From Klebsormidium nitens (Eukaryota; Plantae; Klebsormidiophyceae), in NCBI GenBank assembly GCA_000708835.1, contig DF237145.1:86010-150009 (forward strand): DNA of 64,000 bases, in the 5' to 3' direction. The notes beneath the pieces were generated by a model, which worked only from the letters and a program-made list of their open reading frames with translations, was not told the DNA's origin and made no database searches. The position numbers were made by a program, and so were the translations under genes. This document shows, one piece after another, positions 1 through 64,000 of this stretch. Each line of letters starts with the position of its first letter. Position 1 is the stretch's first letter.

Positions 1-85
1 GTAGCCAAACCTGCCTGTACAACCTCAACTATCCCCGTTCGCTTTTATCGAATGACAAATGACACGTGTGCATTTCTGTCTACAG

Positions 86-3000
86 GCAACCTTGGCGGAG
101 GAGAAAGACGATTTGGCCCGACGGAAAGCGACGTCCGACCAAACGGTGACTGACCTAGAAACTAGACTGGCGGGAGAAACCAGGTTGCGGCTTGCCGCTG
201 AGGAGGCCCAAACCAGTTTGCGACTGGAAACCGAGAATCTTAAAAAGGTGGGCCTGCTTGTCACTCTCAAGAGGACGTTTCCTCTTTCTGGCCTTCTAAT
301 CTACGTCTTGACGGCCAGAAGAAGATGCAACGGACAAGAGTTGTAACCAGGTGCGTACACTGTGTCCAAGCGTCTTCTGTGATTCAGGCCCAGTGACTTG
401 ACTTTACATTCCTGTCGATCACCCGATATAAAAGCAGCCGATTGCGGGGACGGATTTCCACTGCAGAGTCGCTAGAATTCAAGGATTTAATCAAGCAGCA
501 GCGTTGTAAGACAGCGTAAGCATTGCGTTTGCATCGGTGAGATGATGTTAGTTCTTGAGACTTGGTTACAAAGCAGATTGCGTTATATACACGCATCATT
601 GTGCAGAATAAGAAAGCCACCATAAAGCTGAAAAGGGAACATTGACTAGAAGGGCTCCGTGCCGTCGCAGGACCATCGAGTTGCGCAAGAGGAAGCTCAC
701 AAGAGAGCGGAGCAGCGGCTCGCGAAAGAAACGGTAAGCAAGCTTGACGGACTTCGAAAGCTCCTTTTGTCACCTATTCAATGCGTCCATCAAATGCCAT
801 GTATCTGTCCTTTGGCCAGCATAAATCTAGGAGATTCATGCACACGGTTCGCCATCATGCTACAGACACCAGCAACTGAACGCCGCTCCTCGTATCCAAT
901 CTCGAATAAGAAATCTAAGATAAGGAACAGGGTCAGTGGGTGCGGTTCCTCAGACTGACTGTATTGGACTCAATCGCAACTTTCCCGCTTGACAAGGTAA
1001 GAGGACGCAGACTGTTACCAAGCTTCGACTTGAGAGATTAAATCAAAGACACGAGAGATTGCTGATTGACTTTCTTATGCGCAGGGTTTCTTACACGCCG
1101 CCGAAGAACGTGCCAAGGACGCTGAGGACCGACTTGCGTCCACTATTAACGAGATCGAATCGCTCCGGGGCTTGCTCGCCCGACAAAAAGACGACAATAA
1201 AGTTGCAGCCGCCCGGTTCCGGTCCGAAGAGGAGATTGCGCAGCACCAGATCCGGCGGCTAGAAGAAGCGCTGCAGGACGAGCGGAAGAACGGAAAGGAT
1301 GACGTGGCGCGGCTGAAGGCGAAACACGTGGCGGAGATCGAGGCGGCGGAGAAGGAAGCGGGGGCGCTGCGGAAGGCAAAAGACGACGCTCTGAGAGTGA
1401 GTCTCTCAATGATCTATTACGGGTCTTCAAGGATGACCGTAATTGACAAGTCGCCCACTCAGATCTTCAGACCGTGCACAACGTTAGGCGTCGGATCCTC
1501 TTCTTCAAGGAGGAGACGTTTTCTTCCAGAAACATCGAGCTGACTCCTATGACTGAAGATCCCTGCAAGCAGAAAAGACGGGACCCTCGGTACTTGCGGT
1601 GAGCATTATTGTCGCTTGATCAGTAGCTAAGCAATTTGCGAAGGATGGAATGCATTAGTGAGTGTATGGATGCTTTCCCCCCTTCTTCCGCAGAATTTTC
1701 TCAAGGGACGAAGCTCCCCAAGTTAGCCGAATCGACAGAGCACCCGTCTTGGAAAAGCTTCCACTATCTTATGAGCACAAGTTCCCCGCTACTTCTAAGC
1801 GCTCTCTGCTCCCGAACTTATATCAAAAAGTTGAACTCGCCGTTTTGAATCAGTACGCGCTTCTTTCAAAGCAGGAGTCTGAACGGTGTCAATCCGCGCT
1901 CCGAGCGTCGTCAGTAGAAGCAGCGGAACGCGTTGAGAGGGCGGAAAGGAAGGTGCGAGAAGAGAAGGTGCGCTGTGTCACATTCCTCTTTCCAGTCTAC
2001 GCTTATGTAGAGCTGCGTTTGCAAAACTCACGGGTGTGGCTGCTCAGGCAAAAGAAAAGTGACTCGCAGAGTAGATATCTGACCACTGATATGACAGACT
2101 CTTTAGACCAAACTTCGTTTGGTGTGAAATTCAGGCTGTACCTGGCGTTTTCTGACGTGAAATTTTTCTGTTTGTATCTCAATGCAATCGAGAGGGCGTA
2201 CCATCAAAGTCACTTCTCCGAATATGCAGCAACAGCCAAACCTTTGCTATCTATGTCAAAGGATGTTTTAACAAATATCATCACTGGAAGCGGCACTTTT
2301 ACTTTTTCTGCAGACTCCTTCGTCCCTTGAAACTTGTATTAGATTCCTCTCGACGGACGGTCTCAGTCAGCTCAACCTCCTTCGCAAAACCTGTCATAAA
2401 CTCCCGGTTTGGCTCAACCCAGGTCTGCTCAACCCCCTTCTCAAACCCTGTTTAAACCCCCATTTCGGATCCCCCCAGGACGCGGCCGTGAACGCGCTCC
2501 AGCGGCAGCTCGCGGCGCTCGACGCGCAAAAGGCGGCCGCGGCGGAGCAGAACGAGATCCTACAAAAGGAACTGAAGAAAGCCAGCAAGGCGCTTCTGTC
2601 CAAGACCGAGGAGTGCGAGCGCGCGCTCGCGCGCGAAGAGGCGGAGCGGCAGGGCGGGGAGGCGCGGCGCGCGGAGGCCGACGCGCGTGCTGAGGCGGCG
2701 CTGGCAGAGGCGGTGAGAAGAAAATTTTGGTTCTTTCTCGCGTCGCCGAGCTTTGGACGTCTCCCGGAAGAGAACTTCGTGTGACGTGGACATATGGTGG
2801 TTGCTGCGCGCTCGTCGCTCACTAATATGGGGCCGATTCTGGCGCACTTTTCAAGAGTCATTCCAAGGAGAGTTTTATTGCGTCCAGTTTTGAAGTTCAC
2901 AGCTTCACTCAGCCGGCTACAAGAACCTTTCAATCTTAACAGGTTTGATCCAGTAAGGGCATATGTTCCCTTTCTCCAAGGTTGAAGAAACCGAAGAAAC

Positions 3001-4579
3001 CCATACCCTAGGTGCTGCGTGCTTTGCGAGGCCATCTGTTCTCTGTTCTCGCGCTTCTCTATGGCGAGCCCTCACAACCAACAACATTACAGCGGAAACA
3101 CCTTTGTGACGTACATTCGTGTCCTAAGGATGCAGTATCCGTCGCTGATCGAAAGAAACAGGGACATCCACACCTCAAACTTGTCAGAAATCAGAGGTCC
3201 TGGCCATCTCAACTGCGGTGGTTTGTTAGCAAGAACGAGTTTGCGGGACTGCGGAAAACCGACTGACCAACTTCTCAAGTCTTTTCTCTCGTTATCAACA
3301 GGCGCAAAACAAGCACAAATGGACCACCGCTGAGGAGCAAATGCGAGTGCTTCGAAGTGAGCTGGCAGAGTTGAAAGCGCAGAAGACGACCGCCGAGCAA
3401 CAGATCAAGCAGGTGAATTCCTCTAGGAAGCTGCCTGTTCGCTAACCAACTGCTCGCGAAAAGGTCATGAAAAACCTCTGCCTATTTCCTTTGTTGGAGC
3501 GAGCAGTCTGGCTGGGTAGCTCTATTCAAAGGGTCTGCGCCCGGATCAGAATCTTAGTAATCTATTCGCTGGTACTCAGATTTGCGATGACTCGCTGGGG
3601 CTGCGTCCGGTCTCGATCAGCATCGCTGTTGAAAGGGGTGCCGGGTGTCCCGATTGATTGCATTGGCATCAGGAGCCGGTCAGATTGGTGTAAAAAAGTC
3701 AGTGCGGTCCTTGCTTGATCATAATGAACAATGGCCGCAGACTGCGAACTAATGAACTTACCGCTTGATTCGGCCCGCTGTCAATCTTGCAGATTTCTTT
3801 CAGACTTGGACATGACGCCCTTAACCCAGGACTTTTGCCCATTTGCGATTTGAATGTGGCAGAAAGGCCTTTGTCAATGAGAATCCCGACAGAAACTTTG
3901 CTACGTTGCAGCAAGCAAGCGACCGGAGGCGGCACGAAGAAGAACTTGCCGACTCGAAGGCCGCATTCGAAGCCGCCCAACGAAGCATCAAAGAGGTGAG
4001 CACTAGTTTAATGCTGTCTCCCGTCCTTTCCGCACAGTCTTCCTCGAATCCGTAACCCGAGACATGAGGTTTACAGCAAGAGAATTTGAGGACCCAACTC
4101 CCAGGGAACAGGTGACTGTGGGAGAGTCGCCGCGACTAAAAGAAGTGAGTTATCCTCGTAGCAGAAGTACGCAATCCAAACTTGGATGGAAGGTCTTCTA
4201 CGAAGTGCCATTGAAAGCGCACAAATTGTGTTTGTGCGAGTCGATCCCTCTTGAGCAGAATATGAATTTCTCACATTCAGCAACATTCTGTTCTTCCTAA
4301 AAGCACCGAAAACAGTCGAATGCTGCTGCGTTCAGCCTCCGTTGCAGCCCCAAAACGTCATTCGGACGAAGTTATACACCGGTTTTAACAGAGGATATCC
4401 GCCTTTCTCGTTCCGTGCAGCTTCAAGCGGAGATCGACCGGCGGAACGCAGAGGCGGAGCGCCGCCTCGCGGGCGCGGAGGCGGCTCTGTCTGATTGGTC
4501 GCGACAGCAATTTGCGGCGCTTAGAGCGGCCAATACCGGGTCTGGGTCTCAACCCACCAGAATGGCTATGCGTTCTTAG
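86..4579 (+). CDS. Long coiled-coil protein of unknown function, 5' end outside the window, multi-exon
   Basis: GT-AG bounded, phase-0 exons at about 86-247, 670-733, 1085-1396, 1854-1967, 2479-2712, 3301-3411, 3911-3995 and 4421-4579. They encode heptad-like E/K/A/R/L-rich sequence (e.g. IAQHQIRRLEEALQDERK, LQKELKKASKALLSKTEECERALAREEAER) and end ...PTRMAMRS* at TAG 4577-4579. No recognisable domain. Confidence 0.8.
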
Positions 4580-5389
4580 TCTCCCCTTTCCATCAATCGT
4601 GTCTTCTTACTTAAAATATCATTTGGGTACAGCGGTCTAGCGCACTCTCCCTTCAGGATGGGTTCGAATCTCTAGTGCGGCTGCTGTCCCGGTTTGCATG
4701 ACCGACGTCCGGAGGACGGGACGACAGGAGCTCAGCAGACGGTCAATGAGTCAATGACACGCTGCAGACTCAAGCTTTGTGCGCTGGGTCATTCGATCTC
4801 CGGGTACAGCAGCAGATGCATCAGGTTGTACACAATGTTATAAATGATTGACGCCTAATTGTCATTGTGACTCACGTACCACGACATTTTCAAGTTTCGC
4901 ATGGCTATGTGATGCGTCATCTTTCACAATGTCCGGGATCACACCATACCATGTATGGCGTAGAGTGGTGACTGAGTTGATGGTGAGGGGACCCATTTGC
5001 TGACGGTAGCCTTTGCAATGTAGTGATCGAGTTCACTAGATCGATTGTCCTGGCACCTGACTGATCATAACATACGATGCGCGTGGGCGTGCAATCATGT
5101 ACACCGTCGTACCGCTAACACGCGGGCCAGCTTCAGCGTTTCTTTGCTTGATAGAGTATTCACGTCTGCTTCTTGCAGTCTAATTGAAGCAAAGAGAGAT
5201 CACAAGTTGTACAGAGCGCTTACATATCAGCACCTCTGGATCCGACGTTCGTGTTCGTTTCTCAAAACTATTTCGTTCTGTCATTTTGTCCCAATTCAAC
5301 ACTATTGTGTTCAACATTACACTACAATGATCAGCCGCGCGAGCATCAATCATCTTGTTCTGCTTGCCTGCTCTTTGTACAGTCGATCC

Positions 5390-8369
5390 TCAGAACACTT
5401 TGCGTCGACTTGCTTGAAGTTTCCAAAACTTGCGGGTCTCATCAAGGTTGTCCAAGAGCGAATCTATCCCTGTGCATGGTGCCAACGCCGCTAGGAGCTT
5501 GAATAAGGGGATGGTCACTTTCTCGCACCAATAGAGCTGCATTCAATTAAGGTGGAGATAGAGTAAGTGAAGGTCATCGATAACACTGGTTTGTATGTAT
5601 GAGCAGCTTGGAGGGGAGTGATTTGACTGGTGAATTGCGGATCAGAAAGGGTTATAGTCTTCGGTTAACAAGATTTGCCTTTGGCAGGCACCGTATAACA
5701 GTTGCTTATGAATGTTTAGGCACCAGTACAAATGAACTCGCTTTTCTATTTTTGGGTTTGAGAGTATAAAAAGAGACAACCAAGCCGGAGAACTCCGCAT
5801 CGAGATCGACATGAAAATCCTAGAAATTCGACACATCCAAGTCCATCCATATGAGTCGTAGTGCGTTACCTGCGATTGGTACAAATCCGCTTCGACAAGC
5901 TTCGCGCTGGGGGACTCTTTCATCCCCAAGGCCCGCTCAATGTCGATCTGCAGGGACACAGATCTCGAACGGTAAATTCAGAGAAAATCTTGAGTCTCAA
6001 AGATTTTGAAAGGGTTTCGGACAAACATTCTGCTCGCAGCGGCAGTTTGAGATATTTGGAACCGCAATCGAATGAGGTCTCAACAAGCTGCGCCGTAGTC
6101 TCTCGATCGACTCGTTAAATCTCTTCAAGATCGGGCTTACCTGGTTCCGAAACTCGGCGTACAGGCGTGCAACCCAGAACTGCGCCGCCTGCGGTCCCCG
6201 GGCTTCGTTGCCGATGTCAGCGCCTGCACGGTGGGCAGAAAGTGACGTCAAACAAGAAAGAAGAAAAGATCCGTTCTGGTCTCACAATGGAATTCTGATT
6301 AGATGCTACCCCGTTCTATCCCTTGTTTTGATCTGTCAATTTTAATCCAGCGAGGAGGCTGCCAATCAACTTCTCTCAGACGTGCGTTAGGAGGCGAAGC
6401 AAAGATGGAGATAAGTCCGCCTCGAAGGATGCGCAGAGGTCTTCAGCGTCAACCACTTGGAAACGCTTTGATGATGCAGTAAAGCCTATTCCCCTCAGCG
6501 CCTGTACAAAGTTTGCAGCACGCTTTCAACGGAATCTGTGGGCAGGAGCCAGAAAATATGCGTTGACAGTCTTAGGAAAAACGGAAAAGAAGATCACGCA
6601 TGTGAAAGCTTACAATATCACGAGCAGGCTCGCTGAAGTTGCGGATTTTAACGATATCCTTTATCCATCACGCTCAAGCCCTAGGTTCTAAATCCCCTCA
6701 ACCTCTGAACTTTCATACCTCTGGAATCTCAAACTCAGAAAGGAACCGGCAGAGGAACCGTGAGTAAGCAAATGGATCCTACATTTCATGAGCAGGCTCG
6801 CCAAGAAGTTGCGGTTCGACCGGTCCCGCCAGTCGACGCCCATCTCCGCCCACCGGCGCCACTTTTGCAGAAGCGTCCCGTGCCGCGCCATGTCGGTCGC
6901 GCCGATGCCTGCCACGTCAGCGGGAATTCAGCATGACGTTATCAAAGATCACGCGCAACGCGTGAACTTTACCTGGGGCCGGCTTTAAAGTCGCGTGGAG
7001 GTCGCGATCGAAATGTTACCATAAGCTGATGTTTGCGCAGGAGCAAGCGTGCGACCTCATCTCGTGCAGCCCTGATTTGAGGGACTTTGGAGGATTATTC
7101 CGGAGAGCCATTTTTCACGGCGAAACTGCTTTGATATGAGCCGTGAGTTCTGCTTTCGAGATTGCGCAGAAAGAAGTAGTGCGCTATAGTAAGTGCGATA
7201 CAAGTCCTGGCAAGCAACCGTCCCAGGTTTTCGACCAGATTAAGTACATTTACTTACCGCTTAGAATCAACACGTCCCTCCCAATCGAACGAGCCAATTG
7301 CTTTGGCTCTTCACTTTGAGTGCCTTGCGCCTTAGGGGAAGCACCTAGACTGGCGCAATCGTCCAACTACGTCATCAAGCAAGGCGTCAAGAGGGAGCGC
7401 CGACTCACACTCCGCCACGGTGTCAAGCAGCCTCGCCCGGTCCGATTCGGACAGCTCGCTCAAGATGTCCGTTTCGGATGCGCTCAGCAGGGTTTCGAGG
7501 TTTTGAAAGTGGAGGCGCTCGTTGGTGCTCGTCGGGAAGCGCTTCGCGGCCGGCGCCTGAATCTCCTTCAGGAAGTCGTTGGTCAGGCCCACGTGGCCCA
7601 GGTCGTGACACAAGCCTGACGTCATGGAAGAAGTTAGAGCCGTGGCTTGGAACCGGGGGGGAGATTTGGCATAAGAAGGAAGGAAGAACATTAGCTTGAG
7701 ACCTGGTACCACTTGTAAAAAGAAAAGTCGTGGTTCACTTGGGCCAAGTCCTGACACAGACCTGATCACCCGGATTGGCGGATTCTGAAGGTAACATAAA
7801 CATAAGGCTTCCGAAATTCAAAGGCATTTATCCACCCACTTGCGATGGGCACTGCGTCGACCTTGAGCGGCACTTGTGCGCGCATCTGGATGTCGGCTCC
7901 AAAGCACGTCCCTACACTCCGAAAGCACGGACCGACTCACCCGCGAGCAACAGCAGACCATCCCGAAGTTCTCAGCACTCTAGTTGTCGCCTTAAAACCC
8001 TGTGTCAGAAAGCATCCGGAAGCCCAAGCCTTACAAAGTTTTAGCGCGCTTACCCGCGATCAGCACGGCCGCGACCTCGAGCGGCTCCAGTTTCGCGCGC
8101 ACCTCCGGCCAGCCTAGAAACACGCACAGCATCTGGACCACGTTGTACACGTGGCACATGTTGTGGTACGGCACGCGGTCGTCGTGCTGCGCGTCCACGT
8201 GGCGCGCGAAGCGCTCGAGCAGGCACGTGTCGATCTTCAGCGCGTCCAGCGCGCCCGCGGCGACCATCAGGCTGACGATGCCAGGGACGAGGTCGCCCCG
8301 GGTTAGTGACAGGGCGTCGACGAGGGGGAAACCGAGGGCGGGAGAATCGCCCGAGGCGCTGGAAATTGC
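5390..8369 (-). CDS. Class I cyclic-nucleotide phosphodiesterase catalytic domain (C-terminal part of the receptor gene)
   Basis: Spliced exons give PYHNMCHVYNVVQ, LIAGLCHDLGHVGLTNDFL, TNERLH, CIGATDMARH, LLMKCADIGNEAR...EFRNQ and YQSQLYWCEKVTIPLF...LLDNLDETRKFW. These match the PDEase_I motifs YHNxxH, HDxxH, ATD, ADxxN and the invariant Gln. Confidence 0.9.
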
Positions 8370-11300
8370 TGCGGTGGCAAGGAAAAAGTTAAGAGAGAAG
8401 CTAAGAGAGAAGCGAAAGCCAACCTCCCAATCGAATTGCGGCGATGGACTCGAGTCTCGTCGAAACTTTCTACAACTCAATTCAAGCAGAACGGGCAAGT
8501 TGGACCGGTTGAGAAACTCCTTCTGCAAAGACTACTTACAAAACGAGTTTCAAGCTGGCACTGAGCTGAGGCAATCTCTTTCGATTCTTTCTGTCAGAAG
8601 AGAGCGAACTCCTTCTCTATTCATGCCTTTATCGTCTTTTTCCAGGCGTCTCAATGATCGCAGTAGCTTGCTATCGAGGAGAGCCCATCAATGAATCTGG
8701 AAGTCCTCTCTTCTAACTTAAGCTTCTTTTGGTCTCCGCTTACCCGTTTCAGGCAGCGGAGGGGAACCCCCCAGCGTGTGCTTCGGCCCCGTGACGAGGT
8801 AAGAGATCATGATACCCTTGCCCTTGATGTGAATAGGCTCTCGCTCCTGGCAGGAAAAGTCTTCCGCGATCTCGTCCCGGGTCTCCTTGGAGATATTCAC
8901 ACAGCCCAGCACGCCGTTGGTCTCCATGCGGCTGGCAACGTGCGGTCATATCGTGTCAAGGAGAATTTCACAACCCTTTTCAGAGGACGCGTTAACGGAT
9001 AATGAATGTGACAGAAGGGTTGCGGTTGCCCGAAAACAGTCCGAGTCTTGGAAAGAAGAAGTGTCAGGGCATTCCTGAAGCAGCAGACTTAACTGTTTAG
9101 CGACAAGCGGCGTGATAAACAGGCCCCATGTGCTTGACATTCAAAGAAGATTGAAAAGAAGCTTGCTGGGTATCGAGAGCGAGACTTCAGAATCATTCCG
9201 ACTGCCGAAGCGTCCTTCAGCGTCAATTTCCCCCTCCTAACACAGACATCATATCAACAGACCAGGGGGCAAGGGAGTGCTTCGGAGGATGTATTGACTG
9301 TGTCGCCCCAAATATCGTAGATGAACTTCCGTGTTCCTGCAGAACATGTAAGGAAAACCCTCAGCCCTGCTTGCCAATCGATGAGTCCTTGGAGACGATG
9401 TAAACATAAATGCCCGCAATATTGTACTATTCGGACCGAAGACTTTAGAAAGTGGGCGACCATGATTGGCGCTTATTCGCCAGGTGCCGGCGTGCAGAAA
9501 AGGCACGAGTTCAAGAGAACCAGACCAGCAAAACTCAGCATTCATGCTGGCACGCCGAGAAAGCCTAAAGTCTCGACAAACATCACCCAATCCAATTCCG
9601 GAAGTTCCTTTTCCGCCCCGCCCCATGCTTAAACAACGCACGGGCTTGAGATAAGTGTCCATCCCGAGTGGTTGCTACACACAAGCAGACTCGTTCATGG
9701 TAAATGCTAGGGTGTCTCTCCACCTGTAAGTTCAACAACCACCGGCCCAGTTTTCAAAACATGGCGCGCGTCGATGCTGAAGCCAAAGATAAGGGCAAAA
9801 GCACGCACTTCTATCACCGTCGCAACCAATCTGATAAGAGCAGAAAGGAAGCACAAGTTTCCATGACCGAACCCAAATATCACAAGCAACCCCGGACCCG
9901 TATATCCACACCAAAGCGCGCGTCATGCTGGACCCCAACATGAAGCAAATCTTTTTTACTGTCATCAACGCAAATAACGAGAAAGAAGAAGAGGGTTGTA
10001 CGTAACCCAACCCGATTATCACCTGTAACCCCTGCCACGACCGGCCCCGTATTTACACCGAATCGCGCGTCGATGCTGGACCCCAGCATGAGGTTGATCT
10101 GCTTAATGGAGAACGCCAAGTCGAGCGCCATTTGCACCGTCGCGTGCGCGTGGTCTAAGCGCTCGCGCGGAAGCCCGCACGCGGCCATGTAGCCGTCCCT
10201 GTGCAGAGGAGTCTAGTGTTTAGGCTTTTAGGGTTTTAGGGAGATGGACCGTCGCTTGCGCGTGGTCTAAGCGCTTGCGCGGAAGCCCGCACGCGGCCAT
10301 GTAGTCGTTCCTGCGCAACACGGTCCGTTTTGCGCGGCGCCTCCGTTTTACGTGGTCGTTTCCTTTGCGCCGTGTCACAATGAGCGTCTTGATGTGGTGT
10401 TACCGTCATATAACATGCGGGCGATCGAAGAAAGGCGGTGTCCTAGGATCACTAAATAGGCGTGCCCCGTAAACGAAATCTCCTTAATACTAACGCGTTT
10501 TAGCGATCCTTCTGAGCTTTGCCTACCGTGAGAAACGCTCTTCTTTCCTTCGACCCCTTGTCTTTGTCAGCTTCTTGATCCTTCTCAGAACATGCTTTCC
10601 TACTCCTTTCTGCTCTTGCTTCCCGCTACTTCTGTTCTTTCACGTTCATTACATCTGGATCAATTACCGCTTAAACGATCTGCAGTCCCAGAAGATCTTG
10701 ATTGACCATGTCTTTCATACGTTGAGAAAGGTCGAGTTGTTGAAAAGTCATCTCGACGGACTTACCCAATGGTCTTGATTTTCTGCACACGAACAAACGA
10801 AGGTAGCGTCAGGAGCCAAATCAGCAGTGACAAGGTGAGGTTTGCAATTCCGCTGATTGAGATCAAAACCGATACAGCTCGCTGTGACCTATCAGCAACC
10901 ATTCTTGAATTACCCAGCAATTTACTTTTGTGCTCCCTTGTTAGTCTCAGTTCGGCAATGCTGGGAACCCGTTTCAAACAGAAATGAACACCGTTCTATA
11001 AGGACCACGAGGAGACTACGGCTCACAAAACTGATGAGCTGTCAATCGCTCGGGACAAACCTAATATTCTTACCTCTCCGCCGTGCCGCCCCACGATGCT
11101 ATCGAACACAGCATGCTGCAAAGGGGCGAGAGGAAATCAGCTCCTTATGCGACGGGCACGAGGAGACCGGAAACAGAACCTGAATCATTTGCAGGAGGAG
11201 AGCAACAATGTCGAAAGAAACATATGAACGCGCAGAAAGATGGAGACGAAGGGCTGCTAAAGCTCGCACTCGTCATGTGCATTTCATTTTACTTGCTTTG

Positions 11301-14300
11301 ACAGAACCGGACAGAAGGTATTGCACAGACCAACCAGGGTCCTCACTCCAGACCGCAGTTCAAAACGCCCGCCTCAACTCACCCACTTTCAACCAAAGCC
11401 AAAAAAAGAAACCGACGCTTCTCGAAAACACCAGTTTGCGACTCACGATCATGGAGAGCTTCCCGACGAGTTCTTCCGGGCCCATGGTCGCAGACCACCG
11501 GGTGAAGTTCTTGATGTCCACAAAGAGGATGCTCGCCCGGTGGAAGCTTTCCGCGATTGACGGCGCGCTCCACGGGTGCCGCGACTCGCGCAGGCTGGAG
11601 AAGACGTCCGTCGCGCTCGGGCCGCGCGTCTGCAGCTGCTCGATGACCTTCGCGGGTAAGATGTTCAGAAGCAGGTCCTGAAAAACAAAAAGGGTCTGGA
11701 CCTTTGAGGTCTAGAGTCTATCCCCTTGCTCATTCGTTGTTCCATTGTGAAAGTAGCTAGTTGCTGGGTGCACGGTGCTGTCATAGAGGGACGGGTGCAG
11801 TCGCGCTCGAGCAGGCGTCTGAAGCAGCTTGAGCTTTCGCAGGGCAAACGTTGAGGCGGGCGTCAAAATACCAACATTTCGTAGTTCGAGGGTCTCCCCT
11901 GCCCTCTTCATCACTCATGAAAAGCTATAGCAAGCTTCCACTCAAGACTTCGTCTCCGGCCGCCTCTCCACATGTGACGTCACGCTCACGTCGGCCTTGC
12001 GCTTGCCCTCTGCCAGCTGGCGGTTTGTCTCCTCCATGGACTTGGCGTGCGCCCACCCCTGCAGGTAGTACCGCACCGCGTACCAGCACGCCGCGGCCGC
12101 GCTGCCGCCCACCAGCAGCGCAACTAGAGCGAGGACGTCCTTCCGCTCGTGCCTGCAGCCAAAAAGTAAGATTCCTTGAGTTCTACGTCGTTATTGGCAG
12201 CACGCCGCGGCCACGCTGCCGCCCACCAGCGGCGTAACTAGAGCGAAGACGCAAAACGAAAGAACAGCTCGAAGACGCAGGTGGACGGCAGTTGCAGCGT
12301 TGCACAGCCCCTTTCTAAACGGTAAAGTCGATTGCTCCTCGTCTAGACTAGACTGATTCGCAAGCTTGAGGAAAATGCTACTTCTCACTAGAAAAGAACA
12401 CTCTCGATTTAAACGGTCACGCCACTTCTCACAAAGGGGACCGTCCTCTCTCGCATCAGACGGTCAAGCTACTTCCCGCCACTGGAGGGAGGATCTTGAA
12501 TTAACGCTAACGCTACTTCTCACCAAGGAGGAAAACTGTCGGATCGGACGGTACCGCTGTCTTTTACCAAGGGCATATAATCTTGTTTCAGACGGTCACG
12601 CTACTTCGCGTCAAAGGGAACGCACTTCTTATCAAGGGGGAAAGATATCGAATCGGACGGTAACGCTGTTACTCACCATGGGGGGATGATCTCAAATCGG
12701 ACGGTCAGCGGCTCAAAATACTTGTGATGGACGTCCGCCCCCACGATCTCAACGGACGCACGTCCACACTGATCAAAGGAGAGAGAGAGGCGAGACGGGT
12801 CGGCCCTGCAAATTGAAAGGACCGTTCTTTTAGAGTAAAAGCAGGGGAAATGGCGGAAACAAATTCGCAGAGAAGATATCATTCGCTGAAAACTAGGAGG
12901 CCGCTAGGTTGATGTTGCACGATGGTTGCACGAGCATCTTGATGTGGCCTTTTTGTGGCTCTGTGTTTCTGGTCAGCTTTGCTTGGAGCTAGGTAGAAAC
13001 AAGAAGGGCTCCAAAAGCTGATTTCTCCAGAAAGCACAGCATCGCGAACGACTCCTTACGGCGTTGAAACTCGGATCGTCAGCTGAGCACCTGCAAAGAG
13101 CGATACAAGGCTGACCAAAAGAGAAGGCTACCTAAAAGAGAGGTCTAGCATAGAACGCGCATGCGAAAACAGCTCATCTTTGCCTCCTCAACGAGGGGAC
13201 TTTTCCTGTAATAGTGGTCAAAAAGTTTAAGGAAATGAGAAAACCTCACAGCAAGCTGGAAGGGTTTCTAAGGTTGCGCATTGTCACCTCGGGAAAGGTG
13301 CCCAGGACTTTTCTTCCCGGTCTCCCGGAACCAGAATCCGGTAGGCGTAAGCGGGATTGCAACCGGGCAGTTCGTGGTCCACCGGGCGGATGTCTAGTTC
13401 TACGAGCTGGAGCCTTCGAACTCTCTGGAGAAAGCGTACCCCGGCACTTTTTCAGGCAGCAGAAACTCTCCAGCGGAATGGACGGGTACACTGAACGTGA
13501 ATGTCTGTCGAAGCGTTGAGTCTTGTAGACTACCTCACTGAGAGGAGGTCGCTTCTTCAAACCCTTCCAGAGAAGGCCGTCAGCGCAGGGGAAACCTCTT
13601 TTGAGTGCTTTCCTCGGTACCACAAACATGAATTTCGATGGGTTAAAGTGCTGGACAGATGCATCAAGTGGAGGTCGCCTCTTCACTTCTGTTTCGTCGG
13701 GAATGTCTCGGCACTCCGTGCGCGTATAGCGGAACGGGCGCAAGCACAAACTCGAGCCCTGGCAGAGTTTCTGACCGTTGCGTGACGTCAGCAGAGCTTG
13801 GACGTCTCACCAGGTCCCCTGCTGGGCTGACTCCGTCTTGGCCCGAGGGCTTGAAACGGATGCGGCGGCGCGGAAGAGACCAAGAACTGTCGCGGGGGAA
13901 GCGAACGGCCACTTCAGTTCCCGAAACTTTCAAAGATGCAGACTCGCACGATTCGGCACCAGAAATTTCAAAATTATGCCGAAACGACACCGAGAGCCGT
14001 TTGCGGTGCAGGATATTCGCAAAAGCGCAGGGTTAAGCTCAGAGATCTTCCGCCAAAAACTCCATCTCCCGCTCGCAGTAGTGCCGAGTCCCTCGATGCG
14101 GAAGAGATGCCGAGTCACATAACGGACGGCTTTCCAGATGTCCTCATGCGGGCACCTCTAATTCAACGGACGCTTTCCATCTCTGTAAAATGGGGTGTCT
14201 TTCTGTTTTACGTACAACGAAGCGTCCCACAAAGCCGGTAGAGGTGAATGTCTTTGTCTGAACATCCCTATCGGAACGCTCTCACCTGAGGAACGTAAGG

Positions 14301-17300
14301 CCCCCTGGGCGCCCCAGCACCACTGTCCCGTCGCCCAAATGACCGACCGAGTGGACCACCCGGTTGGATAGGTTCTCCCACCGGTCGTGCTGCTTGAGCG
14401 TGTTCACCCAAACCCGGCCGTCGTACGCCCCGGCGCCCTCGCCGTTGCAGCCCGCCCAGATGATCCCCCGTGAGTTGACGCCCTGGGAAAAAGGGGTGTC
14501 AATAATGTTAAGAGACGACTTTTTCCACTGGTCGTGCTGCTTGAGCCTATTCACCCAAACCCGCCCGTCAAACGCCCCGGCCCTTTCGCCGTTGCAGCCC
14601 GCGCAGGTAACGCCTCGGGAGTTGACGCCCTGGAAAATGGGGGTGTGAGTAATAGATCAAGAAACAATCTTTGTCCCACCGGTCGTGCTGCTTGAGCGTA
14701 ATCACCCACACCCGGCCGTCAAACATCCCGGCGCCTTCGCCGTTGCAGCCCGCCCAGATAACGCCTTGCGGATTGACACCATGGGAGTGAAGGGGCGCGA
14801 AAAAGTGATACGACGACGGCTTTGATGCAATCGCGCTTAGTAAGATCATCAAAGTTGGTCGCCAATGATTCTAAAGTCGCATTCTTAGCCGGCCTAGGTG
14901 ATGCTTCGAAGATTGAATACCTGAAAGAAGGGCGCATCCACCTTCGATACATTCGAGCAAGTAGGCTCCTACGTTCGTGCTCTGAGACCGAAGCATCTTT
15001 TTAAACCACTTTCAACAAAGGCACGACTTCGTCGAGCACGGATCATTCGCCAATCATACAATTTCACCGCACCAGCCGTTGAAATCAACCGACTTTCCAT
15101 GGTAGTAAAGCCCCATTTTTCGCTCGGTTCAAATCCAGTCGCCTTACCAGTGACCGGACGTCGTTCCCCGGGAGGCCGTCCGCAGGCGTAAACGTCCGAA
15201 CCACTGCGCCGCCGTCGATGACCGCGACGCCCATTTGGGTGCCCGCCCACAGCCGTCCGATGTCGTCGTTCACCAGCGCGTGCACGTCCGGGTCAGGCTA
15301 CAGCGGATTCGGAGGCTTCCAAATTCAGACGCGTTGAAGGCTTGTACGGACGTTTGTGAAGAGTGTTCTGGACTCCTTTCAGAGGTGTGTACTGGACGCT
15401 CTTTCTGATCATTGTGCCGGACGCCTTTCAACGTGAATAAGGGACTCTCAGAACGGGCACCGGGTGGTTTGCACCGTGTAGGAGACGTAAAGTTGTTGAC
15501 GGGAGGAACTGAGACTGAGATCTAGGATGTTTGACGCCGGTGACAGATCTTCACGGTTTCGTTATCAAACGCCTTCCTTTGCGAAGACATTCCCTCCTCG
15601 TTGGTGATGAGCAGACACGACTTGAAGTGGTGATGAGCTTGAGTTGGGGAGGTAGCAGGTCATCGAGGCTTTTTGGGCGATGTGGCTTTTTGGGCGGTGT
15701 GACATGAAGGCTTTTCAGCCGCCTTCCCGATGTGGCGCGGAAGTCTGGATTCGCCTTCAAGGCAATCAATGCATCCAAGGAGCGCAGTCCCCTTGTTTGC
15801 TTTCGGTTCGTTTTCTATTTGCCGAGAGGGAGAAGCTCCTCCAGTATCTGAGAACATGCCGATGTCACCTCGCGGCGCAATCTGCTGACGTCTGAATACG
15901 CAGCACTCACCAGCCCGTCTGCGACGGTGATATTCCGGACGGCCGTCGTACCGTCCGGCTGCGGACGGAGCTGGGAGATTCCGCTGTCCGTGCCCACCCA
16001 AATGCAGCCGGCGCGCTTGTCTAAGTAAGAGAACAGATGCCAGACGTCAACTCAACGTCGTTGCTTCTCCTTGACCAAAGCAGTGCTCACCAATCACAAT
16101 CTCCGCGCTGCTAGCCTACTGAGCATCACACGACACTTGCACTGAATCTGAAGCTGACGGACTAATTCCAAACCAAGGCGCTATCAGGTAACTCTATGCT
16201 TCCTGAATCACTGCCCACCGCAAAACCTGGTGTCACGAGGAATATTTTTGATCTGTGCCTTCAATCTAGGGTTCCTGACATGGATCCCAAAGTTCCGTGC
16301 GTTTTTCGTACGGGACGGTGGAGCGATGTTCAGAAGCGGGTTTGAGGAAACCCAAGGAGGATTTTAAGAAATTCTGTAAGTTCACCTTCATGCACAGCCT
16401 GCACGATGTTGTTGACCAGCCCCTGTTCCGTCGTGAACCGCGTCGCGGCGCGGCCGTCCCAGGCGACTACACCGGTCTTGGTGCCGAACCTTAACAAGTA
16501 ACACACGGAAGCTTTAGTCCTGGGCTGGTTGGATCTTCCCTCTGCGCGCTACCTGCTTCCCTAATAGTCCCGAGAAGCTTGAAAACACAAATTAGATGTG
16601 GTCGCTTGCTGAAAACGAGTCTACGTGGTTTTTTGAATTCCGGTCCAGCTAAAATGCACGAAAACCCTCCTGAGAATTCTGTCTTTATCGAGGCCGCTTT
16701 CCGAAGAGGAGACTGTTGGAAAGGCGGCCGACAACTGGATTCGAAAAGGAGCGCTCGAATTGCGCGCACAAGGGAGAAAGCCCTCACCATACGACGCCGT
16801 TCGATGCCGCACAGATGCTCCGGACGGCGTGCCCCCTGATGGCGTCCGAATCTAGAGCGAGGAACTTCCCGTCCTTCACGGAATAGTGGGCGGCCCCTTG
16901 GTCGGTTCCAACCCAGACGGTGCCCTGGAAAAGTTGCGTTTCATGAGTATCTGAGATCGAGATTCCTTATAGAGCGGATTATGTCTCCAGCCTGCCAAAG
17001 AGCAGATTGGTTGGAAATGAAAAAATTGCCTCAGAATTCATTGACAAGCAGTACTTTAGTGGCTTGTCAGTCAAGACAAGCAAGAAACAGACTGGTTCAT
17101 GCCCCATTTGAACGTCCTACGCGCACTATTAACGTCAGACCTTCGAAAAGGAAAGCGGAACCGTCATACGCTCAGCTCGATATTCATAAAAGCAAGACGG
17201 CAAAAGGGGAACTCTCAATGGATCAGCACGTATGCACATGAGGCGACTCGCCGGTCCTATAAAAGCAATTACCAGGGCTCTTGACATCAAATTTTTAAGA

Positions 17301-20300
17301 TGTGGGCAACCCAATCCACTTACACACTTATATGCTCAGATTGTTGTCCCGAAATGGCAGACCGCTGAACAGATTAGCCCACATATTTACCTGAGGTGAC
17401 TCGGTGATACAGTACACAACCTCTCGGGCACTTAACACAAGATTTTGAAAGGTCTTGTCCATCTAGGTAGTCAACCAACACCATTATCTGCTCAATAGGC
17501 TGTGCATAGATTGCCCAAAACGCCGATGAATCAGCCCACAGACATACCTGAGGTGACTCGGTGATACAATAAACCAGTCTCCCGGGCACTTCCTGGCCCA
17601 TACGAAGTACCCGGGAGATCGCCCCGTCCGGACGCACGACGACGACGCCGAACGTCCGGGCGGCCAACCACGTGGCGTCGTTTCTGCTGTCCACGTGGAC
17701 CAACGCGGGGAAAGAACTGTCCGCGAGCCGGAGCGTCCAACTTTCGTACGGGTTCCATGAGAAGAAGCCGCACTCAGTGATCGCAGTGCCTGACAAAAGA
17801 TGAAAGTGGGTTATGGGCTGGTTTGCGTTAACCAGAGGTGCTTGAGCGGCAATCTCCAGTGCCCCAACCAATCTCAAGAGAAACGTTTGGTCAACCGCGA
17901 AGGTGGACAAACCTGGTTTTCGAGTTGCATACGTTCCTCTGCGGATTATATGGGTACAATCGATCTGAGCGACTTCGCTTGAGAGTGCTGATAAGCGTAA
18001 CCTTGGGACGTGCCAACAGTGCGCAGCTCGTGCATCGCGTAACCAAAGGTGGCATACCAATTCCAGACCACGAATCCATTCACAAGAGCTCGTGGAAGCT
18101 CGCTGTTCATGGGGGATCGAGGCAGCCGTTTGATTGAACATGGAAAAAAACGGATCTATTAGAAGGATGCGGTCGCACTTATGCAGCAGGTGGAACATCG
18201 GAAAACTCGCGGCATCAAAGTGATCAAAGTGTCAAACTTGCACCCGTTTGCCCTGCGATCGGCTTAGGTCAGCCGAGCTAGACATCAACGCTCTTACCGA
18301 AGAAGAGCCGTCCTGTAGAGCTGCCCACGATGCTGCTGACCTCTCGCAGCGCTTCCGGCGACTCCTTGAGCCGGACGAAGCCCAGATCGTCGCCGGCAAA
18401 GAATGACACGCCTGCGGACAAGAAGTTACGTGCAAGCATGAGCACAGTGGTGTTCTACTTCAGATTGTTGGGCCATTGGCGGAGATTGACGTGACGTCAC
18501 ACTGGCAGTCTGGAACGACAATTGAAGCGGAGAATACTGAGACACATTCTTCAGAGTGCGGATGCGCGCCACCCGTAGAAGTATCAGGAGTGACAAGCTG
18601 AAGAATCAGAAACTGTAGAGGCGAGGTCAATTACCAGAGTATGCCTGAAGGGCACGACGGCGACGCCCAATCTTTCTATCCTTGCAGTGTCACGATTAGT
18701 CTGTTAACTTCCAGAATTGCCGCAGGCGTCTGCTGGTTGATCGACTTGCGACGAGGGGACTGCCGCGAACGTATACACTCGATTCAAACGGAGATGCCAA
18801 ACCCCACGCGAACGGGTCCGGGTCCTTGATACTCACCTGACTCGCTGCCGGCCCACAGGACCCCGTCCCTGTGCCGCGTCAGTGTGAAAACCCGCTCGCT
18901 CCTCCGCTTCCCCATGTCAAACCACTGCACCTTGCCACGTGGCAAGGCGTCCGCCCCGATGTCAATACGCCCCACGCCACAACTCGTGGCGAGCCAGAGT
19001 GTGGTTTCGCCGGTGTGAAAATCTTCTACGGTGTCGAAGTCCAGAACCTCGACGTCGGACATGCCTTGAGACGCGCCCAACTGACGTATGCTGCCGTCAG
19101 CGGCAATCCTGCGCCACGTGGCGTTGGCTCATCATCAGTCCTTGATGACGTGAAGTCAAGGCAGAGCTATCAATCCTCTCAACAAGTTCGTTAGCAGTTT
19201 TCAACTCCCCAGAACGATGTCAAAAGAAAAACGTACGGACTCTGGGGAATCCTCCTGACACCATGCCTTGAACTGGTATATCGCCACTGGAAAAAGCTTT
19301 CTATTGGACTCCTTCAAGTCAAACACATTGAACGGTAGTTGGGAATAAAACGATCGGAGAGCCGACTTTGCGCCTGTCTTGTCAAATATTCCTCGGACGT
19401 GAGAAAACTCCTCGTTGGGGGGCCAAGCCGCAAAACAGTGTCTTAGCCGGAGTGGGCTGCCCTTTCGATGGAGATCGCGCTCGAAACGAGATGAAGAGCT
19501 TTCTGTAGCAGATTCCTAGCGCGCACTAGATTGCGCTTCGAAATGACAGGGAAAACGGAAAAGCGCTCACCAAGAGAAGCCGCTCCTGTGCCCCACCCAC
19601 GTGTTGCCCGCCGTGTCCGCTTTGATCGCCGTACACGTGGACGGTCGTAAGCCGTCCGATGAGGAGAAGGTCCGCCACGTGCCCAGCAGTGGGTTGTGAC
19701 ACGCAACCCCCTTCTGCAAGGGTCAAACGAGTCAATGAAATTTGTCTTCATTTCGAGTCGAATTTCTTCGGAGCACACGGTACAGAATAGCGTGTGCTTC
19801 TCGAAGGCCTTATCTGAGGATTTTCCACAGCCACCTACTCAAGACGTGGAGCGAAACACAAAATCTGCATATTCAATAACTCAGGGTGCTTCAGAACCGT
19901 CGGCTGTTATGCCAGATGCTCGGCAAAAGCGTACCGCAACCTCTGAAAACAAAGAATATTCAAAGGCACCTCAAATCAGCAGGTCGCGGATCTGCTTTGC
20001 GTTCATGTCAGTACGGTGGAGGGGACAAGGAAGACTCGAAAGCCCTAGAAAAGCTTACTTACCTCAGTGGCGAACCAGACCGTTCCGTCCGTCGGACGTA
20101 CCGACACTGCCTCGACGTTGCTGGACGGAAGACCGTCGTTGACTGTGAAGTGCTGCACAGGCGATGGCGACAGGGCTTGTAACATAGTGAAAACGCGAGA
20201 AGATGTGCGGACGTTGATGATGACAATGCTTACTAAGAGCGCGTCGGCGGGCCGTTGAAGACACACAACTTCGGCGACAAGAGCAGTCACGACACACATT

Positions 20301-23300
20301 GGGCGGCCGAGGCAGGTTTGAAGACGGGATATAACCGTTGATCCCCCCAGGGGTCTGGTGCACAAAAGTATCTGAAAGCTTAGCCTACGCCATCTTTCAA
20401 ACGCGCGTTCCTGGGAATGACAAAAATCGGGCCTAAGAAGGGCGTCAGAAACCGCGCCCTTCCCCGGCGGTCCCTGTGCAGTACTTCCTGCTTTGGTGTC
20501 GCCAATGAATTGCTCACGTGGTGGCCTCATTCGGCGACTAAGACCACGACAAGAGGGCCATCTGGTCGCCGCGCCGTTGCGTATCCCGGGACGTTCGGTT
20601 AGGAGTGGAGAGTCTAGAGAGACCTACCTGGAAGATTGGCGACATTCGGCTGCCGTCTGCGTTCTTTGCGAAGAGCAAGCTCTTGGAAACCTTGACGGCG
20701 CCGAGATCCGTTGCGAGCCAGAGAGCGTCCGGGTCACGTGGGCTGCAGGAAGGTCTCATTAAGCACGTCAGCCATCCATGCAGATTTATCTGCACGATTT
20801 AGATGAGTGTTTAATAAGGTGCCTGAATGACAAAGAGATGGCGTAGCACAACGGATGGTTTCTGCAGCATTTCCTCAGGATTGAGGCGGGACGAACCTGT
20901 GAGAGGCGGAATTAATGTGAAGCTTCTGATTTAAGAAGGCTTCAGTATAAGAGGAGACAGCTTAGACAACCGCACAGCTTGTTTGAGTAGCAGACGCATT
21001 GGAGCGCCAAGGGTATTAATCGTCGCCATCTCTCTTGCTTTGCTGTTTGGAGTGCTCCATCCGCAGCCCAAATTCTTTTCTATGTAGGCTCTATCCATAC
21101 TCGGGACTATTTCATCGTCGTTCCCTTTTCCCCCGTTCCACGCGTTCCAAGTCGTTTCTCAGTTCCGCTGATCCTCGTTACGTCCTCATATGATCGAATG
21201 AAGAGTTTTGGGCGCCCGACGCTATGCTTTTAAGAAGAGAAGGCGAGACGGCCGCTAGCAGTCACGGCCCCTGAGAACCTTTTGTAGGTTTGCTTCTCAT
21301 TCCGTCTCTAGTTGCGTGTCCGTTCAGGCTCCCGCAGAATGACGGAACAAGTAGGACGGATCACGAAGACCGGAAAATAGCGGGCGATCCAGCTGCTCAC
21401 CTGAGCTGGAGATCGTTCACGCGACTGAAAGCGGGGAGGAACGCCTCGCTGGAGCTTCCGTCGAAGACGGCCAGCCCTCCGTCTCGACTGCACAGATTCG
21501 ACGGGCACGGGAACGTCTGGTAAATTACCAGGAGTGATTGCAAGCCAGGACTCCGAGAGTGCTTGATCTGGCAGGACAGGTATGAACTAGATGATCCACA
21601 AAGCCATATTCCTTTGAAGAATTTTTGTCCCCTAGCTTTTGAAACTCAATATAGCCATCGAGAGACACTGTTCTGCACCTGTGATTGGCGTGGATAGATA
21701 TCGAGGACCACGTTCCACAAGTCGCCCACAAGGAAAGGTTTGAGTTGACTGACGATCATTCCATAGAATGAGTACAGACAGTTGTTGCCGGTGAGTGCTG
21801 GATCATCCCTAAAAGGTGGGTATGTACAACTTGCTGCCGGAAAGTCTGCGTGTTGTTAAGGAAGAGGACACCGACGAAGCGGGTAGTTCAACTCACCTGC
21901 CAACCCAGAGCCGTTCCTGGCCGTCGATTCGCAGCACGTTCACCCGGTTGTGCGGTAACCCCTGCGCTGTGCCAACGTCACTCCACTCCCCGACCCGCCA
22001 AGAGCACTCGGGGGTGTCGTTTTCCCCGAGCAACATCCTAACTAGATCGGCCCCCCCGAGAGCAAGTCGGGAATGCAGAGACGTGAGGCCGGGGTGGGCG
22101 ATGGAGGCCTTCGTTCGACGTCCCTTGGAAGGAAGCGGACATGGGTTAAGCTGGGCTAGAATGGGTTAAGGTGGGAGTGGGGGTTTGACAGCGGGACAAC
22201 GGTTGATTGGTGAGAGATTCTGGTATAAAGAAAAGGCTCCCATCAAAAAGGCAATTTTGCAGCATGCGATTCAATGCTTTTCCCTCGCAAGTACGTCTTT
22301 GATCATTCGCAGGTTTGCACCAATTCAATCCTGGTGCCATAAGCTGCTAGCACAGGGTAAAGATTTGTGGGAGCCGAGTCAAGGAGACTGCGTTAGCGTG
22401 ATTTTGGACCAAAGTCACTAATGGGTTCACGACCTGGTGAGGACCTCGTTCCGAAAAGCTAGTCAAGGGTCCGACCAAACGGTCATTCAGAAGTCCCTGA
22501 AATCCTCAAGCCTTGCTACGTCATCACTTTCAGCAGCGTATTCACCTCCAAACATGCGCGTCTCAGAAGCAGAAGGAGCATTTGAAGAACTCACTTCCCA
22601 GGCTGCTGCCGACACTGTTGGCTCTATCGCCGTCGCATGGGCGACGCGCGGTGCTATCAATCCCGCAGCCGCCAATGCGGCGGCCATAAAAATGGAAGAG
22701 AGGATTCGTCCTGCCCAAATTTGAATCAGGGTCAAAGTCGAAGCTCCTGCCGAAGTGCCCCGTTGACTATCAACCGACCCGGAAAACGAGCCCGGTTTGC
22801 CGCCATGCAGTCCTAAAGAGGGGAGTGAGAACTTTGGGAAGCTTGACAGATTGCCCCTGACGTCGCTGGTAGTGGTGCTTGTGAGAGCGACAAGTCTAGT
22901 GCAGAGGACACGAAGAAGTGAAGCGGGCGACGACTTGATGGCCGCTTGAGGCAAGAATGGATCACTGGACCTCTCATTTCCAATTCGGAAGGAGCAAGTA
23001 CAAGAAGAACTATAACCAGCACTGCCAGCTTGCTGTGATAGAGGGGTAATAGTGTGAGTGGATAGCATCCCGTTATCACCCAAAAGGCAACGGATATAGT
23101 TTTGTTGTCCGTAGAAGTATTTCTCTTCTCCGGTATCCACGTGAATGCTCCCCCCATATAAGATGCCCATTCCCCCGCGACGCGCCCATTCTGCTGGTCT
23201 TTGCCGCCGCTTGCGCATCTGATCTTGCAGGGGCACGCCAATGAAGTTTCGCCCTGATTTGAGCCCTCCCCTTCGGCTCCAAAAGCTCCTCCCCTCAGCA

Positions 23301-23509
23301 CAACATGTCCGGGTGCTGTCAATTCTTCTGCAAAGATTGGTCTTTGTTCCCCCCGGGCCAACCGGCCTCCATAACGGGGGGCCCAAACCCCTCCCTGTGA
23401 TGCCCCCCCCGGAGCTGCACTCGCGGCAGACACCGCTTCTTATAGAGGCGGAGCACGCAACAATGCCGGCCGGCCATAAAGCAAGAACAAGAATCTGGGA
23501 GTAGGCCAT
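5390..23509 (-). CDS. Receptor-type adenylyl cyclase-phosphodiesterase fusion: Reg_prop beta-propeller ectodomain, Y_Y_Y-like domain, TM, coiled coil, class III cyclase, class I PDE (about 30 exons)
   Basis: A phase-consistent exon chain was traced from about 22123 to the stop TGA at 5390-5392; one short intron near 13775-13810 is the least certain step. Propeller motifs: GLPHNRVNVLRIDGQERLWVG, GLPSSNVEAVSV, GLVNNIVQAVHE, GLPGNDVRSL. Then AYAYRIL...W and FEIIPPW, TM DVLALVALLVGGSAAAACWYAVRYYL, KRKADDLLLNILP, the cyclase and the PDE. The 5' exon structure is unresolved; a signal-peptide-like start lies at 23509 (MAYSQILVLALWPAGIVACSA), with an alternative near 22690. Confidence 0.85.
8746..11677 (-). 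CDS. Class III nucleotidyl cyclase domain with adenylyl-type specificity residues
   Basis: Exons 11447-11677, 11074-11115, 10766-10782, 10023-10198, 9293-9336 and 8746-8939 give SILFVDIKNFT, GEKIKTIGDGYMAACG, RFGVNTGPVVAGVTG, KFIYDIWGDTVNVASRMETNG and HIKGKG. Both metal-binding Asp, the Lys/Asp ATP-specifying pair and the Asn/Arg pair are present. Confidence 0.92.
11990..22123 (-). CDS. Bacterial hybrid two-component-system-type sensor region (Reg_prop propeller repeats, Y_Y_Y-like domain, TM helix)
   Basis: Repeated blade motifs of the form GLxxNxVxxI...DxxGxLWxGTxxGL across about 13 exons. The PPW-then-hydrophobic-helix junction is typical of Y_Y_Y-to-TM transitions in bacterial sensors. 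Confidence 0.8.
14285..14785 (-). repeat. Triplicated exon 5' portion (one true propeller exon plus two upstream intronic copies, ~147-151 bp period)
   Basis: Three copies of CGGTCGTGCTGCTTGAGC...CCGTTGCAGCCCGC...TTGACGCCCTGG-like sequence. Copy 2 keeps the AG acceptor; copy 3 has AT. Confidence 0.9.
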
Positions 23510-24573
23510 AGACTATCTGTGGTGATGTAAGTAGCCGGCCCAACCCCCCTCCTCCAACTTGGACACATTGGAAGGTGCTCCCCTATGATGCACTCTTGAA
23601 GGGCAGGTGTTGCTTGTAGGGTCTTCACCCTCTGCATGGAAAAGCGGGGCGGGACTCAAATCAGAAGCCAAAAAGATAAAGGCCAAGAACTCCTGATTTC
23701 CATTATTACCTGGTGTACCTGAAGTACGTAAGCATAGCAACATAAAGCAACAATTTTCGAAGAGCTACGCCTGCAGTGAACATCATTTTGCCCAATCTGG
23801 AGTGGGCAATGAGCACATTGGAGAAACATTCTGCTCGTCAAGCCAGAGGGGCAAAATTGGTCCATAACTTGTTGTCAGCTTTGTCCTTTTGGGCTGGTGA
23901 AAAGGTGGTATGCTTCTGTGTGAAAACAGGATGTAGTAATCTACTACCTGCACCTCACCCCGTCATCCTTTTCTCAAGGGGCGTCTGGGGCTGAGCTGTT
24001 TTCCATTTAGCAGCATTTATTTCCAGCTTGACACCGGACATTTTGCAAGGCTGTCTCCGCTGCTTTCATTGAATCGCCTATTTGAAACACCAGGTTACTA
24101 TTTCAGCTGCCAGCCGGCATAAGAATTCTTGAGCTCTAGTTTTACATGCAACTGTCATCGAACAGGATGCCATTGAGTGCTGATTGCTTTAGACCTACTT
24201 ACCTGAGGCAGGAGGCCCGGTGATCCCTCCAAAGAAGCAGAACTTCTGTGTCCCAGGTTATGAACAGATTTGGCTGGGCAGTTTAGTTCAGGGGCTTGGA
24301 GTGTTCAGTGCAATGCAAGCGGGAGAACCTTCTGAAGTTGGGAAAGAGGTACGTTTTCCATCTGCCATTGCCTTTGGTGCTAAGCAAAGTGCAAGCTGGA
24401 AAGATCTACAAGTCTGAATCAGGCGCCAACCAATCAAATACACCTACCGTAGTAGCTACATCTTTAATCTGCAGCAGCTAAGTATCTGTCCAACACAGCC
24501 CTGTAAACCTGCAATGATGAGAGCTTGCCAGTTGATAAGTTGGCCAGTCGCTCGCTCAGAGCAGACTGCAGCG

Positions 24574-24593
24574 CGGCGGGCGGCCGCCCGCCG
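24574..24593. other. Perfect 20 bp all-GC palindrome in the divergent intergenic region
   Basis: CGGCGGGCGG|CCGCCCGCCG is its own reverse complement. Confidence 0.9.
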
Positions 24594-25683
24594 GGCGCCC
24601 GCACAGGTACTTCAAATCCTCTCCGTACAATCTGCGGTTGACCGATGCCGTCAAATGATGCATGCGGCACAGAACCTACCGGTATGAAGGGCTTCCACCT
24701 CAGCATCCCGCAGATTTGACCGATGTTTTCGGACTCACACGTATATAAGGGCAGTGGTGCTAGCAAAAATGCTGTTGGATAAGTTAAAGCAAATCCGCTG
24801 CAAATTGCAATCCACCTAATACAACTGAAATCACAGCAACCGTTTGCTGCTGGAACGGTATACTCATTCCATATTCCACGACACCTACATAAGCGGTGGG
24901 CGGTAGGCTGACCCGGGGTGGGTGTGTGCTGTTGAGTAACCGAGCGCCGTACAGCAGTTGAACAGAGACAGGATCTTGGCCGTTGGACTTCATCGGACGG
25001 TGCTGAAAGCCATGCTCAGAAGGAGTCTTGAAGGATTAAGCAATTAGCAGATTCAGCACAGTTACTCGTTCTATGCTCCCGAGTCCCGGTCACTGGACAG
25101 TTCCGAAATGACCGGGCGGCCGGAAGGAGCTAAGCAAGGAGTTAAAGGAGTACGGAGAAAAGTTGTGATTGGCCGCGCGACTCCTTTGCATCTTCTCAAA
25201 ACCAACTTGGCTCTCTTCTCAAGCCAGCTCTGATGAGAAAGTCATCCAATTCGAGCGCTTCCTGTTGGCTGAGTTGGTCCTTTTTAGGCAAGCAACTTGC
25301 ACATCGAAAGTGCTCCCAAAGCGCTTCCTGAAAAATGGTGAATGCAGCAAGCGGATCAATCGTTTTCTTTTCTTCTTTGGTGCTCATCATGTAATCAGCT
25401 GTAACAACCAGTCTCAGACTATGATCGAGCAGAGAGACGAGGTTTGAGAATGTCGCAAAAAGGACAAGTTCGAAGCTCCGGTTTGCTGGGGTTTTACTTT
25501 ACATCATAGCGCCATCGCTTACAGCAATTGGGGTGAAGTTCCGGGGTGCAGTCTTAGCTGGTGGTCCTTTGGGTGGCCATCACTGCTTAGCGGCATGCAC
25601 CTCAAATGTCAGGATCTACTAGTCCTGATGCATGGCAGACTTTCTGTCAATTGACTTGGGGACGCACATCGCGATCAGTCACC

Positions 25684-28600
25684 ATGGCAATTGCACAGTT
25701 GGTACCAAGAGGGTCCTTGGCTTGCCGCCAAGACTTGCTGGCGTCACATTACATTGCAAGCAGAGAAATACACTGGAGATCATCCAACTTCACCAGAAGA
25801 TCTCAGCCACTGTCGGAAACAGGGCAATGCGCGCCTTTGATTGCAAGAAGAACGCAGCTTGCAACGTTCTCAGCAAAGGGGGCATCATGGAAGATTGGCA
25901 CATCAAAAGCCACAGCTCAAACCGAAACCCAAGTCGTCTGCCCAGGTCCAGATACTGATGAATTGGGGACATATACACGGGTCTTGGCAAAACGCCAGCT
26001 TTACCGGCAGAGAGGACGTCGCTCAAAATGCCCAGCCAAGCGTCGACCAGCGCCCACCTGGGCTGCGGAAGGTGGCACCGCGCAAGTGACCTCAGCGGGA
26101 CCCGGTGCTGATGTCATCCGAGGTGAGCATCTAAACCCTCCTGTTAAGGTGACTCTCCAATCAAAGTGTATTCCTTTGTCAGCTTAGACTGGCCATGCCT
26201 TGTTTTTCTTTAGCCTTGGAAAGTAAGGTTCTTTCATCCTAAACTTCTTGAGATGTGCGGAAAGTTCTCAGGAAGGTGTCAGGCGCATCTCTCGATGAAT
26301 AGGTTGAAGTAGCGACGTTTTGCGTTCTCGCCGTGCATTCAAGCAGGCTATATTGGCCATACTCCTCCCTTTGGTCTTCCCGCCTGGCAGTTCACAGTTC
26401 AGCCACCTTCGCATTGCAGGCCGCACCTAGTTCTTTCAACAGTCCATAAGTGATGAACAGTCTTAACTGACGCAAAAGCCCATACTGGCCTGGATCCAGT
26501 ACCAGTATCTGCAACCCAGGGCCACCACCTAGCCCTGCGACTCAGTCAAGCAACTCTGCTTGTTGCCAAACCTTTCAGCAAGACTCTTTCGAATGCTATT
26601 ACAGAGGCGGATGCATCTTATTTCTTGATTTGTAGCAAACATTCGCTGCTTAGATGCCCTGATCGGTTGCTGCAGGTCCATGCACGCACATTGCAAAAGG
26701 AACTTTCCTTTCTGAGAACCAACGGAAGGAGGTCGCTGAAGTGTTTGCACATCATGGGGGCAAGTTGATTCGTTCGGGACAGCTTCTCCAAGCGCTAGCG
26801 GCGATCGGAGAACGCTGGTCGAAGCAAGAGGTAAAGGAATGGATCTGTTGCTTGTGACGAAGGTTGTCAGAGTTCATGAAGCACCCTCCGACTGGAGAAA
26901 ATCCTTCTGTTGGCCATCTTCAAAAGTCAGCCGCTCCAACTCCAACCACGCCAACTATGGAGATCCTTGCAGGGCAATGAGCGCTCAAGATTCCAAGAAC
27001 AGGCCTGTGTGGGCACATCTGTTGAAAAGGTTCGAAAGGCAAAGAGTCGGAGGATACCTGTCAAAGATACAAGACAGCAATGCCGAGTGGGAGGGTTGAT
27101 TTGCTCACTTCGTTCCGTGAAGCAGCTCGATTTCCAGCCCTTTTGACTAACGGCGGTTCAGATGTTGGAGAATTGGTGATACTCGACGCAACCAATTTTA
27201 CCATCAGAAAGTGTGCTTTGAATCGGGTTGTGATCTAGTTCCATTGATTCGACCCTCTGCCAACGCGTGTCAATAGTTAACTCGATCCGATGCCTGATCG
27301 CTCTGTTAAGCCAATGGAAAAGTTTGTTCGTCCGAAGCAAGTCTTTGCTTCAACGTCCAGGTTTATCTGTCTTGCTTCATCCTTCCCCCGTGCCCTCCAT
27401 CGAAGGTCTGCCTTTGCTGCGGCTTTCAGACTGTTCTTAAGCTGGAACCGCTACTTGTCCAAATTCCCATTTCGCTTTCCACACGGGCAAGTTTCTCAGT
27501 TACTGATATCAGTCACAGTCCCCTAAAACATACTTCCACGCTCTAAACTGGAAAAACCTCGTCTTCTCGCTGCCTTATCCAATCCTGCGACCGTTTCGCA
27601 GGCCGAAAAAGCGCTGCACGAAGCAGGGGGATCCCTCGACAGCGTCGATGCCCTGGACCGTCTGCTACATGACGTCAGCGCCGCGGCGACAGCTGTCCAA
27701 ATGTGCCTTCCCGGAAACGAGGAGAGTACCAGGGTACTCCGCCCGCTTATGTCCCGGCGGGTTTATAAGCGGGGGGAAACGCTGGTCAACCAGGGTAAGG
27801 CTCGTTCGAAACGCTCTAAGCTTTGTCGCGGAGTTGCTGAGGAGTCCAGCAAACCGGAGACTCTGGTCCGACTAGAACGGATTTGCGGCAGCAAAAGCAC
27901 ACTCAAAACCTTTTGAAGCCCTGTCTGCACAGCCGGAGAGTTGTTTGCATATGATGCGAGAGAGCAAGCGACCGACTTGGACCGCTTAAGCAGCCGTCTC
28001 GTCACAAAGGCTCGAATATGTTCTGCAAGAAAACCAAGGACCAACTGCGTTTTCAAGACAGAAGTCGGAAGCCTCTTCTGTAGCTCCAACTCGATTCACT
28101 TCTGAACGCCAATCCGTCGCCCCCTTTCGCAGGCGAGATCGGAACGGAGTTCTTCGCCCTCGCGGCGGGCTCCGTGTCCGTAATCAAGGACGGCCAACGG
28201 ATCGGGGGGATGCGCGCCCCGGACTACTTTGGCGAGCTCGCGCTTCACACGCAGGCGCCCCGGGCCGTCACCATACAAGTAACGCTCAAGCTCTTGCCCA
28301 GCTTTGCGTTACATTCGGATTTCTCTTTGGTACTGCCGCTGAGGGCTTCCGGCGAGCTCGCGCTCCACATCCAGCCAGTCCGGGCCGTCACCATACAGGA
28401 AACGCACAAGACCTACGCCAAGCTGGGCATTATGTTCAGAGTTCCCTTTCAGCACTGCCGCCGAAATTTGCCGAAGAGCTTACGCTCCGCACAGAAACGC
28501 TCCATTCATGTAATGTACGGACTGCGCTAAGAGCTTGGCCTTACGCTTACGTTCGTTGCGCGAGTTCTTCTTTATTCACAGGCGCCCCGGGCCTTCACGA

Positions 28601-30748
28601 GACGACTAAAATACGAGGTAGCCAACGGGCCTGGCGTTACATTTAGCTTTTCTTCCCAATCCACCAATTGAACATGAACTCGCGCCTAGGAGAAAGACAT
28701 GCGCCAACAATACTGAAGAGTCAAGTGGACGTTTTGAGTTCGCTTAATGGGGCCCGAACGGCGCCTACCCTTGTCATATGCCTGTAATGCTTTTTGGCTT
28801 TGATTCCGCGCGCTTCCGGCAGGCCGCCGATGACGTCACAGTGTACGTCTTGCGGGAAGCCGACTACGCGAAGCACATCAAGGAGCAGAACGCGGACAAG
28901 CGCGCGAAGTACGGCGCGTTTCTGGCGTCCGTGCCCCTTTTGAGTGAGCCACGTGTCTTAGGCCTGGCGATAGCATATGATGTGCTGCAGCTTATGAATG
29001 CTCCGAACCGCCACGAGGTCTGTCCTCAGTGAATGCAATTTCGAGAGGAGTATGGAGAAATTTGTGATACTCTGTTCTTTTCTGGACGAACACACAGTTA
29101 AAAATTGACAGCGGCTGTCTCGAAAACGCTCTGCGATTGAAGGCGAAACATAGATTCCACATGAAGCAGCGCTATTGAACCTTCAGTCCCGTCTTTAGTA
29201 GCCTAACAGGGAACCTTACAATCTGCTCAAGCTGTTACGCGTACGGGAGCACCAATTTGTAAGACCCTGAATCCCGAGCTTTAGTAGCCCAACCCTAAAT
29301 CAGACGAATCAGAAGCCACATTTTTCTGGCCTGCCAGAGGACATGGAACCGTACGACCGACTGAAGCTGTGCGACGCGTTGAAGGAGCAGCAGTTCCAAG
29401 ACAACGAGCTCATCATTCAGGAAGGAGAGGACGGCGCGCGCATGTACATAGTTACCGAGGTAAACCCACTCTTAACCAAGGGTTAACCGCCTGCATTAAA
29501 GTACGTCGTTAGGAAGGACAGGAAGGGGCGCGTACCGTGGTACGTCTGTACACGACATATTTACGAAAATGAACCCATCTTAACCAAGGGTTAACCGCGT
29601 GCTGCTCACAAATCTGCAGGAAACCAGGAACCTTTCCGTTTGCAGACGTGTTAAAAACGGAGTCTGAGGACGGTTTTTCACGTCAGCACGTTTGTCTTTG
29701 CAGGGGGAGGTCGTCATCGTGAAGTCATTTGACAGCAAGCAGCCGGTGCAAGTGGCGGTCATCAAACCAGGTGGGTCTCATCGCCGTTTTCTCTGACGTG
29801 GCTCCGTCTCTTCCGCGTGCTCTCGTAAATAGCACACACACGTTCAGGGAGCAGCCTTTCTCCTAAGATCTGCCTTAAGAAAGTAGGGCAGTTTAGAAAA
29901 ACGTTTGAATCTCTGGGAGTCACCCGACGAGTTTTTCTCGAGGCGCTCGACTGTGCCAAGCCAGAAAGCTCAACTTCGAAGCCCGCAGTGTTTGCTTAAA
30001 AGCCATCTAAAATCCTGATTTACCGCCCACGTTAGGGGAAGTCCGCTGTATCAAGATTGGAAAAGGGTCATCTTCCATTTTGAGAGCGAGCGGCGAGCTC
30101 CGGAGCCGCCAGACCGTCTGCTTTGAAACCCCATTCGGAATTCTGAACCCCTGACTTACGACACAATTCGCTTATGGAATCTCGTTGGATAGCGCTTCAT
30201 CGTGAAGAGCGAACAGCCAGCTGATGAGCTTCTTCTGTAGATGCATTGAAAGAATCGAAGCTCGCGACCATGATCTCCGCTCAACCCTCTGAAACGACCT
30301 TGTTCCCAAATTCCTTGGGCAGGGGGTTTCTTTGGAGAGGCAGTCCATCGTGCGCGGCGAGCTCCTGAGTTGCTGAACTATCATCGCCCCTTCTGTGAGC
30401 TTTTGCCATCGAACCTCGTTTTAGTACGTCTCTTGCGCAGGCGGCTTCTTTGGGGAGCGTTCCATCGTGAAAAGCGAGCGGCGCGCCGCGAGCGCGCTCT
30501 GCCACGGCCCCGTCCAGTGCGTGTCACTGGACCGGCTCTCGTTCCTGCGGATGCTGCAAAGTCAGGCGACGTCCGGTATCATCCAGAATTCCGTCAAGGG
30601 ATACCGGACTGCGGCGGACGCTAACCAGGCGAGCGAACGCCCGTCATCTTCCCGTCCGAAATCTCAAATCTCAAATCTGCTCGAGATCATGTCCTTTCCC
30701 ACACCAGTTGGGTCTCCGAAAGACAGCGTCTTTAGGAAGCTGCCCTAG
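25684..30748 (+). CDS. Protein with transit-peptide-like N-terminus, degenerate calmodulin-like EF lobe and two tandem cNMP-binding domains (may continue into the downstream CCD)
   Basis: Phase-consistent exons 25684-26122 (upstream in-frame ATG at 25606), 26676-26830, 27602-27794, 28133-28278, 28823-28943, 29338-29459, 29704-29770 and 30441-30748. Motifs: LSENQRKEVAEVF...ALAAIGERWSKQEAEKAL; YKRGETLVNQGEIGTEFF...FGELALHTQAPRAVTI; FQDNELIIQEGEDGARMYIVTEG...FGERSIVKSERRAASA. Confidence 0.85.
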
Positions 30749-31077
30749 ATTAAGCGGGCGGCGTCGGCTTGAAAACTTTGCGCAATCGTACAGAGTTTCT
30801 CTTCTCTGGATGTATCCAACCCCTGTTTGGAACAGCACTTAACACCTTTCTGTGGACAGGCCAGCTTGAGACTCTCTCTGAACACTCCTTTTTCGAATTC
30901 TGAAAACTTAGGCTCGTTCGGGCGGCATCCTTCGCACATCTCGCTCAAAGAAGAGGACCCAGTTTGTTTTCTTCTATACGGATCTGGAGGTCCTGCTCTG
31001 GCGACTTCCAAAGCAGCGGACACGCTTGTATGTCGCCCTTGTATGTCGCCATTTCTGAGCGTTCTTGACGCTTGCAG

Positions 31078-34000
31078 GTGTATACTCTGGGCGCTTTGGT
31101 CTCGCTCCAGCTCCTGGACGCGGCCGCGTATGAGGACGAGGCATACGCTATGGAGGTCGTCGAGGGGCACGTGCCGACCGATCTGGACGGCGTCCTGTAC
31201 AGAAACGTACGTTCGAGATATCCGCACCTCAAATCATCCAGTTTGTCGGAGAGAGCGAATTCAAAACTAGGGAAAGATCTGTCTACCTACGGAAAGATCT
31301 GTCTACCGATCGCTTCAGCGAAATGATCTCGACACTCTCCGTAGTAGCGCCGGCCGAACCCTGCTCAACAACCGCGCCTCTTGATAAGAGCTGCGAATCC
31401 GACTTAGGCGTCTGGCTCTCCGAGGTATTGAAGCTTATCTTCTGCGTTCGTTCTCTGTCACGCTCGACAAGAATAAGATATGGAATATGTCAAGGTAAAT
31501 TAACATGTTGGTTGAGGGCCTTGTGAGGACCAGACCAGAATTCTTTAACCTTTTCGCTGCAGGGCCCCGCCTCCTTGAAAGGAGTGGGCGGTTGGCCCCT
31601 GAACAACCCGGTAGACGGGGACGGCTGTATCGCCGCGTTTTCCTTCTCCCGAGGTAAAGTGTACCTGCGGAAACGGGTCGTGCGCACGTCCGCATTCGAG
31701 CGGGAGAAGGCGACCGGGAAGTCGAGCTCCAGGGGGGCATTTGGCACTGTGAAAGACGGGGGGTATTTGGCAAATCTGCTGGACCTGCGTGTGAAGAACG
31801 CCGCCAACGTGAGTTATATCAAGTGAAGCGTCGTCACAAGTCTGCGCGGATGAAGGTAGACCATCTCTTCTTTCTTCTGGACGCGCATGGAAGGTAAACG
31901 TTATGATGAAAACAAGTAGGGTGCAAAAATGTTAACTTTCTACCGGGGCGCGCAGGCAAAGTAGAGGGGTTACTCCGTTCTTGAGCAGTCTACGAAAGCT
32001 AGCGTGGACGGAAATGGTAGAATCGACCTAGCAAAAGAAACCTTCGTTCCTTTCGAAAGCAAAGTCTGCCGGAACTCCACTTCAAACCGTGGAGTTAGAG
32101 GAGAACAAACGTAAGCTCTCAAGCTACACAAGTTGACATCTCTAATCTTTCACTTGCAGACCAACGTAGTGTTCTGGGGCGGTCGGCTGCTCGCGCTCTG
32201 GGAGGCGGGGTTACCACACGAGTTAGACCCCGAAACCCTCGAAACCCGGGGAGTAACCGACCTTAACGGCGCGCTAACCAGTGTGATGTACCCCGTGTTG
32301 AGATGGGTGGACCCGCCGTTCCAGCCCGCGTTTGCGGCGCACCCACGGATCGATCCGGTGAAGAAAAGGTGGGAACTCCGTCCCTGTGTTTGCAAGTTTG
32401 TTTTGACGTTCCTCGGTCAAGGAAAAACCCTGCCAAATTTTTCACATTCTTGCCTTGGGGACCGTTCATGAGCTGGCAGGTGTCTCTTTTGGCTTCGCTT
32501 CGCGGATCGTTCGGTGCCCGGATGAGTGCGTTCTCTCCACCTTTTGACTGCGAAAACGAATCAGTTGATTCGCTACATTTATTATTACATCGGAATCTAG
32601 ACAAGTTTTTGTATTCTCTAGCCTCCGATTCATCTTTGCTTAAGCTTCCAGCAGACGGGGATAAGCTGCAAGCGGATCGAGACCTTCAATGAAAATTTCT
32701 AACAGCATTTTGAAAAAACATCTCAATCGAATAAAACAGAGAGTCATCAATCTATAAGCGCTTTAGGTCAACCATATCTATTTTGTGCCTTCTGAACTGT
32801 TTACGGCTGTATCGCTCAAATTGTGACGTATCGGCCCCACAGGTTCGTCAGCTTTGGCGCAACCACCTTCCCTCACGCTTTGCACGACCGAATGCGCGTG
32901 ACGTGCTATGAGTGGGACGCCGACTGGCGGCTGGTGTTCACGCGCTCCGTGTGGGCCCCATTCACACTGCTGCACGACTTCTGCATCACGCCCAACTACT
33001 ACGTTTTCCTGTACACCCCCGGGAAGATGGACCTGCCGAAGTGAGTGGCGCAAGTGTGGGTTCCGTACAGTGGGTTTGAAAACGCTGGAATACTAGAGGC
33101 GTTCAGGCTTTGAGGATCAGAGGGATTTAGCGTCAGGCGTGAGAGGCGTGGAGAGGAAGAAGCCGAAATGAGGGCTGATTTTTGGGAGAAGAAGTATACG
33201 ATCCGGATGATCTCCTCTGGTCAGGAAGCGTTTCCGCGGTCAAGGAGTCTTTCCATTCTCCTCTTTGACCAGTCGCTTTGCTCATACCCCTAGGCTTTCC
33301 GAAGACTCGTGAAATCATTCTCAGCGCACTCTTATTCGGCGCCCTCTTCAAACTCGGCGCCCTTACTGCACGTCAACCTCCTTAGATCTTTCAGTCTTAT
33401 CACAGATTCATACTCGACCCGAAAGCTGGCATTGCGGGCGCGGTCAAATTTAGCAACACGGCGGGGGGGGAGATCATGCTGGTCTCGCGGCATCACCCGA
33501 CGGCGCCCCCCCAAACGTTCAAAACGGCGCCGCTTTCCGCGCTGCACCACGCGAACGCGTTCGAGGACGGGCTGGGGAACGTGGTGCTGGACACGCTCAA
33601 ATACATGGTGAGCTCTCGAGCGTTGACGTCACTTCGGACGAAACAGAGGTCTTGGGTGAGATTTACCGAGATGACGTCACTTCTGACTTCACACAGGTCG
33701 TGGTAAGGTCTCCAGGAATAAATCACTTCTGAAGTCACACAGGTCGTCTTGCGCGGGCAAAAAGTGTACGAGGCACAAGCTGGAGGGGTAGCTCCTTGCA
33801 TTCGAACCATGCAGTTTGTTTCGATCAGAGTATCTGACCTTGGTGAGTCGAGGTATGCCCCGCTTTCCTGACGTCACAAAATGCCGTACGAAACGCTGAA
33901 GCCGAACCGTTCAATGGCGCGCGCGGCGGATCTCTATGCATCATTCTTGCAAAGCAGCCAGCGCCCCCAATTCAAACCTGTTCTCGTACGATCTTTTGTC

Positions 34001-35379
34001 AACCGATTCGGCTTCTCATGACGTCACGGTGACGTGGGCAGGATTTCCTCCCCTCGCAGAGGATCCCGATGCAGTACTTGCGGACTACGTCGGCCGACTC
34101 CGCCGCTTATCCCCCTCTTGAGTTTCTGCCGGCGTCGAATGTGGTCCGGTTGCGGCTAGACCTAAATACCAAGCAGACGACGATCGAAACGCTCGACAAG
34201 CGGAACGGCGAGTTTGCCGCGATCCACCCGGAGCGGGTTGGCTACAGTGCTCGGTTCATTTACACCGCGTCATGTCAGGTAAGCGCCTCTTCATTTTGCC
34301 TAAGGACATCGGATGCAAACCCCCGGTTGACGGTTCGGGTTTTGATTGGCTTGCGGCAGAATTGCCGGCTGAACGGTTTTCAGGCTTTCAGAGCTTGCAA
34401 CAAAGCTCTCAAGGAACCCAAAAAAACCTAAGACTGATCTTTAGAGCAGCTTAGTGCGGGCCTTGAAAGGACAGCAGGCGTGCGAATGTATTAGCTTCTT
34501 GCCCATCGTACGGGTGGAAAAGTTGTAATTGGGTTACCGCTCCCAGGCTTTGAACCGTACTTTCTATGCAACTTGCTGAAGCTGGTTCAGCTTCTTCCAA
34601 CCTGCTGCCCACGTCACGGAGACGTCACGGAGACGTCACGGAGCTTTACGGGTCTCTTGCATCGTTTCCCAAAGTGCTCATTCTAGTTGTCCGCCCACAG
34701 GTTCCGGAAGGGGGCGCGCTTTTCGACGCGCTCAGAAAGGTCGACACCAGCGGGAAGACCCCCCCGCAAATCTGGGGGGAGTCGCCGACCGTGTATGTGG
34801 GGGAGCCCGTCTTCGTGCCACGTGGCGGGCAAAGAGTGGGCGCGCCGTTTGAAGAAGATGCGGGCTGGGTGCTCATTCTACTATACGATACTAGATCGTT
34901 GACGACGGACCTTGCTGTGTTTGACGCCAAGGTAAGGCAGTCCGTTAATTTGAGCGCCTTTGATGGAATTATACGCCGATGCTACCAATCTCGTAGTTGC
35001 GTTGCGTTTCGCAAGTCAAATGGTTCCCTCCCTTTACCTGACGTCCAACTTGTTTTATGTTTTTCAGTGCTTCACTGCTGCGCTTCCAAAGCGGAAATGG
35101 AGAAAAAGTTTCTTGGAAAGTACGTCGACCAATTTTGCCGTCTACCTTTGATAACGTAGTGAGCGAATTCTGATGAGCAGGGCCAGTAACCGGCCTACAA
35201 TATGATTTCGGCGTTTTGAAGTTTTGTAAAAACGGCAGCTGGCTGATCCGACTTTGCAGGACATAACGAAAGGACCCGTCGCCCGGTTGAGGTGCCGCCA
35301 CAACATGGCGTACGGTCTGCACGGCACGTGGGCCGCCCGGGAAGACTTGAACCGGGGTAGAGGTGCCTTTTCCGGGTGA
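31078..35379 (+). CDS. Carotenoid cleavage dioxygenase (RPE65/CCD family, CCD7/cyanobacterial ACO-like), CCD-A; lacks its own upstream ATG
   Basis: Exons 31078-31206, 31563-31808, 32160-32368, 32843-33040, 33406-33607, 34042-34278, 34701-34931 and 35260-35379 are all phase-consistent. Motifs: EGHVPTDLDGVLYRNGP, DGDG, KNAANTNVVFWGGRLLALWEAG, four Fe-ligand His (AAHP, LHDF, HHANAF, GLHGTW), GEPVFVP and EEDAGWVL. Confidence 0.92.
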
Positions 35380-36808
35380 CTGGAGTCTCGCCCGGCGGAA
35401 TGACCCAACCACTCCATCTGTAATGCTACGACCCGCAATGATCAGCTACAATACGTACCAGATTGAGCTGGGTTCAGAGCCGACCACAATAGAATCCGGA
35501 AACTATCAGGATGAATTTGTTTGATCGACTTCTTCTGCTTGATTAGATGCGCTGAGCTTCGAAGGGTGTGCTTTGCTTTTCCAATTGTGCTACAGTAGAT
35601 TCGGCGGCTGCCGAAGCCTACGGCTAGGCTAACCTTAGGTTTGCAGCTTGGAGGCAAATAATTAGGAGCTGATAAAGTGTCTTCCTTATAGCGCTTGATG
35701 AACCTAGAGCACTTGATTGACTGTGGCACCTCATTGTGACTGCAAGGGGACACGTCGCGTAACTTAGAGTTGTGTTCCACGTAAAGAGAGCTTACTGCTT
35801 GAATTTGCTCGCTAGTGGCGGCTTGAATTCAGCAGCTTAGCGCATTTGCTCTTACGTTGATAAGACATAGAAGGTTTGGATAAGTTGCTGATCGGGCAGA
35901 AAAATTCTCAGTCATGTATAATAAAAACGGTTGACGGACACCGGACGTTCCACTTTGGTATGGCCGCCGAACACTTGTGATGCTGTTAGTTATGGTTTGC
36001 CTGCTTCTTACTTTCGTGCAAATCGCTCCGACGATCACGTGGATCCCCATTTGCAGAATATTATGCGATCCGATCCGCACTGGCAAAGGATTAGCTCTAG
36101 ACAACACCGTAGTGCCATTCAGTGCTGTCAGACACACAAGGCTCTTGGCCTATCCTCATGATGATGAGGAAGTGGAACTAGGAACATTCTATCTGCCAGG
36201 GTCTGCACATGTCACTTTCATCTAATGACAGGGGATATGGAACCTGTCCTTTCCGGGATTGGCTGCGCGTTTCTATGCATATACTCTTACTTATATTGAC
36301 CTGGACCACATTGATGGGCTACGTAAGGAAGATTGAGTAACTCAAATCGAATTTGCTCTGAAGATCCTCAATTGTGCACTGCGTGTGATGCAACTGCGCA
36401 ATGATTGTCATCACATCGGCCTGAAGAAGCTCACGAAGACGTGCCATTGAGCTGAACACTTCACGTAGTCATAGTCGTGGCTGCCATACCATGCGTGCCG
36501 TGCAGAATGCTCTATATCCTGACTCTCAGCTGCAGTGCATGCAAGATAAGCGCAGTGATCAAATTGCTAGCGTCTGCCATCATCTCAGAATGTGCTAACG
36601 CGTGATCTTTCTTAGTCTCATACGACCTACTCGGGTGCAATACACCTTCATTTTCTATCAGGCTTAGCACATCAAATATCAACGTTCAAGTGAGCTTGCC
36701 TGCAACGATTTCCCCTATCCTCAGTGCGTGCGACTACGTGATCAGAACATCTCCAGTTGGCCTATCCCTATGCTATAAGCAAGATGTGAAGCTTCCCTCG
36801 TCTGATAT

Positions 36809-39800
36809 CTAGAAAACAGAGGCAAATGTGCCAGCTGCGGCTAAAACAACCATGGTTACAACAGCAGGGAAGGTGTGGCTAGCGCCGGCCTTCTTCGGGG
36901 GGGGAGGAGGGGTCAGGACGGAGGGTGGGGGCGGGGGAGAGCGAGGGGTGCTGGGCATTGGGGGAGGGCTCTTTCCGAAGGTGCTGTTACCCGAGAACGG
37001 GTTGTCGTCTGGGGTGTCAGAGTCGGGGCACGAATCTAGGTTCTCGCAGCTGAATGAGTTGCCATCGTACCTGCGTCCGGGAAGGGGGCGCTTTTTAACA
37101 CTCGGATCTAACCACATCGGTTCAGAGCCTAGCATGCATCAAGAAGTCAATTGGACAGGGGTGCGGAATCTGACAAACAGAGGAAGTCTGCTTGGCTTTT
37201 TGCAGTAATTGACGATGGTGCAGGCACTCACCAGAAGAAGAAGTCATCCGCATGCTCAACGGCGTGATCGATCAAACAGCTCGAGATGTTGCCTGCAGGA
37301 AGGAGGAAATAGTTGCAGAAAAGCTACTTTCGAGGCAGTCTGTATTTAGCACCTTCGGATCTTCTCAAGGACACGCTGGAAACAATAGAACATTGAAAAC
37401 TCTCGCCGATACTCGCCTGCTCATGAACGGGACAACGAGCGTATAATAATTCAAGATTCTGTCTACCCTTCAGGTCCCCACCTGCCTCGATGGGGTTTTG
37501 AAGTAGCTAGAAAGCTGGTCTCGGCTGACAAGAATCCTTTTCAAGATCCAATGAGAAAACGAGTTACGTACCAGCAAGCTGATTGTTGGAGATGTCGAGC
37601 GCGATCAGGGTGTCCAGGAGATTGCACAGGGCAGCGGGCACAGCCCCAGTGAATTTGTTGTAACCCAAGCCGCTGAAAGAGAATAGTAGACTGCTTAGTC
37701 ACAAAAGCGATGGCAAGATGGCGGTGGAGCTTGCGGTCGATTGAAAAATATAAGCTGCGCACATCGCGTGGCAGCCTGCAAGAAATTCGGCACCAGACGT
37801 TGAAAACTTGCAAAAGCCTTGAGAACCAGCCTAGCGCAAAGATAGTGCCTCAAGCCGCAAACCACTCTTTTGATCAGATTGCAGGCATAACCATCGTTTT
37901 TATCCCTGAGTGTTTTACTCCCGAAGAGCATGATGTTTTTAGATGGTGCAAGGAGGTCGGATTACTGACAGCAGTTGGATGGAAGTCCAGTTGCCAAGCG
38001 CGTCGGGCAGCGTCCCCGTCAGCTCGTTGTTCTCGAGGTTGAGGAAGGTCAGTTCGAGGGTGGTCAGGCACAAAGGGAAGGGACCCGTGAACGCGTTGTC
38101 GGAGAAGTCTCTGCACCAAGGTTGATTCAACTCTTTCACTCATCCAAGTTTGGACGTGCGAGAAGTTGGTTTATGTGTCTCATTCGACGGAATTTGCGCA
38201 AGGTACTCCAGTGCTCAATCATTGGGCTGCTGAATGCTTCCGACGGCGACAGGTGGCGTCCCTGCACCTGACGTATCTTTTCTGTCGGGGCTCATCTCCA
38301 TGATTTTTCGCTACAAGTTTTGTAAACTCGGGTCTCAGAGATGAGTCCCATGCCTCTGCTTACGATCCCTCTCTTTCAAGATTCACCGAAGCCATAGGTT
38401 CGCGCACGCTGCGCTGAAACGAAAGTGAAGTCCGCAAGGGAAGTCTAAGACTCTGGAGACAGTAAGGCAGAAGTTGTCAAGGAAGAGCTTTGTACGAGTG
38501 AATGATATACTTACAGCTGCGCCAGCGTCGTTGAGCCGTTGCAATTTGTGGGTAGCGGCCCCTCTAGCTTGTTGGTGTGCACGGTCCTGCAATGAATGGT
38601 TGACATGAGGTCAGGTTTTTACATCGTACATTTTCCTTTCTTGATTCTTAGATGCTGTGTCTGTTCAGTTACAGTGGCGGACATGCCTTGCACCTTGAAA
38701 ATCACGTCTTACCCTTTCCCTCGACGACTGATAAGGCCTAGAACTCACATCTTGTGGGCGTCTTTGGTTCGAACCATCCAACATAGTGTCCCGTTCTGAT
38801 CATTCCAATCACAAGAGTTCTAGCAGGGTTGTATGTCCTTGTCGTTCTAGGCAGGTACTCAAGAATGCTGGTCAACTCACACAGACTTCAGTGCAGGTGC
38901 TTGGAAGATTGCCAGGGGAAGAGAGCCGGTGAAACCATTCTCGGAGAGGTATAGGTCCTCGAGGCTCGTCATGTTCTTGATCCACTCCGGGATAGGGCCG
39001 GAGAAGTCGTTCACTTGCACAAACCTGCAGCAGTTGCGGAAGAAGTTTGCTGAGAGCCCTGGTCTCTTTGATAAGGCAAGCAGATCAAAAGAAGCGACCT
39101 CAAGATTGAGATTGGGTTTGCTGTATCCAAGTGTTATCACGGACTTTTACAATCAAAGATAAAATGAGGAGAAGCGGAGGCATCCTAATGGTGGTTCAAC
39201 TTTTTGAAAGCAATAGCGGTAATCCTAATCACCCACGTAAGATTAGATGTGTTAGATTCAAAAGCTTCAGCCAATTCGTCATACTGCTGCGTCATTGCAT
39301 TGCGAAGTATTCCGGCCTGATCAGATTAGCCGCCGCTGCTCTGATCTCTTTTCCGAATATTGGATTACAGAACTTTGTTGGGTTCCAGTGCTTAGCATAT
39401 AAAGATAGGTTGCTTACATCTGTTCGAGTTTCTTGAGCTTGGCGAGGGAGTCGGGCAGCGCGCCGGTGAATCTGTTGCCGGAGATGTCGAAGAACTCCAG
39501 ATTGGATAGCTGGCCGAGTTGGGCCGGGAGCACTCCACCGAGCTTGTTGTTGGACAGGTCCAGATACTGGAGCGTGGTGAGGTTTCCCAATGTTGCGGGA
39601 ATGCCGATCGGGTTGGTCGTGTTCAGGTTGCCGAACTCGTCGGTCGCTCCCAAGGAGTTGCCGTTCAGGTCGAGGCGGACGATGTTGGTGAACTTGCTGA
39701 AGTCGGGAATGGCGCCGTAAAGCAGGTTGTTCTGCATTTGACTGGGAAAGGAGAGCAAATGTTACTCCCAATTCATCTCTTCGGGATGCTTGCAATGCCA

Positions 39801-42800
39801 CCGTGATTGAAAGGGGTTTCACAGCAAATTGATGCAGGTGACTTGCAGTAGCCAAAGTCCGCAACGCTAGCGAAACAATGCAGGGTTGCGCGGCCTTACA
39901 GTGCAGCAAGTCTCATTCTTGAAGCCGATGAATGGAATCTGAAGGCTCCCTTCAAGCTGTGGATGTCTGTAGTAGCTACCCATGACTTACTTGGAAATGC
40001 AGCGAATCTTTTCCACAAAGCTTTGTTATCCTGGGAAGGAGATCGGCCGTTCGAAGGTGAGCAGAGGTGAAGTCAAACAGGAGCACATGAGGGCACTTGG
40101 AAAAAGCGAACGTTCGTGCGAACTCACAGCTTGTTCATCTTGGGACCCAGGTTCGCGATGGACTGGGGGATGGGGCCGCTCAGCTGGTTCAGTTGAAGCT
40201 CGCTGCAGAGAGAGAGATTGATGAAGTTCGGTCAGAAGTGGGTTCCGGCCTCGACAGGCTCGCAGAGGCATTCTCTCACAGAGCTCATGAACTGACTCGT
40301 TCAAGGTGCGCTTCACTCAGAAACGAGTGGGTACGTTGAGGAGTCTGCAGTACAAGGAATATATACTCGTGTGAAGCAAACCAAGGGCAGCTTCCTCAGT
40401 CAGGTTGCTCACAGGACCTCGATCGGCAGAGATTGTGATATACAAGAGTGGCACTTGGGTCATAAGCGCCATTCGCTCCTCCTCGCTTGATCGCACTGCA
40501 GGGTCTGAGGAAATACGAAAACCACCAGGCCAAGTAAGAAGCGTGGATTGCTAGGAATGATGACTCACATGTCAGTGAGCGCGGCCATGTTGCCAATTTC
40601 GGGGGGAATGGCGCCGGTCAGCCGGTTGGTCTGGACCCAGCTGCGTCAGACAAGGCAGGCACGGTGATTCAGGAAAACAATAACGTGAAGAGGCGACTCG
40701 TTGATTCCACAGACTGCTGTGCCACGAAGCTGATCCAACTGGTGGCAGAACAGGAAAGGATCAAAGGGAAGTGTCCAGAGACCCAGAAAAGCCTCTTCGA
40801 TTCTTGATAGAACAATCCACAAATCGTACAAATCGTTCAGAGTCTCGTGTGGAACGGGTGTTCCGCTACTCACAAGATGGAGAGCTTAGGCATGGTCGTA
40901 ATCTCGACGGGGATGGATCCACTTAGAGCGTTGTTGTTGAGGTTCAGCGTGTTCAGGTTCTTCAGATTTGCCAGCTCGACAGGAATGTTTCCCTGAAGCT
41001 CGTTGTCCCAGATCTTCCTGCGCTCGCAACGTAGAAAGATCACCGTCAGCCTACGGAAAATAACGAACCAAAGAGGAACATGCAACACCTGGCTGAAGGT
41101 AAACGTGGCTTCAATGAGGAGATAACGTGGCGAGTGCTTCTCGGGAAAAGCATTGCTGTATTCATAATGCTTTGGGACATGCAGGCGGGAACCTCACAAA
41201 GTCTGCAGATTTGTTAGGCTCCCGAGCTGAGGCGGGATGTTGCCACTCCAGTCGTTGGTCGAAAGGTCCCTGAATATAAAGAGAGAAGGGATTCTTGTCA
41301 GCATCTTCAAAAGGTAGATTCATTGCACCTTAAACCCTTCCCAGAAATTATACGCTTTCACACAGGCATCACCAATTGGCAAGCTGAAATGAAAGAGCTC
41401 CGAAGAATCCAATGCAGGATCATTTGCATTTTTGGAGGATTAGTAGTTTTGCTGAGAAACTTACAGCTGCACCAGGCTAGACTTCAAAGCAGCAAGCTTG
41501 GGATTGATGCACCAGGTCTCCCCTCCATGGCCGGGGTACGCGATGAGGTCAGCCGACGTGGGAGTCGCACAGGTCGTCAAGCCGTTCCCATTCAGGTCAC
41601 TGTCTCCCAGCTTGTTGTTGTCCAACAACCTGCAACCAAGCAGTAGACTCGCTTTTAGGAGCGAAACAAGCACTTACTTTTATCATCCCTTTACATACGT
41701 ATTTTTCCAAACGTTCTAGTACATATCCTGCAAGCGGAAGAAGACGATTGGAATGCGTAAAGAGCAGAGGCTGGGACTTACAGACTCTGAAGCTTCGGGA
41801 TCTGCGTGATGGAGTCTGGCACTCCTCCGTAGAGCTTGCAGAAGGACATGGACCTGCAACGCCGTTCGAGCCGTCAGCTATGGAAGTATGTGTTTGCCAG
41901 TGTCTTGATCCCCTTTTTGCATTTTCCAATGCAAAAGCCCAACTGATAAGATGTCAATAAGACGTATCAAAGACGATGGATACGTGTCTAGCCTTGCTGA
42001 TATCCAAGAAGCTTCAACCTTAAAACAGACAACGGGAATTTGAGCCCACTCACAAGTCGGTCAGAGCGGTGAAAGTGCCGTCCAACCAGGAAGGTATCGT
42101 TGAGGCGAGAGGGTTGTTGTTCAAGGTCCTGCAGATGGTTCACGACGGTCATTGATTAGGCAGTACAACTCCATGTCCTGCATTCTGTTCTCAAATCGAT
42201 CCGCTTTGAAGTTTCGTGCCACTTTGCACGTCAGAAAGGAGTATTTATCCCATGCATGCAAGGAAAATGAGAAGCTCGAAGCCGTCAGCGGAGACTAGAA
42301 TCAAGAACGGGGGGGCTTACAGGACTTTGAGCTTCTTCAGAGCCTTCAGCTCTTGAGCGACGCCACTGAACTGGTTGTTGGCCACGTTAAGCTCCGTCAG
42401 AGTGGCTGACAAGGAAGCCAAAGACTTCGGCACAGTGCCGCTGAAAGCATTGATGTCCAAAGCCCTGCAAAGAAGACCAACGACATGTAAACAGCCGGGC
42501 AGCTAAGTGAAAGAAAACAGGCTTCTATGTGGTGCAGTCCTGCAAGAAACTCTGAAGCTAAGATACTCTGTTATGCTGTTGATGTCGTTTCACACCCATC
42601 CTCAAACGAAAGGCCATATTGTCGATCACAGGACGTCCTCAGGAATGATATCGCTACCCATGCTAAGACTGTGAAGAAAAAAAGACATTGCTAAGTCCGA
42701 AGGCTTACAGGCTCTGCAGCTTGACGAGGCCGCTGAAGTCGTAGCTGGTCAGGTCTCCACCGAACTTGTTATTGCTGAGTCCCCTGAAAGATCACCGAGT

Positions 42801-44339
42801 CTCATGTCAGCACTCATCGCTTGAATCGTATTGCCACCTTGCCAGCAGACTTGCTGCTAGGCAGCTGCATGTAAATCCTTCCGCTCATCAAGGTAAGAAA
42901 AAGTTGCTTGCTGTGCTATTTCTTGAATTTGCTTCTGTTTTAACATGCAACGGTTCGCAATATCTGTACCATATGTTCACTGAGCAGCTTATCAACCATG
43001 CAGTTCTGATGCAGTTTCCGCGTTGGCTACTGGCCATACCAATACACTTTCAAGGATCACCTCTTCATGAGTATAGATCTGAAAGTCCTGAAGAAGCAGG
43101 TATTGCAGCAGAGAATGCTTACAGCGTCACGAGATTTGTCAGAGAGGCTACAGCAGCTGGCAATGTAGCCGAAATACCACGCCCGTTCAGGTTCCTGCAA
43201 GGAAGAGAGCACAGTGTAAGAGCAACGGTGAAATATGCGCACTGAAGCTCTGTCCTCAAAGGTGTCGCAATCACCGCAGCCATATCAGAATGAAATATCA
43301 TCTGGAAGCAGACATGCAAGACAGGCCATGCATCACGGTCTTTTAAGCATATCTAAGATAGTGATACTTACAGACTTGTGACGACCTTGTAGTTGCTCAT
43401 GAGTTGGCTGTCCTTTGCCACAGGCAACGAAAGGGTGGCTGCGCACACTAAATATTGCCATTGATTGTTGCACGGGTCGCCAATCCCCCAGGTGGCAAAT
43501 GCTCCATTGTCATTGTTTCCAATGGCCTGCTTTATGCTCATGAGAGCAGATACTGCAATCCGAAAAGGCCAGAGATGCAGTCAATCATGGTGAGAGCAAG
43601 TCCTTTTTTCAAACAACCTGGTCCATTCCTCTCTTGACTCTGATCTTAATACTCCAGATGCATATTTGCTAAACGATGGAAGCGATTGCAAAAACATCCT
43701 GCGGCTGTTGGCTTTGCTTGCCAGTGAAACTTTGTCCTATCGATGGCCTTTCTGCTGAAGTTACTACTGATCAAGGCCTCTTCCTTCACAGATCCAGATG
43801 CTAGATTCAAAAGTTGAGTTATGTATATCTGTTGAAGAGTCAAAAGTAAACAGGACGTACGCTACTTCAAGGGCCTTTCCAGAACTGACAAGCTGTCTTT
43901 CCATTGCAGTATTGCAGTTGGCTCGCTTGTTAGGATTTTCCTACGTGCTGAAAAGACATTGTGAGCCTTTATAGAATCAGATCTAGGGTCAGGTGCACCT
44001 AACACGTTCCCTCCATCTGCACACCTTGGATAAGCTCACCTAGACCTGAACCCTTTGAACGAATTTTTCATAAATCTGAGATGAGATGCAGAAAGGATTC
44101 CACAAAACCCACGAGGTTGATCATTCCACTGTGATCAATGGGGTCTCTAAGTCTAAGCACGATGTGACCTTCTTCAGTGCATCTATGGAGAGCACGAAGA
44201 ACTTTTCGTACAAGTGCATGCATACAATTCATTTCAAAGCCTCCTCACCATCATCGGGGTACGTTAGAACCTGCGCATGTGCTGCCCCAAACAACGCCAC
44301 AATGCCAAGCAGCATGAGAACGCTGCTTGTTTGCGCCAT
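36809..44339 (-). CDS. Extracellular LRR receptor-like protein with signal peptide, LRRNT, many plant-type LRRs, Pro-rich stalk and C-terminal hydrophobic (GPI/TM) tail
   Basis: Signal peptide MAQTSSVLMLLGIVALFGAAHA (ATG 44339) and LRRNT (SALMSIKQAIG...W...DPC...W). Many ~72 or 144 nt exons encode LxLxxNxLxGxIPxxLxxL. The last exon has SPPPPP repeats and VVTMVVLAAAGTFASVF*, with no cytoplasmic kinase. Confidence 0.9.
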
Positions 44340-45386
44340 CTTCGCCTCTTGGCGAACGTCCTAAGATGTATGCAATGCTATTTGCAACGTCGATTCAGCA
44401 AGTGACCAAGCGCAATGCCGTCCTCTCCAAGAAGATAGACGCCTCCGGTGAAGCTGTCACCTGGCGACCGTGGAAAATGCTGGCAATGCTGCTGCAAATT
44501 CTACTCAATTTGGCTGCGCTTCTGCCCAAGCTGGCTGCTGCTTGCTGCTGTACGAAACCAGACTGAAGGCTTCACAAAATGGTGAATGCTAGAGTGGCTC
44601 TAAGAGAACTTGATTCAATCCCAAGCTGCCAAGCATTTCTTACGTGATTGCCGATGTCATGATCCAATCTGCAGTTTGTTCGACTCAATCACTGATCCGC
44701 AATGCATATGGATGAGCGGTCAACGTTTTAAACGTTGGATGAACGCGTCTGGTCCTTTCACCGCCGTTCCAAAGTCAAGTCAAGTCGAATTGCCTAGTAC
44801 AGGAGTAGTACAGCTACCCTAGTACAGGAGTCTGAAGCAAGATACAGCAGAGCAAGGTACTGAAAATATGCACTGTGACCATTTTTTGTGAAGCTGGAGC
44901 CTCGCATCCTGTGCCGACGGTACATAACACTGTATCTAGGTATACTTACGTAGGTACCCGGTACTGCGGGGGGCTTTGTATCTAGGTACTTGAAAGGAAG
45001 CGTACACGAGGGCGTCAAGTTTACAACCGTCTTCTAATTCAAGGAAGAGCGCGATACAAAACTGAGTCCCGAGAAATGTGCCGCGCTACATGCGGGATCT
45101 GCCAGATTCCAGGAATGATCGCCGACGCCAAACAGCCATCGGACGGCTTTAGTAAGGCTATAAAGGGTGCTCTGAAGCATCCTACGGCTGCAGAAAAGTA
45201 GGGTAAGACTACATGCCTGGTATTCTTGCAGTCGTGGACCCACACAAGCATAAACTCGGAGCTGCTCGCCTTTCCTGCAATGTATCCTAGGTACCTATTC
45301 CATTGTGCATGGTTTGCAGCTTCTGCAACGCAGAGAGGAACGGTGGTTGCTGAAAAATCGGCTGACAAGCATTGAAAGGCGTCACC

Positions 45387-48300
45387 ATGGCGTTGTCTCT
45401 CAGCTCGCCGCCCTCCGCAAGCTCCCCTCTGCTGGGTTCTCTTCAATCTGTCCGCAATTCTAACGCATGCCCAAACGAAACATGCACTCATCTGAGGAGA
45501 GCTTGCTTTTCGCGGCGAATGGTGTCCCAGCAACCACTCACCGCACTCCCAAGCTTCCTCACTGGTAGCACCAATCGGACTTTTGCGGCCAATCCTCGGA
45601 AGCTGAGGAGGCATGCATTAACTTCTAGTTGGCGCAAGCATGCGAACCCGGGTGCTTTGTCTGTGAGAGCTTCTATTGCAGACGCGCCGCCAGACAAGAA
45701 AGACAGAGCAAAGCCTGCGCAAGTCAGGTCGCCGCTGTTAGATGCTGACGTTCCGGAGTACGTCAAAGAAGCAGGTGAGCGTTGGATTGATGCAAGGAAA
45801 TGGGTTTGCATCAGAACTCTGCTGCGGGGTGGTGTGGGTAGCTGCATTAGTGACATCTTTGCTCTCACCTTCAGAACTTAAAATGAGCCTTGTCCATTGA
45901 AATCTCAAGTTTTGTTCGGGAGTTGTGGTTTTGCAATCAGTCATGCTGCATCAAGGGAAGGATTGAGCAACTACTCAAGAACATTGCTTCTTCATTGTGA
46001 TCCACTCTAGAGAGAGTCAGGCTCAAACCATAAACCCTTGGGATGAACCCCGTTCCAGCTTGCAATCATTGCTACTTTACGTCTCCAGTTTTCGGGAAAA
46101 CTCGGAGAAAGCAGCTCCGGAAGAGATCGGAGAAAGCAGCTCTGGGAGAGCCTTGTTGAGATCACATGTTCCCATATACGTGTGTGTTCCTTACAGAGTC
46201 ATTCTTGGAGAAATACCATGTTCAGAAGTACTAGATTCTCTCTTGCAGTGTCCTTGTTGGAGGATGTCAGGTTCAGAGATGTGAATATCCTCTTGCAGTG
46301 CGGACTCAGCCTTGGAAGGGAGTCCTCGAACCCAGCACAGAGCGCAGTTTCACTGTGGACTCTAGCCATGTGAAGGGGAGAATACCGGATGATCTCCGGG
46401 GGACATACTACAGATTGGGTCCGGGGAACACGCGCATGGGGGAGAGGAAACAGGGGCACTGGTTCGATGGAGATGGGATGGTGAGCTCGCGCAATGCTTA
46501 AGACATTTGAACAGCGAGGTGGTGTAATGCCTGGAAAGGCTACCTGGGAAAGTCTACCTTTCCAGACTTTACGTCAAGTGTGGTTGGGATGACTGTAACA
46601 AAAGGCTCAGGGGCACTGATAGTGACGAGGACGGAGTGTCAGGAAAGTGATCATTGCTGGAAGCGCCACCCTCGAGAATGCGTAACTTAGCAAAATGGAG
46701 CACTGGAAGACTGGCTTCTGATTTTCAGCGTCACATTCTCGACACGACAGAAACAGCACGAGGGGAATTGCCGTTGCCAGTGATACTGGAACAGCAGTCA
46801 CTGTGACTTCCGTACGCTGAAATTCCTTGTTGAACCAATGGGTCTTACTCTTAACAATTGTCGAGCAACGGATGCAGTTACTTGGCAGCCCAGTAGACTA
46901 GGTTGTGTGTCATCAAACTTCAAAGGCTGAGCCCCTTTGGGTCGTTCCTTGCAAAAACGCGTGTTAATTCTTGACCGTTTGTCGTTGCCCCAAACCTCAT
47001 ACTAAAGTCAGAAACGTCGACGGCAGTTCCACTCTTCCTCAGATCCGACCGGTTTCGTTAGCATCTCTTCCACACTTCTGACTGGATCCAAGCGTAGGCA
47101 ACAAACAGCCACAAGATATGCATAGCGTATCCACCATCAGCACTGTCCGCGAATGGCATACATTCCCGAAAAATCCCCGAAATCCCCGTTTCCCCTGTTC
47201 AGATTTACGCCTTCAGTTTGGACGGCTTTAACGAGAGCGTCACGTTCCGATCGCGTTGGATCGACACCCCGCGCATTCGGCAGCGCCTGGCCGCCCCAGA
47301 AAACAAGGTCGCCGGGAAGGGCGTTTGGACGCCCGCGGACGGCGGGCCCTTCGCAAACGTCGGAAGTATGGAGAACCCCAGCAACACGGCGTGAGTATGA
47401 TTTTAGGCCGTGGTTATATTTTGGATCGAGCTGAAGATTGAAAATGATAAGCCGGGATAACCATAACGAAACCGCTCTTGGACGGACAGGGTTACTTTTG
47501 CTGGTTAGGGTCGGTAGGGGTGCGGAGCAGGTATGACTTTCAGTTGGGCTTCTTAGGGTTGGGCTTTTTGATGTCAATCGGAGCCTATCGTGATCTTGAC
47601 TTATCCTTATCTTTCTTGGACTTTCATACATCCTGGTTTTTCTGGCTCATCTGAACATGGTGAACCCAAGGCGTCTTAGGAAATGCGAGACAGAAGCAAA
47701 CCTCAAACTCGAATTCTGCGAATGCTAGACGAAAGCAAGCCTTAAACCTCCATTTGGTAATGCGATAAAGAAGCAAAGCCTCAGACTCGCATCTTGGAAT
47801 TGCAAGAGGAACGAGAGTCTGAAACCCTCGGCTCGAGAACTTGAAAGTAAAGGTAAGCCGCGAACCTGAGCCTGATCTGAACTCAAGAGAAGAGACTTGA
47901 ACGCAAAATCCCCCGTTCCGCAGGCCGAACTATTTCAACGGGCAGCTTCTGGCGCTGGCCGAGGGTGGGCCGCCCCGGGAGGTCAACCCGGGCACTCTCG
48001 ACACTGTAGGAAAAGAGCTGTCGTATGTTGGGGATCTCGCCTTCTCCGCGCATCCCAAAATCGATCTGGATACTGGAAGTGAGCACGAGCTTTCCTAGAA
48101 TTTTTAGCACGTTTGTGTCTATGCTGAGGTTTGGGATCTGGTCTCATTCGAAGTCGGTTCAAAGAAGGTCCGTCGGATGAGGGTCTCGTTTTGAACGCAT
48201 GCACAGCCTGCTTGAAGTCTGACAAAAAAATTCCACTCTTGTTAGCGCACGGTCGTCGTCAGTCCGCTGTCGATCTTGTATGTGACCTTGAATTGAGAAG

Positions 48301-51300
48301 AGTGTCGCACTGCCGCTTGCGAGTATCGCCCGGTCTGTGCCGAGCAAACAGTCGCCGTTTTGTTTGGTGTCCTATGTGGAGAACGGCAGGTCTCTGTGAA
48401 CCTGTCCAACCTCCGTTTCTTGACCCGCAGTGCACGGAACGGTCGCTCTGTGTCTGTTCGAAAAGCTCGTTCTGAATTCTTTTAAGCTTTTGGCTTTTGC
48501 CGGGTAGCACTTGCGCCCTCTTCTTTGTATTCAGAATTAGGAGGCCGTCGCCCTTCGGCTTCCTGCTCGTTACGAGCTTTCCGCTCTTCACCAGCTTTCC
48601 ATCAGTACGCTCAATATAGCTGTTTCTCCAGGGATTGAAGCGCTTCGGTTCATATCTCCTCGTTGGTTTGTTTGTTTTGTCGTGTCAAACTACTAGAGTA
48701 CGTGGCTGAGTGCACAAAGAGCGGATTTAGATGTTGCCTGCCAAATTGCACAGGTCGCAAGGCCGGTCTGCCGACAGCAACTGTCAAGCTGTCAGTCAAT
48801 CTACTTTTCGCGCCATGATCAGCTCTTTCTGCGGCAGTCGATCTTACTGGCCCCTCGTTCTCCACAAACATTCACGACTTTCGAAATAAACGAGGAATCA
48901 GTCATCAGTCCTACCCGCAAAGGAAAAAGTTCTATGTATCCGAAGTTAACCAGCTATGCCTCAATCACCGGGACGCCAGTGTAGATCATTTCGACCTGGA
49001 TTTTCTCGCTTATTTGACACCTCTGGTTTAGCATTGACCCCGGTTTTCCCCTCAGTCATGTACAATCACGGAGTCAACCCGGAGCCGAGTCTCAACATCC
49101 TCGGACTCCAGCTCTTCAAAAACTCCCCGGACGGAAAGCTGCTGAAACAGGTGAGACGGCGAAGTGAGATCCGGCGTTTCCGGAAGGGGTTCCCACGCGA
49201 CTGTTGCGCCCTTGGAGAAACTCTAGAGCTTCGATAGTTCCTGGTCGGTTTAATTATATTTTGATTTGCCGGCCATCTCCTGTCCGGTGTTCCACGCGAA
49301 GAGAGTTGGAGACTTTCTCTTAGTAACTTCTGATGCCGGATTTTTCCTCCTCGATTCGCCTTGAGAGCAGAGTCCGAGGGTTCGAGTTCGCCTTCAAAGC
49401 AGATTCCGAGGGTCTGAGGAATCTGTTTCCTCGTTATCAGCCTTAAACCAAACGGCGCCTTTCCTTCAGATACATAGCCACGCCACTTGGGGCTCTTGAT
49501 CCGGCGTTCTTTGATCGTTCATCTTACGACCGCCCTTATCAATTGTCTGGTATAGCTGCGCAGCAATTCGCAAAGCCAGTTCCGGTTGCTTCCGACCTGC
49601 TCAGATTTTAGAAACCCAAAAGAATGGCTCGTCCGAAACTCTAAGACCCCGGTCCGTCCGCGTGCAGACACGTGTCCCTTTGGACGGCCCGACGTACGTC
49701 CACGATCTCATGATCAGCGAGAACTACATGATTACAATCATCCCCCCCTGGTACTCTACTAAAGCCGACCTCCTCCAGGTGAGTGTCTACCGGGCTCTAT
49801 CTTTGCGCTTTCTTACTGATTTGTTGGGCTCTTTAGCGGGCACTCGGATCTGGCACGATTATATGTTTCGCCGCTTTGATGGTATTTCACTCCTGGTAAA
49901 TCCTGAACCCCCCTAGTACTCAACCAAGGCGGACCTCCTTCAGGTAATTCACCACCGGCCTCTATTTGTGCGCCTTTTTGCTAATAATTGGTGACTTTCA
50001 CGGGCACTTGGATTCGTCACTAGTTGTCTCGTCGCGTTTATCCTCTACTTAAAAGGCGATCAAGGCGGATCTTTCGTATTTGGGACAATCTACCGGGCTC
50101 TGTTTGCGCGCTTCTTCGCTGATGATTGAGCTTGGTCGCTGTTTCCCGGGCGCTCATACGGAAAATCGTTATTTGTCTGATTGCTTTCATATCCCCTGGT
50201 ACTCTGTCAAGGCGGATCTCTTCCAGGTGACCTTCTACCAGGCTCTATTGTCACGCTGTTTTGACCAGTACTTAAGCTCAGTCGGTTGTTCCCGAGTGCT
50301 CATATGGTTCCTCTACTTTTTCTCGGCGCTCCCATTTTCCTTCTGGTAATCCCCCAAAGCGGACCCATTTCTGGTGATTGTCTGGCGGGCTCTATTTTCG
50401 CATTGACGGAGTTCGGTTGCTGTTTCCCGGCCGCTCTTCCGGTTCAGCTCTTCTGAGTGAGCGGTGTCAAGGAGAATCAGTAATTTCAGGGCCGGGGCCG
50501 GGGACGCTGTTGGAAGGGGTGACGTGGCGAGGTTTAGGGGCAAAACCCTGGGCNNNNNNNNNNNNNNNNNNNNNNNNNNNNNNNNNNNNNNNNNNNNNNN
50601 NNNNNNNNNNNNNNNNNNNNNNNNNNNNNNNNNNNNNNNNNNNNNNNNNNNNNNNNNNNNNNNNNNNNNNNNNNNNNNNNNNNNNNNNNNNNNNNNNNNN
50701 NNNNNNNNNNNNNNNNNNNNNNNNNNNNNNNNNNNNNNNNNNNNNNNNNNNNNNNNNNNNNNNNNNNNNNNNNNNNNNNNNNNNNNNNNATTACTGATTC
50801 TCCTTGACCCCGCTCTGAGTGGTTGCCAATGCCTTCTGCTGGTTCACCGAGGCGTTTTAATTGCGGATGAAGCCACTCGTACCGGGCCCTTTTCTGTTGC
50901 CTTCCGCGTAGCTTAGTCGCTCACTTCGGGATAATCGTAGGAGCTGTCTCCTTTGTCTTTTTCAGGATTGACCAGAGCGGATTTCTCCTAGGCAGGTCGG
51001 CTACCGGTGTCCCTTCAGCTGCTTGTCATCACCTGTAGCAACTCTCGAATTTCTGTTGCTGACCCATTATATGCAGTCCGCCTCGACACTTTTTGGCGAC
51101 TCCTTCAGGTGGGCTCCCGAGCACGGCAGTATTATCAAAAAACCTGAGGCAAGTTGCGGAATACATTGCGGCGGCCTTCGAACCCCCTCTCCTAACCCGG
51201 TTTTCGCCCTTGGCCTGAACAATTTCGGAAATTCGTCTTGCAAGTGCAAGACAGGATCGACGATTAAACCGAGTCTAGCTTTGGGGTTTCTGCCCGCTAA

Positions 51301-52710
51301 CTTCCTTTGCTAACCCCTTTTTCTGCAGTTCGCCTTGGGCCTGAAAAAATTCGGAGACTCCTTCAAGTGGGTCCCCGAGCGCGGGACCCGCGCGGTCGTC
51401 GCGCGAAAGAGCGACCTCGAGGTGGTGGCTGACGTCAAGCTGCCGTCATTCTCGATGTACCACAACGCGAACGCGTACGAGGAGGACGGCAAGCTGCATC
51501 TCGTCACGTGCCGGCTGGTAGGTTTTTTCTTCGCTGATTCTCAATCTCACGAGTCTGCTTCTTCCAGCCATATCTGTTCGTCGTCCCTCTTTTCTTGCTT
51601 TGCTCTGTTCTTCTCGTCTTCGTGTGTTGCTTTGAACGCTTTGTCTTCCGCTCTCTTTTCTTGCCGGCCGGAAGTCAGATTCCTTCGTTTCATTATGACA
51701 GCCCAGGCTTTTCAAACTGGTTTTCGGACAATAGCTGTGGTTTTCGATCAACTGGTTTTGACTCTCTGTTTGCTGAAAAACAAAGTACTGGTATCGTACT
51801 TCGAAGTACTGAATTGCTTTCTGGAAATCTTAGTGGCCGTACCGACCGATGTAGTCTTCGTACACAATGATGAAGGTTTGTTGTTTCAAAGAGTGAGGAG
51901 AATAACACACCGTCCCGCAAATCATGAGAGTTTCAAGAATGCTTCCAGCTAGCTCGACGTCATTTGTTTGCCATAAGCGGCCCAGCCTCGACCAACACGC
52001 TGGCCGAGCAAGCCAGAGTACTCAGCAGCCCGTCAGTGGATGGAGAAGCAAGTTGTCTCACGTATAAACCAGCCCGCTTATCGCATATCCGTGGCCCCTC
52101 GCAGAACGGCAGCCGCGCCGACCTCGAGACCGTCATGGCGGACCTGTGGGAAAGCACCTGGTGCTGGGACAGCCTGAGTAGCCTGTGGGACTACACCTTT
52201 GACACCAAAACGTGGGCCCTAATCTCCGAGGGCCCCGCCGCGAAGCGCGCCGACGGAACTCCGACTCCCGCGCACGGGCACGATTTCCCGACCATTCACC
52301 CGGCGCTCACCGGGAAGAAAATGCGCTACGTCTACGTGCTGGCGAACGCAAATTGCGGCCGGTTGGAAGCCCCGGTCAGTCGCGGGGGTTACGTGGGCGC
52401 GGCCAAAGTGCCCGGTAGTGACTCCCCGGGCGCGCCCGCGTTTTACAACTGCTACGAAAAGTACGATTTAGAGACCGGGGAGGTGGAGGAATATAACGTC
52501 GGGAGGGCGTCTTCGGACACGGTGTTCGTTCCGAAAGCGGGCGGCGAGAAGGAAGACGACGGGTATCTTCTTGCGGTCGCGTATAACGAGGACCGGCATA
52601 CGTCGAGTGTGGTGGTGGTTGATGCTGAGTCGATGTCTGGGGTGTGTGAGATCGAGTTACCGGTCCACGTCACGACTACTTTCCACGGGTGTTGGGTGCC
52701 AAAGTCTTAG
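45387..52710 (+). CDS. Plastid-targeted carotenoid cleavage dioxygenase family protein, CCD-B
   Basis: The first exon 45387-45774 is S/R-rich and transit-peptide-like. Later exons give GRIPDDLRGTYYRLGPG, HWFDGDGM, ENPSNTA, FSAHPKID, YVHDLMIS, MYHNANAYE, EDDGYLL and TTFHGCW. All four His ligands are present; stop at 52710. Confidence 0.92.
49740..50400 (+). repeat. Tandem degenerate copies (~150 bp period) of a CCD-B exon 3' end plus donor site
   Basis: CCCCTGGTACTCTACTAAAGCCGACCTCCTCCAGGTGAGT...CTACCGGGCTCTAT recurs in degenerate form near 49910, 50070, 50190 and 50345. Confidence 0.85.
50459..50815. mobile_element. MITE-like or non-autonomous DNA transposon in a CCD-B intron (interior mostly an assembly gap)
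   Basis: 26 bp terminal inverted repeats with one mismatch: GAGCGGTGTCAAGGAGAATCAGTAAT (50459-50484) and ATTACTGATTCTCCTTGACCCCGCTC (50790-50815). They are flanked by a 5 bp direct repeat TGAGT (50454-50458 and 50816-50820). Confidence 0.75.
50554..50789. other. Assembly gap (run of N)
   Basis: Undetermined bases; the true length is unknown. Confidence 1.
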
Positions 52711-54387
52711 TAAGAGTGCGTGCCTGAGGTTCAGGCATCGGCACCCCCCGCAGCCGCGGCGGGCCAGCATGCTAAGTGTGATTTGGAGTGAAGTATACTA
52801 GACCGATGGGATCGCTATAGACTGTAACATGTTGCTCGCTTTTCCCCACTTGTTGTTTGGTCGAGTGATAACTGATCAACGCTCAATATTGCTCCATTTG
52901 TATTTGGTAGTTCGAAGTCGTGGCTGATAAACATAAGCGCCCCAGTTCAAGTCTCATTACGGCCAGGCTAGCCGTTGCACAACAGACACTAGCTTGGCAT
53001 TAAGCCTTCATCTGTCCAGCTCGCTTTTCTGCTCGCTATATTAGAAGCTTCAAATTTTTTCTGTGAAATTAGTCCTTGTATAAGTTGTCGTCACTTGGCA
53101 GGATCAAGCTTGCACATGCAGGTCTGAACCGAGTGACCGAGCTGAGTTCTTGACAAAATTGCGAAGTTGGATTAGACGTCAAAACCCGGAAGTTCAGAGA
53201 GGAAGTGAAAATAACGTAGTATACTCGACTTCAGTAAGCTGGCAAGAGTGACTAGGTCGGGCGCGAGCACACGTGACATATGCCTCGATCATACATGTAC
53301 TCGATATGTTGAAGTTGGGCAATTTTGAAACTTCCACATTAATATCAATCCATGCATCATAATGACTCGAGTCTGCGCGGCAAGCACCATTGACCTGCGT
53401 CGTTGTTTTGCAATATCGCATGTGCAGTTGTCGAGTGCATTCCTCAATATACCACACATCGAATTTTCCGATTGCAATGATGACATCCAAATTGCAAACA
53501 GCCCGGGCATGTTAATGTGGTAAAAACGGAGTAGCCGGCCACGTAATCTAAGTAAACTACTCCATGCAAATGATCGTGCACGCGGGATTTTACAGTTTCT
53601 TTGTATACATGAATACGCAACCAACTTTTGATTTTGATGTTTGCTAATGCAAGTAAATGTATCTCAGCAAAAGTAGTCGACAAGAGTGGCATTCATAAAA
53701 GAAGAAGGCTCACATCTGGCTCGCATTTAGCGATTGGAGTCGTGATGCCATGAGAATTCTGGAGAAGGTCTGATCGTTCAAATGAAAAGACCAGCCGTCA
53801 CACTGACCACTGGGATCGATCTTATGGTAGGATAAGCGAAGGTAAGGATTATAATGAGTCTTAATATCCTTATGCACGGCTCTTTTTGACTCGTCTAATG
53901 AATCACTTCGCTGATTACCTGGACCATACCTGCTGAAAAGAATCGGAGCAATTGCACCCAATCGTGCACAATGCCCTACAAGAGCCGCCTGTCCAATATA
54001 CCTACCTACTGAAAGTCTTAACGGTCACCGTAAGCGAATAACGGGCTCGCTTCCAAGAAATCACTCCCCGGGAGTGCCGCTCAATGTGAGCGTTTCAACC
54101 AATGAAGCGGACACCAAAAGAGATATAACTACACCACCTTCCAACCAAGGCGCACGCACCCACTGCCAAACCCCTTGCGCGTCTGACTTTACTACCTCGA
54201 ATCGTTCGGCACGGTGGGCTTGGCGAATCGAACCCAAGAATGGCGAAAGTCAACAAAGCTAATGCATGGAGGGGACCCTGCACGTCACTGTGTCTCGTGC
54301 ATCATCACAACTCCTCGTTCTAGTTCGTGCACGATCTTTTCCCAAAGTTCTTTGCGATGTTTTTCCCAACTCGTGATTTCTTGCGGA

Positions 54388-57300
54388 TTAGAAGGCCTTC
54401 TTGTAGTAAACAACTTCCCCCTCGTCCGGAACCACGTGGTCATTGTTGAAACTGTCGATCAGGGGCTTCACCAAATGAAAGGGCAGGGGGCCCTTGCTCT
54501 TCTCGGGCTCCCGGTAGTACTCCCCGAGCACCGGCTTCACTGCCTCCGTCTGCAACAGCAAGAAAAACATGTGAGATTCAGTCGTCAATCGGATTGATTC
54601 ACAGACATGAGCTGCAACCGTTATTTAAAGCCCATGGAAAGCGCTGATTCCTACCTTCAATTTTCAGAGTTCTTTGGTGTCTGTCCGGAGCTGGCTCCGA
54701 CGCAAGTTTCAATCTCAGTGAAAGCCGACTCCCGTACTGCGAAGCCGCCAGCGACCATGAAAGCACCCTCGAATCCACATCATGCTTTCGCAAACCCGCT
54801 CTCAACCTGAAATCAAAACTTCCACGAACTGGACGAAGCTAAAACTGCTACTGATCCCAACAAGATCACAATAATTCTAAAAGCTTCTCAGATTTTGAGC
54901 GGTTTGCAAAGGCAAGGGAGAAGCGCCTAACACGACATTTGGAGGCAAACGAGAAAGGGCACCCACCGCTTCCTTCAGGTTGTAGTGGGGCATCTGGGGG
55001 AAGAGATGGTGAACGACGTGCGTGCCAATGTCGTGATGGATGTCATTGAAGATACCGTAGTCCCTGTCGATGGTCGACAGCCCACCGCGCATGTAGTTCC
55101 ACTCCTAAATTGAGCCGGACAAGGGGCGTTGAGTTGCGCTCCAGACACAAAGCATCAGTGAACAGGGTCTTCAAACTCACCAGCGGGTGACCCGCTTGTA
55201 GTAATAAGGATTGACGCCAGCAAGCAACGAGGATTTACTGCGCCCACCGAAGTCAATTGGGGGGACTAAGTTGCGGTGATCTTGTTGCTAAACGCACGGA
55301 GATGAAGCGGCCTTCGGGGCCGTGCCAGTAGCAATGAACGGACTGGCTCAGTCTCTCGGATCCTACTCTCCCTTCTGCGCCCCTCCAACTTCAACGTCAA
55401 GAGGACGGAGGAGTATGCCTGTAATCTAGCGCGGATCACTAAGATAAAGGATAGCGAAGTGGAAATGAGCAGACGTAAGATAAACCGGGGAGAAAAAGTG
55501 CCCCCTCAGGCGACCGGAAAGCATTCGGAACGGAACAGCATTCGAAACGGAACAAAATCTTCAGCAGAACAGAGCTCTTACCTCGCCACGATACCAGGGG
55601 ATCTTCTCCTCATACCCGTGGTGGTGCAGGTATGTAACGACATCTAGCCACACAACGTTCAGCTGCAGAAAGGCAGGGGGCGGGTCAGGCACAAGTCATG
55701 AAAAGTAGTCTCCACATTCTGAATCCTCAACTTCGTTCCCAGTACGGCGGTCTCAGCGCTTCGATGGCAGCTGGAACAAAGTCCAGGACAATTGCGGCTT
55801 CTTTCATTGTTGGACACAGAACAAAGTGCCGAACAAGCCCTGCTTCCTCGAAATTTTTGACATGAAACCGGCGAAAGAGTGGGCAAATCCTCAGCCCCCT
55901 TCTCCTTGTCGACTTCGACAGCTCTCCTCGTTGCCCTCTCAGCCGCTGGGAAACTTTGCGCAAGTCACAGATTCAGTCTTGGCAAATGCGCGCGCAGCAA
56001 ACGTATGCTTCGTGGAAGCTTTCGCTAAGGGCAAGGGCTGCGCGCATCTGGGAACGCCTATGAACGTTCCCAACCGGATCCATACAGGCGACAAAACAGA
56101 CTGCACTAACATTGGTTGACGTTGACCCGATACTCACGATGTAGGGGACTATGTAGAGTTTGAAGAGCATGGCAGGGCCGGCCACAACGCCGACGGCCGC
56201 GAGGATCGCAAGCATGCCAACCATGTAGGCGTTGGAGGTGAGGACGTCATTGCGCTCGCTGGGGGTGAAAAGACTGCAGTTGGGGTCGTAGTGGGAGCCC
56301 TCCTTGCCGGGGCTGCGCTTCCACTGTTGACAGAAACGACAGATATCAGGGAAGTGCAGACTGGGGTGTTTCAGGGTTGGCGTACGGGGAATATTAGACA
56401 AGGAACGTGGGATAGGTGAAAATCGCAGGTAAGGAGTGTTGAGAGTTGTCCTTGCTACGGCGGAGCTTCCACTGCCAGCACGAGGAGCTCATTCCGGAAA
56501 CAAGGACAAAAGGTGCGTCAATCTGAGAAGAGCCTACGCATTGAGAAAGTAGGGTGTCGAAAGGTTACGATGAAGTCATCAGACCCGAGGAAAAGGACCT
56601 TCGGGCTCAAGCGAAGAAGACTGGTCGGAAATGGACAGTGACTTACATGTAAAGCAATAGTGTTTCGGATCTAACAAGGAAAGCTAATAGTGTTTCGGAT
56701 CTAACAAGGAAAGCTACGAGTCTAACGAGGAAACTTACGACACATCAACAGTGTCGTGTGTTTCGTGATCAGAGAAAAGCTAACGGGGTCGTTGCAAGAG
56801 TCTGTTAAGAGTGGACCAGAGAGTTAGTCTTTCCTGATTTTCGAAGGCCCCAACACGAGAGAAGCAGGCTTGTATCGGCTCTAAAACGCTGGCACCAAAG
56901 TTCGACCCGGAGATACGAACTTGGATAGGGGTGATGTTCAAGAATGATGCTGATCTTACCTCCTTGCTAGCTGCTTAAGATGCTAGTCGAGTCGTACGAA
57001 ATCATCGTTCACTTTGTAACGACTACCAATCGAAACTGCTCGACTATCATTTGAAATCCACTGAAGTTCCCGCACGAGGGTTTTTGATTTACTACCATAT
57101 TAATGGACAGACGACTGGGGATGTTCAAGTGAAAACCCTGGTTTCTTCCAATCCACTTTGAAAGGACGAAGATACTCGTTTCTGGGGCTAACGACCCCGA
57201 CAGTTGCGTCCCTTTTGAGTGCCAAAGTAAAGCTCAAAGGTGCCTCTAGGCCCCTAATTTGGCGGTGCGTCGAACCCCCAGAGTCCTCACCAAGTACAGG

Positions 57301-60300
57301 GGGAAAGCCAGTAGCACGAAGGGGAGGGTGAAGCGCCCCTGAATGCCCGTCATCTTCTCGGCCATGCTTTCTGTCACCTAGATTAAGCCAAGGCGGCGAC
57401 GGCACACAAAACAAAGTTAGAAACGACACGATGAAATGAGCTAGGAGGCACGCTGCGGAGAGCCGTGCTTACCAGGTAGAAGGGAAAGGCGAACAGAGCG
57501 ATGGGGAAGGTCAGGCGGCCGAAGCGGGCGAAGGGGTCCAGGTCCTTAAAAATGCTTTCGGTGACCTGGGAGTGGCGTCAGAGAGGGGCGTGAGCGCCGG
57601 GCTTCTCTTCTGAGGTGGATACTCAAACCACCTTTTACGAGTGGTTTCATCTCTTCCTTTCAGGAATACATAAGTTCCTTTCAGGAATACATAAGGGCAG
57701 CTTGCGTCTCTCTTCTTCCTCAAACTATCAAAAATAACAGCCTGCCGAATCCTGAGCCGATCAGACACGAAATGATTTCAGAGGTGAGTCTAATCTCTAC
57801 ATTCGCTCCTGCAAACAGTTCCCTCCAAAAGCAATTCCTACCAATCGAACACTGAGCTTCTGACACCCAACAATACAACAGATTCCGACTGGTTGAGCAT
57901 GTAACAATCCACGATGGGATGAACAACAGCTGCCATCTTTCAGTGCTACTCAAGACTTTAACATCAGAATTGGCAGCTTTGGAAAAATCAGACTGATTTT
58001 CTGCCTCCAATCTTGATGCATCCGTCTAACTTACCGGATGCCAGGACTCGTCATTCTCAACGTGGCCATGGTTTTGGTGGTGGGTCCTGTGGCTGATGCG
58101 CCTGCAATGTCAAGAGTTGCAGCAGAATGATCATGCTGAGGGTGTCAACACAGAGTTCCAACATGCTTCTTGTGACTAACTTTTGGCCCGCACAGGCAAC
58201 GCCTAGCACAACTCAAGCCCTTCTGCTCATTTCGTGTGATTCTTTTTAGACCTAACCTTTTCCAGTGGTCATGGTAGCAGTTCCCTGATGGTAGCAGTTC
58301 CCTGATCGAATCTCAGGATTGTGATTGCCGTGCTAAATCTGCCCCCAATACTCCTTTTCCAAACAGTACCCCGTTTGTCAGGATGCATTTGATGCGTGCT
58401 CAGATCACCAAATCTGGTCAGGATGCAAGTCCAGATTCCTTCAGTTAATTAAATGACCTTCGAGAAAGCCAACAAGGTCGTGCCGATTTCCGCATCCTTA
58501 AGCGTTGCAATAAGTAAACGGACATTGATAGCATGTTATGATCAAGAACACAACCTCAACTCCGACGTCACTTGGTCGATCACTTTACTCGCAAAGGGCC
58601 ACGGTAGAAATGAGTAACATGCACCTTTCAAGGTCTCAAGGAGAGAAGGAAAAGGAAAGAGGCTTTAAATAGAAGAAGCAAGAGTGATAGGGTACCAGGA
58701 TCTTACCAGCCGTGATAGGGTACAAGGATGGAGGAGTGGGTGAGGTGGCCAATAAAGTCGTTCAGCTTCTTGTTGCTGGAAAAGCTACCATGCCCGCTGC
58801 AGGTTGAGAATTAGATGGTTGATAACCAAGCCAAGAGTGGACCCTGTGCCAACCGACTGGGCACCGTTGGGTTTGAAAGTTTGGCGCCTTGGGCCGCAGT
58901 TGGGAAACGACAGCATCCAGTCACTGTTCTGACACAGCACAACTCTAGGAAGAACCCCAGAGGAAGTGCGCGGCTTCAAAAGCAGAGTTTCTGCTCTTAA
59001 GAAAATGCTGTCATGACCTATGTTGCTGGCTAAACTCAAGAAAGACAGAAAGATCTTACATACTCAACAACGATGAGAAATCAACTCTCCCTGAGCACCA
59101 AAGTAGTCCACTTGAGGTTTGTATGCATGCGCCTGCTGCCACAGCGTCTGCTTTTTGAGAGACCACTGGGAGAGAAGACTTCTGAACCCCAAGGAGGGTG
59201 CTCCACTAAAGAGATGCCAGCTCTATGCTTACTCTCAAGGGATGAAGAAAGTGATGCTTCAAGCGAACCCTAAGCAATAACCAATCTTACCGTCAAGAGT
59301 CACATCACTCAGAACTTCTCTACAGATCAATCAGAACTTCCAAACTGGGTCCTTTTGAGCCAACACCAAAGATTGTCAAATTGATTTTGAAAGCAGAGCC
59401 ACGAGTTTTTTTCGGCTTGAATGACAATGTTGTCTGTTCAACTTGGCCAGCCACCAAGCTGGTCAATCTAATTATAAAGGATCTCAATACCAGATCCTTA
59501 TCGCTGTTATTTACTCAACCCTCTTGTATGTGTCCACATGCTCTTCCGGGGTTTCACCACTGACACTGCTAGAACTCTCGGGTACCTAGTACTTGGAGCC
59601 CTGACCCCTTACTTCATCAGAGACAGCAGGCAAAGATCCTGCGATAATAAAAACTCTTGTATTTTCCCTTTTGTGCATCTGGAGGTCAATCACCAGTCAC
59701 CTGGTACATGTCTACTAGAGCTCGCCTCAATCATCCCTTCTTGAGGGACTTCATTTTAGTCAGCTAGAAAGGATCGCAAAGCACCCACCACTGCCATTGC
59801 AATCTTTACTTTCAAACTGGCTGTGGAGAGTCCAACTAAATTTTTCCAACTTGCCAAAATTCGCTCACCAGTCATGCCCCACCACAAAGAGCGCCCAGAA
59901 CATGGTCCCCTGCGCCAACCAGTACAGCGGCCATGTGACCCAGCTGTTCACTGCCGCCGCCGCCGCCGCCAGTCCAAAGACCACCAACACATCCCTTGCC
60001 AAATACGTCATTGACCTCAGAGTGTTCTTTTCCCAGCACTGCTTAGGGATGGCGTTTTTGATGTCAGCAAGCGAGAACGGGGGCTTCGCGCCGTAGTCAA
60101 AGCCAGAGAAGGGGGAGGGGTTCTCTTCTTCCGGAGAAGAGGTGATTGAGGGAGAAGGAGGGGCGGCTACGACCATGGAAGGGCCATGGCTAGGTCTGGT
60201 GGAAGGCCTGCAGATGGAGAATCATGAGATGAGGGGCCTGAACTCATTCTGATAGAAGCGCACATGGCAAACAAAAGCGAGTCGAACGAAATCCCTCATT

Positions 60301-61202
60301 TGGGAAGGCCAGAGGCATAGTTGGGGATGATTTCTACAAGAAATATATCAAGAACGAGCTGTTCGTTGCTTCCAGATACAACATCTAGAGTGAAGCTTTA
60401 CACCTGCCTGCTTGGCATCTACATGTAGGCACTGGCCTATATTGCAAGATGAGCAGCAAAGAACAATCACATGGTAGAGTCTCCAAAAATCCTCCTCAAG
60501 TGCAGGGTCTCAGAAAGCCTGTTTCAAACAGTGATGTTGATCGAATGCATTTCAACCCCTCGATCTGCCTCAGCAAGAGACTGAGCAATAGTACGCCCCT
60601 TGCCCAGTCTTTGATAGTTATGTCCACATCATCAGCTTGGAATCTTCCCAGGATATCCTTTTTCAACGTACAGATCTGGTATAAAATGGAAACACACGGA
60701 CCCGAGGAGGAACCAAGGAAGCTAAAAAGCTGCTCCTATTCTTCTTGGACTCCATAGATCTAGAACTTAGATTGTGCTTGGGGAAACCAGCCTCAGCTCA
60801 TGAGTGGAAATGAATGAAAGGACATTCACTTTTGTGCTCCACGATCCTCCTTGGGCGATAATGGAGCCAGAACCATTATCAAACTTTACCATCCCTGGCT
60901 CTCTAAGCTTACCTCATTCTTGCTCAAAATCACAGAATCAGGTCCAAATCAAATTTTGCAAGTCAAAGCAGTGGCAAACCTCAAATGCATCACCTACGAT
61001 CGTTGGGTGGGCACGTAGATCTCAGAGCACCTCATTACCTGAAAGATAACTGCTGTCCCTGGAAGTTAGACTGCAGCAGATTCTGCTTCCTGATTGGAAG
61101 CACAGCAGATCCTGCCACCCCCCCAGTCCTGCATTGCGTTTGGCTCTGCAGCGAGCAAGATCCCAGAGCAGCGGTCCCTGACCGCACAGCCACGGACGCC
61201 AT
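54388..61202 (-). CDS. FAD7: Plastidial omega-3 fatty acid desaturase (FAD7/FAD8-type)
   Basis: Transit-peptide-like exon 61039-61202, then [17 protein letters not shown] and three His boxes: [31 protein letters not shown], and TYLHH...[21 protein letters not shown]. Ends ...VVYYKKAF* at 54388. The core exon pattern resembles land-plant omega-3 desaturases. Confidence 0.95.
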
Positions 61203-61367
61203 TATTGCCGAATCCTCTCAACCAACAACCCCGAATGCCACTGCGGTCCCTACTCCCAGCTGCTCTCCGCTCCTGCAGCGAGGCAGGGGTGCAAAATGCG
61301 GAGGACAAATGTGAAAAGATTGCTAGGTCCGCGTCTTCTGAAGTAGGAATGAGCAATGAATACCGAC

Positions 61368-61551
61368 ACTGAGTTCAAACCCTCAGTGCCCAACGCCAGT
61401 GCTGTTCACTGTTGCCAAAGCACTGAGGTTGCCAACAGCTCTAGTAGTAGTAGGCTGCACATAGGTACATAGCTGCTGCACGTCTGCTACAGTAGCAGAC
61501 GTGCGCGCTCAAGTGTGCCGAGTCACTGCACTCTGCAGAGTCAGAGTGCAG
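61368..61551. other. Cluster of three inverted repeats upstream of the FAD7 start codon
   Basis: CCTCAGTGC...GCACTGAGG (61381-61427), a 13 bp-arm palindrome GCACGTCTGCTAC-A-GTAGCAGACGTGC (61478-61504), and CTGCACTCTG-N6-CAGAGTGCAG (61526-61551). Confidence 0.8.
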
Positions 61552-62681
61552 AACTCGACCTCCGTATCCTGGAACACCAGTGCGCGGGCGCAGTTCAGCC
61601 ACCCTTTTGACGACGTGGATGCACCCGGACGATCTGAAAGATCCGCGGGATCAGTGATTTGGTCACCAAAGATCTTCTTGGAGCCCTTTCACACCTTCGA
61701 CCCGTCAGATCCAGAACGGCCACAAGGGGGCAAGCTGGAGAGTGTGTAAATATGTTATCCTTGCAGATACGACCGCCCTGGCGCCCGCGGGGGCCCGCCC
61801 CAGACCCAGTTCGTGCGTGTCATTCAAATCATTGGTTCGAAGTCCGGCCCCCGGGGACCGGGGAGCCAAAACCGCCACGGTAAACCTTCAGGCACGTGGC
61901 TAATTGTTGCCGCGCGCGCGGTAGGCGGGGCGGCGCGAGTCTCCAATTCCCCCCAACTCTCTCGACCGTCCGATGAGCAGGGTTCAGCCGAGCGCCGTCG
62001 ATCGGCGATTCTGCCGAACTGCAAAGAAAGTGCCCGGTTTGGCTCCGAATGCCATAAGCTATGCACCTTGGCAACGTTGAAAGCCACAAAGGCTGCCTGG
62101 CGAGCCTTCGCGAAGGGCTATACGTTGAGCTGAGCCTGGCACTGTCCGAGCTGAGCCGGCCCCAAGTGCAAATGCAACGACATACATCCATCTTCTGTCC
62201 CATTGCACTACCTCTCACAGTGCGGGCTTGTGAGTGCGAACAACTTGCAAGGCCTTAGCGACGCTACGGAGAGGGCGGGGCGGGATCCAACAGTGCAATG
62301 ATCTGTTCGCGCCGCAACTCCGAATCAAGGTGCGGCGTGCAATTGCGCGCATTGAACCCCATTTTGTGTGCTTCAAGTACCATTGAAGTGCACCGCTCTC
62401 ATTTTGTCTAAAGTGCTGACATATAGCTGGGGACTTTTGGTTTGCTCAGCCTCTGAATGACTCTCGGCCAATGCCGCGAGCTTTGGCAGAGGAGGGTGGT
62501 AGTACTATCATTGTTTGAACTCCGATAGGGCTGCGCCGGAGCAAAGCCACCCCACTTTGGCACATAGCGTGCTCTATACATGCCATCAGATCAAAGTGAC
62601 ATGACCCCCCTTTTGCGTGAGAGTCATCCTGTGGCGCCATTTTCAGCAACGTTCTTTTGTATCATGTGCGGAGTGACGCCC

Positions 62682-63930
62682 CAAGTCAAAAGTTTTGTCT
62701 TGAAGAGCTTAAAAAACTTTTGACTGGTCGGCGCTATTGTTGCTCACAGCGTTTGCGGAACTTAGGAGGAATAGTCAGCCTTGCGAGCGAGTCAAAAATT
62801 TTGTCTTGAAGGACTTAGATGCTTATTCTTAAGAGAGGACTTTTGACTGGTCTGCTCTGTCACTCACAATACCTGTTGGATTGCTGATGAACCGGTCGGC
62901 CTTACAAGCGAATCAACACTTTCGTCTCGAAGAAGGCTTGCATGCTTATATTAAGAGGGAACTTTTGACTCAGTCCCCGCTGTCACTCACAGCGTCTGTT
63001 GGATCTTATGTGGAATGGTCGGCCTTGCGAGCAAGTCAAAACCGTTGTCCTGAAGAGCTCAGCTTATGCTTATATTATAAGGGCCCTTTTAACTGATCGG
63101 CGCTGACACTCAGAGCGTCTGTCGGATCCTGCGTGGAATAGCCGGTCTTGCGAGCGAGTCAAAACTTTTGTCCTAAAGAGCTTAAAAGCTTAATTTACAA
63201 CTTAGGCAACTTTTGCTGATTTGCGCAATCACTCACAAGTTTTTGCGGAAATGGTCAGCTTTGTGCACAAGCGAGTCAAAACTTTTATCCCCAAGAGCTA
63301 AAATGCTCATTATTACGAGGCATCTTTTTGACTGGTTGGCGCTATCAGTCAAAAGCGTTTGAGGATCTTACGTGGAATCGTCGGCCTTGCGAGCGAGTCA
63401 AAACTTTTGTCCTGGAGAGCCTAAATGCATATAGTACGAGGAAACTTTTGACTGGTCCGCGCCATCGCTCACAACTTTTTGCGAAAAATGGTCGGTCTTG
63501 CCTACGAGTCAACATTTTTGTCTTGAAGAGTTCAAATGCTTATATTACGTGGGGACTTTTGACTGGTTGGCGCCATCAGTCACAACGTTTGAGGATCTTA
63601 CGTGGAATGGCCCCGGCCTTGCGACCAAGTCAAAACTCTTGTCCTGGAGAGCTCAAATGCTTATATTACGTGGGGACTTTTGACTGGTTGGCGCTATCAG
63701 TCACAGCGTGCGAGGATCTTCTGTAGAATGGTCGGCCCTGCAAGCGAGTCAAAAGTCTTGTCCTGGCGAGCTCAAAAGCTTATGTCAAGAGGGAAGTTTC
63801 GACTGATCCACGCAATCACACACAACATCTGAGGATCTTGGTTGGAATGGTCGGCCCTGCAAGCGAGTCAAAACTTTTGTCTTGAAGACCTCAAATGCTT
63901 ATATCAAGAGGGAACTTTTGACTGATCCAC
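62682..63930. repeat. Tandem array of about 11 degenerate ~118-122 bp units with an internal inverted repeat
   Basis: Recurrent unit GCGAGTCAAAACTTTTGTCTTGAAGAGCTCAAATGCTTATATTA...ACTTTTGACTGG...GGAATGGTCGGCCTT, with GAGTCAAAA-like starts near 62684, 62789, 62905, 63033, 63156, 63272, 63394, 63505, 63627, 63746 and 63865. Confidence 0.92.
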
Positions 63931-64000
63931 GTACGATGATTGTGATCATGTTGGCCAGCTATATGCAGGGAGCTGGCAGGATAACTACACACGATCAGCT

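Follow-up and report, generated by a model that had tools for sequence, protein, structure and literature searches.

A putative receptor-type cyclase-phosphodiesterase gene and a cyclic-nucleotide-binding/carotenoid oxygenase fusion gene lie head to head in Klebsormidium nitens

There is a long-standing dispute over the role of cAMP in the plant lineage, and a stretch of 64,000 nucleotides from the genome of the alga Klebsormidium nitens (hereafter the window) raises the question of whether proteins that make, break and read this second messenger are encoded there as one unit. According to the original prediction, a gene for an adenylyl cyclase joined to a phosphodiesterase (PDE) on the minus strand and a gene for tandem cyclic-nucleotide-binding domains on the plus strand diverge from a gap of about 2 kb, which would place writer, eraser and reader side by side, perhaps under a bidirectional promoter. 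Here we show that the co-location of the two genes is real: the minus-strand gene runs from 23509 to 5390 and the plus-strand gene from 25606 to 35379, their start codons face apart across a spacer (23510..25605) of 2096 bp from ATG to ATG, and two related metagenome contigs (A and B) show the same head-to-head order. We read the locus, with a probability of roughly 0.6, as two real fusion genes that point apart and are each under selection of their own, with proposed roles as a receptor and a gated oxygenase.

The minus-strand gene (5390..23509; 29 exons) was modelled by conservation-guided exon chaining with hand curation, and the model rests on sequence comparison, the RNA evidence covering 25450-31449 on the side of the plus-strand gene. 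From the ATG at 23509 to the stop codon at 5390 the frame stays open throughout and encodes 1687 aa. Ab initio chaining of the same gene was rejected as over-split and mis-phased, with spurious micro-exons, a missed 17-nt exon and a wrong last exon. The encoded protein comprises, in order, an N-terminal region, a transmembrane segment, a weak Reg_prop-like ectodomain, a second transmembrane segment, a class III cyclase and a class I PDE; in both genes, family assignments by Pfam, structure and homology were all made exon by exon and not on spliced proteins.

Exon 1 (22595..23509, minus strand) encodes the N-terminal region, 305 aa that are poorly conserved and whose hydrophobic end forms the first membrane segment (aa 269-287, by hydropathy). 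Its open reading frame extends over 340 codons in the window versus 302 in the relative, and likeness between the two is weak and limited to the hydrophobic end (blastp E 0.057). An apparent continuous match over exons 1 and 2 in the relative proved spurious, as it crosses stop codons, and a word search with exon 2 gave no match. The ectodomain exons (12677..22123, minus strand; about 770 aa) carry weak Reg_prop-type propeller repeats, with matches of 15-21 bits and one of them above the curated Pfam cut-off, followed by a Y_Y_Y-like stretch that was read by eye and in which Pfam did not detect Y_Y_Y; identity of these exons to relative A is 57-97%. The second membrane segment (aa 1062-1080; hydropathy 1.96 over 19 aa) lies in the exon at 11972..12152 on the minus strand, which is 71% identical in the relative.

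The six cyclase exons (8744..11677, minus strand) include two with single-exon matches to Guanylate_cyc (PF00211; E 9e-13 and 3.5e-8), both over the 21.9-bit cut-off, and among solved chains adenylate cyclases 5 and 8 come closest. In class III cyclases a Lys and Asp pair marks ATP as substrate, while guanylyl cyclases carry Glu and Cys. The spliced model contains FVDIKNFT, KIKTIGDGYM, YDIWGDTVN and VASRME, with both metal-binding Asp, the transition-state Asn and Arg, and the ATP-type Lys (KIKTIG) and Asp (YDIWG), which agrees with the predicted ATP type. The adenine-specifying Lys sits in a 17-nt micro-exon encoding KIKTIG (10766..10782, minus strand; AAAATCAAGACCATTGG, preceded by cag and followed by gtaagt). 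This micro-exon is near-identical in three relatives (A, B and L013), with one synonymous difference and with the flanking ag and gtaagt kept.

The PDE domain (5390..8368, minus strand) spans six exons and ends at the stop codon. A single exon matches PDEase_I in Pfam with E 1.3e-13, the nearest solved chains are those of the dual-specificity PDE10A (E 6e-8), and the motifs HNMCH, HDLGH, ATDMARH, CADIGN, EF..Q and QSQLYW are intact, with the HD motif and metal ligands present and the invariant Gln in QSQLYW. Cyclase exons followed by PDE exons on the same strand were found in five genomes. The minus-strand gene can be read as a receptor-type enzyme predicted to make and break cAMP.

Several known systems resemble this protein in part. 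Bacterial Reg_prop and Y_Y_Y domains (PF07494) are periplasmic sensors of hybrid two-component systems, and the minus-strand protein likewise appears to place propeller blades between two membrane segments that feed a cytoplasmic output; the bacterial output is a histidine kinase, whereas here it is a cyclase and a PDE, and only one Reg_prop match exceeds the cut-off. CAPE (COMBINED AC with PDE) is known from Marchantia and other streptophytes with motile sperm, while in Klebsormidium the same papers found no CAPE, the cyclase-like sequences that they report there lacking a PDE domain (PMC5159850, PMC8115329, PMC11032487). Both proteins are membrane-bound, belong to the plant lineage and combine an adenylyl cyclase of class III with a PDE of class I in a single polypeptide. 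However, CAPE has an N-terminal PDE, central membrane segments and a C-terminal cyclase (PMC8115329) and lacks an ectodomain, whereas the order here is membrane segment, ectodomain, membrane segment, cyclase and PDE; identification of the gene as CAPE was therefore rejected, and a cyclase-PDE fusion is present in an alga in which the CAPE papers had found none. A bifunctional guanylyl cyclase/PDE of Seminavis robusta, induced by sex pheromone and read as a cGMP enzyme (PMC4726125), also has two membrane segments N-terminal to cyclase and PDE in a single protein; the Klebsormidium cyclase differs in its ATP-type Lys and Asp and in standing behind an ectodomain.

The plus-strand gene (25606..35379; 16 exons, 1020 aa) was pieced together from two sources, exons 1-9 and their introns being taken from spliced RNA contigs of four runs and exons 10-16 from chaining. 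Eight spliced joints were each present in all four runs, which come from four studies under two species labels. In Pfam searches of single exons, cNMP_binding was found on two exons and RPE65 on four. The cNMP_binding (PF00027) scores, 25.9 and 25.4 bits, fall just below the curated cut-off of 27.5 bits, the domains being split by introns. The phosphate-binding cassette of domain 1 (28228..28272, plus strand; FGELALHTQAPRAVT) is identical in relative A, and that of domain 2 lies at 30449..30496 on the same strand (FGERSIVKSERRAASA). They read GELALHTQAPRAVT (PRAV) and GERSIVKSERRAASA (RRAA), and the Glu, Arg and Ala-after-Arg are kept in both (GELALHTQAPRAV and GERSIVKSERRAA) and conserved in relative A. 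As a heuristic drawn from PKA and PKG, Ala after the Arg indicates cAMP and Thr indicates cGMP, and the cAMP-type cassettes foreseen in the original prediction are present in the spliced translation. For the second domain, which was the one searched, the nearest solved chains are those of the CNB-B domain of PKA RI-alpha (E 2.3e-7), with which the protein shares tandem domains (CNB-A/CNB-B) and the conserved Glu, Arg and Ala. On this evidence cAMP is probably the ligand.

The gene does not stop at the binding domains. A GC-AG intron (30629..31077, plus strand) joins them in frame to a carotenoid oxygenase half: contigs of all four runs contain the joint 30625>31075, whose position is ambiguous by 4 nt and which, shifted by 3 nt (30628 to 31078), gives GCGAGC..TTGCAG; the frame stays open across it, and the flanking residues are conserved in relative A. 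Because spliced RNA makes this connection, what was predicted as a reader turns out to be part of an enzyme, presumably its regulatory half; the cAMP-type tandem domains of that prediction stand, but the protein is no free sensor, and the domains form the N-terminal half of an oxygenase of the type of apocarotenoid-15,15'-oxygenase (ACO). In PKA RI-alpha the partner is a separate kinase subunit, whereas here it is an oxygenase fused in cis.

The oxygenase domain (RPE65 family, PF03055; 31078..35379, plus strand) occupies eight exons, with single-exon scores of 46-61 bits against a cut-off of 27 bits. It was checked by end-to-end alignment with ACO-like proteins of 501 aa and is 35% identical over residues 22-497 of one such protein, named apo-carotenal 15,15'-oxygenase by its source. 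The nearest solved chain, found with one exon, is Synechocystis ACO (2BIW; E 1.6e-14), and all four iron-binding His motifs of that enzyme and its cyanobacterial kin are present (AHPRIDP, LLHDF, LHHANAFE and GLHGTW, assigned by eye in translations and not by structure). Enzymes of this type have about 500 aa and no regulatory domain, unlike the plus-strand protein with its nucleotide-binding half. We met the combined architecture in no paper and in no fetched homologue. Among 180 fetched oxygenase relatives none aligns to the binding half, and a protein search with oxygenase exon 10 (best match 53% identity) returned neither a full-length protein of this genome nor a fused relative. No locus was confirmed when metagenomes were scanned with the second binding-domain exon, in a collection that evidently lacks the relative's own contig; the failure to find such a fusion in the literature is weak evidence of absence.

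Comparison with relatives, all of them close (dS about 1), suggests that both architectures are genuine. In relative A, 27 of the 28 minus-gene exons after exon 1 were recovered by tblastn and the micro-exon by pattern search, in the same order and on the same strand, and exons 2-16 of the plus gene were matched in the same order; in a third relative the oxygenase exons come after the tail of the second binding-domain exon. Values of dN/dS are alike, at 0.12-0.18 for dS about 1, across the binding-domain region, oxygenase, sensor, cyclase and PDE, showing purifying selection on all five domains. Each gene is an unusual, conserved and selected architecture, even if their adjacency is due to chance.

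What such proteins might do together can be sketched. An extracellular ligand on the propeller-like ectodomain would change the ratio of cAMP synthesis to cAMP breakdown inside the cell, by a cyclase presumed to be a homodimer-type class III adenylyl cyclase. In the plus-strand protein, bound cAMP would most likely act by changing how tightly the regulatory half holds the oxygenase, and output of an apocarotenoid, possibly retinal, would be controlled in this way. Apocarotenoids include the retinal used by the alga's rhodopsins as well as hormone-like signals. We consider regulation of the fused oxygenase by the binding domains plausible, with the odds somewhat in its favour. In that way the making of apocarotenoids would respond directly to a second messenger. 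The full chain, a self-contained cAMP-to-apocarotenoid pathway encoded as one divergent pair, in which the receptor cyclase/PDE sets cAMP and cAMP gates the oxygenase to yield retinal or a hormone-like product, is a good deal more speculative and on balance unlikely. If true, it would add carotenoid-cleavage enzymes as a new class of cyclic-nucleotide effector and give cAMP a concrete output in the plant lineage, where the best-defined case is CAPE together with PKA in liverwort sperm (PMC11032487).

One feature of the minus-strand gene could deprive the reader of a working neighbour altogether. Between GDTVN and VASRME lies a U12-type intron of the AT-AC class (8940..9292, minus strand), and the Asn-Arg motif forms only after its removal. 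In four relatives it runs from ATATCCTC through TCCTTGAC to a terminal AC, with all U12-type features (5' ATATCC and the branch site TCCTTRAC 10-20 nt before the 3' AC). In the window it runs from ACATCCTC through TCCTTGAC to AC: branch site and terminal AC are kept, while the 5' end is ACATCC instead of ATATCC, a deviation seen in this genome only. Correct splicing of the gene in the window is not assured, because the intron starts with AC and not AT. The T-to-C change at +2, ACATCCTC here as opposed to ATATCCTC in the relatives, might block removal of the intron and truncate the protein inside the cyclase domain, so that this strain would have no working writer or eraser beside the reader. 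We regard such impairment as very improbable, since the frame is otherwise open over 1687 codons with no other defect and a single-base assembly error explains the change equally simply.

Given two fusion genes, what remains to be weighed is why they are neighbours. They may have unrelated functions and be adjacent through regional synteny, the nucleotide read by the plus-strand protein coming from elsewhere, for example from a rhodopsin-linked cyclase or a plastid pool; we give this explanation close to even odds. Conserved linkage had been proposed as a check on the pair, and the order is indeed kept on contigs A and B, but the next gene downstream, a second oxygenase, is likewise syntenic on the one contig followed that far, so that linkage is weak and unspecific evidence for the pair. 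In both species the first 80 residues of the plus-strand protein are rich in Ser and Thr, contain almost no acidic residues and resemble a transit peptide in composition, whereas the cyclase has two membrane segments, so the two proteins may occupy different compartments, and the caveat of the original prediction to that effect stands. Against chance speak the cAMP-type residues in both genes and the fact that an inversion, recognised by reference to a desaturase-like gene and with breakpoints just outside the block, left the pair together (a single event). That the plus-strand protein reads cAMP made by its neighbour, the two being functionally coupled, is a doubtful proposition in our estimate.

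A further explanation is co-regulation: one bidirectional promoter would drive the two genes, and writer, eraser and reader-effector would be produced jointly. In the textbook definition, the start sites of a bidirectional gene pair are separated by less than about 1 kb. The ATG-to-ATG distance is 2096 bp in the window and about 2.5 kb in the relative. Plus-gene RNA contigs extend 199-363 nt further 5' of 25450, reaching about 25087 if colinear with the genome, and the spacer from there onward is probably the 5' UTR of that gene, which leaves at most about 1.6 kb between the divergent units. Orientation and a similar spacer on two related contigs also fit joint control. Yet sensitive blastn of the spacer against relative A revealed no conserved block (best E 2.8), an absence that sits more easily with chance adjacency; open reading frames in the spacer have no Pfam match. 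A shared promoter is in our view improbable, and so is the jointly produced module that it would serve; neighbouring genes with separate promoters is the default reading of the pair. The second oxygenase gene downstream shares only 24-38% identity with the fused one and is thus no product of its recent tandem duplication.

The window is intron-rich eukaryotic DNA (GC ~0.52), and on its plus strand Pfam searches of single stop-free exons returned cNMP_binding twice and RPE65 four times. RNA contigs from four runs in four studies, mapped on 25450-31449, proved to be spliced RNA; the runs carry two species labels, yet their identity to the window exceeds 99%. Eight splice joints, every one present in all four runs, connect nine exons from an ATG at 25606: 25606-26122, 26676-26830, 27602-27794, 28133-28278, 28823-28943, 29338-29459, 29704-29770, 30441-30628 and 31078-31206. 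The joint 30628/31078 has a 4-nt ambiguity, in which a 3-nt shift gives a GC..AG intron, and the reading frame is open across it. The transcript runs on into an exon starting at 31563-31564, and exon chaining completed the gene to a stop at 35379 (16 exons, 1020 aa).

The RNA confirms that this gene fuses cNMP-binding domains to a carotenoid oxygenase. Residues 518-1008 align end to end, at ~35% identity, with 501-aa proteins named apo-carotenal 15,15'-oxygenase by their sources; the best solved match is Synechocystis ACO, and the four His motifs are visible in the oxygenase translations. For the second binding domain, the closest solved match is CNB-B of PKA RI-alpha. The original prediction described a cAMP-reader gene with the cassettes PRAV and RRAA, and the cassettes do read so; given the in-frame RNA joint and the ACO-type oxygenase half, the "reader" is the N-terminal, probably regulatory half of a carotenoid oxygenase. 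A literature search found no paper on such a fusion, and the binding half was present in none of the 180 oxygenase relatives retrieved with a short-exon query, which may miss distant cases. Ahead of the first binding domain, residues ~173-290 (26678-27793, plus strand) are 49-65% conserved in a relative and resemble a degenerate EF-hand pair by eye; Pfam found no family on its two exons.

On the minus strand, exon by exon, Pfam gave a weak Reg_prop match, then Guanylate_cyc, then PDEase_I. A model derived by scoring splice sites and codons, with the plus-strand gene as training set, and from conservation with a relative predicts 29 exons in a single open frame of 1687 aa, from an ATG at 23509 to a stop at 5390. 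It includes a 17-nt micro-exon (10766-10782, minus strand) encoding KIKTIG with the adenine-specifying Lys, near-identical in three relatives, where its flanking splice sites are the same, and a U12-type intron (8940-9292, minus strand) between GDTVN and VASRME. With the micro-exon included and this intron removed, the cyclase has both metal-binding Asp residues, the ATP-type Lys and Asp, the Asn and the Arg. The residue logic of the original prediction holds for writer and reader alike. The PDE retains its His/Asp motifs and invariant Gln; among solved chains, the dual-specificity PDE10A comes closest to it, so that its preference may be for either cAMP or cGMP. Hydrophobic segments at aa 269-287 and 1062-1080 lie on either side of a ~770-aa ectodomain, a topology made less firm by an additional hydrophobic stretch at aa 5-23. 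Decaying partial copies of adjacent exon edges, such as extra ..DYMAACGLPRKRLDH and GVNSRG.. units, lie inside introns at 9700-10400 and 14550-14830 (minus strand) and led exon chaining astray; similar copies occur in a further stretch (L003, 17040-18160) and, for exon 8 of the plus-strand gene, on contig A, described below.

In the window and all four relatives the U12-type intron retains its branch site TCCTTGAC and a terminal AC, whereas its 5' end reads ATATCC (ATATCCTC) in the relatives and ACATCC (ACATCCTC) in the window. Either the assembly contains a wrong base here or the splice site has changed, which could disable the cyclase of this strain. Cyclase and PDE are likewise joined in CAPE, also of streptophytes, but there the order is reversed and no ectodomain is present; papers on CAPE (PMC5159850, PMC8115329, PMC11032487) credit Klebsormidium with only cyclase-like sequences lacking a PDE domain. 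A diatom enzyme with the order TM-TM-cyclase-PDE was read as a cGMP enzyme (PMC4726125).

The co-location of a cAMP writer/eraser with a cAMP-type reader is real and conserved, and the head-to-head pair recurs on two metagenome contigs of related algae. The first, A, a 99 kb JGI contig of which 63 kb was walked, was reached from a 77-aa fragment found in a large homology search. Every exon after the first of both genes is matched there at 49-99% protein identity; the candidate first-exon ORFs bear no recognisable similarity to those of the window and, if correctly chosen, bound a spacer of ~2.5 kb. Neither introns nor spacer align between A and the window; dS is ~1, and all five domain regions have a dN/dS of 0.12-0.18. 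The second contig, B, from the same sample, is ~79% identical to A, introns included, and has the same divergent pair. Two more close relatives have cyclase exons followed by PDE exons, and on another contig of one of them oxygenase exons come after the tail of the binding-domain exon.

Conserved gene order does not stop at these two genes. A second carotenoid oxygenase gene (45400-52710, plus strand; RPE65 matches at 46277-46486, 51335-51949 and 51964-52707) lies ~10 kb downstream of the fused gene on the same strand. A recent tandem copy is ruled out by its identity of only 24-38% to the fused oxygenase, to which it is distantly related. It is also the pair's downstream neighbour in A, there behind a retroelement (10560-12930 of the stretch L005; weak RVT_1 match) that is absent from the corresponding place in the window. 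In B, the immediate 3' neighbour of the cyclase-PDE gene is a desaturase-like gene (15330-20360 of the stretch L008; weak FA_desaturase match in that relative). In the window this gene (54200-58800, minus strand) comes after the second oxygenase gene, a placement that fits an inversion of the block with respect to the desaturase-like gene in which the pair stayed intact.

Functional coupling of the two genes is tentative, at a probability of about 0.3. Nothing in the evidence sets this pair apart: the relatives are all close, synteny reaches past it and the spacer contains no block conserved between the window and A. The compartment objection raised in the original prediction also persists, because the first 80 residues of the fused protein, rich in Ser/Thr and almost devoid of acidic residues in both species, have a composition that would suit a transit peptide. 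A shared promoter appears unlikelier still. RNA contigs of the fused gene extend up to 363 bases 5' of 25450, to ~25087 if colinear with the genome. The observed/expected CpG ratio is 0.24-0.47 at 23510-24500 and 0.8-0.9 at 24510-25600 within the spacer; across the window it is 0.4-0.8 in spacers and gene 5' ends (23000-27000, 36000-47000 and 58000-61000) and ~1.0-1.2 in gene bodies.
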